IMG/VR virus record: IMGVR_UViG_3300046047_000262 | From: a virus | Reading direction: 5' to 3' (one strand) | DNA: 64,000 nucleotides | In this document: positions 1 through 64,000 of the stretch, in pieces | How positions within the stretch are numbered: the first letter of the stretch is position 1 | How the letters are laid out: the number at the start of each line of letters is the position of its first letter | Position numbers and translations under genes: made by a program | Notes under the pieces: generated by a model | What the model was told of the DNA's origin: nothing | Databases searched by the model: none | Seen by the model: the letters and a program-made list of their open reading frames with translations, nothing else

Positions 1-798
1 GAATGGGAGTTCCTTCGCGAAGTTTGTCCAGGATCGGTTGGACGGGTATGCGCTTTTATAGATATCGGTTTCCGCAGCCGAATCATTGAATTGGTATACG
101 AATCCTGGGTTAGTATCGCCTTTACCATTGTTCTTGCGTTGTGAAGGCAGCTTGTATACGAGACTGGGGTTGATTCGGAGGAAGTCAACGATACGATGCC
201 GCCATTTCATCTCCTCTTCGTCAATACGATTAGGATGCCCCCAATTATCGAGTAGACCATTTGCCCATGATTCGAATGGTGGTTCCCATGGAAGGAACTT
301 CAATCGGTTGGCTACTGGTGGTGACAGTTCGTAACCATCAGCGGCGGTCTCCACAGGGTTCATAGCACCGATGATAATGGTTTCAGGTGGCATCTTCATA
401 CCATTAGGGAACTCATGCTCGTTAAGCATCTGCAACATGGATGCCTGGACTGCAGGATTGGAATTCGAGAACTCATCCAGAAACAGGATGATCTTCTTGT
501 ACTTCATGATCTCGAATTGCCATGATTGTACGGCGTATTCAGTGACGGATATGGATTCACCATTGGTTAACGGTTTGTCAACCAGTCTGGGGAACCCAGT
601 GATATCAGTCGGTTCTTTCTGACTACCGATAATGGTGATAATCTTGTAACCTTCGAAGAGCTTCAGATCAAGTAACGAATTCACCAGTGCCGATTTTCCA
701 AGACCAGGGTTACCTACTATCATCTGACTCAAGCCTGCTTTCACACCGGCTATGATGGAGTATAAGGTCTCCGTAGTATAAGCATCTTTTATCGCCAT
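1..798 (-). CDS. MoxR-like AAA+ ATPase (partial, 3' end beyond window start)
   Basis: Manually translated (absent from ORF track): MAIKDAYTT...GNPGLGKS (Walker A), IILFLDEFS (Walker B), IIGAMNP, PVANRL, YPSNRSW; GGAGG RBS upstream. Confidence 0.8.
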   Translation of the reverse strand, partial: MAIKDAYTTETLYSIIAGVKAGLSQMIVGNPGLGKSALVNSLLDLKLFEGYKIITIIGSQKEPTDITGFPRLVDKPLTNGESISVTEYAVQSWQFEIMKYKKIILFLDEFSNSNPAVQASMLQMLNEHEFPNGMKMPPETIIIGAMNPVETAADGYELSPPVANRLKFLPWEPPFESWANGLLDNWGHPNRIDEEEMKWRHRIVDFLRINPSLVYKLPSQRKNNGKGDTNPGFVYQFNDSAAETDIYKSAYPSNRSWTNFAKELPF

Positions 799-864
799 AA
801 GTCCATTACCTCCATAACACGTAATATCAATTATCAGCACGTTTCATGTCATTTACCATGGACT

Positions 865-950
865 ACCCATAATCGCTGTTTTTTACATCGTACGTAATCG
901 ACTATATACAGAATGGTACTGAAAACATGCGTTCTGTACATAGTCGATTA
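865..950. repeat. 86-bp dispersed intergenic repeat, copy 1 (contains 19-18-19 inverted repeat at 895-950)
   Basis: Aligns with 32379-32464; arms taatcgactatatacagaa / ttctgtacatagtcgatta. Confidence 0.8.
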
Positions 951-954
951 TCAG

Positions 955-1932
955 TTACAATTTATTGATCTTATCCACGAGCTTTTTACTGATGAACAAC
1001 GCCGAACCGTACAAGAGGATAACAATGATGAAAACAACCCATGACAGGAAGCTATGGAACCAGAATTGACGAGCTATAGGTTGAGAGAAGTATGTGTACA
1101 GGAACAATAACGGAAGGAATATAGTGGCTACCCATATCGTTGGCATCAGCGAAGCAACAGCCTGATCCCTCTTACGTCGTACCCTCTGCCTGTTCGCCAC
1201 GATCTCCTGTATGATCTTGATCTGATCAGATAGTTTAGAACTACCAGTATCAACGGCGATGATGACACAGATCATCAGGAACCTCAGTTCCTCGGCGGAG
1301 AATGAATTGTAATTGGAAAGAAGAACCTGTTTCGTGGATCCACCTGCATTCAACTGATTCTCAATATCGATGAACTCATTATGTAATTCAGGTGGAGTGG
1401 TCGAAATGGCCTCCAACAGAATAGTACGGTAATTAGCTGATGTCTGCAAGGATGCAAGCATTGATGACAAGAATGCGGGAATCTCATCAGAAAGCTTCTC
1501 AGTGCGTTTGTTAGCCTTGAAATCAAGAACCAACGCTAACAATGCTAACAAACCAATACTAACAATCGCCGCACCGATGATCTGGAATTTGAAGATGAAG
1601 GAGAACAGTACGAATACCACTGCGGTACTTATCAACGCCACCTTACCAGCATTATCACGTCTGACAGCAAGGATGTTCACACCTGAATCCACCAACCTCT
1701 TACCCCAGAACTCATTCCAACGCTGTGCTATCGTTACCTTCGTTGATTCCTCTACAGTGAAATCCGAAGTGAATTGGAGTTTCAGCTGCTTATCGAGAGC
1801 TATACGTGTGGAATACTGATCCCAGTAACGTTTGGCTAACACGCCGATAAGGAATACAATAGCGATAATCGATAACGGTACTGCTATCGTGAATAGCAGT
1901 AACGAATTATTCTGGAACAAGGTCTGTAACAT
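955..1932 (-). CDS. tadB: TadB-like type II secretion system F family pilus assembly protein
   Basis: N-terminal and C-terminal TM pairs; EIPAFLSSMLASLQT/LNAGGS pattern; directly downstream of tadA. Confidence 0.75.
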   Translation of the reverse strand: MLQTLFQNNSLLLFTIAVPLSIIAIVFLIGVLAKRYWDQYSTRIALDKQLKLQFTSDFTVEESTKVTIAQRWNEFWGKRLVDSGVNILAVRRDNAGKVALISTAVVFVLFSFIFKFQIIGAAIVSIGLLALLALVLDFKANKRTEKLSDEIPAFLSSMLASLQTSANYRTILLEAISTTPPELHNEFIDIENQLNAGGSTKQVLLSNYNSFSAEELRFLMICVIIAVDTGSSKLSDQIKIIQEIVANRQRVRRKRDQAVASLMPTIWVATIFLPLLFLYTYFSQPIARQFWFHSFLSWVVFIIVILLYGSALFISKKLVDKINKL

Positions 1933-1940
1933 GTAACATT

Positions 1941-1947
1941 AATATCA
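1941..1947 (-). promoter_or_regulatory. Class B motif TGATATT before tadB
   Basis: Exactly 8 nt before ATG at 1932, no Shine-Dalgarno. Confidence 0.55.
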
Positions 1948-1956
1948 TTGTTCTGG

Positions 1957-3474
1957 TTAATGTACGATCTTAGTGGATTTTCCTTCGAAGCCCTCTAATT
2001 GGACACATTGATCCCAAGTGTAATCAGGAATGAAATCCAATCGTTTGGTTCGTTGGAGCAATGGGCTAGGTTCGTTTACCTTGACCCAATCACCGAACGC
2101 ACGACCATTCTCATCCTTACGAAGTTGATACTCCCATAACGTCCGTACGGGTACGGTCATCTCGCCATCAACATTAGCTGGACGACTCCCCACTTCCGCG
2201 ATCTCCACGACACGACGAGTACCATCGGCCATCTTCTCCATGTGAACGATGATATCGAAAGCCGAAGCGATCATGCCCAACGTGTCCTTGCCTTGTATCA
2301 TCCCTGAAGTGGAGATAAGGTTAGTCAACCTGACAATGGTATCCTCGGGATTATTGGCATGAACGGTCGAGAACACCTGTGCTCCAGTGTTAGCAGAATC
2401 AACCAGATCGTATGCCGTTTTATCACGGGTCTCACCAATGACCACAATGCCAGGATTCATACGCAGGGACGCCCTGACGTGATCATGCATGGTGAACGCC
2501 CCAGTACCGTCAGAATTACCTTTCCTGGATTCTGTTCCAGGCACTTTGAACGGCTTATTAGGATTAAGCTCAAGTTCCAGCACGTCCTCTATGGTCCAGA
2601 TACGCTTGTCATTCGGGAATAACCCTGATATGGCATCAAGGAATGTGGTCTTACCCGAACCCGTGGAACCAATACATAACATGCTCATACCGGATTTGAT
2701 CCACTTGGCGATATCCATAAGAATCTGCTGATTGCAAGTACCATTATCAACCATATCGCTGATCGTCCAGTATTGTTGTGGATGTCTACGAATGTCTACA
2801 ATCGGACCACCAGGGGCAACATCAGTGGTCAATGCGGCCACACGGGAATAATCCTGTAGACGAGCATCCAAGTAAGGGTTGTTCGTATTGAATGACAGAT
2901 CCTTCCTATTAGCCTGTTGGAGGATCTTGTCAACAAGCATGTTCACATGTTCAGGATTGGCGAACCTCGCTGATGGCACTCGCGTCAATTGTCCACGAAG
3001 CGTTATGTTAACATTATCAGGACCATCGACATACACCTCTTCAACACGGGGATCAGACCATATGGGATCGATGATTCCCAGTCCCAGTATTTCGAATGTC
3101 ACCATCTGACTGATCGTGGAAGCACTGTCCTGATAGGAAACACCCTCTTGGTTCAGATACGTACTTACCAATGATTGTACCGCTGATAACGCCTTAAGAT
3201 AGATGTCATCATTATGATCAGCTCTACGAGCCTGAGCGAACATCTCCGATGAGTTATGGTTCTTAGCCTGCTTATACACCCATTCCACACAGGCAAGCAC
3301 CGTATCCCAATGCTTATAGAAGTAATCATCAGGAAGCTTCAACATGTAATCAAGCGTGATACTATCATTAGAGCCCGCTGAATCGGACTGCTTGGCGATC
3401 TCATTCTCCTCATCAGCATCAGCAAACATGCTGTAGTAATCATTATTGATATCGTTATTACTGTTTACTAACAT
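1957..3474 (-). CDS. tadA: TadA/CpaF pilus assembly ATPase
   Basis: GSTGSGKTT Walker A, TIEDVLEL Asp box, ASLRMNP..VVIGETRD, STVHAN His box. Confidence 0.93.
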   Translation of the reverse strand: MLVNSNNDINNDYYSMFADADEENEIAKQSDSAGSNDSITLDYMLKLPDDYFYKHWDTVLACVEWVYKQAKNHNSSEMFAQARRADHNDDIYLKALSAVQSLVSTYLNQEGVSYQDSASTISQMVTFEILGLGIIDPIWSDPRVEEVYVDGPDNVNITLRGQLTRVPSARFANPEHVNMLVDKILQQANRKDLSFNTNNPYLDARLQDYSRVAALTTDVAPGGPIVDIRRHPQQYWTISDMVDNGTCNQQILMDIAKWIKSGMSMLCIGSTGSGKTTFLDAISGLFPNDKRIWTIEDVLELELNPNKPFKVPGTESRKGNSDGTGAFTMHDHVRASLRMNPGIVVIGETRDKTAYDLVDSANTGAQVFSTVHANNPEDTIVRLTNLISTSGMIQGKDTLGMIASAFDIIVHMEKMADGTRRVVEIAEVGSRPANVDGEMTVPVRTLWEYQLRKDENGRAFGDWVKVNEPSPLLQRTKRLDFIPDYTWDQCVQLEGFEGKSTKIVH

Positions 3475-3482
3475 GCCTAACC

Positions 3483-3489
3483 AATATCG
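3483..3489 (-). promoter_or_regulatory. Class B motif CGATATT before tadA
   Basis: Exactly 8 nt before ATG at 3474. Confidence 0.55.
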
Positions 3490-3495
3490 CTGATG

Positions 3496-4395
3496 CTACT
3501 TAAGATTATCCAGATATGTGTAAAAAGTCGCACTATCATACAGGCTGAAATCATCGGATGAGGTCTTGTTCACGCCATTGACGTACACCGCTGGCAGAGC
3601 TTCAACGGTATTCGCATCGGACATCACCCTGGCCCATTGCACGAACGATCCATTCTTGATTGATGCCGCTGATATATTGACCTTATCATCTACCCCCGAT
3701 ATGGAATCAACGGTCTTCATGATTGATGACACCCGTTCATCAGTGGTGGTTAATGATGACGTGTCAACCAATGACAATTTCACCGCCGCCGCCCACGTAT
3801 TATCAGGATTGTTGTAATCGATCTCGGATAACGCTTCCGTGGCGAGTACTGAATACTCATCATCGGTTAACAGGAAGCAAAGATCGGTTCCCACAGTACC
3901 TTTTTTCATGGCGTATGAGAGTACTGATGACTGTTGTCCCAACCAATCACGGCTTTTGGTATCACCGAATGCGAGCACGGCCTTGACGACATTATCAGGA
4001 TCGGAATTCTTTCCTTTGAATGCGAAGCATGAGTAATCAGCATCCTTTGAATGCCTGATGTACTGCGTGGTATTGACATTCAATAATCCGACCTTAGTTG
4101 ATGATCGTTTGGTCTTGTCCCAAGTATGAGCAATTGATACAATAGTATTGTTCTTAATATCCTGGGCATTTCTATCATCACGATATGGAACCCATACTAG
4201 AAACCACGCTATTGGTGCGGCCACGGCGGCAAGGATAACCAGTATGGCAACAATCATCCTCCATGAATGCATGAAAACCGCAAGGGTTTGTTTCATACCC
4301 GACTGATCGGGTTCATGATTGGATTCCCTGACTGATCGATATGCTTTCATATCGGATAACATACGACCCAGGAGATTCTTCCTATCACCGTTCAT
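3496..4395 (-). CDS. Membrane-anchored DsbA/thioredoxin-fold protein lacking CXXC
   Basis: One TM then thioredoxin-like pattern (EYSVLATEAL, GSFVQWA, LPAVYVNG cis-Pro loop); no CXXC at expected position. Confidence 0.55.
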   Translation of the reverse strand: MNGDRKNLLGRMLSDMKAYRSVRESNHEPDQSGMKQTLAVFMHSWRMIVAILVILAAVAAPIAWFLVWVPYRDDRNAQDIKNNTIVSIAHTWDKTKRSSTKVGLLNVNTTQYIRHSKDADYSCFAFKGKNSDPDNVVKAVLAFGDTKSRDWLGQQSSVLSYAMKKGTVGTDLCFLLTDDEYSVLATEALSEIDYNNPDNTWAAAVKLSLVDTSSLTTTDERVSSIMKTVDSISGVDDKVNISAASIKNGSFVQWARVMSDANTVEALPAVYVNGVNKTSSDDFSLYDSATFYTYLDNLK

Positions 4396-4401
4396 ACGAC
4401 C

Positions 4402-5655
4402 TCATTTCTTCTCATCGAGAACCTTATCCTGACCAAGACCTATAAACCGCTTCGTCTCATCCTCGACCCGGTTCTTGATGTTATCATGCAAGGACTTGTA
4501 TACATCAGCCTCCTCCAACCAGTTCGCGTACTGTTCGGTCAGGGAAACACCTTGCTGCAGGTGACCGATGACTTCCTTCTGGTCACTGTCAATATCACTG
4601 GACTTAGGCATCGGCATACGCCATATCAATGCGTGACTCGCATTCGAGCTTATGGCACCATTATCCAACGCACGTTTCTTTTCTGATGATATGTTCAGTA
4701 TCTTCTGTCTGAGAATCGGAGCATTAGCAGGAGTAATACCATCATGTTGCGTTGATCTCAGATTATCAATGATCAGATCCGTGATATCCGATGCGGTCAG
4801 ATCCTTAGCATCAATGATAGGGAAATCGATCTGTGGTCGTTGTGGTAGTTGTTTGAAGACAGGTGTCATCGTGCCATCAGGTTGTACCGTCCATTTCGTC
4901 CAACCCCTATGCAACGGCGTATCCGCATCAGAGAACCCTCGACGTATCAATGAACCGTTATAGTATGTCTTCAAACCCGCCGTGTCAGTGGTGCCATCCT
5001 TGGAACCTACGAAACCACGTTCATGGATATGCCCGAGCAGCCTGTATGACCAATTGGGATTACCAATGATATCATCAGGAATGATGACTTCACGCGGTGA
5101 CTGCTCAGTATGCAGACGCATCTTCGTCAACGGATCAATCATAGCACCATGAGTCGTGAATATGTTGACCATACCATCAACAGGTCGTACCTTATCCCAA
5201 GTACTGGCCTGTTCCTTGTAAAGGTGATGCGATACCATATGCAACATGATATTAGGGGCGATGGTATGCGATGCGTATGATTCCCAATGAGAATAGATAC
5301 CACGCTCGGGATCATTCAGTAAAGCCGTAGCCGCCAATTCCGATTTCACATCCGATACATCATGGTTACCAGTCAGGATATAAGTCTTCAACCCAGCGTC
5401 AGCGAAACGACGTATCTCGGTCTGTGCGAACATGATCGCCCTGTTGGATGGATCGGAAAAATGGAAGACATCACCGGCAATCAGCACGGCATCAACCTCA
5501 TGATCCTTGATGATATCCGTAACCATAGCATGGAAGGCAGAATACCCATCAGCCTCACGCCAATTGATATTCTGCCTTGTCGTTTTGTCCCCCTCATGGT
5601 AACCGAGATGAAGATCCGATAAATGAGCGAGAACGAAATTGTTATGCATATCCAT
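4402..5655 (-). CDS. sbcD: SbcD/Mre11-family metallophosphoesterase nuclease
   Basis: HLSDLHLG, AGDVFH, GNHD, GHIH, YNGS motifs. Confidence 0.88.
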   Translation of the reverse strand: MDMHNNFVLAHLSDLHLGYHEGDKTTRQNINWREADGYSAFHAMVTDIIKDHEVDAVLIAGDVFHFSDPSNRAIMFAQTEIRRFADAGLKTYILTGNHDVSDVKSELAATALLNDPERGIYSHWESYASHTIAPNIMLHMVSHHLYKEQASTWDKVRPVDGMVNIFTTHGAMIDPLTKMRLHTEQSPREVIIPDDIIGNPNWSYRLLGHIHERGFVGSKDGTTDTAGLKTYYNGSLIRRGFSDADTPLHRGWTKWTVQPDGTMTPVFKQLPQRPQIDFPIIDAKDLTASDITDLIIDNLRSTQHDGITPANAPILRQKILNISSEKKRALDNGAISSNASHALIWRMPMPKSSDIDSDQKEVIGHLQQGVSLTEQYANWLEEADVYKSLHDNIKNRVEDETKRFIGLGQDKVLDEKK

Positions 5656-5665
5656 AGTTATAGCA

Positions 5666-6733
5666 TTATACCAATTTACGTAGCACTGGCCTCAATTGTA
5701 ACCATGTGGATGACAAATTGGAATCATACTCATGATCATCACGATGTGAACCATCACCGAACAACCTGCCAGACAGATCATCACCGACTGTTGAGAACGC
5801 AATATGTTCGAACGGTGAAAGATGCTCTTGTGCAAGCAGTCTCTTCCCCAGTACCGTATTGTCCCGTACCGTAGCCGTGGATCTATCCTTATATGAGATT
5901 CTAGCACACTCTGAAGCCGATGACATCAGTTGTGGCAATAATTCACCCCATGGTGTATCCAAAGCCGGTACAGCGTCAATAAACGGCATATGCAACCAAG
6001 TTTCACTAGGATGCGAATCTTCGAGAACAGCCTTCACCAGTACCGCTAATGCATGAATCTCAGGCATGGCCGCATCATCAATACGAAGATGTAGGAAGTT
6101 CGACCAGTACGTTGATGATATCAAAGCCTCATGCCACATCCATGGTTCCAACAGCCTGTTGGCATTCTGCTTATGAATGGATAACGCACCCTGCTCGGGT
6201 TCGTCGGCATTGTACACATGCTCATTATAGTAATCAACCCAATGTTCCCAGTCATCAGCAACAGCATCAACGGGGAGAAGATCGCCAAGCATAAGCCGCA
6301 GAGTCGATAGCACCGCCTCATCCCTAGTATGAAGATAGGTCGCGGTAGCCTTATCAGATGTCTCCTGTGATGCGTACTTACCGCCCATACCCTTCTGGTT
6401 CACTGTCCACAATGGTATGTATGGCTCCTCCATGATCCCGCGGATAGTGGTCTTGAAACTCCTGGCCCTTGATGACGCCGAGTTCCTACTGAATACCCTA
6501 TGCGTATTCACTTCGGGAAGTATCACCCTAGGGAATCTGCAGATCAATGTGGACATGCGGTCAGGTGATAGACTGTCAACAATGTCACCACCCTCCGGAA
6601 CGCTATCGCATACCATGATCACCTTGTAACCCTCTAATACTGGATCCGTGAACACTGCTTCCAATCGTGGTGATGACGACCACGGGAACATGACCTTACG
6701 GGTTACCACCGAGTTAAAATCTGGTTGAGTCAA
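5666..6733 (-). CDS. thyX: FAD-dependent thymidylate synthase-like protein (phage/plasmid-type ThyX)
   Basis: EVNTHRVFSRNSASSRA, ECARISY, HLSPFEH motifs; TTG start. Confidence 0.75.
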   Translation of the reverse strand: MTQPDFNSVVTRKVMFPWSSSPRLEAVFTDPVLEGYKVIMVCDSVPEGGDIVDSLSPDRMSTLICRFPRVILPEVNTHRVFSRNSASSRARSFKTTIRGIMEEPYIPLWTVNQKGMGGKYASQETSDKATATYLHTRDEAVLSTLRLMLGDLLPVDAVADDWEHWVDYYNEHVYNADEPEQGALSIHKQNANRLLEPWMWHEALISSTYWSNFLHLRIDDAAMPEIHALAVLVKAVLEDSHPSETWLHMPFIDAVPALDTPWGELLPQLMSSASECARISYKDRSTATVRDNTVLGKRLLAQEHLSPFEHIAFSTVGDDLSGRLFGDGSHRDDHEYDSNLSSTWLQLRPVLRKLV

Positions 6734-6739
6734 TTGCTA

Positions 6740-7621
6740 TCATCCTTCCTTCTTGTTGAATACATTGTTATCTGGTACATATAATGTCATATCCAGTCCG
6801 TACGTACTGGAATAGGGAATACCGTCATCGGTGGAATCCATACCATTGCGATCTATCTTCAATGGACTTCCCGCTCGACCGAATACATCACCATAAGTCA
6901 TAAAATACGTTTTACGCTTGGGTCTTACTAAAGATCCTAGTAGGATACCCGAATCGAAGACATCCAAGGATCTCTCCGTTACACCAGGATCTGTTTTCAT
7001 CTCACCCCACACATCAACCCATGCTGATGGGCAATACCCCTTCTTAGTGAGCTTACCCTCCATCATGAGTACTGATTCCGAATCAGGTGTAGTATGAAGA
7101 TCCCCGCCAAGAACGAACAATGCTGAACGATATGCAGGGTTCTTACGTTTCTTCATGTAAGCATCCTTGTCCACAATGGACGCGATGAACGTACGATGGG
7201 ACTCGAAGAAAGGTCCTGATATGCTATCCAGATTGTAAAAACATATGGGATATCCATGATAATTGATAGTATCAACAAGACAATCGGGTGCTAACTGTAC
7301 ATGTTGTATATCATCACCACCAATCAATGGTATGGCATTCGAGTCGATGAGTTTCAAGTATGGTGCGAAAACCGTTGCGTTACGATAACCGAGCTTTGAC
7401 AATGAATTCGATATGTGAACATTCCCATAATCCTGAAGCATCTTGATCACTGAAGGGTACTTATCAAGACATCCCCTGACCATAAGAACATCAGGTTGTT
7501 TGGATAATACGTCCTGAACATATGATTGAGTACGTTCAGGATATGATGGCAAATGCGGTGACAATCCTATTGTTGATACCAGGAGCTGCTCATTGTTCGA
7601 TATGTCATCAGTGGTACTCAT
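6740..7621 (-). CDS. Divergent endonuclease/exonuclease/phosphatase (EEP)-fold protein
   Basis: DVLMVRG, VLGGDLHTTPDS, WVDVW, RSLDVF resemble EEP motifs; terminal SDH absent. Confidence 0.45.
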   Translation of the reverse strand: MSTTDDISNNEQLLVSTIGLSPHLPSYPERTQSYVQDVLSKQPDVLMVRGCLDKYPSVIKMLQDYGNVHISNSLSKLGYRNATVFAPYLKLIDSNAIPLIGGDDIQHVQLAPDCLVDTINYHGYPICFYNLDSISGPFFESHRTFIASIVDKDAYMKKRKNPAYRSALFVLGGDLHTTPDSESVLMMEGKLTKKGYCPSAWVDVWGEMKTDPGVTERSLDVFDSGILLGSLVRPKRKTYFMTYGDVFGRAGSPLKIDRNGMDSTDDGIPYSSTYGLDMTLYVPDNNVFNKKEG

Positions 7622-8307
7622 TATCGTCGACCTTTCAATGAGACGAAGGTGGCGTTCTCGGCTATACCCTGGATATGCTTATAGAAGTTACGATCACCGG
7701 GAGTATTAGGTTTCGTGGTCATACACAACACGAATCCTATATTCGTATTCCGAGCTTTATCCTCAATAATCGGCCACACTTTGTCAGCATCCTTTTCATG
7801 CCGGCCAACATTGTCAATACCGATGACCTTGACCTTAGGTCCGAATAATGAACGCATGGTACTACGTTTCTCTACAAAATCAGTAAGATTACTGAAAAGT
7901 TCGGCTTCCGATATGATCTTCACCTGGCTATCAGGTTCGTCAATGATGTATGCTCCTATCAGATTAGTGATATACGCATACATTGCCCACGTCTTACCCT
8001 TCGTATTGTCTGCTGACCTGATGATCAGAGATTGTGGTATCCCTGATGCTTTGCTTTCCTTAACTGCTTCGGTAATATTGTCAGCGGATTCAGGATCAAA
8101 CCCTCGGATAGCTTTAATCGAGGCGTTCTTGTAGACTTTAGGGCACCATTGTTTCCATTTGACCAAGGCTTTCATACGATTCTTGGTTTCAATACCATTG
8201 AGGATCGCAAGCCCCTGTTCCCTCTGCTCGTTCTGGAACTTCTCATAACTGTCAAGATCATTCTTGGACGTCTTGAATATATTCTCCCCATCATAACTGA
8301 GACTCAT
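7621..8307 (-). CDS. DnaC/IstB-like ATPase (putative helicase loader)
   Basis: Degenerate Walker A DNTKGKT, IGIDNVG Walker B, CMTT; two genes downstream of dnaB. Confidence 0.6.
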   Translation of the reverse strand: MSLSYDGENIFKTSKNDLDSYEKFQNEQREQGLAILNGIETKNRMKALVKWKQWCPKVYKNASIKAIRGFDPESADNITEAVKESKASGIPQSLIIRSADNTKGKTWAMYAYITNLIGAYIIDEPDSQVKIISEAELFSNLTDFVEKRSTMRSLFGPKVKVIGIDNVGRHEKDADKVWPIIEDKARNTNIGFVLCMTTKPNTPGDRNFYKHIQGIAENATFVSLKGRR

Positions 8308-8716
8308 CGGTTACTCCTATCACATAATCATAATCATCAAGATCCATATCGTTCAGAATTCCCATTGGTAGATTATCCATATCGTATGCCCGACCCGCTT
8401 TCCCCATGACGAACCTATTGATGTCAGACATGTTCTCCAATGCGAACGCTAGGATTCTAAAATACTTCTCAACAGTCCAATTGTTCTCCATAACGAAGTA
8501 CTTGTACATGTCTTTGATCTTCCTAGCAGTAAGATCATAATCAGCACCCGCTTCAGCATAAGGTCTCATTAATTCCTCGAATATAGGAACTGATTGGAAC
8601 CGACCTATGAATGCGGACCCATCAGTAGTTGATGGTCCAACCACACCGAAAAGGCTCATCATACCCCTAGAATCCGCTCTATGTTTATAATCATCATTAT
8701 AAGGCATGGGCACCAT
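8291..8716 (-). CDS. Hypothetical protein between dnaB and loader
   Basis: 141-aa ORF tightly coupled to both neighbours. Confidence 0.6.
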   Translation of the reverse strand: MVPMPYNDDYKHRADSRGMMSLFGVVGPSTTDGSAFIGRFQSVPIFEELMRPYAEAGADYDLTARKIKDMYKYFVMENNWTVEKYFRILAFALENMSDINRFVMGKAGRAYDMDNLPMGILNDMDLDDYDYVIGVTDESQL

Positions 8717-8721
8717 CCTCC

Positions 8722-10245
8722 TTACGCACCGAAACTATCAAAGTCATCATACCCGCCAATCTCGCTTGATTCGGATTCATCGTTAATCCATTCATCAATC
8801 TTATCAGGATCATCGGACACGTAATCACCGTTATCACTTGTGCTCTGGTCATCAGTGTTACCATCATCATCAAAAGCGGTACCATCATCATCCATTTCAA
8901 GGAACTGACCATATGACAACATGGTATGGCACTTGAACTTGATTCCGCACCTGTTACCTCGGTTCTTACCTATGATGAACAAGGTAGGTTCCTTACCATC
9001 GTCTGATTTGATATTACGATGAATCAGAATGATGACATTCGAATTCTGAGCGATGGCTCCGGATTCACGAATATCATTAATGGTAGGTGTGGGATCCTCA
9101 TCATCCTTCTTTTCCCTGTTCAACTGGACCAGATCAATGATCGGAACCTTTAACTGACCCGCCAGCAATTTCAAGGCTCGTGAGATTTCCGCCACCTGAC
9201 GTTCCCTGTTATCGTTCTTACGAGTCGGGTCAGGCGTAATCAACTGCAGATAATCCACAATGATGAGATCAAGACCATCATCCGACATCATTTTCTTCAT
9301 CGCCGCGGCTTTAATATGATTCACATCCATATTAGAAGTAGTATCTATGGAAATCTTCAATTTCTTGAAATGCTCACGTGCTTGTTTTACCTTTTCCACA
9401 TCAGCATCATTCAACGCCCCCTTAGTCAATGGAGCCAGTTTGACATGAGCAGTCATAGCCATGATCCTGTTCATGATCTCCTGAGCGGCCATCTCCAATG
9501 AGAAGAACATGATTGATCGTCCAGCATTAGCAGCCGCCACAAGAAAGTTGGTAGCAGTGAACGATTTACCAGTACCTGTACGACCGCCTAATGTGATTAG
9601 GCTACCTGGTTGCCAACCGCCAACATACTTATCCAGCGTTTTGAATCCAGTGGGGACACCATTGGTAGCAGCCAGTGGGTTACCACCACTATCCCTATAT
9701 CGTTTTACTCCTTCTTCCACTGATTCTGCGTACTCATCAAAGTAATCGGCGATATCAACGATCTCATTGCTATCAGTCATTCCCAACGCTACTTCATCCA
9801 GCGAAGTCTGGGCGGATGAGATGATATCCTTAGCCATTACGCCTGGAGTATGCAATGCCTCATTCGCTTCAACAAGTACTGGGGCGATCTTGTTCTTAGT
9901 GGATTCTTCCTTGATGATCTTAGCCCAATGACTCACTGATTGCATGGTTCCATTGATGGCACCATCGTTGAATAGACGGCGTACCTCGTCCAGACCACCG
10001 GCACGTTGTAGATCACCATGAGTAACCAGATATGAGACTACGGATGCAAAATCAACGGATGAACTACTCTCATCAATCTTAGTGATCGCATTGTATATCA
10101 CTGATAGGTTGGTATTAGTGAAGTCATCCTTGTTAATGACGCCAATGGCCTCCCTGATCTGATCAGGGAGATACAACAGGGTGGATACCAACCCTTCCTC
10201 AGCCAGTTTAGTTATCTCTTTAGTCGTAGTATCATTAAGTGCCAT
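8722..10245 (-). CDS. dnaB: Replicative DNA helicase DnaB
   Basis: GGRTGTGKS, FSLEM, IIVDYLQL, QLNRE, IRESGAI, KNRG motifs plus N-terminal DnaB domain. Confidence 0.95.
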   Translation of the reverse strand: MALNDTTTKEITKLAEEGLVSTLLYLPDQIREAIGVINKDDFTNTNLSVIYNAITKIDESSSSVDFASVVSYLVTHGDLQRAGGLDEVRRLFNDGAINGTMQSVSHWAKIIKEESTKNKIAPVLVEANEALHTPGVMAKDIISSAQTSLDEVALGMTDSNEIVDIADYFDEYAESVEEGVKRYRDSGGNPLAATNGVPTGFKTLDKYVGGWQPGSLITLGGRTGTGKSFTATNFLVAAANAGRSIMFFSLEMAAQEIMNRIMAMTAHVKLAPLTKGALNDADVEKVKQAREHFKKLKISIDTTSNMDVNHIKAAAMKKMMSDDGLDLIIVDYLQLITPDPTRKNDNRERQVAEISRALKLLAGQLKVPIIDLVQLNREKKDDEDPTPTINDIRESGAIAQNSNVIILIHRNIKSDDGKEPTLFIIGKNRGNRCGIKFKCHTMLSYGQFLEMDDDGTAFDDDGNTDDQSTSDNGDYVSDDPDKIDEWINDESESSEIGGYDDFDSFGA

Positions 10246-10294
10246 ATTCCTAGTCTACCTTCCTCCCGCCATTATCTATCGTTAGCGTCAAAGT

Positions 10295-11329
10295 TCAATT
10301 ACAATCCATACCAGTAGTATTCTCAAGCCGACCTTTGAATGTATCGAAGTGCGGTTGGTCTTTCCTGGAAGCAACAGCGTTAGGTTTGCTGATTTTCATA
10401 GCAGCAGGGCAAATGTTCACCAATGGACACCATGAACACAATGGTGACGGGTTACAATCATACTTATTACGAGCCAAGCATGAGTCAATAATCAATGAAG
10501 AGGTTTCCACATCCTCGATGACTTTTTTCCGTACAGCCTTATCATGTACAGGAAGAGCCGTGATCTTACCATGTCTGATAACCTCAGGACCCTTCTTAGA
10601 ACCAACATTCTCGAACCATTGGGCGATGGGATACACAAGATTGGCACCTGCCACCGTATATCCTTGTTCTTCCAACAACATTGTGTAAGCAGTCTGTTGT
10701 CTGAGGTAACTGAAATCAGGGAACTTGGCCTTCGGATCATAATCCTTGACTTTCGCACCTGTTTTCCAGTCATCAATGATCAATGATCCATCACTATTAG
10801 TGGAAAGCCTGTCAATAAAACCTAGAGTGTTCCTGCTGGCATTGCCTATCTTACCACTGACGAATAACTCGATACCAGGAACTGTTTTGCCCCAGTCATT
10901 CTTCATGTATGCAATATCAATAGTCTCAGGATGCGTTTTCAGACGCCAGAACCCATTGACGCAGTTCTTCACCCAGTTGCGGGCTTCAGGTGATTCTTTC
11001 ACCGAAGCGAACTCTGGATCCTCCAAAGCCGTATCATATGCTTCTCTAATGGAAGATGAAGTTCGGTTGTCCTTAGGGTACTGAAAGAATACTTCCATGA
11101 TCTTATGGAACGCACTACCAAGCACGTTCGGTGACAATGGATCGGATGGAAGCAGGTCTTTAATCAGATACTTCTCGCTAATGTATTTAGCAGGGCATTG
11201 GAGTACTCCATCGATCATGGAGTTGGAAAGACTGGACTTATTAATGGTATCAACAATATTACTATCGTATATTGATACGCCGTCTTTTTCTATGATGGAT
11301 GTTTCCTGCGGTGTGACAAAACGTCCCAA
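10295..11329 (-). CDS. PD-(D/E)XK exonuclease, Cas4/AddB-like with putative 4Fe-4S cluster
   Basis: QCPAKY, LGSAFH, GFIDRL, IIDDWKTG, QQTAY, C-terminal CSWCPLVNIC. Confidence 0.85.
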   Translation of the reverse strand: MGRFVTPQETSIIEKDGVSIYDSNIVDTINKSSLSNSMIDGVLQCPAKYISEKYLIKDLLPSDPLSPNVLGSAFHKIMEVFFQYPKDNRTSSSIREAYDTALEDPEFASVKESPEARNWVKNCVNGFWRLKTHPETIDIAYMKNDWGKTVPGIELFVSGKIGNASRNTLGFIDRLSTNSDGSLIIDDWKTGAKVKDYDPKAKFPDFSYLRQQTAYTMLLEEQGYTVAGANLVYPIAQWFENVGSKKGPEVIRHGKITALPVHDKAVRKKVIEDVETSSLIIDSCLARNKYDCNPSPLCSWCPLVNICPAAMKISKPNAVASRKDQPHFDTFKGRLENTTGMDCN

Positions 11330-11333
11330 ATTC

Positions 11334-12131
11334 TCAGCTCCTTGATTCCGTTATAGTAAAATGATTGGCTGTATCGTTCGCTATGTTCTCCACTGTAGCA
11401 GAATCATTTGAAGTAATCATAATCCCATTTTGATTAGAGAGAACAATATATAACGCCGATTGACTTTTAGCATTGTATGTGATTGATTGCATGAACGCCG
11501 ATGAAGCACCATTTGAATTCACTTGTTTCGCATCATTCTTGGAATATAGGAAAGAGCTTGTCTTAGCATTCCTGAAAGCATAAATGTCTACAGCGTTCTT
11601 GTCCACTTGTCCTGAACCAAGAAAGCATGTCGTATTGGCATCTTTCAATGTGCATGCGCTAGTTGTCGCAGTTATCTTGCTTACTGTTTTCAGTTGTATT
11701 GCACTTGATGACTTATCAGGGTTCTCGAATGTGATGGTGTTACCATCTGCTTTTACATTGATATCGCCCGATGGGGAGTCCATTAATCCTGTGACCGATG
11801 ATGCCGGATTAGTAAGCCCGCTTTGCTTGGTTGAGGTCTTTGATGGCACTGATGTAGGCGTTGGAGCAGTAGTAGAGGTAGTACCTGATGTATCATTCTT
11901 TATTCTGGAATTTAGCATGGCTTGTGAACCAAAGTATCCACCAGCTGATAACGCAAGGAGTCCTATAATAATGATCGCAATCAGTGTTACCCGTTTCTTT
12001 TTCAGTATCCGATCAGGTCTGGCTATATCCGCATCGGTGGATGGCGGGTTATTAATAAGTTCATCCCAATCGTCGGATGATTGGTTGTTATCATCCTTAT
12101 GATCAAGGAAAGGATTGTTTCGTTCGTTCAT
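11334..12131 (-). CDS. Single-TM membrane protein with Ser/Thr-rich linker
   Basis: KKKRVTLIAIIIIGLLAL TM; extracellular domain. Confidence 0.7.
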   Translation of the reverse strand: MNERNNPFLDHKDDNNQSSDDWDELINNPPSTDADIARPDRILKKKRVTLIAIIIIGLLALSAGGYFGSQAMLNSRIKNDTSGTTSTTAPTPTSVPSKTSTKQSGLTNPASSVTGLMDSPSGDINVKADGNTITFENPDKSSSAIQLKTVSKITATTSACTLKDANTTCFLGSGQVDKNAVDIYAFRNAKTSSFLYSKNDAKQVNSNGASSAFMQSITYNAKSQSALYIVLSNQNGIMITSNDSATVENIANDTANHFTITESRS

Positions 12132-12137
12132 ATATAC

Positions 12138-12146
12138 ATGATACCA
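12138..12146 (-). promoter_or_regulatory. Class A extended -10 (TGGTATCAT), leaderless
   Basis: Exactly 6 nt before ATG at 12131. Confidence 0.7.
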
Positions 12147-12180
12147 AGTATCATGCTGTCGAACAAGAAAGCGTCAATAA

Positions 12181-12215
12181 ATAATGGGAACGGATAGTAA
12201 ATCCGTTCCCATTAT
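12181..12215 (-). terminator. Intrinsic terminator after ssb
   Basis: Perfect 15-bp inverted repeat ataatgggaacggat/atccgttcccattat, 5-nt loop, T-rich tail on minus strand. Confidence 0.75.
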
Positions 12216-12235
12216 CATCTTAACGATTTGAACAA

Positions 12236-12763
12236 TCAGTTACTCCAAGTGTTGTCCTCTTCACCGAAAGGATCATCGAACTCAGAACCACTGAAAGCAT
12301 CGTCAACCTTAGTCTGGACCTTAGGAGCAGACGCTGCTGCAGGAGCAGCAGATTCATGTGTGGCAGCTGACGGTGAATTAGCTGAACCGTTCTTGTTAAC
12401 GGTTGTCGGCCACATGTTCCAATCAGGACCAAGTGCACGAAGGATGATCTGAGCTTCGTTCTTATGTTCTACACCGTTACGATCAGTATATGTGGGCTTC
12501 GGCTGGACATCTCCATTTCCCACAACACGATCACCTGGCTTAGCACTAGCGAGAAGGTTATCAGCTAAACGCCCGAACGCAGTAGCACTCCAATAAGTCT
12601 TATCTTCATCACCTGCTCGTTCCCATTGCTTGGTTTCGTCATTGTACTTGTCTTTCTCAATAACAATCGACAGGTTCACCACAGTCTTTCCCTTGTGCGT
12701 CTTACGCGGTTCACTGATATAGGTAATAGCACCTTGAAGATTCATATTTCCCTGACTAGCCAT
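12236..12763 (-). CDS. ssb: Single-stranded DNA-binding protein (actinobacterial type)
   Basis: OB fold (VVNLSI, ETKQWE, TYWSATAFGRLADN, PGDRVVGNG), acidic tail; start moved to MASQG behind GAAAGGA RBS. Confidence 0.9.
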   Translation of the reverse strand: MASQGNMNLQGAITYISEPRKTHKGKTVVNLSIVIEKDKYNDETKQWERAGDEDKTYWSATAFGRLADNLLASAKPGDRVVGNGDVQPKPTYTDRNGVEHKNEAQIILRALGPDWNMWPTTVNKNGSANSPSAATHESAAPAAASAPKVQTKVDDAFSGSEFDDPFGEEDNTWSN

Positions 12764-12862
12764 GTTGTACATCCTTTCATTACTTATGTTATTTTCTTAT
12801 TACCCCGAAGGGTATTATCATTATACCCAGTTATACGGCTTTTCCTGTTTTTTATATATTTT

Positions 12863-14428
12863 TTATTCTGAATCCTGATCCCAAGAGGAGGGTATGGTCA
12901 CACCATCGGGAATCGTCGGACGAGAAGGCTTAGATGGCTTAGTCTGATTAAGAATGTCAGGTTTAACAACCGTCCCCTCACAGTTCTTCTGAATAGCATC
13001 AGTATCCTGAGTCTGCGTCGGACTTGGCGTAGCCGTAGGAGATGCCGAACTGGAATCAGAAGGTGACGGTGATGCACTCGCACTTGATGATGGGTCAGTA
13101 CTATTGGCATCACTGGTACCATTCGAAGTAGCCGATGCTATACAAGTCTGTATATCCTTAGCGTACTGGTTAGCAGCGGCTGTCCGACGATCATCCCAAG
13201 TATTCCAATCCTTCCATTGTGCTATATAAGCATTCCATGATGGTAGCAAAGTGTTCCTTGCATCATTCAAGGTCTTCCATGATGCGTAAATACTATTCAC
13301 ATTAGCAGTATAGGAATCCCACGTAGATGAGAATGCCATGGTATAGGTTACCGATTGCGACCAATCAACAATCTGCTGGTTATAATTATCAGCATTATCC
13401 TGAATCTCCTTTTTAGCATTGGATACAAGAGTCCTGTGATTAGCGTCAAGTATCTTGGTGTTATACACGGGAACAGCCTGACCGCTCCATGCCCAACCAC
13501 AACCCGGACCATTATGATCAGCGGTCTGATACGTAATGGTTTTAGTGATGGATGGCTGTGATGGTTGGGAAGAGAATGTAGGAGATGATGGAGCCGATGG
13601 TAATGATGATTGCATCCCTGCCGGCAATGGCGTCAATGGTACTGATACGGACTGTATCTTCGGATCACTAAACACCTTTGACGAATCATATGATACATCC
13701 TTAGCTGATTGCGGATACGATGGTTGCAGGAACGTAACGGATTGAGTGACGTTCTCCGTCTTAATCAATCCCGTATAGGAATTCGCGTCATAATAGAAAC
13801 TGCGTTTGGCATCATCAGTGGTTTCATCCATGGCGATACACTGTGTTGTCGTCAAAGCCGCAGGAACCTTATTAGCGAACCAAGGTATCAGTTTCGATTG
13901 AAGATCCGTATCACTGGTCTGAATGGAGACTATGGAATCACCATAGGTGAACAAATACCCATCAGGATACTCCACGGCATTACCATTAGCTGAGGCCTTA
14001 GTATAACATTTACTTAAGGATGAAGCATACTTGTCATATTGTAAGCGTGCCTGACCAGCTCCGTAAGACTGTATCGCTATTTTGAACCCTTTACCTGAAG
14101 CTCCTTTTTGTATGAGCAATGCGTTGGAATCAGTAACCACCGTACACGTTTCAGGTAACATTGTGACATCAGATGAATCCGTTATCTTATTCCAATTGTC
14201 CGCATCTATACCAGTAGGTACGTTATTCAATAAATCATCCACGAAATCAATCGCAGGATAGCTCTTTGCTTGGAATGCTTTGGAATACGGTGAGTTGTCA
14301 GCTTTGACAGCGGTGATGTCGCTGTAAGCTTTCACGGCTTTGAAAATGAACCATCCTGATAAGAACACCGCAGCGACCATGCTTACGATAACAATGATTC
14401 GTCCACCTCGTTGAATATTATTCTTCAT
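12863..14428 (-). CDS. Secreted/membrane-anchored protein with Ser/Pro/Thr-rich segments
   Basis: N-terminal TM/signal, paired Cys, GPGCGWAWSGQ, low-complexity linkers. Confidence 0.7.
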   Translation of the reverse strand: MKNNIQRGGRIIVIVSMVAAVFLSGWFIFKAVKAYSDITAVKADNSPYSKAFQAKSYPAIDFVDDLLNNVPTGIDADNWNKITDSSDVTMLPETCTVVTDSNALLIQKGASGKGFKIAIQSYGAGQARLQYDKYASSLSKCYTKASANGNAVEYPDGYLFTYGDSIVSIQTSDTDLQSKLIPWFANKVPAALTTTQCIAMDETTDDAKRSFYYDANSYTGLIKTENVTQSVTFLQPSYPQSAKDVSYDSSKVFSDPKIQSVSVPLTPLPAGMQSSLPSAPSSPTFSSQPSQPSITKTITYQTADHNGPGCGWAWSGQAVPVYNTKILDANHRTLVSNAKKEIQDNADNYNQQIVDWSQSVTYTMAFSSTWDSYTANVNSIYASWKTLNDARNTLLPSWNAYIAQWKDWNTWDDRRTAAANQYAKDIQTCIASATSNGTSDANSTDPSSSASASPSPSDSSSASPTATPSPTQTQDTDAIQKNCEGTVVKPDILNQTKPSKPSRPTIPDGVTIPSSWDQDSE

Positions 14429-14895
14429 CGGCTTGCGTCAATCTCCTTTCGGATATTATATGAAAGCATTTTCAATGCTTCGAATTCGTTATTCATGAGA
14501 CGAGCCTGACGAGTAAGTTCTTTTGAATACTGCTGATATATTACCCAAGTATTCTCGTATTCCTCAACGGTGATCTGGGCGATTGACTTCTTGACGGCAT
14601 CGGTTCTTCCCTCACAAGTCAGATACGCCCTGGCGAATCGTCTTTCATATTCAAGCTTCGCAATGACTTCCTTACGCTCAGATACCCTGATAGCATTATT
14701 GATCTTGAACAATGCGGAACGAACTGACTCTATAGCACGATCAATGGCTATGATGTCATCATAGTCACCACCCTGACCACTATCACCCATGAGAACAGGT
14801 TCAGGCTTGTACACGCCCTCTATATTGATCTTCTCAGGAAACTTTGGAAGAACTATATCCCTCTCAGCGGGAATCTTATCATTATCGTCATTCAT
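14425..14895 (-). CDS. Helical coiled-coil protein, weakly UvsY-like
   Basis: 156-aa all-helical ORF directly downstream of radA; resemblance by eye only. Confidence 0.55.
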   Translation of the reverse strand: MNDDNDKIPAERDIVLPKFPEKINIEGVYKPEPVLMGDSGQGGDYDDIIAIDRAIESVRSALFKINNAIRVSERKEVIAKLEYERRFARAYLTCEGRTDAVKKSIAQITVEEYENTWVIYQQYSKELTRQARLMNNEFEALKMLSYNIRKEIDASR

Positions 14896-14901
14896 GATAC
14901 C

Positions 14902-14910
14902 ATTATACCG
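14902..14910 (-). promoter_or_regulatory. Class A -10 (CGGTATAAT), leaderless
   Basis: Exactly 6 nt before ATG at 14895. Confidence 0.65.
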
Positions 14911-14913
14911 ATA

Positions 14914-16299
14914 TCAGATGAGTTTGACCATATCACCTAATGATTCTATAGTGTCAATCTGAATGTCAACAGATGTTTTCAATGACCGCTTAGCGGATGC
15001 GGGTATGACGACACGTTCAAACCCCAAGCGTGCAGCTTCCTTAATCTTAGATTCCATCAATGATCGACCGCGTATCTTACCCGTCAAAGCGACTTCACCT
15101 ATCCACGCAGTCCGCGTATTGGGTTGATTATCAGCTGCACTGCTGATCACTGCAGCTGCTAGAGCCAAGTCAGCATTCGGATCACCTATCTGGACTCCTG
15201 ATATGGTACTCACGAACACGTCTGATTGACCTAATGAACATGACGGGACGTACTTCGAACAAGCCGCTATAAGAATGCGGCCACGATTGGTATTGTAACC
15301 ACTGAATTGACGTTGTGGTGACCCATATGCCGCATCAGCCACCAAAGCATTGATCTCTACGGGGAGTATCCTATTACCATCCTGTATGAATGTCTTAGCA
15401 GAACCTGCTATCAGTTCATTCATATCACCGATCAGGTATTCTGACGGGTCATCAACTGATTTCAACCCGTCATCCTCATGGACGAACACCGCGACCTCAT
15501 CGGTTTTACCATAACGGTTCTTTTGACTACGAAGGAATTTCAACCGTGTTTCCTTATCAGCATCACCAATAAAGATCGTATCAACCACATGGGCGATCTG
15601 ATTGCTACCAGCGACCTCATCTGACTTCGTGAACTGTGATATCAGGATGAACGCTACATCATTGTCCTTAGCATATTGTTTGAAGGATATGGCCGCTTCT
15701 TTTGATTGAGATACACCACCGATTGTCCCATCGACGGCATTCGAAGCCATGGTCTGCAATGAGTCAACAACCACGAACTCGGCATCATCATCAGTAGCAT
15801 GAGAGAACACGTCCTCGACTATCGTAGTGGACATGATACGAAGATGATCATCATTAATATGAAGCCTACGTGCACGCTGAGCGATCTGATGAGCGGATTC
15901 CTCACCTGATGCGTACAAGCAGTTGTATCCTTGTGATGACAGATTGCCAAGAACCTCCAATGCTAACGTGGATTTACCGAATCCAGGCTCAGCACCTATC
16001 AGGATTACCTGGCCTGGTAATATACCACCATCAAGAATACGATCAAACTCAGAGATATCCGTACTCACTCTGGGGATATCCTCATCAGAGAGACTATTCA
16101 CTGTATATGCTTTGGTATTGGATACATATGATGACTTCTTGCTGGCATTGACCCTCATACCAGCTGAAGGCTTTACCGAAGCACTCTCAGATTCCCTATG
16201 TACCGCAGTACCATAAGCCCCACACTCAGGGCATATCCTGAATTCCATGATAGCGGTTTTCCCGCAAGCCGAACATTCCCAACCGATACTATTAGACAT
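14914..16299 (-). CDS. radA: DNA repair protein RadA/Sms
   Basis: Zn finger CSAC..CPEC, GAEPGFGKST, YASGEES, VVDSLQT, KNRYG, Lon-like C-terminal domain; start moved to MSNSIG. Confidence 0.95.
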   Translation of the reverse strand: MSNSIGWECSACGKTAIMEFRICPECGAYGTAVHRESESASVKPSAGMRVNASKKSSYVSNTKAYTVNSLSDEDIPRVSTDISEFDRILDGGILPGQVILIGAEPGFGKSTLALEVLGNLSSQGYNCLYASGEESAHQIAQRARRLHINDDHLRIMSTTIVEDVFSHATDDDAEFVVVDSLQTMASNAVDGTIGGVSQSKEAAISFKQYAKDNDVAFILISQFTKSDEVAGSNQIAHVVDTIFIGDADKETRLKFLRSQKNRYGKTDEVAVFVHEDDGLKSVDDPSEYLIGDMNELIAGSAKTFIQDGNRILPVEINALVADAAYGSPQRQFSGYNTNRGRILIAACSKYVPSCSLGQSDVFVSTISGVQIGDPNADLALAAAVISSAADNQPNTRTAWIGEVALTGKIRGRSLMESKIKEAARLGFERVVIPASAKRSLKTSVDIQIDTIESLGDMVKLI

Positions 16300-16305
16300 A
16301 TCATT

Positions 16306-16314
16306 ATTATACCA
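16306..16314 (-). promoter_or_regulatory. Class A extended -10 (TGGTATAAT), leaderless radA
   Basis: Exactly 6 nt before ATG at 16299. Confidence 0.75.
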
Positions 16315-16363
16315 AAAATGGGTACCACCCATATCAGGTAGTACCCATGAGAAGGATTGGTGC

Positions 16364-17320
16364 TTATGATTCGGCGTTCAAACGATTCCATTCCCTAGTG
16401 ATAAGGTGTTTACCATCGACGTCCTTTTCTGCGAATCCCCTCTGGAAGCTCTCATTAGGATTCAATGCCAACGACCATTCGAGATCGGCTTTATCCGAAT
16501 CGTCAATGTCAGTCCTTGCGTCCAATGATTCAATATATGAGTACGCATCATCAACCGTGGCCTTAGGATGTGATAAAGCGTTCTTACTGTATTCCTTATC
16601 AAGTGGACCATCGGTTTTACGCAGTGCCTCTGACACGTAATCCGAGGGTAGTTTCTGAGCGATAAGACAACGAGACGGTGTGCTCGCCCACATGGTTCTC
16701 ATACTGTGTTCAGTGTTAGCAGGACTGTTAATGATCCATTCCGCAGCCTTGCCAGCGAACTTATGATTGGAAGCTAACTTATCAATGGTCTTATCCGAAA
16801 CATCAGGATCCATAACCAACATTTTAGTCATGTTCTCTTCAGCAGGTGATAACGGTCGTGATTCCTCACGATTATCAGCATAGGAAAGAAGCCTATCACT
16901 GAGAACCTTCTCTTCATCAAGACTGAGCGAGCGGCCATAATCAATATATTGCTGATGATCGGTATCAGCGAGCTCCGCTTCATCACTGAGTGTCGGATCA
17001 TTAGGAACGTTCTCAGTCGTGATACGTACAATCTTATGCTCGTTATCACGAACAGCCTGATCATAAACAGAATCTACGTCAATGTTCTGTAACGGGTTAT
17101 GTGATGCTTTACCGAGCTCTGATGACTGGTTACGATTTGCGATGACCTTCTCGTTGATGGCTTTGGCTTCATCCGCAGTCAGGTTGACATGTTCCACATG
17201 ATGACACCCATAACGACCCCTGTTACCAGGTTTCGCATGGCATACGGATACCGATCCGTCAGCTGATCGACCATATTGAACAGCTTGGGCGGATGAGCCA
17301 GTGCCTGAAGTTCTACTCAT
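16364..17320 (-). CDS. Protein with N-terminal Cys/His module and C-terminal helical (LRV/HEAT-like) repeats
   Basis: VCHAKPGNRGRYGCHHVEH...NEKVIANR; ALSHPKAT, LALNPN repeats; AAGGAG RBS. Confidence 0.65.
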   Translation of the reverse strand: MSRTSGTGSSAQAVQYGRSADGSVSVCHAKPGNRGRYGCHHVEHVNLTADEAKAINEKVIANRNQSSELGKASHNPLQNIDVDSVYDQAVRDNEHKIVRITTENVPNDPTLSDEAELADTDHQQYIDYGRSLSLDEEKVLSDRLLSYADNREESRPLSPAEENMTKMLVMDPDVSDKTIDKLASNHKFAGKAAEWIINSPANTEHSMRTMWASTPSRCLIAQKLPSDYVSEALRKTDGPLDKEYSKNALSHPKATVDDAYSYIESLDARTDIDDSDKADLEWSLALNPNESFQRGFAEKDVDGKHLITREWNRLNAES

Positions 17321-17364
17321 GATGATATCTCCTTTTCCAATCGTTTATCTACAAGAAGTATCTA

Positions 17365-17994
17365 TCAAGAAGCATCATCCGCATCAGACTCTTCCTCTTT
17401 CTCCCGTGCCTCTTGTTCTTTCAATAGCTCCTCTTTACGAATCTCGACCAATGCCGCTTGGGTGAGTTCATTATCCTTCTTGATCTGCTGTTCGAAAACA
17501 TCCCTGGGATCATCCAGTCCTTTTTCCTTAAGATCCTTCTCATCATCAGTAAGACGACAATAAGCAACGATAGCGTAGATTCCTGCAAGAACGAATCCAG
17601 CGCATACCGTATATAATGCCGAGAAGCTGCTGACAATGACCACAGCGGCGAGAACACCGCCGACCATCAAGGATTGTTGTATACGTTTATTCGGTGAGTA
17701 TCGTAATCTCCATTCCACATACTCATCAGCTTCGTCATCGGATTCCTCCGCTTTGCGTTTATTCGCATCCGACTGTCGTAATCCAATTAGATAACCCAAT
17801 GAGAAAATAGGTACCGACAATACTAATGCGACGAAAGCCCTGGTATAATTCCATAATGCTATATGGGGCAGAAAAACGTCGATAAGCACACTAGCAACTG
17901 ATAACACAATGATAGCAGGAATCATAGCCTGATAGAATGGCTTTTTCTTTTCCACCATAGTTGTACGAACCAAACCTAATAATCGTTCTATCAT
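17365..17994 (-). CDS. Multi-pass membrane protein
   Basis: About four hydrophobic segments, charged C-terminus. Confidence 0.7.
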   Translation of the reverse strand: MIERLLGLVRTTMVEKKKPFYQAMIPAIIVLSVASVLIDVFLPHIALWNYTRAFVALVLSVPIFSLGYLIGLRQSDANKRKAEESDDEADEYVEWRLRYSPNKRIQQSLMVGGVLAAVVIVSSFSALYTVCAGFVLAGIYAIVAYCRLTDDEKDLKEKGLDDPRDVFEQQIKKDNELTQAALVEIRKEELLKEQEAREKEEESDADDAS

Positions 17995-18650
17995 ATACCC
18001 TCCCTGGAATCATGCGTCCTGATCGCGAATAACGCTACACAAGATGTACTAGTAATCGATGGTGATGACAATGTACCATGATCACCTATACCAAATAAAT
18101 GATACCCGAATTTTACGAGTTGGTTACCTACACGCATGTCAACTGTTTCACCATGATAACAAAGGAACGTGAACATACTACCGTACTTGCTCTCCTGGAA
18201 TTTGCGTAATAGGAATGCGGTCATGCTGGCATATGAATACCTTGAACTGTTGGCTATGGAATCAATGACAATGAATGATCGTAATGATCGTAACTTCCTG
18301 ATCACCTTGGGGAATAATGCTGCTGCGGGACGCAACGCCGAGAAAACCGATAATGCGTTCTTATCATCATCAGTGCCGATATGGCCTATCATAACACCAA
18401 CAATCGCATGATCCGGCAATGCAGGATCAGGAGAGGGGATCTCCTTGTTACGTAACGTTATGATCACTTGATAATAATTCGTGCCATGTTCCCTTGCAAG
18501 TGCCATATCAAGGTTGTTCTCATGTATATCTTGGAACCCTTGATCCTGTGCTAGTATCCTCATTACCGATTGAAGATCACCATGTGTGAGCCTACCTACC
18601 GAATCCACGCCTGACTGACGAAGATCCAGATTCCTGTATGCTTTCAGCAT
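17991..18650 (-). CDS. Putative GNAT-fold protein
   Basis: VGVMIGHI, FIVIDSIA, LVKFGY pattern; GGGAGG RBS. Confidence 0.4.
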   Translation of the reverse strand: MLKAYRNLDLRQSGVDSVGRLTHGDLQSVMRILAQDQGFQDIHENNLDMALAREHGTNYYQVIITLRNKEIPSPDPALPDHAIVGVMIGHIGTDDDKNALSVFSALRPAAALFPKVIRKLRSLRSFIVIDSIANSSRYSYASMTAFLLRKFQESKYGSMFTFLCYHGETVDMRVGNQLVKFGYHLFGIGDHGTLSSPSITSTSCVALFAIRTHDSREGI

Positions 18651-18719
18651 GAATAATGTCCTCCCGTGTACCCTTTACACCTTGTAATAAGAATATCAGG
18701 AATCAACGAATATGAACGA

Positions 18720-19796
18720 TTATTCACACGATGCTATCTTCTGTTGAAGATATGATGCGTCAGATGGGTCAACCGATATACCCCATTTCTGTAATACACC
18801 AACAAAATCCTCGGCATAAGCACACTGATTGGTAGAAGGCATCCATTCCGATGGACCCTTATCACCCTTAGAACGATTAGCAAATGATGACACTGCTATC
18901 AGATGACCAGCGGTAGTATCATTGGCATATTGTTCCTTCTTCTCTGATGACCATGATTGACCGCCATGCGATGCGACATACCCCAATGGCACCACATGAT
19001 CAACATCAATGGTCTGCGTACTGGACATGACATTACCAGTATAAGGATCCTTCAATGATACGGACTCAATGGAACAACCATCAGCAGCAAGCTTTACTGA
19101 CTGTGCCTGCGTGGATACTATCTGTTCCCTGACATTCCAACATGACTTGCCTACACTATCCCATGTTTTCCACTCAGTACGGTTATAATTGACGTTCTGG
19201 GCCGATTGCACATGTAGGGAAGACAGTTCCGATAACGCCGAAGACTTGTTGACATTACCGAAAACATTGGAACCTGTAGTTAACGATGTATCAGTACTGG
19301 TAGAAGAGGATTCATCCAAACTATTCAGATAATCCTCTATCTTAGATTTGGCATCCTTGGCTTTATCCGAGTTCGCTAGTTCCTTGGCTTTATCCTTCAG
19401 CTTTTTCACTGAGTCCGAGTTAACTGAGTCCTTGGCCTTATTATACATCTTACTGTAATCATCCTGTACTTGCGAAGTATCTATGTCATTCAGGGAATCA
19501 TTGTCAACAGATGATGACGTCGGCGAACACGCTGAAAGAGTAGCGGTAATAGAAGCAACGGCCATGATCGAGAATGCGGCCCTACGCATAGTATCATAAC
19601 GATGCTTATTGATCGGAGCTCTATTGGATTGCATTCTGGAAGCGATGACTCGTTCATTGAATTCCTGGGCATCATACTTACTCATGCTTTGGTGCGATGA
19701 ATGATACGTACACTTACTCATATCCTGAGCACGGCATAATGTTACTTCACCCTTATGATTACCTTTAAGTACTACACCGTATATTGCATTACCCAT
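18720..19796 (-). CDS. DUF1524/HNH-family nuclease lipoprotein with N-terminal Cys/His module
   Basis: Lipobox TLSAC; YNRTEW, DPYTG, IDVDHVVPL, NRSKGDKGPSEWMP. Confidence 0.85.
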   Translation of the reverse strand: MGNAIYGVVLKGNHKGEVTLCRAQDMSKCTYHSSHQSMSKYDAQEFNERVIASRMQSNRAPINKHRYDTMRRAAFSIMAVASITATLSACSPTSSSVDNDSLNDIDTSQVQDDYSKMYNKAKDSVNSDSVKKLKDKAKELANSDKAKDAKSKIEDYLNSLDESSSTSTDTSLTTGSNVFGNVNKSSALSELSSLHVQSAQNVNYNRTEWKTWDSVGKSCWNVREQIVSTQAQSVKLAADGCSIESVSLKDPYTGNVMSSTQTIDVDHVVPLGYVASHGGQSWSSEKKEQYANDTTAGHLIAVSSFANRSKGDKGPSEWMPSTNQCAYAEDFVGVLQKWGISVDPSDASYLQQKIASCE

Positions 19797-19858
19797 ATGT
19801 TCTATCTCCTTACTTATGTTAATCTAACTTAATGCAACTGAACAATATGAACTAACTG

Positions 19859-20263
19859 TTATACTATGAAACGAATCTCACCATCATTGAAAGTCATATC
19901 CTTTATAGGCCCTGAACCTGTGGCGATAATATTGATATGCTCAGGCGATTCCCTGACTTTTTTGTAAACATCAGCTATTTTCTTCATTAATGGTAATAGA
20001 TCAATAGATCTTTCCTCATGAATATCCAATAGCTTCTCCCCGAAATCAAACGCATCATCAATACTACTGTTCATAGCATCATTGTCATGAACAGAATCGA
20101 TCTCGGTATCGGACGCACTCATGTCAAGAACATCAGCGAATTCGTTCATATTGACTTTTGATTCCGCATTGGTTATTGGGTCATCGCTGGACTTATCAGA
20201 TGTCGTTCTTGACAGTCCAGCGATGTAGGAAAGATCCTTATCAATCGTGTTGTTACTACTCAT
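19859..20263 (-). CDS. Hypothetical acidic protein
   Basis: 134-aa ORF with RBS. Confidence 0.6.
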   Translation of the reverse strand: MSSNNTIDKDLSYIAGLSRTTSDKSSDDPITNAESKVNMNEFADVLDMSASDTEIDSVHDNDAMNSSIDDAFDFGEKLLDIHEERSIDLLPLMKKIADVYKKVRESPEHINIIATGSGPIKDMTFNDGEIRFIV

Positions 20264-20281
20264 GGAAAGGTCTTCCCCTGT

Positions 20282-20608
20282 TTATTGCCCGTTGAAGGCG
20301 GCGTCACTGTTATTGCTGTTACCAACACTCTTAGCAGCATGTGAGAACATTGATGACAGGATACCGTCCTGACCGAACAGATCAGATCCGAAGAAGATCA
20401 ATGCACCAACAACAGCGGCGATACCAAGGAACGCCAACAGTTTGGTCCATTGCTGACCTCGAATGAAAGTGAACGCGGAAACGGCCACGATAGCTAGGAA
20501 CACTGGTGAAATCCAGTTTTTCAGTATCGATCCCCAGAGTCCGTTCAAACCACCAGTCGAAGCCATGAAGAATATGGCTTGAGTGTATAAGTATGATAGT
20601 GACAGCAT
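20282..20608 (-). CDS. Small two-TM TcpD/VirB2-pilin-like protein
   Basis: NWISPVFLAIVAV..FIRGQQWTKLLAFLGIAAVVGALIF; follows TcpC-like gene; AAGGGAG RBS before MLSLS. Confidence 0.55.
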   Translation of the reverse strand: MLSLSYLYTQAIFFMASTGGLNGLWGSILKNWISPVFLAIVAVSAFTFIRGQQWTKLLAFLGIAAVVGALIFFGSDLFGQDGILSSMFSHAAKSVGNSNNSDAAFNGQ

Positions 20609-20727
20609 TTGCGTTTCTCCCTTTCCTTGCGTACTTCGCACGTACAAGTATTCAATATCACCGATGATTCGGTTATTACACATACATGCTGAAATACAAT
20701 GTAGTACTTATCTAACGAGCTTCATTT

Positions 20728-22263
20728 TCAATTGGTACCTGAGGAAGATATCGACGCATCCGACGCAACATAATACTGGTACGGTTGGATGTCCTTGATA
20801 AGGTATTTCTTATCGGAAATAGGTTTCACGTACAATATATACTTGCTCTGGTATCCTATAGAACTATCCCCTGTAACAGTGTCTTTCCAAGCTACTGTTA
20901 CCAATGCTCGATAGTAACCATCATTATTAACAGGACCATATATCTTATAGGAGAGATCGCCCGCACGTGATACCAGACCATTCATACCTTGTAACGCCGC
21001 GGAAGTGCGGTCAGGTGTAGTCATAGTGCTTAACGTGGATTGTTTGGATGATGCCCATGCATCCATGTAATCGGTGAGCGTCTGAGTCATAGGAGTAGTC
21101 TCTTTACTCTTATCCTCTTGTCCATCTCCCGGTAGTTTGGTATCAGGGGCATTAGCCTGTTGTATTGTCTTTATATCAGGAATGATATTAGGTGAATCCT
21201 TTGATATCAGGAACGAATCCGATTTTGAGTCATAGTACACACCGACGTCAAAAAACATCCACTTATAGATGACATTGCCCTCACCATCCTTGACCTGTGC
21301 GCCAGATGTCGTATCAACCTGATAGACTAATGCACCTATAGTATAATCACCTGTTTTTGGTGTCAATGACTTACTGGAATACACGTATGGGCCGTATTCG
21401 ATACGCTGTCCGACGTTACCAGTGATATTAGCATTCCCTAATGTAGTAGCACCTTGACTGGATTGAGCATCAGCAGATGTCTTACCATTATAGAATACAT
21501 CAAGCAACTTTGAAGAAGAAGCATCTCCACCAAGCATAAGGTATGCTTGCATGAACTGCGTAGCAACACCTTGACCACGTGTTAAAGGGAACCCCGTGTC
21601 GCCATATTCAGCTGACGCTATAGACTGCACATCAGATTCAGTAAGTTCCTGTTTCGGTACGATGACATTGAAGATGGCTAATCCGACTATCACAATAACA
21701 ACCGCAATGATAAATATTCTGAATATATTAGCCTGTTTACGTCGATCGATCTTCTTATCGGAGTTATCCTCCATAGAGGTTTTCCTAGAATGCCTTTTAT
21801 CAACCGTATCGTTCTTCAGATTCTTTTCAAGCTGTTTCTTAACTTTCTTGCGTTTAGTATCAGCGATTTCACTATTCCGCTTCTCAGCAGCTAACTTAGC
21901 TTCCTGAATTTCACGATTAAGATCGTCCTGAGATGGAAGGTCATCATCAACAGAAGATTTATCCTCAGTATCCTCAGTTGTACTATCTGGTTCCGTAATG
22001 TCATCATCAATGAGATCATCATCGATCGAAGAATCATGCTCATCCAAAAGCTCTGTATCGTGAGATTGATCATCCTGTTCCTGATCATCATTGAAATAGT
22101 TGATATCATCACCATCAAGTGAGTCATCTGAAAACAAACTGTCATCATCGTCCGCAGACGGCTCACTTGCATTAAAATCAAGTGAAGGCAACTCATCGCC
22201 CTCATCAAGTTCTACTCTGACCTGATCATCATCCTGATTGGTTCTTCTTCTTGGTAGTGCCAT
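20728..22263 (-). CDS. Conjugal transfer protein TcpC-like (VirB8-like) with long acidic N-terminus
   Basis: One TM then two NTF2-like domains (FPLTRGQGVATQFMQAYL; TLTDYMDAWAS; ALVTVAW; YQSKYIL). Confidence 0.7.
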   Translation of the reverse strand: MALPRRRTNQDDDQVRVELDEGDELPSLDFNASEPSADDDDSLFSDDSLDGDDINYFNDDQEQDDQSHDTELLDEHDSSIDDDLIDDDITEPDSTTEDTEDKSSVDDDLPSQDDLNREIQEAKLAAEKRNSEIADTKRKKVKKQLEKNLKNDTVDKRHSRKTSMEDNSDKKIDRRKQANIFRIFIIAVVIVIVGLAIFNVIVPKQELTESDVQSIASAEYGDTGFPLTRGQGVATQFMQAYLMLGGDASSSKLLDVFYNGKTSADAQSSQGATTLGNANITGNVGQRIEYGPYVYSSKSLTPKTGDYTIGALVYQVDTTSGAQVKDGEGNVIYKWMFFDVGVYYDSKSDSFLISKDSPNIIPDIKTIQQANAPDTKLPGDGQEDKSKETTPMTQTLTDYMDAWASSKQSTLSTMTTPDRTSAALQGMNGLVSRAGDLSYKIYGPVNNDGYYRALVTVAWKDTVTGDSSIGYQSKYILYVKPISDKKYLIKDIQPYQYYVASDASISSSGTN

Positions 22264-22271
22264 AGAAAAGG

Positions 22272-22278
22272 AATATCG
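22272..22278 (-). promoter_or_regulatory. Class B motif CGATATT before tcpC-like gene
   Basis: Exactly 8 nt before ATG at 22263, no Shine-Dalgarno. Confidence 0.55.
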
Positions 22279-22295
22279 CTTTTACACACGAAAGA

Positions 22296-23171
22296 CTACT
22301 TCAAGGATTTCTGGAACGACTGTAACCACTTGATCGCACCATCAACATTATCCAGTAAGGTCTTCTTATCCTTAGCATCCTTGAATGCACCGGCAACATC
22401 ATAAGGATTACCAAGTGACGAGAAAGAACTGAAAATGTACTGTAACTGCCATACATCGGGGTTATCATCAGCATTCTTATTGGATTCAGAGAAATCAGCA
22501 TCTACAGATGGAGCCACGTCTGCGTCGAGATCAATGTCCTCATCAGCAGTACTACCAGAATTACTTGATGAAAGCCTATCGGGACTAGAGGAACGCTTAC
22601 TATCCAGACCTGCGAACGAATCCTCCTGAACGGCTTCTTCTTTCTCCTGTTTCACCGCTGCTTTGGCTTCCTTTTTCTCAGCCCTGGCATCACTGACGAT
22701 CTTACCAACAGTACTCGCAGCTTCATCAGGCGAGACCTTAGAGGTCTTATCCTTGATCGTTTTGGTGATTCTGGGGAGTTCGGCTTTGATATCCCTTGCC
22801 TCTTTCTCGGTAAGGGATACAGGAGTACCATCAGGAACCACCGATTCTATCTCCTTGATGACGTTAGCCTGATTGATCAACTGATATGATCGTGATGTGG
22901 TCATATCGAACTCTTTGGTGACGTATTGTTCCCAAGTATCATAACCTAATGACTTCCATGCTTTACCATCATGTGCGCGTTTTACCAAGATGTAAGTTGC
23001 TGTAGCCGCAGCACGAATGGAATTAGTCAATTCCTCAGCGGCAGCCTTGGTCATGACACCCTCATCAAGTAACTCTTTATCAGTGGCCGATAAGGTCTGT
23101 ACTTGCTTTTCAGCGTGTTCCTCGGCATATGCTTCACCGTCAACGATCTGATCAATATAATCTGGCATCAT
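22296..23171 (-). CDS. Hypothetical protein with putative HTH-like region
   Basis: AWKSLGYDTWEQYVTKEFDMTTSRSYQLI motif of a kind common in mobile elements. Confidence 0.6.
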   Translation of the reverse strand: MMPDYIDQIVDGEAYAEEHAEKQVQTLSATDKELLDEGVMTKAAAEELTNSIRAAATATYILVKRAHDGKAWKSLGYDTWEQYVTKEFDMTTSRSYQLINQANVIKEIESVVPDGTPVSLTEKEARDIKAELPRITKTIKDKTSKVSPDEAASTVGKIVSDARAEKKEAKAAVKQEKEEAVQEDSFAGLDSKRSSSPDRLSSSNSGSTADEDIDLDADVAPSVDADFSESNKNADDNPDVWQLQYIFSSFSSLGNPYDVAGAFKDAKDKKTLLDNVDGAIKWLQSFQKSLK

Positions 23172-24220
23172 TTCTCCTTAATGTTCGATGGTTCAATATC
23201 ATCTTTTATTGTTTTTCTAATTTTCAATACATCACGAGCAGATGATACGGGAGCATTCGCGAATAGAAGATACGTATCCTTTACCCTTGATTGCATCATA
23301 CGTTCAGACCCGGTACCATCCATCATACCTACATATTCAAAGTTGTTGCCATCCGCTACTGGAAGTGCAAGAATACGTGGTTCATCCTTAGTATCATTGT
23401 TCCAACCCATAGTATCAACGAACACAATCACCAGATCGGATTTTATCTTCTTCCTGAACTTATACGTCCAGAACAACATGAATGGAAGAACGGACTTCCT
23501 ATGATATGAAAGCCTACCATGCTTGTTCTCCTTGAACTCTGCATCAAGAACCATAGGAATGAATACATATGTTGGCAAATTCTCACCGTAACATAGCAGA
23601 TTGTCATATTTACCTGGTAACGTACCATACTTATACTTACGAGTAAGAGCGGACATACCCGTTCTGATACTTTCAGTATCCTTCCATAATCCTTGACGAA
23701 TAATATGAGGTGATGATTTACCGATCCGCGAAGGAATGATGCTGACTTTCATGATCAGGAAGAAGAACACCAAAGTTGTAATAAAAGCAGAAATCGAAAC
23801 TACGAGTATACCGAAAGGCATCAATGAGTAGGAGAATACGAATGCCAATAAGACTGATACCAATGACGCCATCCACTTGCTTCGGGTGGATACCAAGTAT
23901 AGGGAACATGCTATGCACGTTGCATATGCCGATATGAGGGCGGCACCCCATATGGTGCCGCCGGCCGCCGAACCAGTCAATGAGTAACCTGACATCACGG
24001 CGAACATAGAAGCCACACCCATGATGAAGATCGATATAAACGATTTCATGAGTACACGGGCATGAGACCACAATAATGCTAACAGTATGATCGCAATGAC
24101 ACCAACAACAGGTTTCCACCAATCCTTAGCACTGGAATACAGGACAGCGGTTTCGATCACGATGAATCCTGCGACCATTATGGATATGTACTTGAAATGC
24201 TCATTAATGTATGTTCTCAT
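23168..24220 (-). CDS. Multi-TM membrane protein with cytoplasmic C-terminal domain
   Basis: About six TM segments then a basic domain, possibly degenerate NERD-like. Confidence 0.65.
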   Translation of the reverse strand: MRTYINEHFKYISIMVAGFIVIETAVLYSSAKDWWKPVVGVIAIILLALLWSHARVLMKSFISIFIMGVASMFAVMSGYSLTGSAAGGTIWGAALISAYATCIACSLYLVSTRSKWMASLVSVLLAFVFSYSLMPFGILVVSISAFITTLVFFFLIMKVSIIPSRIGKSSPHIIRQGLWKDTESIRTGMSALTRKYKYGTLPGKYDNLLCYGENLPTYVFIPMVLDAEFKENKHGRLSYHRKSVLPFMLFWTYKFRKKIKSDLVIVFVDTMGWNNDTKDEPRILALPVADGNNFEYVGMMDGTGSERMMQSRVKDTYLLFANAPVSSARDVLKIRKTIKDDIEPSNIKEK

Positions 24221-24229
24221 ATGAATACC

Positions 24230-24892
24230 TTATTTACTGGAACTACTTGAACTGCTGCTTGAAGAAGCCGATGCCTCTGACATACGGATCTTCGCGGACA
24301 TCGTGTACCCTAGATAATCACCGTCAAACACCCATTGCGAACCCGACCATTTCAATACTATAGTGATGTCTGCAGGAACACTGTCCACCGCTTCTAACGG
24401 GATGTACACAAGACCCCGCTCCTTATCGACTGATACGAGTTTAAGGTTCGTCTTTAACGTGGGAACCTTCGATAAGACAGTACCGTATGTCTGTGATGCC
24501 ATGATGATAGCAGAGTATGCGGATGCTGACATTACCGACTTTGAGATCGTTCTTGATGATGCTGATACATCATCGGTAAACTCCAAAGCGTTCCGCGTCT
24601 TCTCAGGTATGAACGAAAAATCGCCTGATGACAGTTTCGTCAACTGCGTCGATGATGTACTAAAGAAGTCCGCTGGAACAGTCTTATTGATTTCCGTGAA
24701 CCTGTCTATGACCCAATCGGTAGCGGATGTAGCCGCATCAGCGGGCATGCCCTTCGTGATCCCTTGTGAAGAACTCGACGTGGTAGTAGTATTGGACGCT
24801 GAGTTAACTCCAAGTAAGATGGCGAGAATCAACGATACCATGACTGAAATGCTGGTGATGATTATCCATATGGTATTATTTGTTGGTTTCAT
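24230..24892 (-). CDS. Membrane-anchored secreted protein
   Basis: N-terminal TM, poly-Ser tail. Confidence 0.65.
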   Translation of the reverse strand: MKPTNNTIWIIITSISVMVSLILAILLGVNSASNTTTTSSSSQGITKGMPADAATSATDWVIDRFTEINKTVPADFFSTSSTQLTKLSSGDFSFIPEKTRNALEFTDDVSASSRTISKSVMSASAYSAIIMASQTYGTVLSKVPTLKTNLKLVSVDKERGLVYIPLEAVDSVPADITIVLKWSGSQWVFDGDYLGYTMSAKIRMSEASASSSSSSSSSSK

Positions 24893-25313
24893 GATTCCAC
24901 CTGTTCTTTCTTATGTAGTATATGATGACTGGAATGACGGCCATAACCAGCCCCATGATGACAATGGCAACATACCCGTATTGAGAATACTGGTATATCT
25001 GACTTGCGGCATCAATGGAATCCCCACCAAGATTAGTTTTAATATCCTGTGAAGCCGCCGATGTCGAATCGGAGATACTTTTGTACATGCTACTGGAAGC
25101 TATCGCCGCATATGGTTGTAATGATTGAATCACCGAAGCATATACTACTATCAGTATACCAATGATAACAGCCATTGCGATCAATGTCTTCTTAGGGAAC
25201 CCAGGGGCGTTTTTCGACTGATGATGGGTATTGTTCTTACGGGAGTTCACTCCTGGTGTCATTCCATTGCGTTTAAGGAATTCCAGTTCATCATCACTCA
25301 ATTGCTCACTCAT
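24876..25313 (-). CDS. Two-TM membrane protein
   Basis: Two hydrophobic segments, overlaps neighbours. Confidence 0.65.
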   Translation of the reverse strand: MSEQLSDDELEFLKRNGMTPGVNSRKNNTHHQSKNAPGFPKKTLIAMAVIIGILIVVYASVIQSLQPYAAIASSSMYKSISDSTSAASQDIKTNLGGDSIDAASQIYQYSQYGYVAIVIMGLVMAVIPVIIYYIRKNRWNHETNK

Positions 25314-26260
25314 GATTGCATGATCTCCAATGATACTTGTAGGATCTTATCTATAGGGTATATGAAGGACATGGATGATTGTGGGAAGTCCTCAATAAGT
25401 TTCTCAAGGATCTGAGCAGCGTCACGAATGCTTTCCAATGTATCATTACGTGCGGGTTGACGGGTAACTCCTGAATCCTTCAATGACATGCCTATAATAT
25501 CCGCCAGATCATTCAATTGCCTGGCGTTCAAAGACATCAGGAAGAATGCTCTATCAGCACCTGTTTTCCCGTATGCGGTGATGAAATCATGTACAGCGTC
25601 CCTGATATGAGGATCGATTTCAATGACATCTTTGATGATGTCAGCTTCACCGTCTATTTTTCTGTTGTCACTGCGTGATTGACGAAGAGCTTCCAAGAAT
25701 CCTGCAACAGTCTGCTGCATGTTCTCATCCAGGGCCCTGTATGCTTTCAATATTAAGATGATCTTCTTAATCAGATCGATGCTGATGGGATCAGGAACAA
25801 AGCTACGGGAAGGCTTAACCTGCTGGGTAACTATAGGCTCACGAACATTCCGCTGTTGTTGGACATGCTCAGGTATCGTTTCATACGATGGTGATTGCAC
25901 CGTACGCGGTGGTTGCATATCCAAATCGGGAACCTTAGGTGCAGGAGTATGTTGCTGATGCGTATCAGGTGCATTGAGATCGGCGAAAGCACTCTCGATA
26001 TCAGCAATTTCATCATTGGTGACCCCAGTGTTAGAGGTGTTTTTCATAGAGGATACCGTGGTATTCTCTATAATAGGCGATACATTCGACAATGAATCAT
26101 CACCAAAACCTAGAAGGTCATCATCAGGATCGTTGACAGGTGCCTTAGTAGGTACAGGAACCGCCATTCTCGGTTCCTGTTTTTTCTCGGGTTCAGTAAT
26201 TGATGCCTCATCGTCAGTGCCGTCATCGAGAAGATCAAATCCGTCCAAATCGTCATCCAT
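25310..26260 (-). CDS. Hypothetical protein with acidic disordered N-terminus
   Basis: Start moved to MDDDLDG behind AAGAAGGA RBS. Confidence 0.65.
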   Translation of the reverse strand: MDDDLDGFDLLDDGTDDEASITEPEKKQEPRMAVPVPTKAPVNDPDDDLLGFGDDSLSNVSPIIENTTVSSMKNTSNTGVTNDEIADIESAFADLNAPDTHQQHTPAPKVPDLDMQPPRTVQSPSYETIPEHVQQQRNVREPIVTQQVKPSRSFVPDPISIDLIKKIILILKAYRALDENMQQTVAGFLEALRQSRSDNRKIDGEADIIKDVIEIDPHIRDAVHDFITAYGKTGADRAFFLMSLNARQLNDLADIIGMSLKDSGVTRQPARNDTLESIRDAAQILEKLIEDFPQSSMSFIYPIDKILQVSLEIMQS

Positions 26261-26262
26261 GC

Positions 26263-28254
26263 TTATTGTTCCTTCTTGTTCACAGAAAATGTAATGCATT
26301 GTACATTATCATCGTATTCCATCGTAATAATATCGCTTTTATCCGTTTCATCATGCGATCCATTAGAGATGAATATATTAGCTATCTTGATGACGATCTG
26401 ATTCCGTATCACTCTCTGGAGTTCCCTAGCTCCGAATTGTTGTGAATCAGATTGATCCAATAGCCAATCGATCGTATGCTCATCCAAGTTGATGTTGAGT
26501 TCGTATTGAGGATGGTTCACCATGATCAGATTCGCAAGGTCTTTTAATTGTAGATGAATAATATCCTTGAGACTTTGACGATCAAGAGCATTGAAAATGT
26601 ATATACCATCGAGTCTATTGATGAATTCAACCAAGAAATACTTGGATAATGACTTTCTGAACATTCCATCACGTTCAGCAGTATCGGCCGCAGGACTAAT
26701 ATTACCGAATCCTGATCGTGTATGCAACGTGTCGGCATTGCCGAGGTTCGTCGTCATGATAAAAATACAATTCGTGAAATCAACGGTCTTGCCCTTACCA
26801 TCGGTCATTCTCCCGCTATCGAATACCTGAAGGAATGCGTTCCATACCTTGGAATGGGCTTTCTCGGCTTCATCGAGCAGGATGATCGACTGTGGATGCT
26901 CATCAACCTCATTCGTCAATTGGCCACCATCATCTGACCCGATAAGCCCAGGTGCAGACCCAAACAGCTTGGAAACAGTGTATTCCTCTGAGTACTCGCT
27001 CATATCCAATCTCACGAAATGAGCCTGTTTGGTAAAAACCTCATCAGCCAAAGCCTTAGCAAGTGCTGTCTTTCCTACACCAGATGGTCCTTGGAAGATA
27101 AACGATGCAACGGGTCTATCCTTACGTCGTAATTTGGCAGCATCGATCTTTAATGTTTCACATACTCTATCAATCACATCATCCTGATGAATAATCCGTT
27201 TCTTTAGTCTGTCACTTAAGGACATGATATCTTTATATGGAAGGATCTTAGGCTTCTTCTTCGTTTTTTTAAGTACGGGTTCCGAATCCTCGACATTCTG
27301 GTCCTCGGGTTCACCGAAGATAGCAGCAAGACTACTTCCCTGCGGAATAAGAAAGCGAGTCGACGTCGAATCATCAAGATAATCCAGATCGGTAAGATTC
27401 ACCGGATGCTGTTCAAACACCTCCTTGGTAAGAGACCGCATCATCTTGTTATCAGGTTCCACATTATGCTCCAGCATTGTTGCATGTAGGAATTCAAGAT
27501 GATCTACACAGATTCCAATAGGTATTTCAACGATATCATTCTTCTTGGGAAACCTTTTAGAATCGGGGTCAACGATACCCAGACGATAAATATCCTTTAA
27601 GAACTCTTCTATCATGGTATCGTTAAGATGGGAATCATACTGAGGCTCGAATTTCAGCTTGTTAACAGTCTTCATCTCATTAACAAAACTCTCCCACGTC
27701 ATCTCAAAATCATCCATGTCAACGATCTCAAACGCACTGACCAATGAATGATCCTTCATCAACAGGGAGCCCGTTTCCTCCCTATCTAGTTCAAGAATCA
27801 TGGATACATGCGGACATGCCATATGAATATAAGCCGCTATATCAGGAGCATCAACGTATAGAACATGTTTGTTTCTAGGATATTGAACCGCACTATCCTC
27901 AAAATCAATAAGAGCATCATCAAGGGCGGACTTACCATCATCGGATGAATACGCGATACGATAAGCACCAGAATCGACCTTGGTAATCGAACGACGCTCA
28001 TAAGCAGAAGGCAACGTATCCAGGTTCTTACCCAATTGTTCTATGATGAATGACTTACCCGACATGATATCACCTGACACGATAATGGACTTTGATTTAG
28101 TGACATAGTTCAGTATCCTATTAAGGATCATGACCATCTTCAATGCTTCCCGCGGAATACCATCCAATGGTCTGACATCATATTCACCTGGCTTTGGGAA
28201 CGACTTAAAGACATTATCCAAATAATTACCGTATAATTGCTCCTGATCTGTCAT
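26263..28254 (-). CDS. Clp/Hsp100 ATPase (ClpA/C-like), degenerate first AAA module
   Basis: D1 GDIMSGKS/LYVDAP; D2 GPSGVGKT, RLDMSEY, IILLDEAEKAH, DSGRMTDGKG, FINRLD, FGARELQR. Confidence 0.88.
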   Translation of the reverse strand: MTDQEQLYGNYLDNVFKSFPKPGEYDVRPLDGIPREALKMVMILNRILNYVTKSKSIIVSGDIMSGKSFIIEQLGKNLDTLPSAYERRSITKVDSGAYRIAYSSDDGKSALDDALIDFEDSAVQYPRNKHVLYVDAPDIAAYIHMACPHVSMILELDREETGSLLMKDHSLVSAFEIVDMDDFEMTWESFVNEMKTVNKLKFEPQYDSHLNDTMIEEFLKDIYRLGIVDPDSKRFPKKNDIVEIPIGICVDHLEFLHATMLEHNVEPDNKMMRSLTKEVFEQHPVNLTDLDYLDDSTSTRFLIPQGSSLAAIFGEPEDQNVEDSEPVLKKTKKKPKILPYKDIMSLSDRLKKRIIHQDDVIDRVCETLKIDAAKLRRKDRPVASFIFQGPSGVGKTALAKALADEVFTKQAHFVRLDMSEYSEEYTVSKLFGSAPGLIGSDDGGQLTNEVDEHPQSIILLDEAEKAHSKVWNAFLQVFDSGRMTDGKGKTVDFTNCIFIMTTNLGNADTLHTRSGFGNISPAADTAERDGMFRKSLSKYFLVEFINRLDGIYIFNALDRQSLKDIIHLQLKDLANLIMVNHPQYELNINLDEHTIDWLLDQSDSQQFGARELQRVIRNQIVIKIANIFISNGSHDETDKSDIITMEYDDNVQCITFSVNKKEQ

Positions 28255-28260
28255 GTATAT

Positions 28261-28269
28261 ATTATACCA
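28261..28269 (-). promoter_or_regulatory. Class A extended -10 (TGGTATAAT), leaderless clp
   Basis: Exactly 6 nt before ATG at 28254. Confidence 0.75.
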
Positions 28270-28356
28270 GAACTCACTGCAAAAAATATGAGAATGCCCG
28301 TGAGAACAAGGAATAACAACTGTTCCCACGGGCAACACGACTTGTTACCAATGAAT

Positions 28357-29514
28357 CTAATCCACTGGTTCCCCATCCTTCCTGTTATCGGAAAGAGACA
28401 ATGGAAGGCACATGATGTACACCGAGTCATCAATGGTACCATCGGCTTTCAACTGCTTCCAAATGATAGCCTGAGTACGCCCCGAACCGATGAAGAACAC
28501 TTGAACGGAATCCTCATTGATCGCTGATAGCGTCTCTTTAATGACTTCATATGAGAACGCGAAACGATAATCACCAGTAAACGTTGCTGACGTGATATCC
28601 AAAGAGGAATGAACGATATCACCCTTATTATAGACATCCAAGGAATCAGGCCTAATATGGAGGTATACATCATTGCTGATCTCGGCAAGCACTGCGGCGG
28701 TATCCACCAATGAGATCAACTGTTTCACTGGTACGATGAATGATTGTTCATCATCCCTGTTCGATTGAAGCAAGGCATCATAATTAATCGTCACATCAAC
28801 GACCTTATTAACCGTCGCGGTAGCCCCATTATAGAAGCTGAACAACACACTGGAATTCGACTCGGAAAGATCAACAGTACCAGAATCCTTCAGTGAGTTC
28901 AGTTTCCTGACATCATCACCAGTAATCAGGAATCTGCGATCCTTCTTCTCCTTGTCAGACGAGTACTGAATACGGCGAGTCGAGAACGCGAACCTATCAG
29001 TGGCCATGATGGTGATGCCGTCATCGGTATCCACGGTGAAATCAAGTGAAGCAAGATTTGGCCTGCTTGACTTAGGATCAGTGATAGGGGAAAGGTACTT
29101 GGCGGCATCAAAGAGATCCTGGGATGAAACCGTACCGATAGGCTCGAACTTCTTCGCTGTCTTACGCACGTTGACCGCACCTGACAACACTGGAATCTTC
29201 ACTTTGATACCAGCATGGAACACCATATTGGCACCATCAGGTTCAACAACGACCTCCTCGCCCATGAACCTGTCCACGGCTTTTTTCAGGACTTCCGCTG
29301 ATAGTTCGTATGGTGCCACATCACTGGCATCGGAAAGATCGCCTGAGAGATCGAACGTTCGTTCGCCGTTCATGGAGATGGCTGAGAACACCGTGTTACC
29401 AGTATCCTTGTTCACATCCATACGGATCGTTGAGTTGATGTTCTTCGCATCAACTACATCCAGTACCCATTTCACCGCCTGAGTGAATCCATCTAATGGG
29501 AATGTTATCTTCAT
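28357..29514 (-). CDS. dnaN: DNA polymerase III beta sliding clamp
   Basis: 385 aa three-domain pattern, MATDRFAF motif, YIMCLP near C-terminus. Confidence 0.8.
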   Translation of the reverse strand: MKITFPLDGFTQAVKWVLDVVDAKNINSTIRMDVNKDTGNTVFSAISMNGERTFDLSGDLSDASDVAPYELSAEVLKKAVDRFMGEEVVVEPDGANMVFHAGIKVKIPVLSGAVNVRKTAKKFEPIGTVSSQDLFDAAKYLSPITDPKSSRPNLASLDFTVDTDDGITIMATDRFAFSTRRIQYSSDKEKKDRRFLITGDDVRKLNSLKDSGTVDLSESNSSVLFSFYNGATATVNKVVDVTINYDALLQSNRDDEQSFIVPVKQLISLVDTAAVLAEISNDVYLHIRPDSLDVYNKGDIVHSSLDITSATFTGDYRFAFSYEVIKETLSAINEDSVQVFFIGSGRTQAIIWKQLKADGTIDDSVYIMCLPLSLSDNRKDGEPVD

Positions 29515-29564
29515 ATTATCGTATTTGCCTTTCTTATGTTATATGATGTTACTATGATTGTTCT

Positions 29565-29948
29565 TTAGAATGGAATCTCTTCAGGATCGAAATTATCATC
29601 GTCAGATGATTTTACTACAGGATCAGGTACAACTGGTTCCACTACCTTAGCTGATGCGGTTTTCTTGGATTTCTGCGGCTTGGACTTAGGAGTTTCTTTT
29701 GGTTCCTCAGTCTTTTGCTCAGGGTCTTCGTCCTTGGATTCTGGTTCAACGATTGCATCAGTATCATTGATAGTCACAGCAGATGACGTACCATTACCAG
29801 CAAGTTCAGCTCTGTTCTTACGAAGGATATCAAGTTCTTTTGAACGCTTATCAATCTCGCCATCCAGATCGGAAAGGATGTGCTGTAACTGATTCTCGAA
29901 TTCCTTCTTTTTCTTAAGAAAATCTGATGATTGGGATATGATGTCCAT
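29565..29948 (-). CDS. Small coiled-coil protein ending in SSB-tail-like DDDNFDPEEIPF
   Basis: AAGGAG RBS before MDIISQ; coiled coil, charged linker, acidic-IPF terminus. Confidence 0.7.
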   Translation of the reverse strand: MDIISQSSDFLKKKKEFENQLQHILSDLDGEIDKRSKELDILRKNRAELAGNGTSSAVTINDTDAIVEPESKDEDPEQKTEEPKETPKSKPQKSKKTASAKVVEPVVPDPVVKSSDDDNFDPEEIPF

Positions 29949-30004
29949 GATAGGCTCCTTATGTTCGTTACTATGTATTACCAATACTATTGTACCGCTA
30001 TTTT

Positions 30005-32293
30005 CTATTCCGTTACTGTTAGCTCAATGGTCTTTTTAGATCCAACCACCAGTGACGTACCAGCAGTAACTGACTGCTTACTAACAATTCCCGTAGGGTA
30101 CGAGGAATTGTTCTTCGCTGTATCAGCTGATACCTTGGTTTTCAATACCTTACCAGTCAATCCTAATGAATCCAATGTCTTCAATGCGGTATCAGGTGTC
30201 ATACCTGTGAGACTTGGCACCTGTACCATGTTCTTCGATTGGGTGTTCGTTCTGATGAATGTAGAATCCTGATTATCCATATCAAGTGGATTATCGGGAG
30301 TACCTCCTAATGCTGAGACGATGAAGTCCCTGGTACTGTGGAGAACCGCATGGCTACCATTAGGGGTCGTCCATATTCCCCTCCAAGTAATGGAATTCAA
30401 TGGGTACTGGAAATTACCCCTGGGATCATAAGCATCGGAGAACACGACGAATTGGGCAACAGTTTGCACCCAAGCGGAATTCGCATTGTTATCAGTGGTT
30501 CCTGACTTGCCTACCGTGGTTCTACCACTGATGGCCGCATCCTCACCGAACCTACCGCTGATATCACCGTTCACGTTCGCATTCTGAGCTTTGAGAACAA
30601 TGGAAGCGGATTTAGGTGACATTACTGACCGACAAGACGCAGCTGACGCATCATAATCATCAGGCGGTTCTATTGCAGTACCGTTTATCATCTTCATCGA
30701 ACTTATCGGCGTCGCAGGGCAATACACTCCTTTATTAGCGAAAGTTGCATATGCGGCAGCCATGTTGATCGGGGTATTATTCGTAGTACCTAAAGTATAT
30801 GATATGGATGCCGCAGTGATGTTATCAGGTGTTGACAGACCTACCTTACCACTGAATTCCTTGACTTTAAGCACGCCGACACGTGATTCCAATTCTGAGA
30901 ACCATGTATTCGATGAGTATGCGGTAGCTTGCAGATAGCTTAATTGGCCACCCTGTAATCTACATGACGCCGAATTCTTGACACCTCCAATAGGAACCTC
31001 GAATCCAGCTTTGCTCCATGGGCATGCTGAGCTTACCGTGGTCATGAGCTGTTGTTCCGACCATCCTGCATTCAGTGCGGCGGCGAGAGTCATCATCTTA
31101 TACGTGGAACCTGTTTGAGTGGGGGAATTAGCCAAGACTAATTGTGTCTCGCCTTTACTGGTATCCGTTCCCCATGTCCTATTCGCACCTATGGCTAGAA
31201 CCGCACCAGTACCAGGTTCGACTACCGCTGAAGCTTGTATAGTCCTATTAGTTACTCCCCAATCCGATATGAGCTGAGTATTGAGCTTATCGGTCATATC
31301 AGGATTGAGATTCGTGTGAATGGATAGCCCACCGGACGCTACTTTAGCCGCACGCTCCTCAGCAGTGCTGCCAAGTTCCTTATCATTAAGCAGCCAATTG
31401 ACCACATACTGGCAATAGAATGGATATGCACTGGAACCACAGCCGCCTGCGGTTTGCTGAATACTGGTCTTTAAAGGTTCCTTTACAGCAGCATCGTGCT
31501 CCTGTTTGCTGATAGTTCCGTCTTCCAGCATTCTATCAAGCACGTACTTCTGTCTTGTTTTTACCCTATTCATAGTAGCAGTGTCATCAAGATTCAGCAT
31601 ATTGTACAATGATGGGTTGTTGATCGAACCTGCAAGAGCGGCGGCTTCTCCGATGGTGAGATCCTTGGCCTGTTTATTGAATATAGTCTCCGCGGCCGTC
31701 TCCACGCCGTAGGTATTCGGGGATCCGATTGCAACAGTGTTCAGGTATGTAAGCAGAATCTCATCCTTGGAATGAGACTTCTCATAATTCATCGCCAGTT
31801 TGAGTTCTTTGATCTTTCGACCGATAGTGACTTTGGTGGCGGATGCCTTTTCGGATGAGGTCGAGGTGGAGTTATAGTATATAAGGTTCTTCATGAGCTG
31901 CTGGGTTATTCCCGAACCTCCACCTGAACTGCGTAGAACACTTCTTAACGTAGCGACAACATCAATTGCCCCATGGGTATAGAATCCTTTATCCTCGGCA
32001 GATATGACTCCATTGCGTACATATGGTGATATATCCTTGAGCTCTGATACTTCCTTCCTGTTCTCCGTCCAGGTTTCAGCGAATTGCTTACCGTTCTTAT
32101 CATACATCACCGTATGCTGATTGATTTGTACTGTTGGTAGTGTTGCTGGTGCATTATTCCAGAATTCTACTATGGGTCCGGCAGAATTCAATACTCCTGA
32201 AGCGAACATAGCAAGTACGAATACGACTAATGCGACGCTACCTGTAAGGAATGCAGCGAATAGCATGATACCATTACGGATTCTTTTACTCAT
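30005..32293 (-). CDS. Class A penicillin-binding protein (transglycosylase-transpeptidase) with C-terminal PASTA
   Basis: EDKGFYTHGAID, GITQQLMKN, RKIKE; SxxK (STYK), SxN (SSN), KSG; VPSLTGMT PASTA. Confidence 0.92.
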   Translation of the reverse strand: MSKRIRNGIMLFAAFLTGSVALVVFVLAMFASGVLNSAGPIVEFWNNAPATLPTVQINQHTVMYDKNGKQFAETWTENRKEVSELKDISPYVRNGVISAEDKGFYTHGAIDVVATLRSVLRSSGGGSGITQQLMKNLIYYNSTSTSSEKASATKVTIGRKIKELKLAMNYEKSHSKDEILLTYLNTVAIGSPNTYGVETAAETIFNKQAKDLTIGEAAALAGSINNPSLYNMLNLDDTATMNRVKTRQKYVLDRMLEDGTISKQEHDAAVKEPLKTSIQQTAGGCGSSAYPFYCQYVVNWLLNDKELGSTAEERAAKVASGGLSIHTNLNPDMTDKLNTQLISDWGVTNRTIQASAVVEPGTGAVLAIGANRTWGTDTSKGETQLVLANSPTQTGSTYKMMTLAAALNAGWSEQQLMTTVSSACPWSKAGFEVPIGGVKNSASCRLQGGQLSYLQATAYSSNTWFSELESRVGVLKVKEFSGKVGLSTPDNITAASISYTLGTTNNTPINMAAAYATFANKGVYCPATPISSMKMINGTAIEPPDDYDASAASCRSVMSPKSASIVLKAQNANVNGDISGRFGEDAAISGRTTVGKSGTTDNNANSAWVQTVAQFVVFSDAYDPRGNFQYPLNSITWRGIWTTPNGSHAVLHSTRDFIVSALGGTPDNPLDMDNQDSTFIRTNTQSKNMVQVPSLTGMTPDTALKTLDSLGLTGKVLKTKVSADTAKNNSSYPTGIVSKQSVTAGTSLVVGSKKTIELTVTE

Positions 32294-32299
32294 ACTCTT

Positions 32300-32308
32300 A
32301 TGATACCA
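32300..32308 (-). promoter_or_regulatory. Class A extended -10 (TGGTATCAT), leaderless PBP
   Basis: Exactly 6 nt before ATG at 32293. Confidence 0.7.
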
Positions 32309-32378
32309 GTATTGGTTATTATTTTTAGAATACGAAAATATCCATTATTAGGCTTGTAACATGCTATTATGAGCAGTC

Positions 32379-32464
32379 ACCCATAAACGGCGTTTTTATC
32401 ATGAACGATAATCAATTATGTACAGAACCATTGTATATACTATCATTCCGTACATAGTCAATTA
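32379..32464. repeat. 86-bp dispersed intergenic repeat, copy 2 (19-18-19 inverted repeat at 32409-32464)
   Basis: Aligns with 865-950; arms taatcaattatgtacagaa / ttccgtacatagtcaatta. Confidence 0.8.
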
Positions 32465-32477
32465 TTAGTCGGGTATA

Positions 32478-33614
32478 TCACAGATCAAGATCGTCAATAT
32501 TGAGTTCATCTGATGAATCTCCGTACGAATCAGTATCATCATCGAAAGCATCCAACGAGAATTCTATATCGGTACCTGTCTTATCATCCTTTTTCTTCTT
32601 GATATCGGTTTCTTTTTTGTTATCAGTTCCCCCATCAGCGGTATCAGTATCGGGCTCATTGGGAACTTTACTGGTATCATCATGAACAGTTGCAGGTTCA
32701 TGATCGTCTTCGTCATCAAAATCAAAAGACATATCATCAACCGTATCAGGAACCTCTAGATCAATGTCTAATCCTGGTAGCTCAGTATCATTATCCGCGG
32801 CGGCGATATCCTGTATCGTAGGCTTTTGTTTACCTGTATCATTACCAACAGGAATCCTTGCAACAGGTTCATCGAGAATGTCATCATCCTCTGACGGTTC
32901 GATACTATTGATTTCCTCCATATCGATATCATCATCATCAAGTGCTGCCTGATGCATAAGAGCTCGTTTCAACTGTGCCCTCAGCTTCTTGTTCTCTAAT
33001 TGTAATACCGCTGATTGGTTCTGGATCTCTTCATACTTGGTTTCATCGGTAGGGGAAATAGCATCAGTGTTTTTCTTAATACGATTAAGCTCATCTTGAA
33101 GTTTAGCAATACGGATCTGAGCATCTACTAAGTCTTGTTCGGCTGTTGATGGTTGACCTGTCAGTACTGATACACCTTCGGCCAATTCGTTACTGACTTT
33201 CAGATTATGCAGATCGGTAGACGTCTTGTCGACCTGTGCCGCAAGCTTGACTATTTCCTTATTGCGAAGCTGTAGGATCTTCACATACCATTTCAAACTG
33301 TTGTACATAGTACCAATGACAGTATCAACCTGTTTCTGCGAGTAACCGACAGGTTCAGTCAAAGTGAGATCGATGTCGTTCATATCTCCGGGCAATAGTA
33401 CGTCATCAGGTACAGGATAGTTCTCCTTAATATCATACAAGTCCAGAATATCGGTCCGGGGGTTAAGTCCCTCGTCGCTCATGACTTCATCATAATCATC
33501 ATCAGGATGCTGTTCATCTGTTTTATTAGCATGACGTACCTGCGGCTCCTCCGATTTCTTCTTGAGAAATGGAAGGATACCGCTCAGCTTACCTATCAAT
33601 CCAGATTTTTTCAT
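32478..33614 (-). CDS. DivIVA-like coiled-coil protein with acidic tail
   Basis: LLPGDMNDIDLTLTEPVGYSQKQVD resembles the DivIVA N-domain; long coiled coil follows; GGAGG RBS. Confidence 0.6.
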   Translation of the reverse strand: MKKSGLIGKLSGILPFLKKKSEEPQVRHANKTDEQHPDDDYDEVMSDEGLNPRTDILDLYDIKENYPVPDDVLLPGDMNDIDLTLTEPVGYSQKQVDTVIGTMYNSLKWYVKILQLRNKEIVKLAAQVDKTSTDLHNLKVSNELAEGVSVLTGQPSTAEQDLVDAQIRIAKLQDELNRIKKNTDAISPTDETKYEEIQNQSAVLQLENKKLRAQLKRALMHQAALDDDDIDMEEINSIEPSEDDDILDEPVARIPVGNDTGKQKPTIQDIAAADNDTELPGLDIDLEVPDTVDDMSFDFDDEDDHEPATVHDDTSKVPNEPDTDTADGGTDNKKETDIKKKKDDKTGTDIEFSLDAFDDDTDSYGDSSDELNIDDLDL

Positions 33615-33666
33615 AGAACCTCCGATTCACAAGAATGAATATCATGATTACCGCGATTCAAAAGAA

Positions 33667-36144
33667 TCATTCATCAGGCCCATCATATTCATCAGGATGC
33701 AACATAAGTTCCTGGTAATGTTCATTACAATACGTTCTACCGCGATATATCTGTACATCAGCAGCTCGGATTATAGCACCATCATACTCGCAGGTGAATG
33801 ACATCGTATTATGGAATTTCTCAGGTTTGCCTTGTTCTCTTAACCTTTGGTTAACATAATCCTGCTGAGCATTTTTGGCTATCTGCATTCGCCTTCCTAA
33901 CTTAGTGGAATACATCGCGTTATTAGCCTGGTTGGAACCTGCAATCTTAGCACCTTTAGCCATTCCAGAGAATACCTTCCTAGCACCTGTGCCCTCACCG
34001 AGACCCTTGCTGGCACCTAGGACGGCACCACCTGCAGTGGCACCGACGAACTTACCTGCAGTCCTTGTACCCGATTTCAGATTATTACTTAACCTGCCCA
34101 TCGTTCCAGATAATGGACCAGCCCACGAAACCTTAGCAAACTTGTCAACAATAAAGTTCCTGTTCTTGACCAGAACATATGATACCAATACCATCATCAC
34201 TACGGATTGGAAGTAATTTCCTATATTGGTTATCCCCTTCATTATGGTCAAAGCTAACACTAGCATGATCATATACAACGTACCCAATACTATACGTCTG
34301 ATCACGGCTTGAACGATAAGACCGAACCAACCTTTAAGAACATCCTGACCTTTACCCGCCCACATACCGAACATTAACGCTAACGGAGCGAATGCCATGA
34401 TGAATACTGATGCCAATGCCGACACAGCCACAATGACACCCATGATAATAGGTGCTGCCATACCGACGATGGCTACAAGTACCCCCATCGCAGCTATCAC
34501 TGTCCTGTAGGATGTATTACCACCTACCCAATCAGCCCAGTAATCCGTTGTCTTCTCCGCATCAGTGGTCTTATTGCCTTTACTATCCACATCATAATTC
34601 GATAACGCATCAACAACACGATACCAATCACCATTAGTCTCACCGATCATTTTGTTCTTTGATGCGTACTGATCAATGGTCATATATTTTGTAGTAGGCT
34701 TATCGATCTTTCCATCATCCGCACTCGCCATCGTACTTGATATGTGGCTTTTATTCTGAGTACTTAACTGGTATATAAGCCAATTATACGACACCTGATT
34801 ATTACCCAATGGGACAGCGGCACTACCAGGATACTTATTACTATTACCAAGTTCCTTTGTTCCTGCAGGTGCATGACCTTTAGCGTACAGGTTGACATAC
34901 GAAGTACCGTACTGACCTAACGAGTAAGGAGTCAAGGCGAATATCTTCCAATACTGACACGTTACTGTTCTCGATGTGGCATCACCAGCATCGCTAATAG
35001 CCTTAGTCAAGCCATCCTCATTGAACTTACCATTGGATATCAATGGTGTCGAAACAGAGGAGAACCCACCTGTTGATGTTGCTGTAGAACAAAAATCATC
35101 ACCTGATACTTGTACAGTATTATTCAGACCTTGAAGAACCAAGTATTGGCCAAGCAGACCTATGTCGTTAGGCAATGCCACAAAGAACGCAGGATACGCC
35201 ATGACGACAAGACCACCTATCATACATGCCAAGGATTTAACCAATGATACGAACGCCTGTCGTACCGCATGCTTGATGATACCCTCACGAATCATATATA
35301 TGGCCGTGAACGCCATCATCAATACCATTAATGGCATGAACAACCCCTTGAAGAGATTACTCATGATATTCTGGATCGGTTTCGTAAGACCCATACTATC
35401 CACAACGTTGGACAATGAGAACGAAATCAATGCATTATTAACGGCGACAATGGATTTCGTAACCCAGAACACCATGTTCGCAATGTTCACATTGAAGTTA
35501 TTGAAGTAACTGTTCGTGGAACGCATCTTCACCCTAGGATCCTGTGACGAATCCTTGGAAGCCCAGGTATCAAGAGGACGCGACCTGTTCTCGTAATACA
35601 GATTGACTTTCTGATCCTCAGGTGCCTTGTCCTCACCAGTTCCCATGTTATCAGAAGTACAATAATATACTTTGATCCAGTTCCACTCACCTTGATAGGT
35701 TGTGAAATTCATACCTGAGAACCCATAGAGATCATATGGAGTGTATTTTTTGTTCGTGGTGTTGCCACTGTTCACTATGTCAAGATTGGCCCCAGTGAAG
35801 TCCTTCAAGGTCATTAATGAAGGGAAATTAGAATCAGGTGTATCAGCATCAGCACCAACGTTCGATTTGGAGAACCAGTTATACTGTAGGTCCTCGGTCT
35901 GCGTGATCTGGTAGATGCTTTTTATTACTGGTATCTGATTACTATCAGGATCCTCCCATGAACATAACAGGTACTGTACCAGATCGGCGGCATGTGATTT
36001 CTCTGATAATGCCGCCGCACTCGCAGTGAACAATGAGACCATTATGGTCAACAACGCAATGACCAGAGCACATGCTTTACGTAGCGTACGTCTACCTGTT
36101 ATGGCAGGTTCGCAATACTCTGATACGTACATTGCCGAACTCAT
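33667..36144 (-). CDS. Large VirB6/TrbL-like membrane protein, paralogue 1
   Basis: Multiple TM clusters; shares C..W..F...P.S.GQ.GT and IYQL motifs with the other two paralogues. Confidence 0.65.
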   Translation of the reverse strand: MSSAMYVSEYCEPAITGRRTLRKACALVIALLTIMVSLFTASAAALSEKSHAADLVQYLLCSWEDPDSNQIPVIKSIYQITQTEDLQYNWFSKSNVGADADTPDSNFPSLMTLKDFTGANLDIVNSGNTTNKKYTPYDLYGFSGMNFTTYQGEWNWIKVYYCTSDNMGTGEDKAPEDQKVNLYYENRSRPLDTWASKDSSQDPRVKMRSTNSYFNNFNVNIANMVFWVTKSIVAVNNALISFSLSNVVDSMGLTKPIQNIMSNLFKGLFMPLMVLMMAFTAIYMIREGIIKHAVRQAFVSLVKSLACMIGGLVVMAYPAFFVALPNDIGLLGQYLVLQGLNNTVQVSGDDFCSTATSTGGFSSVSTPLISNGKFNEDGLTKAISDAGDATSRTVTCQYWKIFALTPYSLGQYGTSYVNLYAKGHAPAGTKELGNSNKYPGSAAVPLGNNQVSYNWLIYQLSTQNKSHISSTMASADDGKIDKPTTKYMTIDQYASKNKMIGETNGDWYRVVDALSNYDVDSKGNKTTDAEKTTDYWADWVGGNTSYRTVIAAMGVLVAIVGMAAPIIMGVIVAVSALASVFIMAFAPLALMFGMWAGKGQDVLKGWFGLIVQAVIRRIVLGTLYMIMLVLALTIMKGITNIGNYFQSVVMMVLVSYVLVKNRNFIVDKFAKVSWAGPLSGTMGRLSNNLKSGTRTAGKFVGATAGGAVLGASKGLGEGTGARKVFSGMAKGAKIAGSNQANNAMYSTKLGRRMQIAKNAQQDYVNQRLREQGKPEKFHNTMSFTCEYDGAIIRAADVQIYRGRTYCNEHYQELMLHPDEYDGPDE

Positions 36145-39100
36145 TGCTTATCATCCCCTCGTCTGAATTCCCGCTTAGCTTTACGTGCCTGATGACCACG
36201 ACCGAAAGCGTCTCTGATTCGTTTTGCCCCTTCAACAGGATTAGGAATCTCGTTCGCTACTCTTGCATTATGCCCAATATCGGTCTTTCTGAATCTTACG
36301 GTATCAGCTTTGTCCTTAAGATCCTTCATACGATCAGATTGATCGTCTGTCAATCTCATGGTCTCGTCATCAGGATCGTTCTCATCACCGATTCTCGCAT
36401 TAAGAATCTTCTGCCTGTCGAACGCCTTCTTGATATCCGAATACTCGGTCTTATCCTTATGGGCATTAACGAAATCTCGATACGTGTTGATGTCGTTCAA
36501 CGTGTCATCAATATTGAGCATAGAATCAGCAAGGTCATTCTCCTTATTCACTAATCGTTCATAAGCCGCATCAGACATGGTATCATCCTTGCTGGCATCA
36601 ATATCCGCAAGATTCTTATTATGCTGAGTGACCCAATCGTCCTCCATCTTCTTATACTCATTGAGCTTGTTCTTTACTTTTGCATATTTAGCATCGGCAT
36701 TATCCAGAACAATCTTTTTGGCTTTCTTATCCTTGATTCCATCGGCAACACTATACTCAGCTCTCTTGGTTTCATAAGCATCTTTCAGCATATTCTTACC
36801 TTCCTTGGAATCGGCAAGATTCTTGGCCTTGGTATAGGAACTTCCATATATCTGTTCAAGATTCCGCTTTTTGTCGTTCTCTAGTGAATCCTTGAGATCA
36901 GACATCGCGATACCGTCTTTAAGCATTTCAACTTGATTATCATCAAGATCAGATTGCTCAATGACTTTATTCAACGCATACCTAGCTATGGATCGCTCAT
37001 GAGCTGTAGCATGCTCATCAAGACCTGGAATAATATCTCTGAAATCGGCGTCCTGCGATGAATGTACAGCTTGGGCAAGTAATGCATGATCACCAAATCC
37101 CGACAAAAGATCATCATTGATACGAAGGGACTCCTTAGAGTCATCTACAGATACCATTAACTGATCCTTAGCCATCGCTATCTGTCTACGTTCCTCAGCA
37201 TTGATTACATTGATGGTCTCAATACTCGTTGATATCCTACCCTCACGTAATCTTTGGAACTTTTTCCTGCTCTTGTTCGCACCTACGCGTTGGCTGATCT
37301 CAGATGACAAACTGGGTTCATTAATCATGATCATATCATGGAGCTTCTTCTGTTCCTTGGTCATGGAATCAGGATCGTTCCAAGCATCAACCAAAGCCTT
37401 ACGCTTCTTGAATGAGTCAAAACTCAAACGATTAAGTGAACTATAATAATCATCAGATTCGCGTTTCTTTGCTTGTAAAGTCTTGATCTGAGCGGCGATC
37501 GCATCACGTTTCTGAGGAGTGTCCGCTTCATTATAAGCTTTATACAACTTGGCACTTCTCTTATTAAAGTTCTTGACCGATTCTTCCCCGCCTTCCTCGA
37601 TAGCTCGACCGAGCTTGGCGGAATTCCTGTTAGGATTCCTCAGACTTCCGGTCATAGCATATCCAAGACCTGCGCCAATGGTACCTATAGTCGTCGCATG
37701 TAGGGTATCCATTGCCGACGTTACAACAGGATTGCTCCTCATATACGCTGAAGCCTCTTGCTCGAAATTACCGAACGATCCCGTCTTCTCGCCGATCTTC
37801 ATAGTGATGAGATCCGTCAGTTCCCTACCATAGAATATAATGATCATACAGATCACACAGACACCCAGTATGGCTACTCCGAACGATGAGGTAGATGATA
37901 CAGCTGATAACAGTATCTCAATGCCAACTGACAGCAATAGTACCGTGAATATTCGCTTAATCGCCAATGAAAGTATCTCAAAAGCATAATTCTTAAGTTT
38001 CATACGACCTGATCCTGGCAGTATGCCTATCAGCATCATGAATGGAAGGAATACCAGTAGTAACGAACCCAATATGGAGAACTCTATCTTCTTCAATGCC
38101 AGACCTCCGATGGCCACCAGTCCAAAACCCGATGCTATCAATGATAGCAAACTGACCATCGTCCGAGAAGATACACTGCCAACCCAGTCACTGAAATGCG
38201 ATGTATCACGACCAGCAGCGTTATCAGGTCCCGCTTGCGCGTCAACAATCCTATACAGGTTCTTATCAAGAACATCCGCATAAGCACTATTATCCTCAGT
38301 GGTGGACGTACCCGAGAGTTGATGTGCCAACTGGTATATTCCCCAATTGTTGACATTATCGCCACCACCAAGGTTTACACCAGCATCACCGACGATCTTA
38401 GCCACGTCAGCTGATACCTTCAATGTACCAGCATTATCAAGACCTTGCGATTCCTTGCCATTAGCATAAAGCTGATTGATGGAAGTACCGAATTGACCAT
38501 AGGACCAAGGATTCAATACGAATACCTCCCAGAGATCGCATTGCATGGTCCTTATCTCACCATCAGGATTGAATCCTGTGGATTTACCGAACAGATCGAC
38601 AATATCCGATGCTGATGAAGTATTCTTAGCGGATCCTGTAGCGGTGCATATCTTATCTGTACCATTTCCTGAGAATACTGCCGCCATGGTAGATCGTTCA
38701 ATGGCTGATGGTACATCGTCAACAAGCGTGAACATCAGATCGGGCATGTACAAGACGATGACACCCAGTGCGACGGTCAACACGGTCATACCGATCTCCT
38801 GGAAACTCGCGGTCCATTGCATCTTCAGGAATTTCACTATGATACTCAGCATGGCGAACGCAAGGAAGATCATCATCAGATTCATGTAGATGGTCTCACG
38901 GAATGATATGATGATCGTTGTAGCCAATGATCTGAACCCGATTTCTTTCAGTATAGGTTCAAAACTCCATGATACCAATTCATTCATGATCATGGATATC
39001 CATTGGGATATACCCAGAATCTTGGATGATAACCAATCGATCTTACTACCGACAATTCCATAGAATATATCAAGACCACGCCAAGCCGTACGACGAGTGT

Positions 39101-40838
39101 CCACATGCTTCTTCTTTTGAGCTTCAGTACCTGAGCTACCGAATAATCCACCTACGATGGTTGGACGAACATTACCACCACACTGCCATTCACCGGCATC
39201 GTTCAATGCTTCCTTACCTGGATTACGGAGACCATTGGATACAGCGGCTTGCACTAATGGTGATGTCGATACACCTACTGGCTGATTGTTCTCATCAGCA
39301 CAATATATAGTGTTCTTCGAAGTGAACAATGAGTCATTATCCGCTTTGACAACGTTCACTATATCTGATACGATGGACCCGAAATTGGCACTCTTCGCAC
39401 TGTCGATCTTCGTCTGGACCCAATCCTTCGACGCGGTTGACCAATCCGATTTCATCTGATTGTACTTATCCATCGCAGTACCTGGAACCGCATCGTATTT
39501 TACTACATCGAGATTGATATTCGTCTTAGCCCAGTCAATGCTCTTCTGGTTACGTTCCTTCCATACCGACCATTTCTCATAACCGCCATCATCATCCTTG
39601 GAATCGGATGTGGTCTTATTCGGAGCCGATGGTACAGCAGATTCGGTTTCCAATGAATCCCTGTCAACCTTGTATTTCGACAGGATCGAGTTCATATTCT
39701 GATTCCAGATATCATTGATCTTGATCTTCGATAGTGCTGCCACCTCGAAATCAGTCAGTGAACGTGCACCATATACGGTAGTGGATACGAATGTAGGTCT
39801 ATACCACGACTCTTTCTTAACAGCATTCTCCTCATACCCATTAAGAGCTGACGATGCCCACACGTAACCTGTTGATTCGCCACTATCGGTGGAATCACTG
39901 CCGCCATCAGTCAATCCCTCAGCCATCTTGTTATAATCATCATTACCGAATGACGAAGCGATATCATTGTATACACCGTTGGCGGCGGATTTCATACCTG
40001 TCCATAGGCCCTTGAACGTCACGGAGATCGCGTCCCCGATACCCATGGCGGTTTTCAAACGGGCGGACGAGTATACCTTGATGTAATCCCATTCGCCATT
40101 ATATCTTGTCCATTGGAGATTGTAACCGAATGTTTCCAATCCAGTGTACTTGTAGACCCTATCGGAAGCTACCACGGGAACGTCATCAGTGGGAAGCAGG
40201 GATACGGGTACTCCTATGCCCCAAGCTGTTTTAGCGCTCTTCTTCTCACCGTTCTGTATGCCCTGTGGTTGTATCAATGTAGCGACATCTTGTAAAGCTT
40301 CGGTGAATATTCCTGGAATATCACAATGAGCACTACTCAATGATGTCGAATAGTTATCACCTAGACCTGAACATTCTCCCTGCCAACTATCAGCGTTATC
40401 AGTGTTCACATCATCATTGAGATAATACATGGGATTAAGAATACGCTTGAATATAACACTCATGATGTTGGATGATGATGTCGCGTATGAATTGTTATCG
40501 GAGGTCAATTGTCCTAAGGGATCGGAAAGACTCTTATCCTCATTTCTTTTCTTACATGCCTCTTTTTTGAATTGCTTGTATATGATGTTATCATCGTTAG
40601 CTTTATCGCAATCGGTGTCGGCATATGATGTCGAGGATGCTATAGATGATACGGCCTTGGAGAAAGACGAGCCAGGATTCTCAGTGGTATAATACGACAC
40701 TGAGACCAGAACGGCGGAAAACACCGTCATCATCGCAATGAAAGCAGCGATAATACGAGATGCAGTTCTACCGAAATGACCATTACCTCTTGGTGAAGGT
40801 ATCATCCCTGCCGTGAGGTAGACCGAGTTATTATCCAC
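36141..40838 (-). CDS. Very large VirB6/TrbL-like membrane protein, paralogue 2 (1565 aa)
   Basis: MQCDLWEVFVLNPWSYGQFGTS, NWGIYQL; long extracellular N-domain and charged coiled-coil C-terminus; GTG start with GGAGG RBS. Confidence 0.65.
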   Translation of the reverse strand: MDNNSVYLTAGMIPSPRGNGHFGRTASRIIAAFIAMMTVFSAVLVSVSYYTTENPGSSFSKAVSSIASSTSYADTDCDKANDDNIIYKQFKKEACKKRNEDKSLSDPLGQLTSDNNSYATSSSNIMSVIFKRILNPMYYLNDDVNTDNADSWQGECSGLGDNYSTSLSSAHCDIPGIFTEALQDVATLIQPQGIQNGEKKSAKTAWGIGVPVSLLPTDDVPVVASDRVYKYTGLETFGYNLQWTRYNGEWDYIKVYSSARLKTAMGIGDAISVTFKGLWTGMKSAANGVYNDIASSFGNDDYNKMAEGLTDGGSDSTDSGESTGYVWASSALNGYEENAVKKESWYRPTFVSTTVYGARSLTDFEVAALSKIKINDIWNQNMNSILSKYKVDRDSLETESAVPSAPNKTTSDSKDDDGGYEKWSVWKERNQKSIDWAKTNINLDVVKYDAVPGTAMDKYNQMKSDWSTASKDWVQTKIDSAKSANFGSIVSDIVNVVKADNDSLFTSKNTIYCADENNQPVGVSTSPLVQAAVSNGLRNPGKEALNDAGEWQCGGNVRPTIVGGLFGSSGTEAQKKKHVDTRRTAWRGLDIFYGIVGSKIDWLSSKILGISQWISMIMNELVSWSFEPILKEIGFRSLATTIIISFRETIYMNLMMIFLAFAMLSIIVKFLKMQWTASFQEIGMTVLTVALGVIVLYMPDLMFTLVDDVPSAIERSTMAAVFSGNGTDKICTATGSAKNTSSASDIVDLFGKSTGFNPDGEIRTMQCDLWEVFVLNPWSYGQFGTSINQLYANGKESQGLDNAGTLKVSADVAKIVGDAGVNLGGGDNVNNWGIYQLAHQLSGTSTTEDNSAYADVLDKNLYRIVDAQAGPDNAAGRDTSHFSDWVGSVSSRTMVSLLSLIASGFGLVAIGGLALKKIEFSILGSLLLVFLPFMMLIGILPGSGRMKLKNYAFEILSLAIKRIFTVLLLSVGIEILLSAVSSTSSFGVAILGVCVICMIIIFYGRELTDLITMKIGEKTGSFGNFEQEASAYMRSNPVVTSAMDTLHATTIGTIGAGLGYAMTGSLRNPNRNSAKLGRAIEEGGEESVKNFNKRSAKLYKAYNEADTPQKRDAIAAQIKTLQAKKRESDDYYSSLNRLSFDSFKKRKALVDAWNDPDSMTKEQKKLHDMIMINEPSLSSEISQRVGANKSRKKFQRLREGRISTSIETINVINAEERRQIAMAKDQLMVSVDDSKESLRINDDLLSGFGDHALLAQAVHSSQDADFRDIIPGLDEHATAHERSIARYALNKVIEQSDLDDNQVEMLKDGIAMSDLKDSLENDKKRNLEQIYGSSYTKAKNLADSKEGKNMLKDAYETKRAEYSVADGIKDKKAKKIVLDNADAKYAKVKNKLNEYKKMEDDWVTQHNKNLADIDASKDDTMSDAAYERLVNKENDLADSMLNIDDTLNDINTYRDFVNAHKDKTEYSDIKKAFDRQKILNARIGDENDPDDETMRLTDDQSDRMKDLKDKADTVRFRKTDIGHNARVANEIPNPVEGAKRIRDAFGRGHQARKAKREFRRGDDKQ

Positions 40839-40893
40839 TACAGTTCCCTCCTCTGACCGGACTGATCTATCATATGATGAATATCATTGATGA

Positions 40894-41469
40894 TCAGGTT
40901 TCGCTGATGGTCATGAGAACTCCTGTACATGTATCAGGTATATGATGACATAATGGACAATCATAATTGTATTCCATACTATCTATTTCCCAATGATTCT
41001 TTAAGTAAGCGATCTTCTTGAATCCCAGATCGTACAGGAACCGTTCACTACCCAATAAAGGCACTGTCGGTATGGTATCCTCATCCATATCAGGGTTGAT
41101 CTTCATGACAAGTTCAACCCTGTTAACACCATGCATGGACATCCTTTTCAGGACATTGAACGTCAACATGGAGCCATACCCGTTACCCCTGTACCTGGCA
41201 TCCACACAAACCGCATCCACTATGCCGATGGTATACGTGAACTTCCCTGACGGCATGACCTCATAATGGAATAATGCGAACCCAACAGGAACACCAGCAA
41301 CCACACGAAGAATAAGATAAAAGACCACATCACCATCAGGTGAGCTTGATTCCACTGATCGCCATATGGATTCCAGAGCGTTCTCACCTATAGTCGCATC
41401 AGCTATTTTCTTGACATCATATGGTACATTATCGAATGTCAGAGCAGCAGTCTTTTTCTTAGCTATCAT
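40894..41469 (-). CDS. GNAT family N-acetyltransferase
   Basis: VDAVCVDARYRGNGYGSML acetyl-CoA motif A; YDLGF; C-terminal CPLC..C. Confidence 0.85.
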   Translation of the reverse strand: MIAKKKTAALTFDNVPYDVKKIADATIGENALESIWRSVESSSPDGDVVFYLILRVVAGVPVGFALFHYEVMPSGKFTYTIGIVDAVCVDARYRGNGYGSMLTFNVLKRMSMHGVNRVELVMKINPDMDEDTIPTVPLLGSERFLYDLGFKKIAYLKNHWEIDSMEYNYDCPLCHHIPDTCTGVLMTISET

Positions 41470-41477
41470 ATCATTAC

Positions 41478-41484
41478 AATATCG
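41478..41484 (-). promoter_or_regulatory. Class B motif CGATATT before GNAT
   Basis: Exactly 8 nt before ATG at 41469. Confidence 0.5.
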
Positions 41485-41505
41485 TAAAAGACATTATCAG
41501 GCTCA

Positions 41506-41799
41506 TCAAAGAGCCCGCTTGGAATTTTTGTAAGCATTGATGACAGTGCTGGAAAGCTTCGCGTATATTGCCGTGGTTTCAGGCATATCGATCATGCCAT
41601 CTCCGTTGACATTCTTGGCTCGCCTGGCTGGAATGGTTCTTTTCTTCACCGAAAAGACGTTCTTTAACCTGAACTCACCTGTTCTGGCCACTTCATCACG
41701 AACTACCTCAGTAAGACTATCAAGTATCTCAATGATCATATCCCTAGGCAGACCTGTGGAAACCTCTATGCTATGTATGATATCGTTTCTGCTATTCAC
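41506..41799 (-). CDS. HU/IHF-family DNA-binding protein
   Basis: SRNDIIHSI, GEFRLKNVFSV, IPARRAKN, MPET, KLSS pattern; GTG start. Confidence 0.85.
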   Translation of the reverse strand: MNSRNDIIHSIEVSTGLPRDMIIEILDSLTEVVRDEVARTGEFRLKNVFSVKKRTIPARRAKNVNGDGMIDMPETTAIYAKLSSTVINAYKNSKRAL

Positions 41800-42239
41800 G
41801 CATATTGAATATCACAGGAATCAGCAATACCGCCAGCAGAGTACAGTAAAGCCACATCAGCATAATCCTTCAAAAGAGCCCCCAATTTGGTATGAATCTG
41901 CTCATACGTCATGCCATGATCCGACTTCGCAATACCTTTCTTACCGATTTCGTATCTGTCATCCTCAGAAGTATCCTTGAACGCTATTTGAGGTATATGG
42001 AGCCTACAGTACTCCGATTTCACATCGAACTGGATATGACTATTATAATCATAGAGAACCCTGTTAGCGATCTGCTCACGCATAAGAAGTATTGAGTTCC
42101 TGATCATATCCTCGGGAATCTCACCATTCCATCCCCATTTCCTTACCTGTGATTCGATGACCTTATGAGGATCAACGGGTATGATGCTATCCTGCGGATA
42201 GGTAAACAGCATCCACTTATATTTCTTTGACATACTCAT
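41796..42239 (-). CDS. Hypothetical protein
   Basis: ORF overlapping the HU gene start. Confidence 0.6.
   Translation of the reverse strand: MSMSKKYKWMLFTYPQDSIIPVDPHKVIESQVRKWGWNGEIPEDMIRNSILLMREQIANRVLYDYNSHIQFDVKSEYCRLHIPQIAFKDTSEDDRYEIGKKGIAKSDHGMTYEQIHTKLGALLKDYADVALLYSAGGIADSCDIQYA
41808..41814 (-). promoter_or_regulatory. Class B motif TGATATT before HU
   Basis: Exactly 8 nt before GTG at 41799. Confidence 0.5.
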
Positions 42240-42320
42240 ATGCAATCATCCTTGTTCCCATTAGTGTACTCTAACATGAATCATTATACCAAGGAACCAC
42301 TAATCCTGACATTATCGTTT

Positions 42321-42380
42321 GATAAAACATATCATTCGAATACGAACACCAAGCAAGTAGCGATGAATGTTTTACTTATC
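42321..42380 (-). terminator. Imperfect AT-rich hairpin after lysozyme-NlpC gene
   Basis: gataaaacatatcattcg ... cgatgaatgttttacttatc. Confidence 0.35.
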
Positions 42381-43940
42381 TGGATACATCGCATACGGTC
42401 GATATATCTCGTACACCTTACCTGGCGTGCCACCGTCAACTCCATCAGATACGCTGACTCCCATGTCTGCACGTTTGACCTGAGTGGCTACATCCTTGAA
42501 CTTTATGGTATTACAATTATGGCAGGATGATTGTACCCATACGATCTTATTATCGCTGGCACGATGTCCCGCATAGAACTTCGTATGTACCGAGTTTACA
42601 AAAACGTCACCAGGAAGTATCTTGGATTCGATACCTGGGTCTGTGCTCATACCGATATACGCCTTACTGGATTGAGTAAGTTCCTTCATCATGGTTCCCG
42701 TATAGTATGCTTCCTGAAGATCCATTTTGCTCTTGCTGGTTCTGGTTTCGAACCATTGTTTTGGATCATAGTTCTTGGTCACTTTCGTACCGCCATATGT
42801 GTACCCTGTGGACAATTCGATCACCGTGGTAACGAAAGCAGAACAATCATAACCACCAGGGCCGGCGCCCATATCATAATACAATTTATCATCCGATACG
42901 AATGAGATCGCAGTATTGACCACGGCTTTCGCGTAATTGCTTGCCTTATCCCAATCATCAGGTTTGATCCCTGGATTCTCTATGCTACCAAAACGAGGGC
43001 TACTGTTATCACCTTTTACACATGATGACGTGGACACCGTGGTACTACCACCTAGTGAGGTCATGGCCTCCTGTGCCTTCGCGAATCGTTTCGTTAACTC
43101 GGCATCGGCAGCAGCTGTCCCAGGTAATGCGGGTACCTCGAATACGTCCTGGAATGCTGATGTGGCAGCTTTCAAGTCAGTTGCGGTCCAGAATCCACGT
43201 TTATCAAGAGATGCATTGTAAGACCCCGACAATTCGCTGAGAAGATATTTCATCTGTATCTCACCATCATTCCAACGTTTGCCGTTCTGTGTTGCTAGGT
43301 CGATCATCTTGGTTGATCTCCCAGGAGTCCACTGTGCCAATCCGATAGGTGCAGGTGATACAGCGGCCTGCCATGCTTTTATCTGATCATTGTTATCGCC
43401 ATCATGAGCATGCTGATACGTGGCATTGAAATGGACACCTGATTCAATAGTGAAGTTACCAAGAATAGCGGCGATCTGTACTTTACCGAATTTACCTTGT
43501 AATGTAGGTGCGCCATATGATCCAGGATTCGATAATGCGGCGATCACCGTTTTGGCATCATCATTACCCTGTAAAGAACCGCCACTGATGTTTACAGTTG
43601 ATGCCGCTGATTCCGAATCGCAAGTAGCAGTGACCTCATCCTTACCAAACGTCTGGAACAAGGTGAATGTGCCTATAATAGCTATGACAATACCTATACT
43701 GATCCAAGTGAACGGGCTAGTTACAAGGGCTATAAAGGTCTTGATAAAAGATACTGTGGCCCTAAACGCCACTTTCACTGTCGCCTGAATCTTCTTCCAA
43801 GCAGCTTGGGCCTTGCTTGCTATGCTGGCGGCATTGTTCATAGCAGAGTTAGCGGCCGAATTCACGACCGACTTACCCTTATCAACAACAGCGTTCGACG
43901 CTTTGTTGCCTATATCACTGAGCTTGTCCTTGATAGACAT
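42372..43940 (-). CDS. VirB1-like peptidoglycan hydrolase: phage-tail-lysozyme plus NlpC/P60 domains
   Basis: AAILGNFTIES, IGLAQWT, AFQDVFEVP; YDCSAFV, HTKFYAG; N-terminal TM. Confidence 0.82.
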   Translation of the reverse strand: MSIKDKLSDIGNKASNAVVDKGKSVVNSAANSAMNNAASIASKAQAAWKKIQATVKVAFRATVSFIKTFIALVTSPFTWISIGIVIAIIGTFTLFQTFGKDEVTATCDSESAASTVNISGGSLQGNDDAKTVIAALSNPGSYGAPTLQGKFGKVQIAAILGNFTIESGVHFNATYQHAHDGDNNDQIKAWQAAVSPAPIGLAQWTPGRSTKMIDLATQNGKRWNDGEIQMKYLLSELSGSYNASLDKRGFWTATDLKAATSAFQDVFEVPALPGTAAADAELTKRFAKAQEAMTSLGGSTTVSTSSCVKGDNSSPRFGSIENPGIKPDDWDKASNYAKAVVNTAISFVSDDKLYYDMGAGPGGYDCSAFVTTVIELSTGYTYGGTKVTKNYDPKQWFETRTSKSKMDLQEAYYTGTMMKELTQSSKAYIGMSTDPGIESKILPGDVFVNSVHTKFYAGHRASDNKIVWVQSSCHNCNTIKFKDVATQVKRADMGVSVSDGVDGGTPGKVYEIYRPYAMYPDK

Positions 43941-43942
43941 GA

Positions 43943-44614
43943 TTAAGCCGCTTTCAACAATTCGCCCATTCTGATAATGAATTCCGAATAATCATATATC
44001 TTTGGCCATTCATCATTATTGAATAGAATCAATGGGCCTTTAGGAAGCTTCTCATGAAAGTACCCATCATTATCGGATATCAACGTCGTATCGGCAATGG
44101 TACGACCGCTAGAATCAGCAAACGTAAAAGTGAACGTTACCCTGTTCTGTTTACGTTTACTGATAACATTGGAAACATTATTCAGGAATGTTCTAGCAGG
44201 ATTCAGATTGTCAGTCTCTACTATCGCCCTGTAATCATTCTTTGATCGCCAAAGCAATAACCAGCAATCATCACCATGAACAAGGTAGAATGTCATACGC
44301 CGTCTATCCAAGCTGAGTTTTATCGTGAGAATGATAGAAGCCGTGGACAATGCGGATATCATCAAGGTGGCATCAGGATTGGAATCATTTGATTCAGGAT
44401 ACCCCTCATCATCAATAGTGATGACTCCATCATCGATCAACTCATTATACCCGTCAATAGCAACCGCATCGATCTTCTTCTCACTTAGACCAAGAAGATC
44501 AACTGGATAGTAATTCTCCTGACCAGCAAGTGCGTAATCAACAATCGCAAGGAATTCGTTCTGACTCATGGAGATCACGTTAGTTCCATTGGGGAGCTGT
44601 CTATTGTTCTCCAT
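43943..44614 (-). CDS. Hypothetical protein, faint EspG-like pattern
   Basis: Coupled to the hydrolase gene; AAGAAAGGA RBS; family call weak. Confidence 0.55.
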   Translation of the reverse strand: MENNRQLPNGTNVISMSQNEFLAIVDYALAGQENYYPVDLLGLSEKKIDAVAIDGYNELIDDGVITIDDEGYPESNDSNPDATLMISALSTASIILTIKLSLDRRRMTFYLVHGDDCWLLLWRSKNDYRAIVETDNLNPARTFLNNVSNVISKRKQNRVTFTFTFADSSGRTIADTTLISDNDGYFHEKLPKGPLILFNNDEWPKIYDYSEFIIRMGELLKAA

Positions 44615-44686
44615 AACTAGTGTATCCTTTCTTCGTGTTCATATCTGAATATCTAACATCGGTCATGACCTGATATTGAACAACCA

Positions 44687-47600
44687 TCAGTTTTTAGTCC
44701 TGTTATTCATTTTCCTATTAATCCTCCTGAACTTCCTAGCATTCTTTTTCATAGGATTGACACGCATTCCCAATGCATCCATAGAATCACTGTCTATTTC
44801 ACCCTTACTATTAATCACATCGGTAACGGAATCACGGGAATCAGCGATGGATTTCATATCATCACGACGAATCTTTCCTGCTTTACTCCTCTTGGACAAT
44901 CTTTCCATGTTGATATCCGCAGCACGCTTCGCCGCCAACACCTTCTTATATGTTGCTACCTCATCTAGTTTCTTGACATTGGATTCATACTTGTTATCAG
45001 CGGATTCAATGTTCTTAGTAGCTGAATCCCTATCATTCTCTACATCGTCCATTGATGAGTACTTATCGTTACCCTGAAGGTTCTTCTCCTCATAATCACG
45101 CTTATCCCTTAGGAATACGCTATTGATCTTGTCATAACCGTCCTTGCTCATTGACATCTCTTGAGATATCTTATTCTTCTGCTCATCAGTCAACTTATCC
45201 GAATCTGTGTTCAACTGTGTTTCAAGCTGTTGGTATCGTTGATAAGCCTTAGCGGATTCAGGTTTGATATTGAATGATTCATCACCATTCAGCATGGCGA
45301 CCTTCTCGCGACGACCATAATTAGCAGCTTTCTCTATGGCCTTAGATATCTCGGTCTTACGGTCATTGAACCCACTAGTCAACGCCTCAGTATCATTAAG
45401 GGTCTTCCTGTGATCTGCTATCTCATTCTCATGAGCATTCATCAACCCTGCCCTTTCAGCACTGATATCAGTGTCCAAAGCCTTTTCAGCAGTTAATCCA
45501 GTAGATTGACGCAGATGGTCCTCAGCGGCGGTCAAGGTCTTCTTCGTCGTTCTGGCATCATCAAGAGCATTCTTCCTACGGGTATCCTGGATGCTATCCG
45601 AAGCTCTGGCAGCATTCGAAAATATACCATTGCCGCGTTTAGCCTGCTGAGTTACTGACCACTTACCAAGATCGTTAGCAGCAATAGAACGTTCCTTAGC
45701 GTTACGCATGGTATTCTTCATACGACCACCAACGTTATACCACTTGCCATCATACTTCTTGACATTATCATTACCGGCAAGATAACCACCGGCATAACCG
45801 CCCACGCCGGCAACCGCCATACGTTTAGCAGCGGCACCCTTACTTGATATGAATTCGCCGAATTTATTGGACATCTTTTGCCCACCCATGTCAACCTTGC
45901 CGATCATCTCTACGAATTCCTTACGATACATCCATACAGTCATCGTAACGATAATAACGAACAAGAATGATGTTCCCAGACTATTCGATGCACCAAGCAC
46001 GGCGTCATATAGTTCGACACCTATCAGCATCCATAGTATCGAAGCGAAATATTTCATAATGGATGATATGACCTGTTCCAACCAGCCAAGGAATATACGT
46101 TTACCCTGGCCAGGTATGATACCGAACAATAGGAACAACGGAGCGAACGTCATTAATAATACGCCAGCAAACATGTACATGAGAGCATATAATGCCGTGA
46201 CTGATAATACGAATCCGCCAAGTAACGATGCTATAACGGCAATCAACGATATACCAAACCGAGTACCGGCATAACCACCATACCAATACCACCATGCAGT
46301 GGATACATCCTGACTCGGGTCCTCGGCTCCAGCGGTAGTCTTCGCGGTAGCCATGAGATCAACCATGTAATACCAATCACCATATACCGCATTACCCGTT
46401 TTATTTACGGTCGCAGTATCATGATACGGTATGTCCTTAGCAGTACCAGTGCAATCATGATACTTGGTCTGTAGATTCAACTGGTACAACGCAATATTAG
46501 AATAACGCCATTTCGATGTCTGATCAGTACAGATATTATTCATATTGCCATCAGCAGAATACATGGAAACAGCAATAGACTTCCAATACTTAACCGCATC
46601 CTGATCCTTGAACCCCTTCATGAACGAACCTTCACTGGAATTCAAACCGCCAGTATACAGATTCGCATACGTGGTACCGAACTGACCCAATGACCATGGT
46701 TCAAGGACAAATGCCTTCCACATCGTACATGTGGAAGAACGTGCGATCAATGATAACTGTTCACTATAACCATCAGCGGAACCCACATCAAGATAGCATT
46801 CAGTCCCCTCGGCAGCGGTAGTACCGTTGGAAACATTACCATTAGGATCCCAGCACCCAATACCATTAAGCCCCTCTACAACGCAAGCACCAATGGACGT
46901 GCCGATTTTCATAGGAGCCTGAGCGAGAAGTAGGGGATTGTTCAACATGATGACGCCACCTGCGAACAATAACAACGCCCACACCAGGCCACCGAAAGCC
47001 TCACGGATCTTATGCTTCGCTATTCCAGTCCATAATAACCATATACCGACCACTGCCATCACTATGATGATCAGACCCTGATACAAACCAGAATACAAAC
47101 GGCCAATGATACCACCATCGCTACCATTCTGACCAGTACCACCAATGACACCAAGAAGATTGATACAAGGACCATGATTCCAGTTGCCACTGACATCCTG
47201 ACAGATGATTGTCGGGTTCACTGCATTAGTCACGAAGAATGACGTCATCGTCATATTCATGGAAGCTATTCTCAGGATGCCGTTTGATATCAGACCACCC
47301 ACGTATCGGCCAAGACACGGCATGGATTGGCGGACACCTGATGATGATGTCTGAATGTTCTTATTCCTGTCAGTGAATCCACCGGCAGTACCTGAATCAA
47401 CACCTGACCCTTCACCACGATCAATACCACCGAAAGTGGCATCATCACCACCAGCTCCTATCTTACCAGGATCAGGTGAACCATTATATGTCGACCATCC
47501 TATGGATGGAGCGTACATATCCTGGATAGTGTACTTATGCAAAGACTCGCTAGCATGAAACACACCCTCGCCATTCGTACCGATCATACTTGTGTTATAA

Positions 47601-47806
47601 CCGATATCACCCGTTCCACAAGTAAGATCAGTAAAGACATCAGCTTTCACCGAAGTAAGAAAACCAAGGCTCAATGTTGACAGCACAATAACAAAAGCGA
47701 ATACCACCGCAAGTACACGTGAAACACCACGAGTCCTATAGCGACGGCTGACTACGTTGATACCACCAGCGTTATAATACGATGCTGCTTTTATCACGTT
47801 CCCCAC
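44687..47806 (-). CDS. Large VirB6/TrbL-like membrane protein, paralogue 3 (1039 aa)
   Basis: TCTMWKAFVLEPWSLGQFGTT, ALYQL, TM clusters, coiled-coil C-terminus. Confidence 0.65.
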   Translation of the reverse strand: MGNVIKAASYYNAGGINVVSRRYRTRGVSRVLAVVFAFVIVLSTLSLGFLTSVKADVFTDLTCGTGDIGYNTSMIGTNGEGVFHASESLHKYTIQDMYAPSIGWSTYNGSPDPGKIGAGGDDATFGGIDRGEGSGVDSGTAGGFTDRNKNIQTSSSGVRQSMPCLGRYVGGLISNGILRIASMNMTMTSFFVTNAVNPTIICQDVSGNWNHGPCINLLGVIGGTGQNGSDGGIIGRLYSGLYQGLIIIVMAVVGIWLLWTGIAKHKIREAFGGLVWALLLFAGGVIMLNNPLLLAQAPMKIGTSIGACVVEGLNGIGCWDPNGNVSNGTTAAEGTECYLDVGSADGYSEQLSLIARSSTCTMWKAFVLEPWSLGQFGTTYANLYTGGLNSSEGSFMKGFKDQDAVKYWKSIAVSMYSADGNMNNICTDQTSKWRYSNIALYQLNLQTKYHDCTGTAKDIPYHDTATVNKTGNAVYGDWYYMVDLMATAKTTAGAEDPSQDVSTAWWYWYGGYAGTRFGISLIAVIASLLGGFVLSVTALYALMYMFAGVLLMTFAPLFLLFGIIPGQGKRIFLGWLEQVISSIMKYFASILWMLIGVELYDAVLGASNSLGTSFLFVIIVTMTVWMYRKEFVEMIGKVDMGGQKMSNKFGEFISSKGAAAKRMAVAGVGGYAGGYLAGNDNVKKYDGKWYNVGGRMKNTMRNAKERSIAANDLGKWSVTQQAKRGNGIFSNAARASDSIQDTRRKNALDDARTTKKTLTAAEDHLRQSTGLTAEKALDTDISAERAGLMNAHENEIADHRKTLNDTEALTSGFNDRKTEISKAIEKAANYGRREKVAMLNGDESFNIKPESAKAYQRYQQLETQLNTDSDKLTDEQKNKISQEMSMSKDGYDKINSVFLRDKRDYEEKNLQGNDKYSSMDDVENDRDSATKNIESADNKYESNVKKLDEVATYKKVLAAKRAADINMERLSKRSKAGKIRRDDMKSIADSRDSVTDVINSKGEIDSDSMDALGMRVNPMKKNARKFRRINRKMNNRTKN

Positions 47807-47870
47807 CTTTGTATCGTTGACATTCGCTTACCCTACTATCTAATATCACGATGAGAGTCGTATCATATAG

Positions 47871-47911
47871 ATAACGGGTGGAAACCACAAAATAGTAGTT
47901 CCACCCGTTAT
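47871..47911 (-). terminator. Terminator hairpin after phoH
   Basis: 13-bp inverted repeat ataacgggtggaa/ttccacccgttat. Confidence 0.7.
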
Positions 47912-47929
47912 ATCTATCCCGAAACTGTT

Positions 47930-49315
47930 CTATGATAGCTCTGAAAGCAATCTGCTGGCAAGCTGAGCAAGTGATGACCTCTCACTGATAGTGAAATCAA
48001 CATGTGCGAACATTGGCTCCAATTTCAATCGTGCGATCAGGGAGACAATATTCGTACCTTTGGAAAGATAAGGATTATCCTGCTGATCCATATCGAATGT
48101 GAAGATGATCTTGGACTTATCACCCAACCTTGATACGATGTCCAGAAGAATGCTCCTATCCAATGATTGTGCATCATCCACGATGATCAACTGGTTCTCC
48201 AAAGTTCTACCGCGAAGATACGTGATCGGCTCGATACTGATCATGCCCTCGTACTTATCCTCAATGGTATGCTTGATATCCGCATCAATACTATTAGCGG
48301 ATTGGGTACGCCTGTTCTTGCCCTTATGGGTCAAGGAATCATACTTCCTCACATTATCCCATACAGCCTGGGCCCATGGTCTCATCTTGTCATCAGCATC
48401 ACCAGGTAGGAATCCTGTCTCCTGCCTTCCTACAGCATACATGGAACGAAATACGGTGATCTTATCGAACTTCTTGTGTTTCACAGCTTCAAGACCATAG
48501 GAGATTGCCAGTAAGGATTTTCCAGCCCCAGCAACACCTCCCAATGAGAGCATCTGAATATCGGAATCGTTCAGATACGATGTGGCTAACGCCTGTTCCT
48601 TGTTCCTAGGATGGATTGGGCCGACGGCTTCCCAGTTCTTCTCCGCGAAGTTAGTGATCCTATCACCCTTCTTCATCAACCAATCCTCAGCACCTCCTTG
48701 ACGTAGGACGATCAGTGAATTGGCCGGTACCCTTTTAGTCTGTTCCGACACGTACTTCAGGATATCCTCATCATCAAGTTCACCATCAACACCGAGTTCA
48801 TCAAGGTCAAGAACGATACGACCATCGAACTTCTCGTCTGCACCATCATCATATGGTTTAGCATCGATCTTCTCAACTACCGAAGCGATGAACCGTAATG
48901 GTGCATCGTTCGTGATGAATTCCACGGGCTGATCCGAACTCTGAGACAGGTTCTTTACTACCGCCAGGATTACCTTATCATTATCCTTATCATCCCTGAT
49001 CTCACTACGAAGCGAATCCTGTTGGGTATGGTCGACTTCGATGCGAATGGTATTCGTACTGTTCGGTATTCTCACTGATCGCACTGCGAGATCATCGGTA
49101 TGGGCTATACGGATATCATCCAATAATCTGATTACCGTCCTGGCGGCGTATCCTCGGCCACCTGTATCAGTTCGATATTTCTCTATCTCCTTATAAACCG
49201 TAAGGGGAATCACAATATCCCGATTCTCAAGTTTAGTGAACACCTCATCGCCAGTACTGAGAAAGATGTTAGTATCAATTATAGAGGTTACCCTGTTGTT
49301 TTTCTGTGTAGTCAT
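47930..49315 (-). CDS. phoH: PIN-domain PhoH-family ATPase (PhoH2/YlaK-like)
   Basis: IDTNIF, DNDKVIL, ITND PIN residues; GVAGAGKS, LPGDADDKM, YLRGRTL, IVDDAQ. Confidence 0.9.
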   Translation of the reverse strand: MTTQKNNRVTSIIDTNIFLSTGDEVFTKLENRDIVIPLTVYKEIEKYRTDTGGRGYAARTVIRLLDDIRIAHTDDLAVRSVRIPNSTNTIRIEVDHTQQDSLRSEIRDDKDNDKVILAVVKNLSQSSDQPVEFITNDAPLRFIASVVEKIDAKPYDDGADEKFDGRIVLDLDELGVDGELDDEDILKYVSEQTKRVPANSLIVLRQGGAEDWLMKKGDRITNFAEKNWEAVGPIHPRNKEQALATSYLNDSDIQMLSLGGVAGAGKSLLAISYGLEAVKHKKFDKITVFRSMYAVGRQETGFLPGDADDKMRPWAQAVWDNVRKYDSLTHKGKNRRTQSANSIDADIKHTIEDKYEGMISIEPITYLRGRTLENQLIIVDDAQSLDRSILLDIVSRLGDKSKIIFTFDMDQQDNPYLSKGTNIVSLIARLKLEPMFAHVDFTISERSSLAQLASRLLSELS

Positions 49316-49341
49316 GTATTATCCTTTTTTAGGTTCGACAT

Positions 49342-49989
49342 CTATTTTGGAAGACGAAGAATACCTGATGAACCGTCACGAACCCAACCAACTATGCGAC
49401 TAGAATCGGGAACTGACGTGCCAAAACCGCTATTATAGATCATTTGACTGGCTATTGGTGTCAGACGACCTGTTGACATTATGGTATTGAACTTATGAAT
49501 AATCCCCCTTAGTTCCCTTGATAGGGAATCGTCCGCAGTCTGGAAAAGAATTGTATGAACCCCATGATCGGCTCCGTGATCGAGAATGTACTTGAACTTG
49601 GACATCGCCTGAATCCTACCCGTATCGGTACGTATACCTGAAAGCAGACTATCCATCTCTTCTATGATCAGTACGCAGGGGGTACCATCATAGTTCTCAA
49701 GAGATGATAACAACTTACGGGCTTGTACCCCTGTAGATGCTCTATTAATACGTATTACAGGCACTAGTGCTGACGCGAAGAGATCATCAGCCCATTTGAT
49801 TCTGGTTCTTATTGTTGATGGAGTACCCGTTATCAGGACATTGGAATCATGATTACTATTGAATACCAAGTACCATAATGTTCCGTTAGGCTTCTGATAT
49901 GGCATACTGAAAAACAGACCCTGCCCTACCATACTTGATCCGATAGGTGAGCCCAGGTCTCGTGTTGAATCACAGGTTATGGACTCCAT
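49342..49989 (-). CDS. Degenerate FtsK/SpoIIIE-like ATPase domain protein
   Basis: NVLITGTPS (no GKS), VLIIEEMDSL, GADHGVHTIL; start moved to MESIT. Confidence 0.5.
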   Translation of the reverse strand: MESITCDSTRDLGSPIGSSMVGQGLFFSMPYQKPNGTLWYLVFNSNHDSNVLITGTPSTIRTRIKWADDLFASALVPVIRINRASTGVQARKLLSSLENYDGTPCVLIIEEMDSLLSGIRTDTGRIQAMSKFKYILDHGADHGVHTILFQTADDSLSRELRGIIHKFNTIMSTGRLTPIASQMIYNSGFGTSVPDSSRIVGWVRDGSSGILRLPK

Positions 49990-49995
49990 ACCTTC

Positions 49996-50004
49996 ATGAT
50001 ACCA
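49996..50004 (-). promoter_or_regulatory. Class A extended -10 (TGGTATCAT), leaderless
   Basis: Exactly 6 nt before ATG at 49989. Confidence 0.7.
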
Positions 50005-50084
50005 ACTATTCATGCTTTGAATCTATCACTGGGTAAAATATAAACTATCGCTATATGATAGGCTTTATGAGCGTAGCATATATG

Positions 50085-50124
50085 AGTGGGGCGAACGTAT
50101 TTTTACGTATACGTTCGCCCCACT
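50085..50124 (-). terminator. Terminator hairpin after tadG-like gene
   Basis: 16-bp inverted repeat agtggggcgaacgtat/atacgttcgccccact. Confidence 0.75.
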
Positions 50125-50138
50125 ATATATGACCGTGG

Positions 50139-50837
50139 TTAATTAACGGATGATGATGACCACGAGGATATTGCACGCTCATCAATTGAGTACTTCTGAA
50201 TATTCATATTCACATTATCACCGAACAATCCGTTGAACATACCCAATATGAAGTTAGAAGACCAATCATTGACTTGAAGCTCAATGACATTGATGCTGTT
50301 ACCACCGCCGACAGTACCACTACTGTTCGCAGAACCCACACCACTTGATATACCCGCACTACAAGTAACCGTAATACTGAAATCATCCTCTTCTTGTGAA
50401 GACGAGCCATCGGCTCCATACCCATACTGCCTCATAGTACTAGTAAACTTCGCATCATTGGAAGCCGCTGAACCATTGTTATCCGTATATATGGTATTAG
50501 CCATTCGGCCTGTCTTCTGCAGGTATGTGGACACAGCGAGTCGACGGGCAGAAGGATTCTTAGTATTGGAAGCATAGCTCTTAGCTGCTGAGACCCCTTG
50601 TAACGTCGTAGAACCGGATCCACCACACAATAACCCACCAGTACCGTCCTGTGCCCTCACGGCCGCCTGAACTGACTCCTGGGCTATGTCATTGTATTCG
50701 GATTTCACGGTAGCGTTCTTGTTAATGTCAACAGCCCAACCGACGATAAGTATAAGGAATGGCAACGCCGTGATCAACAGCATGGTCATACTGTCGCCAG
50801 CTTCATCCTTTAATCGTCTTATCACTCGCCTCAACAT
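50139..50837 (-). CDS. TadG-like pilus assembly protein
   Basis: RLKDEAGDS prepilin-like leader, TM, GWAVDI..AQESVQAAV pattern. Confidence 0.7.
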   Translation of the reverse strand: MLRRVIRRLKDEAGDSMTMLLITALPFLILIVGWAVDINKNATVKSEYNDIAQESVQAAVRAQDGTGGLLCGGSGSTTLQGVSAAKSYASNTKNPSARRLAVSTYLQKTGRMANTIYTDNNGSAASNDAKFTSTMRQYGYGADGSSSQEEDDFSITVTCSAGISSGVGSANSSGTVGGGNSINVIELQVNDWSSNFILGMFNGLFGDNVNMNIQKYSIDERAISSWSSSSVN

Positions 50838-50849
50838 TGATCAGCCTCC

Positions 50850-51395
50850 TCAGTTACTTGTAGCGACTTCTGATTGGGCACTGACCTTGATAGTACCATC
50901 ATTCCAACTACCGTTCACATTCGTGCCCGCCTGTGCTGAGAATGAACCTCCCATGAATCCTAACGCACTACCCGGGAACCCTGAATACTGGTATTTAGCG
51001 GAGCACCAAGTTGCGGTACCGATCTTCACATTAGAAGCATCCCCATCCACACCACAATTGATGTCACTGATCGTGATGGCAGTGTATCCCTTGTTATCAG
51101 CGATCTTCTTGGAGACCAGACAGGACACCGTATCCGATGAAGTAGCGTATCCTCCTGAACACTTGGCACCATAGGCAGTGATAAGATCCTGCGAGTCCTT
51201 ACTTGAAGTACCGCCGAAAATGGCAACCGTACGAGCACCGTCACGTAGGTCAGCAGTCAACAATGTACGATCATTGAAGAAAACTCCCATGTCAATGATG
51301 GTCATGATGATAGCCCACAGAAGAGGGAATGCGAGAATCATCGTAATGGTGTTCTCACCACCTTCTTCATGAATGCGTTTCAATAATCTTCTCAT
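50850..51395 (-). CDS. tadE: TadE-like minor pilin
   Basis: RIHEEGGEN leader, AFPLL..IIDMG..LRDGARTVAIFG pattern. Confidence 0.75.
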   Translation of the reverse strand: MRRLLKRIHEEGGENTITMILAFPLLWAIIMTIIDMGVFFNDRTLLTADLRDGARTVAIFGGTSSKDSQDLITAYGAKCSGGYATSSDTVSCLVSKKIADNKGYTAITISDINCGVDGDASNVKIGTATWCSAKYQYSGFPGSALGFMGGSFSAQAGTNVNGSWNDGTIKVSAQSEVATSN

Positions 51396-51407
51396 TACTG
51401 CTCCTTA

Positions 51408-53861
51408 TCACTCTGCTGTTGATCTAACGAATTGAACCTGGAAATAACTGATACCCGAGTTCAGGCTGGTATCCAGAGTGTTTGTGGTCTTCGCACCAGT
51501 ATTATCATGGAACAAATCGGTATAATCAGGATACGAAGCAGTCCTATCATACTGTGCGTAACACTTACCGTCACTTGTTGTGGTTATTGACTTATAAGTG
51601 GTATTCTGATCAGAACCTGTGAATGTGAAGGACGATGGTACATTAACCGCATTGTCAGCATTGTATTCCCACTTGACGTTGAACTTCAATGGCTTATTAG
51701 CATCTGAAGCCCACGTTGACTTGATCTTAAACGAAGTAACCTGACCTGACAACGTGACTGCATTGCCACCATTGAATGCTGATGCGGACGTAGGTGATAC
51801 CTGCGATGATGCCACCCCATCATCGGAGAACAACTCAGTACCATCGCTAGTCTCCACTTTGGTAATCTGACTTCCATTGACCATCCAAGGAGTACCATCG
51901 GTATTCTTGGTAATAGTAGTGGTCTTTGCAGCAGAACCCGAATAGCTTATACCGTTACCTGTTGATGGATACCATACATCGGATGACATCTTGTTCCAAG
52001 CATTATTACGGAAGAACGTCATGACCGATGAATTACCTGTAGATGAATCAGGCATATTACCCTTATCATCGGAAGCGAACACGGACATACCTGCCGTGGT
52101 AGCACTCTTGGCACCATTGGTACCCACATTGCTGGCACTGCCATTAGCTGTCGAAGCCTGTGGGTCCGCTACGCAATCAAACGGGCATTCCTTAGTGTAC
52201 ACAGGATCATTACTGGCCTTATACGTAGCAGTACTGCCATACGTAGACCAGAAATCGTTAGCATCAACACCATTGGGATGAGACGCATCCTTGACTTGTA
52301 TACCGACCGCAGCCAAGCCCAGTTTCTTAGTGATCCTCGGGAACATGATATCATTATCGGTACCATCGGTAGTGGTAGAGACTTTGCTTTCTAACGATCC
52401 TTGGAACTTGCTTCCACCATTCACGGTTGAGGTATCCTTGGATACATGAGCGCTGACAATATTCTTATAAGCCAGGAAATCCTTACGATCACATAGGATA
52501 TTCAACAAGTAGTAATGTGACACATGTATCCACGAGGTCTCATTATTGGCAACAGGTTCAAGCGATGCCGCGTAACCACTATCAGGGCATCCTTGCAGGT
52601 ACACCGTCCTACTAGTGACTCTATCAGACCCGACACCGCAATTATAACGATTGAACGAACGGTTCCTCAACTCATTAGGCATACCGTTCTTCCAACCGGT
52701 AGATGCCATGTCACGAGTGGTTGCATCCTTCTTCCACGGACTGATATTGATGTTCTCAGGTGACTTATTGCTGACATTACGTGAACAGCCGCTCTCAGAC
52801 ATCTTACAGGTGACAATCTTATATGTTCTGCGAGTATATGTACGATAATAGAAATCGATACCAGGGATCTTATAGGTGATTGTCGCGGGCTGGGCATACT
52901 TAGTGATCTTGAGTATGCCACCCTTAGCAAAATTCTTAATAAGGTCGGAACCAGTATCTATGCTACCAGTTGTTTGAGTGCTGGTTTTGGTTTTATTACA
53001 AGCATCTGTGGCATCATCAACAAGCTGTTCATAACTCTTGTTATCATACTTCCCTGCGGCGACATCCTTCCATACCTGACCATAAGGGGTCAATTGCTTG
53101 TCTCCCTTATTGACGTTAACGGATTGACCATACACGTAACCATCGGTTCCTTCAATGGTGGATGTATAATATACAGGGCATGATGGCATAGTCTTAGTAG
53201 TTGATGTGGCTACTGATGCCAATTCGTAATGTTGCGTATCAGAATCAGTGACGACCTTGTATCCTGTCGGATTAGCATCATCAAAGTTCAATGCAACACA
53301 TGCAATGGACAGGTTATTAGCATTCGCGGCATTACGAAGAGCGGTTCTTATGGCATTCTGTAGATCGCCGTCATATCCGCTGAGACCTCCTACTTTTGAG
53401 CCCCAATTCCTATCAACACCAGAGACAAGAACACCTTGACCGACGCCATACAGGGTTTTCTTATAATAAGGAGCCCCCTCTTGTTTCGTGTTGATCACTA
53501 CACCTACCACTTTAGCAGGGTTATTGGCACTTTGCGGCGTGTTATTGATGGCAGCCTGGCATACACTATCGAACTTCGCATAGCTTACTGATGAACTGAT
53601 CCCAGTCTGTGCTCTCAACTGATGGATTGATGCACTCCCCCATGAAGTATTATTATTCAGGAAAAGTTCGACGTTACCACCTGCACCACCGGAACCGCCG
53701 CCAGTGTTTCCACTATTGCCCGTTCCTATGTTATATGCTGATGATGATTGCATCGCCCCCATTATGGCTATGAACAATGTCATAACAAAAACACAGAACC
53801 ATATCAGTCCTCTGCTGTTGTGTTTCATATTCAAATAGTTCATGATTCCATCCTCACTCAT
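51408..53861 (-). CDS. Large secreted Cys-containing putative pilus adhesin
   Basis: Signal-like N-terminus, Gly/Thr/Ser-rich, many Cys; directly upstream of tadE/tadG; exact start uncertain. Confidence 0.6.
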   Translation of the reverse strand: MSEDGIMNYLNMKHNSRGLIWFCVFVMTLFIAIMGAMQSSSAYNIGTGNSGNTGGGSGGAGGNVELFLNNNTSWGSASIHQLRAQTGISSSVSYAKFDSVCQAAINNTPQSANNPAKVVGVVINTKQEGAPYYKKTLYGVGQGVLVSGVDRNWGSKVGGLSGYDGDLQNAIRTALRNAANANNLSIACVALNFDDANPTGYKVVTDSDTQHYELASVATSTTKTMPSCPVYYTSTIEGTDGYVYGQSVNVNKGDKQLTPYGQVWKDVAAGKYDNKSYEQLVDDATDACNKTKTSTQTTGSIDTGSDLIKNFAKGGILKITKYAQPATITYKIPGIDFYYRTYTRRTYKIVTCKMSESGCSRNVSNKSPENINISPWKKDATTRDMASTGWKNGMPNELRNRSFNRYNCGVGSDRVTSRTVYLQGCPDSGYAASLEPVANNETSWIHVSHYYLLNILCDRKDFLAYKNIVSAHVSKDTSTVNGGSKFQGSLESKVSTTTDGTDNDIMFPRITKKLGLAAVGIQVKDASHPNGVDANDFWSTYGSTATYKASNDPVYTKECPFDCVADPQASTANGSASNVGTNGAKSATTAGMSVFASDDKGNMPDSSTGNSSVMTFFRNNAWNKMSSDVWYPSTGNGISYSGSAAKTTTITKNTDGTPWMVNGSQITKVETSDGTELFSDDGVASSQVSPTSASAFNGGNAVTLSGQVTSFKIKSTWASDANKPLKFNVKWEYNADNAVNVPSSFTFTGSDQNTTYKSITTTSDGKCYAQYDRTASYPDYTDLFHDNTGAKTTNTLDTSLNSGISYFQVQFVRSTAE

Positions 53862-54877
53862 TGCTGTTGAACAGTATCTATCAATATTCGGCGGGATGAC
53901 GCCGATGCGTGATTATAATTTGGTACGTATCGTATGGTGAGATGTTTTTGTTCGGTGGCTTTTGAACCGTCTGATTTGATAAATGTATACGTTACAGGAG
54001 TAGAACACGTAATGGAATCTCCTGAAACCGCTTTAATGTCATAATTACAAGTTATATCAGAGATTACACCGATAGCCCATGGGTATGGTGAATTCGTGGT
54101 CTTACCACCGAAGTCATCCTTAGCCCAATCAGCCTCCAATGGAATAATGCTCTTAGCCGTATTCTCATCCTGAGTAGCGATAGCGTTGACACGATCATCA
54201 GCGAACATATTCGTAAAGGAATTCAACGGTGACGGCAAAGTGCTGTCATGATCACCAATACGATACTTGCTCTGTAACGCCGTCCAATCGCCATAGATAG
54301 GATTGACAATCCTTTCCATATCGTCTCTTACCTGTTCGGTCACGTTCTCAGCAGTCAGGAAACTATACTCGGGATTCGTAGTGCCATCAGAAAGTTCAGC
54401 TTTCGAAGTATCATCAGTAAGATTACTATCGGTTGCTTTTGAAAGCAACGCACTTGATGCGTTCTCAGGCATTGCAGCATCTGCGGCGGCATTCGCTGTT
54501 TTCCTGTCCGCATCGGATATCTTAGTAGAGGATTGCTGATAATACGAGGGGATTCCCATACCACCAAGATAATCGGTGGTTGAAGCACTAGAGGATGTGT
54601 CACTTGCAGAACCCTTGGACAAGGAGTTGGAAACAGAGCTCTGTTCCTTCTTTACCGAATCAGTATTGATCTTACCGAATACGATACCGCCGATAATCAA
54701 ACCTGCAATCAATATGACAGTAAAACCACCAAGGAAATACCACATTTTACTATGCGATGACTGGACAGGTTCATCCTGACCTATCACATCATTATCATCA
54801 CCAAGGAGTTGATCCTCTTCATTTTCCTGGTCGTGATTATCATCGTTATCTTTTTTGAACATGCGGAATCCTTTCAT
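53858..54877 (-). CDS. Single-TM protein with acidic N-terminus and extracellular domain
   Basis: TM MWYFLGGFTVILIAGLIIGGIVFG; coupled to the adhesin gene. Confidence 0.7.
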   Translation of the reverse strand: MKGFRMFKKDNDDNHDQENEEDQLLGDDNDVIGQDEPVQSSHSKMWYFLGGFTVILIAGLIIGGIVFGKINTDSVKKEQSSVSNSLSKGSASDTSSSASTTDYLGGMGIPSYYQQSSTKISDADRKTANAAADAAMPENASSALLSKATDSNLTDDTSKAELSDGTTNPEYSFLTAENVTEQVRDDMERIVNPIYGDWTALQSKYRIGDHDSTLPSPLNSFTNMFADDRVNAIATQDENTAKSIIPLEADWAKDDFGGKTTNSPYPWAIGVISDITCNYDIKAVSGDSITCSTPVTYTFIKSDGSKATEQKHLTIRYVPNYNHASASSRRILIDTVQQQ

Positions 54878-54927
54878 AATATCATTACTTAATATCGCAG
54901 TGATTCAGATTCACGAAACCAAGGAAA

Positions 54928-55182
54928 TCATATGCCAAAAGCTACACGGAAACCCCATATGAACAATAATGCTATAGCACCTATCAATGCCAATGAGAAA
55001 ACCACAGTAACAATAGCCTGTATTATGGCTATGATCCGTCGGTTATCCGTCGCTGTCTTCATGATTTTCTTAACTGATTTCGAATCAGTGTGACGATCAT
55101 CAATCTGTACTGGTTCACGTTTAGGACGATCAGCCCACTCAGTGTTATCAAAATCAAAATTCAATCCACCCATAATCATCAC
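54928..55182 (-). CDS. Small membrane protein
   Basis: 84 aa with C-terminal TM; overlaps upstream stop. Confidence 0.6.
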   Translation of the reverse strand: MMIMGGLNFDFDNTEWADRPKREPVQIDDRHTDSKSVKKIMKTATDNRRIIAIIQAIVTVVFSLALIGAIALLFIWGFRVAFGI

Positions 55183-55751
55183 CCCTTATCAGAATTGACT
55201 ATCTGTCCAAGAATATCTTTCTTATCAATGACATAAGTATTACCTTTATGGCATGAACCTCCTGTACAGACAACGAGATACTGATTCGTAAGCCATCCCC
55301 TATCGGGCATGGAAGCAGGAACCTTGGTCTTCGTAGCCACATCATCATATAGAAGCTTTCCGTCTGAGGATAATGTCAATCGACCAGCAGGACCTGCTAC
55401 AATACGCATCGTGCTTACATCTGATTGCAAGGTCGTGCCAAGCGTAAGCTTTGAAAGCGGGTTCGCCAGCATGTCACGATTATCATTGATACGTGCGATA
55501 ATATGAGTGTTCTTAGGAATAGCACCTGAACGAAGGTCAGGGTCCTTAGTCAACACTACGCCTACGGAATCCGTAACCACGAATCTAGCAGCGGTAGTGA
55601 CTATGCAACCAAGGTAAAAGACGATGACTACGACGAGAATCCCCAACACGTATCCAACTGATTTCAATAAAGTCTGTCTAATGGCATAGCTCGTCTTCAC
55701 TTGGACTTTCGGACTAGTATACGCCTCGTTATGATCAGCTACATCACTCAT
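55179..55751 (-). CDS. Degenerate S26 signal-peptidase/TraF-like protein
   Basis: MRIVAGPAG (cf. KRVIGLPGD), GKLLYD, NQYLVVC, ILGQI; catalytic Lys apparently replaced. Confidence 0.5.
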   Translation of the reverse strand: MSDVADHNEAYTSPKVQVKTSYAIRQTLLKSVGYVLGILVVVIVFYLGCIVTTAARFVVTDSVGVVLTKDPDLRSGAIPKNTHIIARINDNRDMLANPLSKLTLGTTLQSDVSTMRIVAGPAGRLTLSSDGKLLYDDVATKTKVPASMPDRGWLTNQYLVVCTGGSCHKGNTYVIDKKDILGQIVNSDKG

Positions 55752-55759
55752 AACAAACG

Positions 55760-55766
55760 AATATCA
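55760..55766 (-). promoter_or_regulatory. Class B motif TGATATT before S26-like gene
   Basis: Exactly 8 nt before ATG at 55751, no Shine-Dalgarno. Confidence 0.55.
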
Positions 55767-55780
55767 CCGAATACACAGGA

Positions 55781-56998
55781 TCAGATGTCCTTCGCATAGA
55801 AATCCGACGTGTAATGATGAGCAGGAGCATTGGAGAATGATGCTCTTTTCGCAAAACCTATGGCATCAAGAAGATGTGCATGAAGACTTGATGATGATAC
55901 CATCGCACCCATGGTATTGAATCTTCGCTTGTTCTCTCGCATCCCCAATACTGAGAACAGCATCTTGTACATATTCAAAGCCTGCTGGAACCCATTCTTA
56001 GTCCATACGCCCCTAGACTTGGCCTCACATACCAGTGTTGGCACAAAGATAGTCCGTTCTGGAGATGAGTAATCATTAGTACCAGTGAACAAGGCAGGCA
56101 CACTATACCCGACTACGAACGCCATGAATGAGCGGATATGACCTGAATCATCTACCGATACGACAAAATGGGCATCCTCTATCAACGAATCAACGTATTT
56201 GACCACATCACCTTGTTCACCTGTGAACAATGACTGCATGTATGTAAGACGCTCAGTGATTGGCGGTTCCAACCAATTCGAATACTTACGGCAGAATGCA
56301 ATCAGTGCAAGATACTGTTTGGAGCCATGTTCTATCCTACCAATGAACCTGACGGTACCGCCTGTTTTGATTGGTATGGGCTGGATGGTACTCTGTACTA
56401 ACGGACGCATACCCTTGACATTTGCTTTGCCGACATTGGGTAAAGGCATCGCTATTGAATCCTTACCAGTGTTCTCGTCAACTGATTTAATGCGTTTGAT
56501 CAAAGCTTTACCCGATGAGTTACGACGTAACCCCTCGTTGATCAGAGCGTTCTCAATATGCTTCGCGATGATAGGATTCAACTGTGAATCCATTGATATC
56601 ATGAGATCAATGGTCTTGGTTTTGTTCTTGCGGCGTTTATCCATGGCGGCGTTCTTTTTCAAGACGTATTGTGACATCAACCGTATACAAGTGGATAACC
56701 TCGAAAAGGTTATCCTTGATGATGGATCAATAAGAACATAATCAATGGATACGACCGTATGTGACGGATTCTTCTTTTCCTTACCAATACGAAAAAGAAA
56801 CGCTATTGACCAGAACTCGTTCTGACCGTCGATGTTCTTACATACCAAAGCCTTATAACCATCGGATGCGATACCATATGGCGTCGGATAATTCACTGCT
56901 TCAAGATGGTATCTCGCGAAGGAACGTGAAAGATCCCTGAGTAGTCTCAGGTATACGACCTTAGACAAATCAGAGATAAGTTCATACCGAATTTTCAT
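55781..56998 (-). CDS. Putative tandem GNAT-fold protein
   Basis: VSIDYVLID in N-half; FVPTLVC..SRG, LDAIGF in C-half; AAGGAG RBS. Confidence 0.45.
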   Translation of the reverse strand: MKIRYELISDLSKVVYLRLLRDLSRSFARYHLEAVNYPTPYGIASDGYKALVCKNIDGQNEFWSIAFLFRIGKEKKNPSHTVVSIDYVLIDPSSRITFSRLSTCIRLMSQYVLKKNAAMDKRRKNKTKTIDLMISMDSQLNPIIAKHIENALINEGLRRNSSGKALIKRIKSVDENTGKDSIAMPLPNVGKANVKGMRPLVQSTIQPIPIKTGGTVRFIGRIEHGSKQYLALIAFCRKYSNWLEPPITERLTYMQSLFTGEQGDVVKYVDSLIEDAHFVVSVDDSGHIRSFMAFVVGYSVPALFTGTNDYSSPERTIFVPTLVCEAKSRGVWTKNGFQQALNMYKMLFSVLGMRENKRRFNTMGAMVSSSSLHAHLLDAIGFAKRASFSNAPAHHYTSDFYAKDI

Positions 56999-57034
56999 AT
57001 AATCTCCTTTGGCTTCACATATGATTAATATCGG

Positions 57035-58480
57035 TCATCCTGAATATGAAGTCACTGTCATAGCAGCGGCCAATGATTCCTTAAACCCATCGGATATACA
57101 GGATGAAAGATCCGACATCAGAGCGTTAGCCAATGTTCGATGACCTGAAAGTAATCTCAGAATGATCAAAGCACTAGTATAATCACCAGTATCATTGGCG
57201 GCTATGATCACAGCGTTCTGTACACGATTACTACGTTCGGCATCATCAATAGTGGAATCGTTCTCCATGATGTACTCAACTGAAGGCTCTGAGTTACCAG
57301 TCTGCTTCTCCTCGTTTGTCCCGTCCCACTGTAAGGTAGTGGTCTTGCGTGTGGATTGCCATACTCGTAATTGCGAATTCATGTCCACGTACTGTGCGAA
57401 GGATATATCATAATCATTGTCCTCAGCAGACATCTCAGCCCATACCTGATTGTCATCATAGTATTCAATGGATTCATTGCCATCAGTGTTCTTACGTAGC
57501 CTTTTGATGGCCTTGTTCTTCTCAAGCTGGAACTTGTTGATGGTCTTGCCGATCTCATTGTTAGCATAATTGTATGATTGACGCGGCAGGACTCTCATCA
57601 AGTACACACTGAATGGGCGGCAGATCGATTCATCGAAACGTTGGACCAGATTCAGTATCCAAGCGGTAAGCAATGCCTCACCATCATCATCGGTACGCTG
57701 CTTATCGTTCTCATTGCCTTGAGCAGAACTCTCCAAGTACGTGTTGATGGTCTTCTTGATCGCGGGGACAAGCACCACGCTGAACTTTACATAGAATCTT
57801 ACCAGCTCGGCAATGGCCTCATCATTCAGTTGGTTGATCTCACGTCTATTGGACATGTTAAAGGAACTGATCTTAGCGAACATCGTACCCTGTCCACCAT
57901 GAGATTCCTCGAATGTCTTCAGTTTCTCACGGACACAATCTGATGACAAGCAATATATTCTATACGTATCACCATGGTATTCACCACCGATCTCCTCATG
58001 CTTGGTATCCTGTTTCCTGAATCGTCCTATATATCCCATCTCATGCTTGATCTCATTGATATCAGCTCCGATGGCAAGTTGGAAGGTACATATGCCGATC
58101 TTACGTAACGGTGCTGATAGGAACAGTTCCGTTTCGGTCATACGATGGGTGCCGCGACCGAAAATCCTCGGGTATAGGATCTTGTCTATAAGCTGGGCTT
58201 CAATGGGTATCCCATTACTTTTACGCCATGTTTCCAATTGTTTAAGAGACATACGATACGATATGCCGCCATTATCAGTGGTGATGGCATCCTTATCCAT
58301 CAGATCGCTGATGATGGATGCCATAGTGTCATCATCCTTGATCTTCACTAAGGTCTTGATCTTATCGGGATTATACCATTGGCCATCACTGAGAACAGCA
58401 GCGACCCTGAACTCAGGTTCAAAAGTCATGAATTGTTCACGAGACCATAGTGGTGTCGTCTTCTTGAAATACCCATTCAT
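57035..58480 (-). CDS. Divergent sigma-70-like factor with N-terminal winged-HTH-like extension
   Basis: AWILNLVQRFDESICRPFSVYL..LPRQSYNY resembles region 2; NKAIKRLRKN..YYDDNQVWAEM region 3-like; alternative start at 58537. Confidence 0.55.
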   Translation of the reverse strand: MNGYFKKTTPLWSREQFMTFEPEFRVAAVLSDGQWYNPDKIKTLVKIKDDDTMASIISDLMDKDAITTDNGGISYRMSLKQLETWRKSNGIPIEAQLIDKILYPRIFGRGTHRMTETELFLSAPLRKIGICTFQLAIGADINEIKHEMGYIGRFRKQDTKHEEIGGEYHGDTYRIYCLSSDCVREKLKTFEESHGGQGTMFAKISSFNMSNRREINQLNDEAIAELVRFYVKFSVVLVPAIKKTINTYLESSAQGNENDKQRTDDDGEALLTAWILNLVQRFDESICRPFSVYLMRVLPRQSYNYANNEIGKTINKFQLEKNKAIKRLRKNTDGNESIEYYDDNQVWAEMSAEDNDYDISFAQYVDMNSQLRVWQSTRKTTTLQWDGTNEEKQTGNSEPSVEYIMENDSTIDDAERSNRVQNAVIIAANDTGDYTSALIILRLLSGHRTLANALMSDLSSCISDGFKESLAAAMTVTSYSG

Positions 58481-58496
58481 ATGGATGGTGTTCCTC

Positions 58497-58814
58497 TCAC
58501 AATATTTCGATATGCGGTAACAGTGATGCTTTATCATGGAATAATTGCTTCATACCATCGAAAAGCCTACTATTCTCGAATACATCGTCGTCAACAGGAC
58601 TGATTACATAGGTTCGTTCCACCATACGTTCAACATCAATATGGCTTTTGCCCTCATATGATGCGGTACCGCCGAACACAGTAAGAATGGAATCGGGAAT
58701 ATCATCATCAGCGATGTCAGTATCCGATTGATACGTGAATACCCTGAGCTTACGAACGGGCTCAACATGTGGCTTGTCCGAAGTGTCATCAATTGTGGAC
58801 ATTAGATCGATCAT
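58497..58814 (-). CDS. Hypothetical protein
   Basis: 105 aa, coupled between DUF3566 and the sigma-like gene. Confidence 0.6.
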   Translation of the reverse strand: MIDLMSTIDDTSDKPHVEPVRKLRVFTYQSDTDIADDDIPDSILTVFGGTASYEGKSHIDVERMVERTYVISPVDDDVFENSRLFDGMKQLFHDKASLLPHIEIL

Positions 58815-59290
58815 TTATCACTCCCTTTGTTATTATTATCAACTGTAACCTTCAGCCCACCAACGAATGCCGAAGCCGCATTGTACAGTATTACCGTGAG
58901 CACACCGAAAACAGTGAGAACAATGATCAGGAAAACTGAGAATCCCGCTGACAAGCCGATCAGACCATTCTTGGATAACTCCAGAACACCACCAAGCAAA
59001 GCATTCAGCTTTGATAGGAACCCTAATGAGTCCAATGCGGTAATACCAAGGAACAACACCAGGAACGTCGCCAGACCCCATCCTATAGACATGATGAATG
59101 AGACCAACGCCGCCCTGCCGACACCTATGCTCGATGCTAACACCTGATGCGAACGCGTAATCGGCGTATCAACGATTACGTCTACGTCACTATCACTTGT
59201 AGTATCAGCGTCAGGAATCACAGTATCCATGATCTTACTATTACTTGATGCGGTTACCCTAGGTTTTCTTTGACCATTGTTATTGCCCAT
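58811..59290 (-). CDS. DUF3566-family membrane protein
   Basis: ALVSFIMSIG..LDSLGFLS..ILYNAASAFVGGLKVTV; start moved to MGNNN. Confidence 0.75.
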   Translation of the reverse strand: MGNNNGQRKPRVTASSNSKIMDTVIPDADTTSDSDVDVIVDTPITRSHQVLASSIGVGRAALVSFIMSIGWGLATFLVLFLGITALDSLGFLSKLNALLGGVLELSKNGLIGLSAGFSVFLIIVLTVFGVLTVILYNAASAFVGGLKVTVDNNNKGSDK

Positions 59291-59296
59291 ATCATC

Positions 59297-59305
59297 ATGA
59301 TACCA
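59297..59305 (-). promoter_or_regulatory. Class A extended -10 (TGGTATCAT), leaderless DUF3566-sigma operon
   Basis: Exactly 6 nt before ATG at 59290. Confidence 0.7.
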
Positions 59306-59366
59306 ATTTTTTACATGATAATACGTTCTGATGCCAATTAGCACAAAAGAGCTGAATGTATGATTA

Positions 59367-60182
59367 TCAGTATACTCGTGCTATCGTGTACGCACCTGGG
59401 AATCCTGATAATGGGGAAATAATCGTACCCTTCCTAGGACTCGCGGCATTCATCACCATACCATTACCTATGTAAATGGCGGCATGCTGACTGTTAGCGA
59501 TGATGTCACCAGGCATCATCTGCCCTTGCGGTATAGTTACACCAACGTTTGCCTGAGCACCAGATACCCTTGGTAACGTGATACCGAAATGAGCGAACAC
59601 ATACTGTACGAACGCCGAGCAATCCCAACCATCGGTAGGGGATGTGCCACCATACACATAAGGTCTACCGACGAACTGTACCGACCACATGGCGATCTGC
59701 TGACCACGGGTCTGCTGATCCGTTGACAAGGTGGGAACAGCTGTCACAGTTGGTGAAGACCCTGCGGATGATGCTGATGTCGTACCATCCGATGCGGGAT
59801 CTGATCGTGTATAGTTCCTACTGACAGTATTGTTCGAAGCTGCGACGGCAGCACTTTGAGCTTGCTCGCGGGCTTGCTGATCGGCAGCATCCTGAGCGGC
59901 TTTCGCCTGAGCATCGGCAGCAGCCTGTTTCTCAGCAGTGGATTGAGTCTTCGGGACGCTCATGGTCTCACTGACCCATTCACCATCGCCTACAGTGGAA
60001 ACGGATATGGATTCAGATAACAGATCCTTATGTGGTTTATCACGCACGGGAAACGATGCCATAGCGGTCACGGTCTTACCATGAGTGGATGCCAATGCGG
60101 TGGTTGATGACAATCCCATGGTTACGAATGAACCTATGATGACAGGGATGCTAATAAGAGTTCCATATAATTTATGCTTCAT
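59367..60182 (-). CDS. Secreted NlpC/P60 (C40) peptidoglycan endopeptidase
   Basis: GRPYVYGG, WDCSAFVQYV, HAAIYIG; signal peptide, Ala/Gln coiled-coil linker. Confidence 0.92.
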   Translation of the reverse strand: MKHKLYGTLISIPVIIGSFVTMGLSSTTALASTHGKTVTAMASFPVRDKPHKDLLSESISVSTVGDGEWVSETMSVPKTQSTAEKQAAADAQAKAAQDAADQQAREQAQSAAVAASNNTVSRNYTRSDPASDGTTSASSAGSSPTVTAVPTLSTDQQTRGQQIAMWSVQFVGRPYVYGGTSPTDGWDCSAFVQYVFAHFGITLPRVSGAQANVGVTIPQGQMMPGDIIANSQHAAIYIGNGMVMNAASPRKGTIISPLSGFPGAYTIARVY

Positions 60183-60275
60183 AATAAGTATAGCGTTGAA
60201 CCAACCGCATCTTACGAGTCATAGGACCCGCGGTAATCCTTTCCCCCGGCGAATGTTATGTATGTTAGTATACCA
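60183..60275 (-). promoter_or_regulatory. Extended -10 promoter (TGGTATACT) and structured ~78-nt leader of the NlpC/P60 gene
   Basis: Promoter at 60267-60275; nested hairpin 60198-60239 (ACCGC/GCGGT, CGGGTC/GACTCG). Confidence 0.5.
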
Positions 60276-60297
60276 TACTCATTATGAATATCGTATA

Positions 60298-62955
60298 TCA
60301 TGACAATATCGGCTCATCAGTACCGAAATACCGCATAGCATCCTTGATTGATGATGCCCTCTGACTGGATGAAAGAATACTATCAGCATCCTCCCTGGCA
60401 ATACCGATCCACTTAGCATGAAGCATGAGATCAGCGAACCTGAGATCAGTGGTACCAGATTGCTGGGTACCGAACAACGAACCCGTTCCCCTAGTCTTCA
60501 TATCCTCCTTCGACAGTTTCCAACCATCAAGAGTATCAACTAATGATTGTAACCTTCTCTGGGCATTAACATTGAACGGCATGGCCACAAGATAGCATCG
60601 TGATGGCAACGAACCCCTACCGATTCGACCACGAATCTGATGAAGAGAAGCCAAACCGAACCTGTTCGCATCCAATACGATCATCCTAGTGGCCTTATCA
60701 CAGGACACACCTACCTCCACTACCGATGATGCTACCAGCACGTTAACGGTACCGTTCTTGAAATCCTCGATGACCTTATCCTGCTCGACCTTCTTCTGTG
60801 AACCGTATACCACACCGACATTGACATCAGGCATCAACTCCTGCATACGTTTATAGGTCTTCTTCACACTGGCGGCATCGATCTTATCATTATCCGATAC
60901 CATAGGAGCAACGATGAACGTTCCATGACCAAGAGACGATTCCCTACGGATATCAGACCACAGCTCACAATCAGCATCATCGAGAACAGTTTGACCCTTC
61001 TGCTTCAACCATGTAGTCACAATAGGTTGGCGACCTGCAGGTAATTCATCCAAAGCGATGTATGATATGTCACCATAGTATACTTGGGCCATACTTCTGG
61101 GAATAGGTGTAGCAGTCTGCATCAACATATCAGGAACCCTACCATCATCACGTATCTCAAGTAGCCTGTTACGCTGTGAAGCACCGAACTTATGCTGCTC
61201 ATCCACACCGACGAATGTAAGATCATGGTACTGCAAGTTCAATACCGCATGTGTACCGAAGATCACGTTGGCATCACCGTTCTCAATGTTACCAATGTTC
61301 TCCCTTCTCTTAGCAGCCGAACCCTTGCCCTTATACGTAGCATGGAACACAGGATGTATTCTCGATGACGCCGCGGCGGGCATTCTTTCAAGGATACTCA
61401 TGAACGTATCATATAACTGACGGGCAAGAATCTCCGTAGGAGCACAGATGACTGCCTGATGACCTGCATTCACCGCCGCTAACGCCGCCATATGCATCAC
61501 CGTGGTCTTACCTGAACCGACATCGCCGACAAGCAGAGCATGCATCCTGGAATCAGCGGACATTCCCGAGCACAAGAGTTCCACAGCATGATGCTGGGCA
61601 TGCGTCAACGCATAAGGCAACACGTTCTCATAATCCTTCACCAAGGACAGATCGGATGGCTGGGAAATACCTTTAATGACACCTTCGCCATGCCGTTCGT
61701 TCTCAATGAGAATCATTAATTGCACCAGTTCGCAGAACGCAAGAACCTCTGTTGCCTGGCTAATCGACGCATTGTTATCAGGGAAATGCATGCTTTTCAA
61801 CGCGGAACCATAACTCATGGAACCAATGCTATGCTTATGTAAGAGTTCTTCCGACCATGATGGTCCGACGAATCCGTCACCAAGCCGACTGACGAGTTCC
61901 TGTGTACAATACATGATGATATTCGGTGACAACCCGAATCTTGGCGGTGAATTGTATACAGGGATGACACCCATGACACCATCCACATCCACGAAATCAA
62001 AGTCGGGTTGTGCTAACTGTGCGTACTGATGCCCATGGAAATCCTTGATCTGATATGAACCTGTGGCAATGACCTCATCATCGACCTTGAACTTCTTCTG
62101 CATCCATAAAGCATTGAAGAACGTACAATCAATGGATTCCCCATGACTATCCGTCAATGAGATGATCAGGAGCTTGGAAAAGGTCTTGAACCCTTGGATA
62201 CGACCAATCACCGTAGCCGACTCACCAGGAATCAGATCCTGTATGTACTGCGGTTCGGTCTTATTGATGTACTTCCTTGGCGAGTAGAAGATAAGATCAT
62301 ACAGATCGTTCACCCCGATCATATGGAATTTATCCTCAATCGATGATCTATTCGTTTTCAAAGCACTGAACGATTGTATGTTACCCTGTACGACATGAAG
62401 CAAGGATAATGGCATACCCCTAAGCGAATCAGCGGTACCATCATAAGGTGGTGGAAGCAATTCGTTAGCATTGGTCAACACGATGTCATCAATGATCATC
62501 CTAGCGGGCTTCGGTAATGACGCTTCCAGAATAATGAAATCCCGCACCCTGTTGACAGGTATCGACCATGAACCATCGGAACGACTGGAAGCCCATAACC
62601 TACGCATCATATCCTGATACAAGGGTATCCTAGGTGCCTGAACGATCACACGCTGCGACTGCTCATCCAATGACGCGTGCGGTCGTGGCAATGAACCAGC
62701 AAGTTCAGCCAGTCTCGACTTGATGCCTTCATCCGCGAAAGTAAGCATCATGCCATCATGGGTCATCGATGCGAGCACGTATCGTAAAGCCAACGCGGGC
62801 ACAGGAGCCTCAACGAACTTATACTGCCAACGACCACCGAACGGCATGGACGAAGTAAACGTCGGTATGCCCCTGAACGACGCATCGGCATCGAAATCAG
62901 TGGTAACCAGTATGTGTTCACTAGCTATTCCAACGAATATTCTACCTTGGGTCAT
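60298..62955 (-). CDS. recG: ATP-dependent DNA helicase RecG with N-terminal extension
   Basis: GDVGSGKT, APTEILARQ, DEQHKFG, ATPIPRS, FGLASLHQIRGRIGRG, RGTGSLFGTQQSG. Confidence 0.93.
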   Translation of the reverse strand: MTQGRIFVGIASEHILVTTDFDADASFRGIPTFTSSMPFGGRWQYKFVEAPVPALALRYVLASMTHDGMMLTFADEGIKSRLAELAGSLPRPHASLDEQSQRVIVQAPRIPLYQDMMRRLWASSRSDGSWSIPVNRVRDFIILEASLPKPARMIIDDIVLTNANELLPPPYDGTADSLRGMPLSLLHVVQGNIQSFSALKTNRSSIEDKFHMIGVNDLYDLIFYSPRKYINKTEPQYIQDLIPGESATVIGRIQGFKTFSKLLIISLTDSHGESIDCTFFNALWMQKKFKVDDEVIATGSYQIKDFHGHQYAQLAQPDFDFVDVDGVMGVIPVYNSPPRFGLSPNIIMYCTQELVSRLGDGFVGPSWSEELLHKHSIGSMSYGSALKSMHFPDNNASISQATEVLAFCELVQLMILIENERHGEGVIKGISQPSDLSLVKDYENVLPYALTHAQHHAVELLCSGMSADSRMHALLVGDVGSGKTTVMHMAALAAVNAGHQAVICAPTEILARQLYDTFMSILERMPAAASSRIHPVFHATYKGKGSAAKRRENIGNIENGDANVIFGTHAVLNLQYHDLTFVGVDEQHKFGASQRNRLLEIRDDGRVPDMLMQTATPIPRSMAQVYYGDISYIALDELPAGRQPIVTTWLKQKGQTVLDDADCELWSDIRRESSLGHGTFIVAPMVSDNDKIDAASVKKTYKRMQELMPDVNVGVVYGSQKKVEQDKVIEDFKNGTVNVLVASSVVEVGVSCDKATRMIVLDANRFGLASLHQIRGRIGRGSLPSRCYLVAMPFNVNAQRRLQSLVDTLDGWKLSKEDMKTRGTGSLFGTQQSGTTDLRFADLMLHAKWIGIAREDADSILSSSQRASSIKDAMRYFGTDEPILS

Positions 62956-62961
62956 GGTATC

Positions 62962-62970
62962 ATTGTACCA
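62962..62970 (-). promoter_or_regulatory. Class A extended -10 (TGGTACAAT), leaderless recG
   Basis: Exactly 6 nt before ATG at 62955. Confidence 0.7.
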
Positions 62971-62987
62971 AAAAAGTCAAAAGGTAC

Positions 62988-63899
62988 TCAGACCGTAACC
63001 ATAACCGCGACGATCATCGCTATCGTATTGTACGTAACATGACCGATGATCGTAGGATACAGGCTGGAATACTTCCTACATGCCAACCATGTGAACACCG
63101 AACCGATGAGAGCAGGTGCGAGAATGGACATGGTATCCGTAAGAGTATCACCAGTGAACTGTGCATGGGCTATACCGAAGATGAAACCTGAGACGATGAC
63201 ACTGATAGCGGTACGAATCTTGGAAGGCTTACCATTCGGACCCTGACCAAAACTCGACTGAATAAGTGAACGACCGATCAGCCCACGGAACAGGCACTCC
63301 TCTAGGAACGGTCCGATCAGAACTGTGATCAACACGATGCCTACAGCAAGAACAGGATACTTACTCGTACCATTGAACAGGTCAACACCAGCGGATGATA
63401 ACATCTTCGTCGTCTCGTTCATGACATCATTGTCACCTGATGGTGAATGATGCGGTATCAACGCGATAACATTGGCTACAACCTGTGCGACCACGAATAA
63501 CAACGCGCCCGATCCAAGACCCAATCCTATTGACTTGAACCACGCACCCTTATTCGTCCTGGTATGCATACGCTTACTGATATCATGGACACCAAGACCC
63601 ACCCCGCCGTTCAACGTGGATACGTTCCTCACGAACGGAAGAGCGAACAGAGCGAACGCAGAGAGTTCAGATACGATCACCAGAACGAACATACCAGCTT
63701 GGAGATCAAGTTGATGTCCTGATAAACCCCACCATGACAGGTATCCGATGATACCAATAAACGATCCCGCCAAGGATACCAGAATAAATAAGGGAAGACC
63801 GCCTATGAATGCCAGAATCCTCGATCTATCCTGTTTATCAGCCCACCGAGACTTCATATCGATCCACCATGACATCAATCGTATCATGACCACATTCAT
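62988..63899 (-). CDS. CPBP (CAAX/Abi) intramembrane metalloprotease
   Basis: GPFLEECLFRG, FGIAH, HVTYN; GGGAGG RBS. Confidence 0.88.
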   Translation of the reverse strand: MNVVMIRLMSWWIDMKSRWADKQDRSRILAFIGGLPLFILVSLAGSFIGIIGYLSWWGLSGHQLDLQAGMFVLVIVSELSAFALFALPFVRNVSTLNGGVGLGVHDISKRMHTRTNKGAWFKSIGLGLGSGALLFVVAQVVANVIALIPHHSPSGDNDVMNETTKMLSSAGVDLFNGTSKYPVLAVGIVLITVLIGPFLEECLFRGLIGRSLIQSSFGQGPNGKPSKIRTAISVIVSGFIFGIAHAQFTGDTLTDTMSILAPALIGSVFTWLACRKYSSLYPTIIGHVTYNTIAMIVAVMVTV

Positions 63900-63927
63900 A
63901 AGCGATCCTCCCTTAATTGGATTCCCA

Positions 63928-63999
63928 TCACAGGAATCCTACATCATCATCAACATCAGGGCCGTCACGAGACGCTGAAACGACACCTACAGTACGTAC
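63928..63999 (-). CDS. C-terminal fragment of an upstream gene (partial)
   Basis: Open frame VRTVGVVSASRDGPDVDDDVGFL* entering from the window edge. Confidence 0.35.
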   Translation of the reverse strand, partial: VRTVGVVSASRDGPDVDDDVGFL

Positions 64000-64000
64000 T

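Follow-up and report, generated by a model that had tools for sequence, protein, structure and literature searches.

A 64-kb sequence catalogued as viral probably belongs to a giant plasmid-like extrachromosomal element, as its conserved core

Giant extrachromosomal elements (ECEs) that bring along a replisome, RNAs supporting translation, and cell-wall enzymes of their own, such as Inocles and Borgs, have been recognized only recently. Inocles are giant plasmid-like ECEs of oral Streptococcus, which have a GC content of 24-32% and carry many IS elements as well as sortase/LPXTG genes (Kiguchi et al. 2025, PMC12340149). The pMP7017-type elements are 190-kb conjugative megaplasmids of Bifidobacterium, in which a tRNA array lies beside the replicase gene (PMC10832533, PMC8313286). 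Here I describe a stretch of 64,000 nucleotides from the IMG/VR record IMGVR_UViG_3300046047_000262, which is called the window hereafter. It likely forms the conserved core of an ECE that is giant and plasmid-like and whose relatives lie on contigs of 150-630 kb with a GC content of 44-60% and include one complete 420-kb circle. A first-pass annotation of the letters had proposed a megaplasmid or giant ECE. This was largely right, as a replicase gene lies upstream of the window and the circular relative encodes type IV secretion system (T4SS) ATPases. The best reading is a giant conjugative-plasmid-like element of Inocle-like build, hosted probably by Actinomycetota.

The minus strand carries all 55 complete ORFs of the window and also the partial one (1-840), and the gene coordinates below refer to this strand. 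The coding share is 97%, the intergenic gaps have a median of 20.5 bp and a maximum of 184 bp, and 14 gene pairs overlap. Thus, the one-strand coding with very short gaps was annotated correctly. The sole long plus-strand ORF (24363-25052) was rejected as a shadow ORF, because the two underlying minus-strand ORFs have syntenic homologues in G001, the circular relative, while the plus-strand ORF has none. The GC content of the window is 44.5%. Since the GC skew follows the gene strand, the skew alone is no evidence for the direction of replication. Neither tRNAs nor matches to Rfam families were found within the window. Pfam virion, integrase, and ribosomal families were also lacking within the window, as had been claimed, and none of the 32 unannotated window proteins matched a PHROG family.

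The window has a set of replication, recombination, and repair genes. Pfam and PDB matches confirmed the annotated DnaB replicative helicase (8722-10245; DnaB_C with 222 bits and the DnaB N-domain), SSB (12236-12772; Pfam SSB), RadA/Sms (14914-16332; Pfam, and PDB RadA over the full length with an E-value of 1e-77), a long RecG-type helicase (60298-62955; RecG_wedge, DEAD, Helicase_C, and RecG_dom3_C), an SbcD/Mre11-type nuclease (4402-5655; Pfam Metallophos, and PDB phmmer matches to Mre11 with 5e-10 and to SbcD with 1.5e-5), and HU (41506-41799; Pfam, E-value 5e-9). The claim that such core-like genes are divergent agrees with the DnaB sequences, which share 44-57% identity within the family and at most about 37% with any named protein. 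The RecG copies of the window and G001 are 52% identical, and the affinities of RecG are mixed (Atlas clusters of Bacillota, Viruses, and Actinomycetota). The annotated beta-clamp and ThyX-like protein were upheld in part. The divergent DnaN (28357-29514; DNA_pol3_beta_2, 30.5 bits against a cut-off of 27) and the divergent ThyX-like protein (5666-6733; Thy1, 37.8 bits against 24.8) both score above the Pfam cut-offs, but the matches are weak and neither protein has a PDB sequence match. The position of the DnaN gene is conserved in the relatives, where faint DnaN matches are also seen. In contrast, a DnaC-like loader found no support; the ORF presumably meant (7621-8307) has a Walker-A-like motif and matches neither Pfam nor PDB. 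Other genes encode a PD-(D/E)XK nuclease (10295-11329; PDDEXK_1, 72 bits), a protein with a GmrSD_C/HNH-type nuclease domain (18720-19796; Pfam), a Clp/Hsp100-type AAA+ ATPase (26263-28338; AAA_2 with 177 bits and ClpB_D2-small), and the 3′ part of a MoxR-type AAA+ ATPase gene (1-840; AAA_5/bpMoxR) that runs past the window start.

These genes are interleaved with Tad and conjugation genes, as had been noticed. The Tad/T4P-type platform protein T2SSF (955-1932) and secretion ATPase T2SSE (1957-3474), both assigned by Pfam, form a gene pair kept in all relatives, and a TadE-like pseudopilin (50850-51395) reaches the Pfam TadE cut-off and has an N-terminal transmembrane (TM) segment. A TrbL/VirB6 family membrane protein of 1039 aa (44687-47806; Pfam TrbL, 33 bits) has 7 TM segments. 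Two giant polytopic VirB6-like paralogues of 825 and 1565 aa (33667-40838), with 7-8 predicted TM segments, were recognized by their likeness to this TrbL-positive copy (24-26% identity over 450-600 aa). A candidate TcpC/VirB8-like T4SS component (20728-22263) has a weak Pfam TpcC match (E-value 0.006), and its 40%-identical orthologue in L065-L067 has a precomputed TpcC match with an E-value of at most 1e-5. A VirB1-like role is proposed for a cell-wall hydrolase with a Phage_lysozyme2 domain (42372-43940; Pfam, 74.5 bits). No T4SS ATPase was found within the window. The envelope genes encode a class A penicillin-binding protein (PBP) with C-terminal PASTA (30005-32293; Pfam Transgly, Transpeptidase, and PASTA), a DUF3566 membrane protein (58811-59344), and an NlpC/P60 hydrolase (59367-60182), the last two assigned by Pfam. 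The nearest Atlas cluster of the PBP is labelled 'Viruses', and the next ones are Actinomycetota PBPs.

Pfam confirmed the annotated PIN-PhoH (PhoH2-type) protein (47930-49315; PhoH and PIN_4) as well as DUF3566, and also assigned a GNAT acetyltransferase (40894-41469) and an Rce1-like CAAX protease (62988-63899), the first gene downstream of the replicase gene. Two conserved proteins without Pfam matches were modelled by AF2 and compared by Foldseek. One is a family hallmark protein (22296-23171), which has 79 relative clusters on contigs of up to 628,915 bp. Its model has a pLDDT of 80, and nearly all of the top 20 Foldseek matches, though weak, are ParB/Noc/SopB/VirB DNA-binding domains; the predicted fold makes it a candidate ParB-like HTH DNA-binding protein. 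The other is a family-specific 405-aa protein (55781-56998) with 15 relative clusters and a pLDDT of 78. Its Foldseek matches are GNAT and tandem-GNAT structures. This conserved protein had been considered as a capsid, which was rejected since the predicted fold is a tandem GNAT.

As for the flanks, L008 has a 599-aa PF03090 replicase gene immediately upstream of the CAAX protease gene, just outside the window. The best PLSDB matches of the replicase are annotated replication initiators of Micrococcus, Kocuria, Rothia, and Cellulosimicrobium plasmids (Micrococcales), while no sequence relative was found in PDB. On the other side, L009 shows that the complete MoxR-type gene encodes 405 aa and that DUF2201/VWA and HolA-like genes come after it. 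The element of the window itself is at least 171 kb, the sole size evidence being a 170,763-bp contig that carries a protein identical to one of the window.

The relative G001, a sequence of 419,707 bp filed as a virus in IMG/VR, is circular; its ends overlap by 89 bp including a unique CRISPR spacer, and IMG/VR reports terminal repeats. A total of 49 window proteins are collinear with the 124-202 kb region of G001, at 25-62% amino-acid identity, and the coding of G001 is one-stranded as in the window. Its PF03090 replicase gene has the same position as the one beside the window. A 1-kb non-coding region packed with iteron-like repeats adjoins this gene upstream and is a putative origin. The first-pass annotation had expected VirD4, VirB4, and DnaE elsewhere on the element. 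G001 indeed encodes a VirD4-like coupling protein (TraG-D_C/TrwB_AAD_bind/T4SS-DNA_transf matches), a VirB4-like ATPase (AAA_10, 163 bits), and DnaE, together with DnaG, ligase, gyrase, and topoisomerase I. A ParA-like gene (AAA_31), a zeta toxin gene, a type I-E CRISPR-Cas system, and genes for RNR, Rnl1-kinase, and a TET-associated glycosyltransferase are also present. Its RNA genes include 50 tRNAs, all in a single 13.5-kb array, a tmRNA, and a class A RNase P RNA. It had also suggested looking for a relaxase and a capsid elsewhere on the element; neither was found in G001 with two relaxase models (PF03432 and PF08751) and seven phage models. No rRNA was found across the 420 kb, and no RNA polymerase family was found among 69 G001 proteins, which comprise nearly all those of at least 400 aa outside the core. 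G001 lacks rRNA and detectable RNA polymerase, and therefore it is not a cell.

How does this family compare with the described systems? Inocles and the window family are both hundreds of kilobases in size and, as G001 shows for the latter, circular; more than half of their genes have no assigned function, and their ORFs are oriented by replichore. The shared genes are those for VirB4, VirD4, DNA polymerase III alpha, gyrase, a conserved bifunctional class A PBP, sigma factors, tRNAs, and helicases and nucleases of DNA repair, and neither group has bacterial marker genes. The joint presence of VirB4/VirD4, a class A PBP, and PolIII alpha on a giant ECE without rRNA is a likeness to Inocles in architecture only. 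The window family differs in its 44-60% GC and actinobacterial affinities, in contrast to the Streptococcus hosts of Inocles, and in the PASTA-bearing PBP, Tad-type genes, DUF3566/CrgA, RNase P RNA, and tmRNA. Membership in Inocles was rejected, as the GC content of the window and its close relatives (49.5-60%) does not match that of Inocles. The pMP7017-type elements are conjugative, have an actinobacterial host, and leave about half of their genes unassigned; they share a tRNA array next to the replicase gene, tmRNA, type I-E CRISPR-Cas, and toxin-antitoxin genes with G001. Compared by description, the papers on pMP7017 (PMC10832533, PMC8313286) do not mention replisome, PBP, or RecG genes. 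The initiator also differs: RepB of pMP7017 is a RepE/pi-like iteron binder of roughly 300 aa, while the window family has a PF03090 replicase of 600-820 aa.

Could the element be a huge (jumbo) phage or a phage-plasmid, with structural genes that are located elsewhere than in the window or have diverged beyond recognition? Huge phages typically have large tRNA arrays, tmRNA, and one-strand coding, and RNR, ligase, gyrase, Rnl1-kinase, TET-associated glycosyltransferase, and CRISPR-Cas are also common in them. Huge phages in the sense of Al-Shayeb et al. 2020 reportedly carry tRNA arrays together with CRISPR-Cas. The window family resembles them in size, one-strand gene runs, many tRNAs, tmRNA, CRISPR-Cas, and nucleotide-metabolism genes, and the presence of G001 in IMG/VR with terminal repeats, as well as the Viruses/Uroviricota labels of the nearest PBP cluster and some RecG clusters, would fit a phage. 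However, Terminase_6N, TerL_ATPase, Terminase_6C, Terminase_3, Phage_capsid, Phage_portal, and Phage_sheath_1 gave no match over the whole of G001, while control genomes gave matches to these models. Divergent capsid or terminase genes may escape Pfam. The 32 unannotated window proteins have no PHROG match, and two family-specific probes found no relative among 50,697 phage records. G001 and the window instead have VirD4-like and VirB4-like ATPases, three VirB6-like proteins, a TcpC-like protein, a plasmid Rep, a ParA-like protein, and a zeta toxin, and the best-conserved proteins of unassigned function are predicted to fold as a tandem GNAT and a ParB-like HTH rather than as a capsid. These results make a phage unlikely. 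Of the signs of a chromosome or a jumbo phage named in the first-pass annotation, rRNA was not found in the collinear circle, and capsid and terminase genes were not found there with the Pfam models.

It is a separate matter whether the element is a free transmissible plasmid. The window could belong to an integrated element, or an actinobacterium could carry it on a chromid or secondary chromosome. The housekeeping-like genes (class A PBP, DnaN, DnaE, gyrase, Clp, CrgA, and RNase P RNA) are in line with this, as are the relatives on 545-629 kb scaffolds with 60% GC and the lack of relaxase matches with the two models in G001. On the other hand, G001 closes into a circle that lacks rRNA and itself encodes a Rep and T4SS ATPases, the core-like genes are distant from any named cellular orthologue, and the window has no integrase family. 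I regard a chromid or an integrated element as quite unlikely. A chromosome segment of an ultra-reduced symbiont, a Saccharibacteria/CPR-like cell with a strong strand bias, is highly improbable and largely refuted: the 44% GC, the strand bias, the pilus, T4SS, PBP, RecG, RadA, and DnaB genes, and the Saccharimonadota clusters among the structural neighbours of RecG would suit it, but G001 lacks rRNA, lacks RNA polymerase among its large proteins, and has all of its tRNAs in one array, and a plasmid replicase gene adjoins the window.

Returning to the giant conjugative-plasmid-like element, I infer from several independent hints that its host is most likely a member of Actinomycetota, as the first-pass annotation had assumed. 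These hints are the PASTA-bearing PBP close to Actinomycetota clusters, DUF3566 in the window and CrgA in the relative L007, the best plasmid matches of DnaB, all of which are from actinomycetes, and the class A RNase P RNA and type I-E CRISPR-Cas of G001.

The gene content suggests how such an element may work. The PF03090-type replicase would start replication at the adjacent iteron-like repeat field, a function that I infer from the gene seen beside the window and the repeat field seen in G001 only. The replisome would be mostly self-supplied, with DnaB, SSB, and DnaN from the window, HolA from the flank, and DnaE, DnaG, ligase, gyrase, and topoisomerase I as in G001, and RecG, RadA, SbcD, and the PD-(D/E)XK nuclease may act alongside it in recombination and repair. 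Since nearly all genes lie on one strand and point away from the replicase gene, transcription would run with the fork, and one unidirectional fork may copy most of the circle. Transfer may be carried out by a Gram-positive-type T4SS consisting of the three VirB6-like proteins, the TcpC-like protein, and the wall hydrolases of the window with the VirB4-like and VirD4-like proteins known from G001. The Tad-type pilus, whose genes are seen, may assist this presumed transfer. The wall/division module (PBP-PASTA, NlpC/P60, and DUF3566, with CrgA in a relative) may remodel the host envelope.

A broader view is tentative and somewhat doubtful as a whole. The family may be an undescribed, widespread superfamily of near-autonomous, mainly actinobacterial replicons of 150-630 kb with 31-60% GC, which would combine a pAL5000/ColE2-type Rep, a complete replisome, a full tRNA set, RNase P RNA, tmRNA, a CCA-adding enzyme, the wall/division module, a T4SS, and a Tad pilus. 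As a class, it would stand between megaplasmid and minimal chromosome, and it may share ancestry with Inocles. If it uses a single unidirectional fork, about 300 kb of genes would be co-oriented with the fork. This raises the question of whether a primase-type Rep can support unidirectional copying of a replicon of hundreds of kilobases. The window family would place giant ECEs in further habitats and in a second Gram-positive phylum, and it shows that public catalogues list such giant elements as viruses. Among its conserved proteins, the three VirB6 paralogues, the tandem-GNAT protein, and the ParB-like hallmark protein are tractable for study.

No description of the family was found in the literature, with only Inocles and pMP7017 as analogues. 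A PLSDB megablast search with 20 kb of the window gave no match, and the 405-aa protein had no match in PLSDB or INPHARED. The gene order is also kept in L003, L007, L022, and L065-L067. Relatives of low GC content (31-36%) exist as well, in which DnaB, RecG, and the hallmark protein are also present. The record of one relative is titled fermentation metagenome.

All credible genes of the window lie on the minus strand with very short gaps, as the first-pass annotation had stated. The 55 complete ORFs and a partial ORF at 1-840 are separated by a median of 20.5 bp and at most by 184 bp, with overlaps in 14 gene pairs, so that coding sequence makes up 97% of the total. The GC content is 44.5%, and the plus-strand GC skew is negative throughout. 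The sole sizeable plus-strand ORF (24363-25052) was rejected as an antisense shadow; the minus-strand ORFs beneath it are syntenic in G001, a complete circular relative from IMG/VR, while the plus-strand ORF has no homologue. Pfam and PDB searches bore out the annotated DnaB, SSB, RadA (E 1e-77 against a solved RadA in the PDB search), RecG, and HU, and the SbcD call was recovered as an SbcD/Mre11-type nuclease. The Tad genes (a Tad-type ATPase, a platform protein, and a TadE pseudopilin), PIN-PhoH, and DUF3566 were likewise found by Pfam, and the conjugation genes comprise a TrbL/VirB6 protein and two giant paralogues. The beta-clamp (DnaN) and the ThyX-like protein stood only in part, as they barely exceed the Pfam cut-offs and have no sequence relatives in the PDB; the DnaC-like loader gained no support from either search. 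Pfam also revealed NlpC/P60, a lysozyme-domain hydrolase, a Clp ATPase, and a class A PBP that carries PASTA. Virion, integrase, and ribosomal genes, reported as absent, were indeed missing from the Pfam families of the window, in which no tRNA gene and no Rfam family was found. No PHROG family matched any of the 32 unannotated window proteins. Even with a cut-off of E 0.5, Pfam recognised no sigma domain in the protein encoded at 57035-58537, and the orthologue of this protein in G001 differs from the Sigma70_r2-positive gene at G001 283768-283962.

No near match to the window was found in PLSDB, and its DnaB is about 30% identical at best to proteins in plasmid and phage collections. A collection of 5.8 billion proteins yielded unnamed DnaB relatives that share 44-57% identity with it and lie on contigs reaching 489 kb; the genes around them stand in the order seen in the window (RadA, SSB, PD-(D/E)XK, DnaB, ThyX-like, SbcD, T2SSE, T2SSF). 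G001 is 419,707 bp in length with 49.5% GC, and is a circle because the 89-bp overlap of its ends contains a unique CRISPR spacer. Forty-nine window proteins, 25-62% identical to their G001 counterparts, are collinear with the 124-202 kb region of that circle; thus, the window is the conserved core of a family. Since a protein identical to one of the window's is carried by a 170,763-bp contig, the window's own element is at least that long. Among the family-specific genes, the one at 22296-23171 (the hallmark gene) is the best conserved; its relatives form 79 clusters, every one of them hypothetical, and the longest contig that carries one measures 628,915 bp. A high-GC branch with the window gene order (L065-L067, ENA scaffolds of 545,287, 628,915, and 163,348 bp; 59.9% GC) is common, since 85 blocks of the collection list its protein; the order in the 545-629 kb scaffolds of this ~60%-GC branch is PBP, DnaN, Clp, ..., hallmark, TcpC, ..., RadA. 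Low-GC contigs (L023-L027, from JGI and ENA; 31-36% GC) have only DnaB (36-43% identity), a long RecG, and the 291-aa hallmark protein (46-53%) in common with the window, and the gene order is not kept. They may connect the window family with giant elements whose hosts are low in GC. In run SRR16378897, two distinct family members occur together (L007 versus L008/L009, the flanks of the window's own element), with DnaBs 45% identical.

The window's own element carries a gene for a PF03090 replicase of 599 aa immediately upstream of the last window gene, and G001 has it at the same position. Within PLSDB, the replicase best matches replication initiators from plasmids of Micrococcus, Kocuria, Rothia, and Cellulosimicrobium. 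Its family includes the ColE2 and pAL5000 initiators. The adjoining 1-kb non-coding stretch of G001 is dense in direct repeats, as expected for a putative iteron origin. The replicase, its matches, and the repeats point to a plasmid-type nature. The first-pass annotation had named VirD4, VirB4, and DnaE among the genes to look for elsewhere on the contig, and in G001 a VirD4-like coupling protein, an AAA_10 ATPase of VirB4-like type, and DnaE are encoded, along with DnaG, an NAD-dependent ligase, GyrA/GyrB, topoisomerase I, and SbcC. It also encodes a zeta toxin, a ParA-like ATPase, two RNRs, a CCA-adding enzyme, an Rnl1-kinase, and a sigma-70 factor; a HolA-like gene lies in the downstream flank of the window. 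No relaxase was found in G001 with two models, a weak point of the plasmid interpretation. The family was rated as a giant plasmid-like ECE.

It is improbable that the element is a huge phage or phage-plasmid, although one family member is filed as a virus in a catalogue. Capsid and terminase genes had been named as the marks of a jumbo phage, but over the whole G001 circle none of seven hallmark Pfam models (Terminase_6N, TerL_ATPase, Terminase_6C, Terminase_3, Phage_capsid, Phage_portal, and Phage_sheath_1) scored above threshold, while the control genomes gave positives. The two best-conserved window unknowns also argue against a phage in their predicted structures. The protein of 55781-56998 would adopt a tandem-GNAT fold, and the hallmark protein a helical fold whose structural neighbours are all weak, nearly all of the top 20 being ParB/Noc/SopB/VirB DNA-binding domains.

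Nor is G001 a cell. No rRNA was found anywhere in its 419,707 bp, and no RNA polymerase family was found among 69 scanned proteins (including nearly all those of at least 400 aa outside the core). The 50 tRNA genes together serve all 20 amino acids and all lie in one 13.5-kb array (G001 306.4-320 kb). Inside this array is an RNase P RNA of the bacterial class A type (148 bits; L046:7574-7935 in a piece of G001, that is, G001 307574-307935). An RNase P RNA seems unusual on a mobile element. A tmRNA gene lies apart from the array (267185-267540). Several independent hints point to an Actinomycetota host: the class A PBP with PASTA, which is nearest to clusters from Actinomycetota, DUF3566 in the window, CrgA just beyond the Tad genes of L007, the class A (not class B) RNase P RNA and the type I-E CRISPR-Cas of G001, and Rep and DnaB plasmid matches that are almost all actinomycete. 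The neighbours of RecG have mixed affinities.

From the genes observed, I infer the following functions. The Rep-plus-iteron replicon would call in the element-encoded replisome, and gene orientation would match fork movement away from Rep. In G001, the minus strand holds 281 of the 376 ORFs, and GC skew, when cumulated, declines almost monotonically; together with the Rep type, this suggests a single unidirectional fork, which I take as a hypothesis because GC skew tracks gene strand. For transfer, the element may rely on a T4SS of Gram-positive type in which three VirB6-like channel proteins act with a TcpC-like protein and wall hydrolases; a Tad-type pilus perhaps assists. Translation of a genome whose composition is unlike that of its host may be backed by the tRNA, RNase P, tmRNA, and CCA genes; such a role was argued experimentally for pMP7017, a conjugative Bifidobacterium megaplasmid (PMC10832533, PMC8313286). 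The PBP-PASTA, NlpC/P60, and DUF3566 proteins, with CrgA in a relative, would act on the host envelope, as likewise proposed for Inocles, giant plasmid-like ECEs of oral Streptococcus (PMC12340149).

Compared by architecture rather than sequence, Inocles are very close to the window family (PMC12340149). They are giant circles with ORF orientation by replichore, VirB4/VirD4, a conserved class A PBP, PolIII alpha, gyrase, and repair genes, and mostly unknown proteins, but they have 24-32% GC and Streptococcus hosts (PMC12340149). The pMP7017-type megaplasmids resemble G001 in the tRNA array, tmRNA, and I-E CRISPR-Cas, but have another initiator, and a replisome is not reported for them. No published description of the window's family was found in the literature, and no member was found in PLSDB or INPHARED.

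The junction of the G001 circle falls within a CRISPR array (1-1150 and 419309-419707; L031 and L051) whose roughly 24 repeats resemble those of type I-E; the array lies about 170 kb away from the Cas3/Cse1/Cas7 genes (~247-253 kb). A TET-associated glycosyltransferase (TAGT, E 2e-21) among 23 large ORFs at 257-416 kb hints at possible DNA hypermodification. In the window, gaps of more than 100 bp are few. Those at 12132-12235, 47807-47929, 50014-50138, and 42246-42371 have a GC-rich hairpin followed, on the transcribed strand, by extended -10 motifs similar to TGGTATCAT/TGGTATAAT, which suggests putative operon boundaries. An 86-bp intergenic element is present in two copies (865-950 and 32379-32464), identical at 58 of 86 positions without gaps, and each copy contains a long inverted repeat.

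Follow-up and report, generated by a model that had tools for sequence, protein, structure and literature searches.

The heptamer YGATATT very probably is a promoter element, and the class that it defines appears to be conserved in evolution and distinct from housekeeping-type promoters; its probable reader is a sigma factor which the element itself encodes. The window, by which we mean the whole 64,000-nt stretch analysed here as one strand (IMGVR_UViG_3300046047_000262), belongs to a giant uncultured extrachromosomal element, and the evidence supports its non-cellular nature. The complete relatives contain neither an RNA polymerase beta' gene nor a 16S rRNA gene, and the host core enzyme must therefore serve; the replicon shows no capsid or terminase. 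Below, class 1 denotes TGGTAYMAT-N6-ATG and class 2 denotes YGATATT and its counterparts in relatives, chiefly the complete circular relative G001 (419.7 kb). To the explanation as a whole (a lineage-wide core promoter element, a private sigma, and an early-to-late cascade) we assign a probability of roughly 0.55.

Placement of YGATATT in the window

YGATATT is enriched in placement, not in number: 41 copies are seen in the window and 38 expected, with 29 on the minus (coding) strand and 12 on the plus strand. Intergenic DNA, which makes up 3.5% of the window (2,229 nt), holds 37% of all minus-strand GATATT copies; GATATT is the most enriched sense-strand intergenic hexamer (16 seen, 1.3 expected, z 12.8); and 56 upstream 60-mers contain 16 motif matches compared with 0.77 in composition-matched shuffles. 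The first-pass annotation of this DNA had reported YGATATT exactly 8 nt before the starts of six minus-strand genes, and had argued that so many hits at one offset were unlikely to be chance. The coordinates hold, no SD is found in any of the six spacers, and positional enrichment bears out the argument: six copies share one offset, where the maximum in 20,000 shuffles is 2. Correspondingly, YGATATT-N8-RTG has 7 matches in the window against 1.54 expected. The six sites are:

1941-1947, minus strand: TGATATT 8 nt before the tadB start (1932), in leaderless layout; G001 orthologue, GATATCTT-N6-ATG
3483-3489, minus strand: CGATATT 8 nt before the tadA/cpaF start (3474); G001 and L003 orthologues, CATATC-N8-ATG
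22272-22278, minus strand: CGATATT 8 nt before the tcpC-like start (22263); G001 orthologue (145638-147344), class 2 at 8 nt
41478-41484, minus strand: CGATATT 8 nt before the GNAT start (41469)
41808-41814, minus strand: TGATATT 8 nt before the HU GTG start (41799), within the end of the upstream ORF; G001 orthologue, GATATCTC 81 nt upstream
55760-55766, minus strand: TGATATT 8 nt before the start (55751) of a 190-aa "S26-like" gene; orthologues, TGATATCTT-N6-ATG in G001 and TATATC-N8-ATG in L006

The spacing is fixed before these SD-less genes, but variable (13-43 nt) before SD-led genes, where copies often lie directly 3' of hairpins. Intergenic copies had also been listed at 823, 18692, 33638, 40880, 47842, 54891 and 57027, all of which are real, and at 20654, where the copy sits within the longest ORF, 20282-20683. 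The copies lying further upstream of genes are:

823-829, minus strand: class 2, 24 nt before the SD-led moxR start (798); G001 and L003 orthologues, CATATC-N8-ATG
18692-18698, minus strand: class 2, 41 nt before an SD-led 219-aa gene (18650); G001 orthologue, GATATCTT 48 nt upstream
32337-32342, minus strand: GATATT following a G, within the long intergenic stretch upstream of PBP1, with a class 1 promoter downstream
33638-33644, minus strand: class 2, 23 nt before an SD-led 378-aa DivIVA-like gene (33614); G001, GATATCTT 65 nt upstream
40880-40886, minus strand: class 2, 41 nt before an SD-led 1565-aa gene (40838)
44648-44653, minus strand: GATATT preceded by A, 33 nt before a 223-aa gene (44614); G001, TGATATCTT 43 nt upstream
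47842-47848, minus strand: class 2, 35 nt before a TrbL/VirB6-like gene (47806), directly after a hairpin; G001, GATATCTT 72 nt upstream; L008, GGATATT before a TrbL-like gene
54891-54897 and 54878-54884, minus strand: two class 2 copies before a 339-aa gene, the first of a tadE-containing operon
57027-57033, minus strand: class 2, immediately following the sigma-like gene and 28 nt before an SD-led 405-aa gene (56998); G001 counterpart, GATATCTT 125 nt upstream
60305-60311 and 60287-60293, minus strand: two CGATATT copies upstream of an NlpC/P60 gene

Class 1 promoters and their register

GGTAYMAT-N6-ATG has 9 matches in the window compared with 0.37 expected. Class 1 precedes genes for replication, repair and the wall; its sites in the window include:

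59288-59304, minus strand: GGTATCAT-N6-ATG, DUF3566 gene (corrected start 59290), the first of the operon whose last gene is the sigma-like 57035-58480; G001 orthologue, TTGGTACTAT-N7-ATG
62953-62969, minus strand: GGTACAAT-N6-ATG, recG; class 1 also in G001
32291-32307, minus strand: GGTATCAT-N6-ATG, class A PBP gene; class 1 also in G001
28252-28268, minus strand: class 1, Clp-type ATPase gene (corrected start 28254); class 1 also in G001
16297-16313, minus strand: class 1, radA (corrected start 16299); class 1 also in G001
14893-14909, minus strand: class 1, before a 156-aa gene; class 1 also in G001
12129-12145, minus strand: class 1, before a 265-aa gene, the first of a PD-(D/E)XK and dnaB group
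49987-50003, minus strand: class 1, before an AAA-like gene (corrected start 49989)

The G001 consensus of this class is TTGGTACCAT, and class 1 resembles the usual extended -10 promoter of actinobacterial type. YGATATT had been proposed as a -10-type element in exact register with it, and behaves as one: numbered from the start codon, class 2 sites of the window have G-14, T-12 and A-11, with -7 not conserved. The proposal that class 2 lacks the -7 T holds for the window but not for G001, whose version, TGATATCTT, has T at both -8 and -7.

Conservation of two discrete classes

Unbiased scans of G001 rank ATATCT, TATCTT, TGATAT and GATATC first by offset-locking and intergenic enrichment, with 62-85 intergenic copies of the top words seen against 10-13 expected, and 31 leaderless G001 genes carry the class 2 word. 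Among 85 genes from five related contigs ATATY peaks at a gap of 8 (7 sites; at most 2 at other gaps), and in L008 (37% GC) all 4 sense-strand GATATT copies are intergenic, in 2.1% of its DNA. The word itself drifts among relatives, from GATATT to GATATC, CATATC and TATATC, while class 1 is constant; the core common to the lineage is [G/C/A]ATAT[C/T].

Several observations support the view that class 1 and class 2 are discrete classes. Specifically, i) the identity of the base at -13 is coupled to that of the hexamer tail, both in G001 (Fisher p 8e-5) and in the window (4e-4), and hybrids between the classes are rare; ii) among leaderless class 2 genes, 4 of 6 keep their class in the G001 orthologue (p 4e-4), as do 6 of 8 among class 1 genes (p 4e-7), and seven SD-led or upstream cases also stay class 2, with no crossovers; and iii) tadA, tadB, the tcpC-like and S26-like genes, moxR, and the VirB6-like gene are class 2 in both the window and a relative, as recG, PBP1, clp, radA, and the DUF3566 operon are class 1 in both. 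The gene set is broader than the pilus and transfer regulon which the motif had been thought to mark: in G001, where no intergenic motif is commoner, the class 2 word also precedes ABC, SNF2, TGS, YdjM, MoxR, and HU genes. We were unable to find the class 2 motif in the more distant relative G002, whose promoters are TTGACA-N17-TATAAT, though G002 keeps a homologue of the 57035-58480 protein.

A -10-type element without a -35 partner

In keeping with the first-pass annotation, we found no consistent -35. Upstream information is weak and without a consistent element at 16 window sites, and near zero at 31 G001 sites; promoters of the classical two-hexamer type are no commoner than chance predicts (49 found, 50.6 expected). 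A pyrimidine occupies position -1 relative to the start codon at 6/6 window sites and 28/31 G001 sites, compared with 58% in the control set. In leaderless genes of Actinobacteria the -10 element (TANNNT, often with a TGn extension) stands 6-7 nt upstream of the start codon, a layout that needs no -35 and matches both classes. Class 1 is the textbook case, but class 2 departs from it in having a different and tighter word, coupled positions, a conserved gene set of its own and, in the window, no -7 T.

We considered whether YGATATT might instead be an RNA signal (a processing site that makes leaderless 5' ends, or a translation enhancer) or the operator of a regulator. The 8-nt spacing would be compatible with a ribosome-binding signal, tadA and tadB each have their own copy even though only 24 nt separate them, and the GATATC core of the relatives is palindromic. 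Nonetheless, this reading is highly improbable: the motif is not complementary to the anti-SD, and ordinary GGAGG sites are in use on this replicon; copies also lie well upstream of SD-led genes, often after hairpins; the pyrimidine at -1 and purine at +1 of the start codon fit initiation there; the word is in register with class 1, an obvious -10 element; and it is asymmetric and strand-locked in the window. As a promoter element, YGATATT would be this replicon's version of a lineage-wide -10-type core element, and its layout suggests that transcription starts about 9 nt past the last base of the motif. A start codon at that place would give a leaderless mRNA, as predicted for tadA, tadB, GNAT, HU, and the tcpC-like and S26-like genes; more distant genes, among them moxR and the DivIVA-like and VirB6-like genes, would have a short SD-bearing leader.

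A divergent sigma encoded downstream of a class 1 promoter

That class 2 needs a sigma other than the one which reads class 1 seems to us reasonably likely. The candidate reader is:

57035-58480, minus strand: gene for a 481-aa divergent sigma-70-family protein

The first-pass annotation had singled out this gene as a possible specificity factor, and profile, hhalign, and structure matches place it in the sigma-70 family. It is a divergent member, nearest to FliA and WhiG, with a new N-terminal winged-helix extension, and is built of a winged helix, an alpha/beta domain, sigma2, sigma3, and a C-terminal helical domain. In the PDB the family profile matches two sigma-28 structures, FliA (E 6e-4) and 1rp3, as well as WhiG; among 66 family members, 11 match Sigma70_r3 (PF04539; best 4.7e-9) and 9 match Sigma70_r2 (PF04542); and when the family C-terminal profile is aligned by hhalign with four canonical-like sigmas of the relatives, the match has a probability of 87% (E 3.7e-6) and extends over 121 columns spanning sigma2-sigma3. 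The AF2 model (pLDDT 86-89) aligns with SigB at Z 8.9 over 208 residues, sigmas dominate its match list, sigma2 domains align to model residues 1-96 at Z 5-6.4, and sigma3 of sigma-28 (1rp3) aligns at Z 7.0 with an rmsd of 2.9 over 60 residues, although for a helical protein Z-scores of this size are moderate. The model has a C-terminal helical domain of high confidence (residues 189-267) at the place expected of region 4; it is covered only in whole-sigma alignments, is beyond the reach of hhalign, and has best matches of its own that are not sigma4, which fits the absence of a -35 motif. The family corresponds to no Pfam or PHROG family, and comprises about 88 clusters in metagenomes.

We wish to stress that every relative examined encodes a second, canonical-like sigma, whose gene adjoins the sigma-like gene in L007 and L008; because of this more canonical sigma, we infer rather than observe that class 2 belongs to the 57035-58480 protein, an assignment we make tentatively and hold at a little less than even odds. 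The canonical-like sigma, which is encoded in the relatives and not within the 64-kb window, could itself read class 2, leaving the 57035-58480 protein to read class 1 or a third set. The presence of both genes throughout the relatives would suit such an arrangement, as would the information content of class 1 (TTGGTACCAT in G001), which is as high as expected of a private promoter; and the sigma-like operon, which has a class 1 promoter in the window as in G001, could then be autoregulated. We nevertheless regard this arrangement as rather improbable, because class 1, as the class nearest to the canonical TGnTATAAT, is what a canonical-like or host primary sigma would be expected to read. Moreover, the canonical-like gene has sigma-A-like promoters in L007 and L008, and in G001 it lies downstream of a class 2 word, which would make it a class 2 target, although autoregulation is possible; with that word upstream, other wirings are possible as well.

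Could a host sigma read class 2?

Class 2 could also be real but read by a host sigma, either the primary sigma, as a second extended -10 optimum, or an alternative sigma of the FliA/WhiG type, with the protein of the element doing something else. Actinobacterial primary sigmas need little besides a -10, and TGATATCTT of G001 satisfies the extended -10 form TGnTAnnnT (TG at -15/-14, T-12, A-11, T-7), so that a host primary sigma could read it; this weighs against our main reading, as does the retention of the protein homologue without the motif in G002. YGATAT is also similar to CGATAA, the core of sigma-28 promoters, and some Actinomycetota regulate their pili through WhiG homologues (PMC12871210, PMC12784957). 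We consider a host reader unlikely all the same, since 8-9 near-invariant positions and the coupling of -13 to the tail exceed the tolerance of one sigma, and since the drift of the word, next to an unchanging class 1, is consistent with a private reader that evolves along with it. The lack of a TMAA -35 at N16 and the presence of TGA, not CGA, in half of the window's sites argue against a host reader, and also weigh against our own preferred reading.

Comparison with known systems

The first-pass annotation had likened class 2 to the late promoters of phage T4. These (TATAAATA) are read by gp55 together with gp33 and the sliding clamp, and do resemble class 2 in being -10-only promoters served by a small specificity factor which the invading DNA brings. 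The analogy is loose: the word is different and TATAAATA does not occur here, the candidate factor keeps sigma2 and sigma3, a PHROGs search with it gave no match to gp55 or to phage sigma families, and we see no evidence of clamp coupling.

SPO1 late and sigma-28 promoters are closer analogues. SPO1 late promoters, read by gp33/gp34, have the form CGTTAGA-N17-19-GATATT (PMC3601020). Their -10 hexamer is identical to that of the window, and there too a sigma of the invading DNA redirects the host core in a cascade that begins from host-type promoters, as we propose here. The differences are that i) class 2 sites have no conserved -35 to compare with CGTTAGA at 17-19 nt; ii) the 57035-58480 protein, with its winged-helix extension, is much larger, and lacks a phage-sigma match in PHROGs; and iii) no capsid or terminase is seen on this replicon, and its transcripts are predicted to be often leaderless.

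Sigma-28 factors (FliA/SigD/WhiG) recognise a -10 that runs from -15 to -8 as GCCGATAA, with -7 not conserved because region 1.2 is absent (PMC12784957), and the type IV pili of some Actinomycetota are under WhiG-type control (PMC12871210). The likeness is twofold, in that FliA and WhiG are the best solved-structure sequence matches of the 57035-58480 family and that YGATAT resembles CGATAA, with the -7 base likewise unconserved in class 2 of the window. The TAAA/TMAA -35 at N16, however, is found at 0/16 window sites; GCCGATAA has an invariant CGA, whereas the window shares the GATAT core and 17/29 minus-strand copies read TGA; the GC extended element is absent from the window copies; the sigma-28 register would place the start site 2 nt before the ATG; and the 57035-58480 protein is twice as long.

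A proposed early-to-late cascade

We propose that the two classes define two regulons which are kept between relatives. Class 1 would probably be read by the host primary sigma and would drive the DUF3566 operon, so that the sigma-like 57035-58480 protein is made; this protein, together with host core RNA polymerase, would then most likely read class 2. By analogy with large phages, the outcome would be an early-to-late cascade.

More speculatively, and at somewhat less than even odds, the 57035-58480 protein may found an unrecognised branch of the sigma-70 family which reads a private, -35-less [G/C]ATATY with its start 9 nt downstream, in a two-sigma circuit with the second sigma of the element. 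If so, genes for the pilus and for conjugation, together with many others, would be under the control of this circuit in a new lineage of circular extrachromosomal elements, 0.3-0.5 Mb in size, whose hosts would be Gram-positive and actinobacterium-like.

A strand- and offset-locked word upstream of genes in the window

All 56 genes of the window (44% GC, 3.5% intergenic DNA) lie on the minus strand, and the word YGATATT, hereafter class 2, occurs 29 times on that strand and 12 times on the other. The window-wide total is not above chance, but the placement is: the intergenic DNA, 2,229 nt in all, contains 14 copies of YGATATT, or 16 of GATATT after any base, making GATATT the most enriched intergenic 6-mer (1.3 expected; z 12.8). 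As the first-pass annotation had noted, six genes have a copy exactly 8 nt ahead of their start codon (tadB, tadA, tcpC-like, GNAT, HU, and the 190-aa "S26-like" gene), and none of the six spacers contains a Shine-Dalgarno (SD) site. The test of positional enrichment which that annotation had proposed gave 16 hits upstream of the 56 genes against a mean of 0.77 in 20,000 composition-matched shuffles, where no single offset ever collected more than 2; offset-locked enrichment is also seen in G001 and in related contigs. The other upstream copies stand 13-43 nt from the starts of genes with clear GGAGG-type sites. A search for a -35 element near class 2 copies found none, in agreement with the earlier failure to see a consistent one, and a sigma-28-type -35 was likewise absent. 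One copy that had been placed before a pilin-like gene does exist, but lies inside the longest ORF there:

20654-20660, TGATATT within longest ORF 20282-20683; no start codon 8 nt downstream

Two of the SD-led class 2 words are followed, after 6 nt, by an ATG that opens a minimal ATG-TGA ORF at 57027 (57016-57033) and an 11-codon ORF at 40880 (40839-40886); each may be a leaderless mini-ORF or have arisen by chance. GATAAT (and ATGATA) is over-represented between the window's genes as well, with 8-9 copies against about 1.3 expected, at no fixed offset from starts, and may represent a weaker variant of either promoter class or a third signal. Examples are:

799-954, intergenic region with GATAAT/ATGATA
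10246-10294, intergenic region with GATAAT/ATGATA
12132-12235, intergenic region with GATAAT/ATGATA
41470-41505, intergenic region with GATAAT/ATGATA

Nature of the replicon and its relatives

The window derives from a bioreactor sludge metagenome and encodes dnaB, ssb, dnaN, radA, recG, and thyX, a class A PBP with PASTA domain, a Clp-type ATPase, Tad components (tadA/cpaF, tadB, tadE), and TrbL/VirB6-like, TcpC-like, HU, GNAT, NlpC/P60, and DUF3566 proteins; no tRNA genes lie within it. Megablast of the window against plasmids and phages found no match, scans of viral and genome contigs with single proteins brought up no relatives, and ten window proteins of no assigned function found no match in PHROGs. 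Relatives in which the gene order is conserved occur on contigs reaching 420-495 kb, three of them in IMG/VR. Two of these three, G001 (419,707 bp; pieces L015-L035) and G002 (324,925 bp; L036-L052), are complete circles, since both have terminal direct repeats; for the window's own element the material comprises the 64 kb and about 6 kb beyond the left end.

Neither a 16S rRNA gene nor RNA polymerase beta' could be found in G001 or G002, and a cellular origin as a tiny symbiont genome was rejected on these grounds. For the same reason we take the replicon to be a non-cellular giant element that would have to use host core RNA polymerase. The lineage could be an unusual phage or a giant plasmid: the relatives are listed as viral in IMG/VR, but neither an HK97-type capsid nor a clear terminase emerged from the capsid and terminase models tried on G001 and G002, and the Tad, TcpC, VirB6, and FtsK-like genes suggest a conjugative element. 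The lineage consists of uncultured, plasmid-like giant replicons apparently absent from reference genomes.

Two discrete classes of promoter-type word

The first-pass annotation had also proposed a housekeeping promoter class, and this class 1 is real: GGTAYMAT-N6-ATG has 9 matches in the window against 0.37 expected, heading recG, PBP, Clp, radA, the DUF3566 operon, and three others, four of which need corrected start codons. Longest-ORF starts proved wrong for several window genes.

Corrected start codons (minus strand), from class 1 promoters or homologue alignments
798, moxR
16299, radA
28254, clp
49989, AAA-like gene
58480, sigma-like gene
59290, DUF3566 gene

Four observations bear on the relation between the two words: i) both span positions -15 to -7 from the start codon; ii) among.G.TAnnnn sites at the right distance, G-13 pairs with a YMAT tail and A-13 with a TYnn tail (8/1/0/8 in the window, Fisher p 4e-4; 13/2/6/21 in G001, p 8e-5); iii) a pyrimidine precedes the start codon at 6/6 class 2 sites in the window and 28/31 in G001, compared with 58% of a loose control set, a pattern in keeping with transcripts that begin at the start codon's first base; and iv) classical -35/-10 pairs of hexamers occur no more often than chance predicts (49 against 50.6 expected). 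From these sequence patterns we conclude that the class 2 word is a probable promoter element and that the two classes are discrete.

Both classes recur in the relatives. Across 85 genes of five related contigs (44-60% GC), the gap between ATATY and the start codon peaks at 8 nt, with 7 sites (tadA, tadB, moxR, crgA, S26-like, and Rce1-like genes) and no more than 2 at any other gap. When every 6-mer was scored at every gap before the long open frames of G001, the top offset-locked words were ATATCT at 7 nt (19 against 0.6 expected), TATCTT at 6, TGATAT at 9, and GATATC at 8; the same four head intergenic enrichment there (62-85 copies, 10-13 expected). The arrangement [G/C/A]ATATY-N8-start is found at 31 G001 genes with consensus tgATATCTTa..c.tATG and no information upstream of it, making class 2 commoner in G001 than class 1, which heads 21 genes with TTGGTACCAT-N7-ATG. 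The four sense-strand GATATT copies of L008, a distant contig of 37% GC, all fall within the 2.1% of intergenic DNA and precede a TrbL-like gene, a GNAT gene, and two others.

Class membership follows orthology. Class 2 at 8 nt is retained by tadA, tadB, tcpC-like, and S26-like orthologues, and moxR of G001 has it at 8 nt as well; in G001, GATATCTT precedes the orthologues of the 219-aa, DivIVA-like, 825-aa, 223-aa, TrbL-like, and 405-aa genes, and GATATCTC precedes that of HU. Class 1 is retained by recG, PBP1, clp, radA, the 156-aa gene, and DUF3566. No gene switches class, and chance would produce such retention with a probability of 4e-4 (class 2) and 4e-7 (class 1). At the sequence level there are two discrete, conserved promoter-type words, strand- and offset-locked, with two conserved gene sets.

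Class 1 genes of G001 include topoisomerase, a DNA polymerase III clamp-loader (gamma/tau-type) subunit, MgsA, and Clp; class 2 genes include FtsK/SpoIIIE-like, TcpC-like, Tad, ABC, SNF2, TGS, and YdjM proteins and many unknowns. (The class 2 FtsK/SpoIIIE-like gene L020:862-1818 weakly matches an intein Hint domain, PF05203, E 3e-4.) The original observation is therefore confirmed in the window and extends to a whole complete relative, and its interpretation is partly supported: the reading as a promoter-type word separate from class 1 stands, and its restriction to a pilus and transfer regulon was too narrow, since the ABC, SNF2, TGS, YdjM, and unknown genes place class 2 beyond these functions.

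Drift of the class 2 word

The class 2 word differs among elements: the window and L008 have GATATT, G001 and L004 GATATC(TT), L003 and L006 CATATC, and L006 also TATATC; the class 1 word is constant across relatives (TGGTAYMAT or TGGTACCAT). In place of class 2, the distant relative G002 (29.5% GC) has textbook promoters, tGTTGACAAA-N14-TGTATAAT, and AAGGAG ribosome sites, and yet keeps the sigma-like gene described below. Because G002 uses these classical promoters and AAGGAG sites, the elements appear to follow the host in their promoter grammar. An apparent ATTGAT-N6-ATG signal in G002 proved to be a coding-sequence artefact.

An element-encoded sigma-like protein

57035-58480 (minus strand), 481-aa sigma-like protein

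The start of ORF 57035-58537 is placed at 58480 because homologues begin there. The protein alone matches nothing in Pfam or PHROG, nor does its family (88 representative clusters) match PHROGs; a search of 185,579 species genomes found no family member, a weak negative as it used one peptide pattern only. The link to sigma factors rests on profile searches and VIA alignments. Among solved structures, the family profile picks up FliA (E 6e-4), a further sigma-28, and WhiG; of 66 members, 11 match Sigma70_r3 (best 4.7e-9) and 9 match Sigma70_r2; and hhalign to the relatives' canonical-like sigmas gives 87% probability (E 3.7e-6) spanning sigma2-sigma3. The AF2 model (pLDDT 88.7) contains, in order, a winged helix, an alpha/beta domain, sigma2, sigma3, and a C-terminal helical domain. 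The winged helix (residues 8-95) is confident and MarR/ArsR-like (Z about 8), and together with the ferredoxin-like alpha/beta domain occupies residues 1-212, where sigma region 1 would be; the two domains may serve in DNA contact or in binding a ligand or an anti-sigma. The C-terminal half modelled alone aligns best with S. aureus SigB (Z 8.9, 208 residues), followed by HrdB, sigma-28, sigma-S, sigma-32, and pro-sigma-K; region 4 is without independent confirmation, and Foldseek found no significant match for the full-length or C-terminal model. We regard the protein as a divergent, element-encoded sigma, belonging to a previously unrecognized and unannotated family with a new domain layout.

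The sigma-like gene is the last of the DUF3566 operon, which begins at a class 1 promoter both in the window (59288-59304) and in G001. Inside a 105-aa gene there is a class 2 word (58698-58704) at 217 nt from the start of the sigma-like gene, on its upstream side, and TATATCTT lies 63 nt upstream of the G001 orthologue; these words may reflect autoregulation, which is known for FliA, SigD, and WhiG. Relatives encode a second, canonical-like sigma of 276-334 aa, and no such gene lies within the 64-kb window.

Canonical-like sigma genes of relatives (PF04542, PHROG 351)
L007:8495-9499, two genes upstream of the sigma-like gene
L008:8796-9659, two genes upstream of the sigma-like gene
L012:937-1764 (G001), with class 2 word GATATCTTA and a possible 14-codon leaderless ORF upstream

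Proposed mechanism

A divergent sigma is encoded under class 1, and the complete relatives have no core polymerase. In the mechanism proposed here, host holoenzyme would read class 1 and so produce the sigma-like protein, among others; the sigma-like protein would then redirect host core enzyme to class 2, where initiation 9 nt after the word would yield leaderless or short-leader mRNAs. We infer by parsimony only that the sigma-like protein is the reader of class 2. Two registers are possible: GATATT itself may be the -10 hexamer, with A-11, T-7, and a discriminator of 8 nt, the arrangement of SPO1 late promoters (PMC3601020), or TGA-TATTNN may align with class 1, leaving the -7 base unconserved as in sigma-28 promoters, where the lack of region 1.2 means that this base is not flipped out (PMC12784957). 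In either register a transcription start at the ATG is favoured by the pyrimidine at -1, which does not discriminate between them.

Significance

Large phages are known to carry sigma factors with private promoters. The present case, a mobile element that probably combines a sigma of its own with private promoters, is of a known kind with a new sigma family, and brings that arrangement to uncultured, plasmid-like giant replicons. A simple sequence rule predicts the transcription units of these elements and two regulons, one of replication, repair, and wall genes, the other of pilus, conjugation, and many unknown genes. Since the class 2 word varies among relatives and the housekeeping-type word is constant, the elements form a natural series for co-evolution of sigma and promoter specificity, and offer candidate orthogonal promoter-sigma pairs for Gram-positive hosts.

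Follow-up and report, generated by a model that had tools for sequence, protein, structure and literature searches.

The window, by which we mean the whole stretch of 64,000 nucleotides analysed, carries on its minus strand a gene for a sigma-like protein of 481 residues, and Table 1 lists this gene together with its predicted domains, its neighbours and the candidate promoters around it. The reading frame is uninterrupted over 57035-58537 (minus strand), and translation probably begins at the ATG at 58480, with GAGG 12 nt upstream. The same product is present in the protein collection as P0005, and the peptide that the first-pass annotation had picked out as region-2-like corresponds to its residues 273-294.

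Table 1. Features of the sigma-like gene and its surroundings (positions in the window; residues of P0005).
Feature	Position	Strand	Remarks
Sigma-like gene (P0005)	57035..58480	-	481 aa + stop
Winged helix-turn-helix (wHTH), residues 14-92	58205..58441	-	Family-invariant DGQWY and SYR motifs; AF2 pLDDT ~90
Alpha/beta domain, residues 116-212	57845..58135	-	From the secondary structure of the model
Sigma2 domain, residues 213-309	57554..57844	-	Region 2.2 helix 257-281; PFSxY block P289, F290, Y293
Sigma3 domain (regions 3.0-3.1), residues 310-379	57344..57553	-	Invariant G311, F317, Q318, K321
Disordered linker, residues 380-406	57263..57343	-	pLDDT < 50; conserved L-x-W-x(2)-T-x-E motif
Variable 4-5-helix C-terminal domain, residues 407-481	57038..57262	-	Sits in place of sigma4
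Operon gene 1, DUF3566 membrane protein	58811..59290	-	PF12089, E 9.7e-7; start taken as ATG 59290
Operon gene 2, 105-aa acidic protein	58497..58814	-	C-terminal end LPHIEIL
Class-A extended -10 TGGTATCAT	59297..59305	-	6 nt before the leaderless DUF3566 ATG 59290
NlpC/P60 hydrolase gene, conserved upstream neighbour	59367..60182	-	PF00877, E 1.8e-21
Candidate promoter cluster GCCGATATT, CGATATT, TGGTATACT in tandem	60267..60311	-	Upstream of the NlpC/P60 gene
Conserved 405-aa gene downstream of the sigma-like gene	55781..56998	-	46% identical to the positional equivalent in element G001, E 1e-140
Class-B motif aCCGATATT	57027..57033	-	Immediately downstream of the sigma stop codon; 28 nt separate it from the 405-aa gene

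The first-pass annotation had placed the sigma-like gene third in a tightly coupled operon headed by a DUF3566 gene and preceded by a housekeeping-type promoter. Both points hold: the stop codon of the DUF3566 gene and the ATG of the 105-aa gene overlap in an ATGA, 16 nt lie between the end of the 105-aa gene and the sigma start, and an extended -10 stands directly before the DUF3566 gene (Table 1). The arrangement is kept across related elements in the order (RecG, NlpC/P60), DUF3566, small protein, sigma, 400-aa gene. For example, the DUF3566 gene is also found upstream of the sigma gene in elements L001, L006, L009 and L010, and the NlpC/P60 gene, at 22-76 nt from the DUF3566 gene, is syntenic in L001, L003, L006 and L010. 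Pfam gives no match for the product of the 405-aa gene. When the 105-aa protein was compared with its positional equivalents in five other elements, the only common feature was P-[HQ]-[IVF]-[ED]-[LIV]-[LVF] near the C-terminus, and the E-values from BLASTP were only about 0.1. A beta clamp is also encoded by the same element, at 28357-29514.

As a single sequence, P0005 finds no match in Pfam, NCBIfam or PDB. Its family consists of about 114 clusters at 50% identity, every one of them unnamed, and 27 of 102 members match Sigma70_r3 (PF04539, best E 4.7e-9) while 21 of the 102 match Sigma70_r2 (PF04542, best E 4.3e-5); dozens reach E < 1e-3 to one of these two models. When a profile of the C-terminal half was compared with the PDB sequences, 40 of the 41 matches were sigma factors, all in one register, with FliA (E 3.8e-7), WhiG (5e-6) and SigA (6e-5) as well as SigF and SigB within a range of E 3.8e-7 to 1e-3. 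These alignments start at region 2.2, and those of FliA and WhiG continue through region 3.1. SigF and Sigma70_r2 clusters are also among the language-model neighbours of the protein. A shallow family profile of 13 sequences returned only noise and no sigma factor from the PDB, and hhalign between the family profile and one FliA-like sequence gave a probability of 22% with the register correct, which carries no weight by itself. Since P0005 itself matches no sigma model, its link to the sigma factors is transitive, through the family profiles. The region-2 likeness claimed at first pass thus stands well above chance for the family profile but lies below the threshold for the single sequence, and the region-3-like segment claimed along with it is recovered by both the Pfam and the PDB comparisons. 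On these grounds, the 481-aa protein is very probably a homologue of the sigma-70 family.

Judged from the same profiles, the closest clade, as origin or as nearest relative, appears to be FliA/WhiG (sigma-28). Family member P0088 matches the FliA_WhiG model TIGR02479 with E 1.9e-11 and 44 bits and member P0120 with 26 bits; P0005 is unmatched, and the curated cut-off of 189.6 bits is reached by no member, the 44 bits of P0088 being the best.

A structural search, being independent of sequence, was also performed. With the AF2 model of residues 210-481 (pLDDT 87.5) against 48,161 chains, SigB ranked first with Z 8.6, a modest value for a helical protein, at an rmsd of 4.3 A over 151 residues, and it was the sole chain with Z of at least 8. 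It was followed by HrdB, FliA, sigmaS, sigma-28, Taq sigmaA, sigma-32 and ECF sigma2 domains, and nine of the first 12 matches were sigma factors. The ECF domains match at Z 5-6, and both they and SigB align over model residues 4-100. Foldseek with the C-terminal model likewise listed mostly sigma factors, yet each with E > 0.1; with the whole 481-residue model it returned weak wHTH and Lrp-like rows only, and sigma-32 was at rank 35. Because the Foldseek E-values are not significant, we rate the evidence from the fold as moderate in strength: the sigma2 fold expected by the first-pass annotation is backed by the ranking of SigB but not by Foldseek. It could be argued that P0005 alone has no significant match, that middling Z-scores are frequent for helical folds, and that an unrelated helical protein resembles sigma factors here by coincidence. 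Against this, the profile matches in the PDB are nearly all sigma factors in a single register with E down to 3.8e-7, dozens of members match the Pfam region 2 or region 3 models, and the structural search agrees with them independently of sequence. We consider such a coincidence extremely unlikely.

The domains follow one another as wHTH and alpha/beta module, sigma2, sigma3, conserved linker and variable helical C-terminal domain. The long HTH-like extension at the N-terminus, already noticed at first pass, is modelled as a winged helix, for which VIA-align gave MarR/ArsR-type matches with Z 7-8.3, some 70 residues being superposed at an rmsd of 2-3 A. Lrp/AsnC regulators (wHTH + RAM) have the same domain order as the N-terminal half, a winged helix and then an alpha/beta sandwich, but the likeness is weak (Foldseek E 0.02, prob 0.85, not significant) and the PDB sequences yield no match to a profile built on that half. 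This module of wHTH and alpha/beta domain is specific to the family, and it is the best conserved part of the protein (DGQWY, SYR, E116).

At the other end, the C-terminal domain has a mean column identity of 15%. The first-pass annotation had seen no clear region 4, and in agreement with it, no sigma factor is retrieved from the PDB at E up to 10 with a profile built on the last 75 residues. Region 4 models give weak matches in only two of 102 family members (E ~0.02). The best folds for the domain are RbcX and aIF2-alpha (Z 5-7), not sigma4, and the alignments to sigma-28, sigmaA and sigma-32 that cross it are all long and of high rmsd. Region 4 is also absent from some accepted members of the sigma family. 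In the linker, L383, W385, T388 and E390 are conserved in the family alignment, and by its position the segment may correspond to the region 3.2 'finger'. Within sigma2, the near-invariant Y293 aligns with the Tyr on which the flipped -11 A is stacked in sigma-28 (PMC12784957). Where sigma-28 uses an Arg to read the upstream GC, the aligned residue of the long sigma is a Lys; its positions around 304-321 align with sigma-28 regions 2.4/3.0.

A complex was predicted between the sigma and residues 200-340 of the B. subtilis beta' subunit, which may not be that of the host, and its score was 0.42 against 0.00 for the best control, a value graded as 'weak support' by the method and one that possibly reflects memory of solved sigma-beta' complexes. 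Of 80 solved complexes, 58 pass the mark set for such predictions, as do two of 110 mismatched pairs; passes with a score of 0.60 or below come from only seven of the 80 solved complexes, plus both mismatched pairs that passed. The predicted interface, sigma 265-280 with beta' 259-287, is the canonical one.

These domain features bear on whether the protein still initiates transcription. A protein derived from a sigma factor may have lost this role and become a DNA-binding regulator acting through its winged helix, or an RNA polymerase-binding modulator or decoy, and the superior conservation of the N-terminal module, the loss of sigma4, a sigma signature in P0005 too faint for Pfam and the modest beta' score would all be in line with that. 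But the region 2.2 helix, the melting Tyr of PFSxY, the region 3 helices and the linker motif are kept in about 100 divergent clusters, which is hard to explain without contacts to RNA polymerase and promoter, and the predicted beta' interface is canonical. A loss of the initiation role is therefore quite improbable, and the long sigma is probably still an RNA polymerase-binding initiation factor.

We now turn to the two promoter motifs of the window. The class-A motif TGGTAYMAT occurs 25 times where 4.2 copies are expected, and none of 100 shuffles reached 25. Class-A promoters precede the DNA-metabolism genes (RecG, SbcD-like, SSB, PBP), and class-B motifs precede the genes of TadA, TadB, a VirB6-like protein and their neighbours. 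For the class-B motif YGATATT there is no overall enrichment in the window (41 copies, 38 expected). On the gene strand, 13 of the 29 copies are intergenic, when intergenic sequence makes up 3.8% of the window (binomial P 1.2e-11), and six copies stand exactly 8 nt before an ATG; CGATATT at this spacing is found, for example, upstream of the genes at 55179-55751 and 1957-3474. YGATATT is a genuine upstream signal. A search for a -35 partner found none, only an A at -5 and A/T at -4.

The -10 consensus of the sigma-28 clade is GCCGATAA (PMC8325347). YGATATT resembles it and has the core CGATA(T) in common with it, but the GC and the final A are missing, and so is the TAAA -35; GCCGATAT occurs a single time, at 60305-60313. 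The absence of a TAAA -35 from class B fits a factor without sigma4.

A comparison was also performed with related elements. The sigma family is specific to giant (~75-420 kb), uncultured, conjugative extrachromosomal elements. With tblastn, P0005 and the distant members P0088 and P0044 found no match in 72,556 PLSDB plasmids, and P0005 found none in 50,697 INPHARED phage records, gp55 included; a scan of GTDB genomes with two peptide patterns from close relatives found no relatives. The co-occurrence of sigma and motif, suggested at first pass as a check, was confirmed: homologues are present in G001, L009, L010, L005 and L011 together with the same motif or a variant of (C/T)GATA, and YGATATT recurs at orthologous positions in sigma-carrying elements of 44-62% GC. 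The variants are CGATATT, GATATCTTA, CCGATAR and TTGATAGAT. In L010 (62.5% GC), CGATATT followed by 8 nt and ATG is found at orthologous genes, and L009 has GCGATATT and TGATATT; the orthologues of the 405-aa gene in L009 and L010 have GCGATATT and CGATATT+8 nt+ATG, respectively. The NlpC/P60 gene of L010 has TGATATCTTA and TGATATA in front of it, and in both L009 and L010 TGGTATCAT/TGGTATAAT precede DUF3566 or RecG. In G001 (420 kb), GATATCTTA occurs 22 times on the gene strand and twice on the other. L005 has the variant CCGATA(A/G). G001 is classified as a phage in IMG/VR; it encodes a VirB4-like AAA_10 ATPase (E 1e-48), HK97 capsid and Terminase_6N are unmatched, and from this gene content it is more likely plasmid-like than a phage.

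Some of these elements have more than one sigma gene. In L005, a FliA/WhiG-like sigma of 249 aa (TIGR02479, E 9e-34) adjoins the long sigma, and the CCGATA sites of that element match the canonical sigma-28 -10 best; G001 has an RpoD-like sigma and a third sigma-like ORF. The long sigma could thus be a true sigma while YGATATT is read by another one, be it a canonical factor of the FliA/WhiG type supplied by the host or a further sigma encoded by the element, in which case the long sigma would run a separate, smaller and unseen regulon. The Lys in place of the GC-reading Arg of canonical sigma-28 is in favour of this, and the window covers 64 kb of a contig of roughly 170 kb. On the other hand, no second sigma gene is found within the 64-kb window, class B does not have the TAAA -35 that a canonical sigma-28 needs, and the long sigma is syntenic with class-B genes in all the elements examined. 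We hold a reading by another sigma to be unlikely, though with an appreciable chance. That the long sigma itself reads YGATATT is, in our estimate, an evenly balanced proposition.

Taking these results together, we lean slightly towards a functional, divergent, sigma-28-like initiation factor specific to giant elements. Its synthesis would depend on the TGGTATCAT extended -10 promoter, read by a primary-type sigma that belongs to the host or to the element itself, and the region 2.2 helix of the factor would dock on the clamp helices of beta' in the core RNA polymerase. The holoenzyme would open promoters consisting essentially of a sigma-28-like -10, (G)C/T-GATATT, without a -35. These would lie either 8 nt upstream of the start codon, for transcripts with no leader or almost none, or ahead of short leaders, and in this way the Tad-pilus, VirB6-like and neighbouring genes would be turned on. 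The class-B motifs upstream of NlpC/P60 could provide positive feedback. An early-to-late order of the two promoter classes, as proposed at first pass, is conjectural.

When compared to known systems, FliA/WhiG/SigD (sigma-28, group 3, TIGR02479) is the best relative at the profile level, with the same order of sigma2 and sigma3. A linkage to surface-appendage genes is common to both: in Rubrobacter and Actinoplanes, type IV pili are under the control of WhiG-type factors (PMC8325347). The differences are that the long sigma is double the length, with the wHTH and alpha/beta module of 210 residues in front, that it has no recognisable sigma4 and its candidate promoters no TAAA -35, and that it is found on giant mobile elements and not on chromosomes. 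No anti-sigma factor of the FlgM or RsiG type was recognised.

T4 gp55 is a minimal, sigma2-only factor without region 4, which uses promoters with a -10-like element and works with gp33 and the gp45 sliding clamp. The long sigma is similar in the absence of region 4 and in its candidate -10-only promoters, and as in the T4 system, a beta clamp and a small partner protein beside the sigma are encoded by the element; unlike gp55, it retains sigma3 and adds N- and C-terminal domains. The parallel with gp55 drawn in the first-pass annotation is, given the retained sigma3, functional at most, and the closest relatives are FliA/WhiG rather than T4 gp55. An extended scenario can be built on it, in which a new sigma subfamily would be the dedicated 'late' factor of undescribed giant multi-sigma conjugative elements, reading leaderless, -10-only, sigma-28-like promoters of a pilus/transfer regulon. 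The co-transcribed small protein, whose P-[HQ]-I-E-L-L looks like a beta-clamp-binding peptide, would help the sigma by replacing the -35 contact, and the sliding clamp of the element would couple the transcription of transfer genes to replication, as with gp55/gp33/gp45 in T4. We judge this scenario improbable.

SigN (ZpdN) of the B. subtilis plasmid pBS32 is likewise a sigma encoded by a large plasmid, where it controls plasmid genes and responds to DNA damage (PMC6751061). It differs in its ordinary short architecture and is not tied to transfer genes, and P0005 has no sequence match to plasmids. While multi-sigma strategies are known from phages, there are few cases among plasmids, such as SigN of pBS32. 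The present results point to very large uncultured conjugative elements, in sludge and other metagenomes, with a multi-sigma transcription programme of their own, and they propose a function for about 114 clusters of 'hypothetical protein' that no family library recognises. They also yield a pair of simple sequence signals by which putative early and late genes of such elements can be annotated. Promoters without a -35, whose sigma-28-like -10 lies 8 nt from the start codon, combined with a sigma without region 4, would make a compact natural system for studying initiation without the -35/flap contact and the contribution of the new N-terminal module.

As a candidate identity for the elements we considered the Inocles, whose hosts are oral Streptococcus and whose GC content is 24-32% (PMC12340149). 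As described, they were rejected, the present elements having 39-62% GC and the one of the window originating from bioreactor sludge.

The 481-aa protein is very probably a sigma homologue, and the evidence for this lies at the level of its family. As a single sequence (P0005) it gave no match to Pfam, NCBIfam or the PDB sequences, thus the region 2 likeness noticed by eye in the first-pass annotation is below what single-sequence statistics support. A word-indexed search found 13 relatives, and the profile of these retrieved 114 clusters from 1.84 billion representatives (93 with E <= 1e-10), all of them unnamed and nearly all 400-540 aa long. When the 102 full-length members were scanned singly against Pfam, Sigma70_r3 was matched by 27 (best E 4.7e-9) and Sigma70_r2 by 21 (best E 4.3e-5), and no further family recurred; the distant member P0088 matched FliA_WhiG of NCBIfam with E 1.9e-11, ranking above SigB/F/G. 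The profile of the C-terminal half (residues 210-481 and equivalents) had 41 matches among all PDB sequences, 40 of which are sigma factors, including E. coli FliA (E 3.8e-7), Streptomyces WhiG (5e-6), Aquifex FliA (1.8e-5), SigF (3.8e-5) and SigA of several phyla (from 6e-5), and the alignments to them share one register from region 2.2 to region 3.1. At the peptide noticed by eye, the family consensus W-I-x2-A-x2-K-Y-D-E-x3-V-P-F-S-x-Y-L-x3-L-x2-W-x-Y-D-L recognisably corresponds to regions 2.2-2.3, and the likeness stands at the family-profile level.

The full-length AF2 model (pLDDT 77) has the order winged helix (14-92), alpha/beta domain (116-212) and helical C-terminal half; the latter, modelled separately with a 102-sequence alignment, reached a pLDDT of 87.5. 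Foldseek with this C-terminal model listed mostly sigma factors at non-significant E-values, probably because the domain orientations differ. An exhaustive structural comparison with 48,161 representative chains ranked S. aureus SigB first (Z 8.6; rmsd 4.3 A over 151 residues, model 3-183 versus SigB 21-176) as the sole chain with Z >= 8, followed by HrdB (Z 7.4), FliA (6.9), sigmaS (6.8), sigma-28 (6.7), Thermus sigmaA, sigma-32 and several ECF sigma2 domains. Z values up to 8.6 are moderate for helical proteins, and the predicted structure agrees with the sequence evidence rather than being independent proof. The long N-terminal HTH-like extension pointed out earlier is borne out by the winged helix, which resembles MarR/ArsR-type domains in structural alignment (Z 7-8.3) and has no sequence relative in the PDB; the order of wHTH and alpha/beta domain weakly recalls Lrp/AsnC (E 0.02). 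At the other end, the final 75 residues form 4-5 helices at the sigma4 position and are poorly conserved (15% column identity). Their profile found no sigma factor at E up to 10 and none of their best fold matches is sigma4; therefore the earlier statement that there is no clear region 4 is confirmed. The disordered linker between sigma3 and the C-terminal domain carries a conserved L-x-W-x2-T-x-E motif and would, by position only, correspond to the region 3.2 finger.

Co-folding with the beta' clamp helices had been proposed in the first-pass annotation as a check. When the C-terminal half was co-folded with B. subtilis beta' 200-340, the score was 0.42 compared to 0.00 for the best control, rated as weak support; the result may reflect the sigma-beta' complexes already solved, and it shows likeness, not binding. 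Of 80 solved complexes, 58 passed the mark used, as did 2 of 110 mismatched pairs; passing scores of 0.60 or lower came from just 7 of the 80 solved complexes and from both passing mismatches. The confident contacts predicted between sigma 265-280 (region 2.2 helix) and beta' 259-287 (clamp helices) are those of the canonical sigma-core interface.

The protein is likely to be an active initiation factor, distantly related to sigma-28 (FliA/WhiG) and working like it. It is below the curated subfamily threshold and so not a member, and in contrast to sigma-28 it has no sigma4, the associated motif has no -35, and in front stands a new N-terminal module of 210 residues, the best-conserved part of the family. 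T4 gp55 is a parallel as a sigma factor that lacks region 4 and works from promoters with a -10 only. The likeness to SigN of pBS32 is that of a plasmid-borne sigma (PMC6751061). No sequence relation of the 481-aa protein to SigN or gp55 was found.

Every credible gene of the window is on the minus strand. The probable sigma start has GAGG 12 nt upstream, lies 16 nt after the stop of the preceding gene and gives 481 aa, as in the protein-collection entry P0005. The reading frame of the DUF3566 membrane protein (PF12089, E 1e-6) most plausibly starts at ATG 59290. The extended -10 TGGTAYMAT (class A) occurs 25 times in the window versus 4.2 expected, a count reached by 0 of 100 shuffles, and stands 6-9 nt ahead of the start codons of the RecG-like, SbcD-like, SSB, PBP and other genes. 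Therefore, from this layout and these counts and positions, the earlier description of a DUF3566 operon with sigma as its third gene behind a class A promoter is correct. The first genes behind class-A sites are probably leaderless because the gap is too short for any Shine-Dalgarno sequence. A perfect TGGTATAAT also lies within the sigma gene; since the W-Y-N codons at the invariant DGQWY motif spell it, its presence there is probably coincidental and no sign of an internal promoter.

Features of the window and of loci on related elements (L numbers; L003, L007 and L008 lie in G001)
Feature	Location	Strand	Details
Sigma-like ORF	57035-58537	-	probable start ATG 58480
105-aa gene (small protein)	58497-58814	-	ATGA overlap with stop of DUF3566 gene
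Small protein, related loci	L001:8070-8699; L009:1877-2245; L010:5666-6001; L003:8897-9883; L005:9687-10004
TGGTATCAT (class A)	59297-59305	-	6 nt before ATG 59290
TGGTATAAT	58370-58378	-	within sigma gene
YGATATT copy	57027-57033	-	directly after sigma stop codon
Tandem sites	60267-60311	-	upstream of NlpC/P60, at RecG stop; two class-B (one GCCGATATT) and class-A-like TGGTATACT
405-aa gene	55781-56998	-
Own beta sliding clamp	28357-29514	-	DNA_pol3_beta_2, E 5e-7
DnaB	8722-10245		near beta clamp
RadA-like	14914-16332		near beta clamp
ThyX	5666-6733		near beta clamp
SSB	12236-12772		near beta clamp
SbcD-like	4402-5655		near beta clamp
PD-(D/E)XK nuclease	10295-11329		near beta clamp
FliA/WhiG-like sigma	L005:17377-18126
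Additional G001 sigma genes	L007:202-1032; L008:3-1040
PF03090 'Replicase'	L006:171-1970
Signals, L010			62.5% GC; GGTATAAT, 6 nt and ATG before RecG; TGATATCTTA ahead of NlpC/P60; CGATATT, 8 nt and ATG at both genes following sigma
Signals, L009			52% GC; GGTATCAT ahead of DUF3566; GCGATATT and TGATATT downstream
Signals, G001			48.5% GC (21-kb locus L003); GATATCTTA, gene strand 22 versus other strand 2, controls 3 and 4
Signals, L005 (distant member)			45.6% GC; intergenic sites (G/C)CCGATA(A/G); CGATA intergenic 8/27 versus 8.7% of sequence intergenic, P 0.0016
Signals, L011			38.6% GC; TTGATAGAT

The class-B heptamer YGATATT is not enriched over both strands of the window (41 versus 38 expected). 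On the gene strand, 13 of the 29 copies are wholly intergenic, where intergenic DNA makes up 3.8% of the window (P 1.2e-11). Six of the 13 are exactly 8 nt ahead of an ATG, with no space for a ribosome-binding site, and the genes behind these sites are TadB-like, TadA-like, 20728-22263, GNAT, 55179-55751 and 53858-54877 (as pair); further intergenic copies lie ahead of VirB6-like and neighbouring genes. The tandem sites upstream of NlpC/P60 would permit positive autoregulation if this gene shares a transcript with the sigma operon. No -35 element shows up in an alignment of 15 class-B sites, which have just an A at -5 and A/T at -4 in common. In the flagellar sigma clade, the -10 (GCCGATAA; PMC12784957, PMC8325347) has the same C-G-A-T-A core. 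In the sigma-28 structure a region 2.3 Tyr stacks on the flipped -11 A (PMC12784957); this Tyr aligns with the near-invariant Y293 of P0005, and K312 stands at the position of the Arg that recognises the upstream GC. We give the 481-aa sigma about an even chance of being the reader of YGATATT.

Class-B promoters could also be read by another factor, as extra sigma genes are present in relatives: a 249-aa FliA/WhiG-like sigma of short canonical architecture in L005 (E 9e-34), and an RpoD-like 276-aa sigma (TIGR02997, E 6e-26) with a third weak sigma-like ORF in G001. From such gene content, related giant elements appear to run multi-sigma programmes. On the other hand, no second sigma was found within the 64-kb window, the contig extending about 100 kb further. 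Similarly, an element-encoded primary-like sigma, not host SigA, could read the class-A promoters. The split of promoter classes between DNA metabolism (class A) and pilus and transfer (class B) is consistent with a two-tier programme without being proof of it. As for the 481-aa protein switching on the YGATATT transfer genes, the observation behind this proposal is confirmed, and the interpretation is supported in part, by the sigma homology, the operon, the lack of region 4 and the co-occurrence of sigma and motif.

This co-occurrence, proposed earlier as a check, was positive: the signals accompany the sigma in L010, L009, G001, L005 and L011. That an AT-rich heptamer persists at orthologous sites of an element with 62% GC is good evidence for class B as a conserved functional signal. 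The window DNA comes from bioreactor-sludge metagenomes, and the family members sit on metagenomic contigs of 75-420 kb; none was found in PLSDB, INPHARED or a pattern scan of GTDB genomes. The gene order at the sigma locus (Replicase, Rce1-like, RecG-like, NlpC/P60, DUF3566, small protein, sigma, 400-aa gene, 190-aa gene, then PhoH/PIN) is kept in L001, L003/G001, L006, L009, L010 and L011. G001 (419,707 bp, terminal repeats) is a complete virus by its IMG/VR class, which is disfavoured by a VirB4-like AAA_10 ATPase (E 1e-48) and by the lack of any match to HK97 capsid or Terminase_6N; several FtsK-like matches were also found. Judged by these genes, G001 is probably plasmid-like, a giant conjugative element.

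Directly downstream of sigma, behind a class-B motif, is a 405-aa gene present in every related locus, whose product has no family match and shares 46% identity with the protein encoded at the equivalent place in G001. Just past the high end of the window, a 599-aa PF03090 'Replicase', also found in L010, precedes the Rce1-like gene and may be the replication initiator of the element. In a distant family branch, the P0065 cluster has 94 members at 90% identity, and its 270-380 kb contigs, recovered many times from different samples, suggest a giant element that is widespread and recurrent. The small protein encoded right before sigma keeps its place from locus to locus, with hardly any conservation of sequence. 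A motif near its C-terminus is kept (LPHIEIL, TPHIELV, LPQVELL, IQFEVF, SPQIDLL, AYVEPL) and resembles the beta-clamp-binding pentapeptide, QL[SD]LF; this small protein may serve as a co-factor or an anti-sigma.
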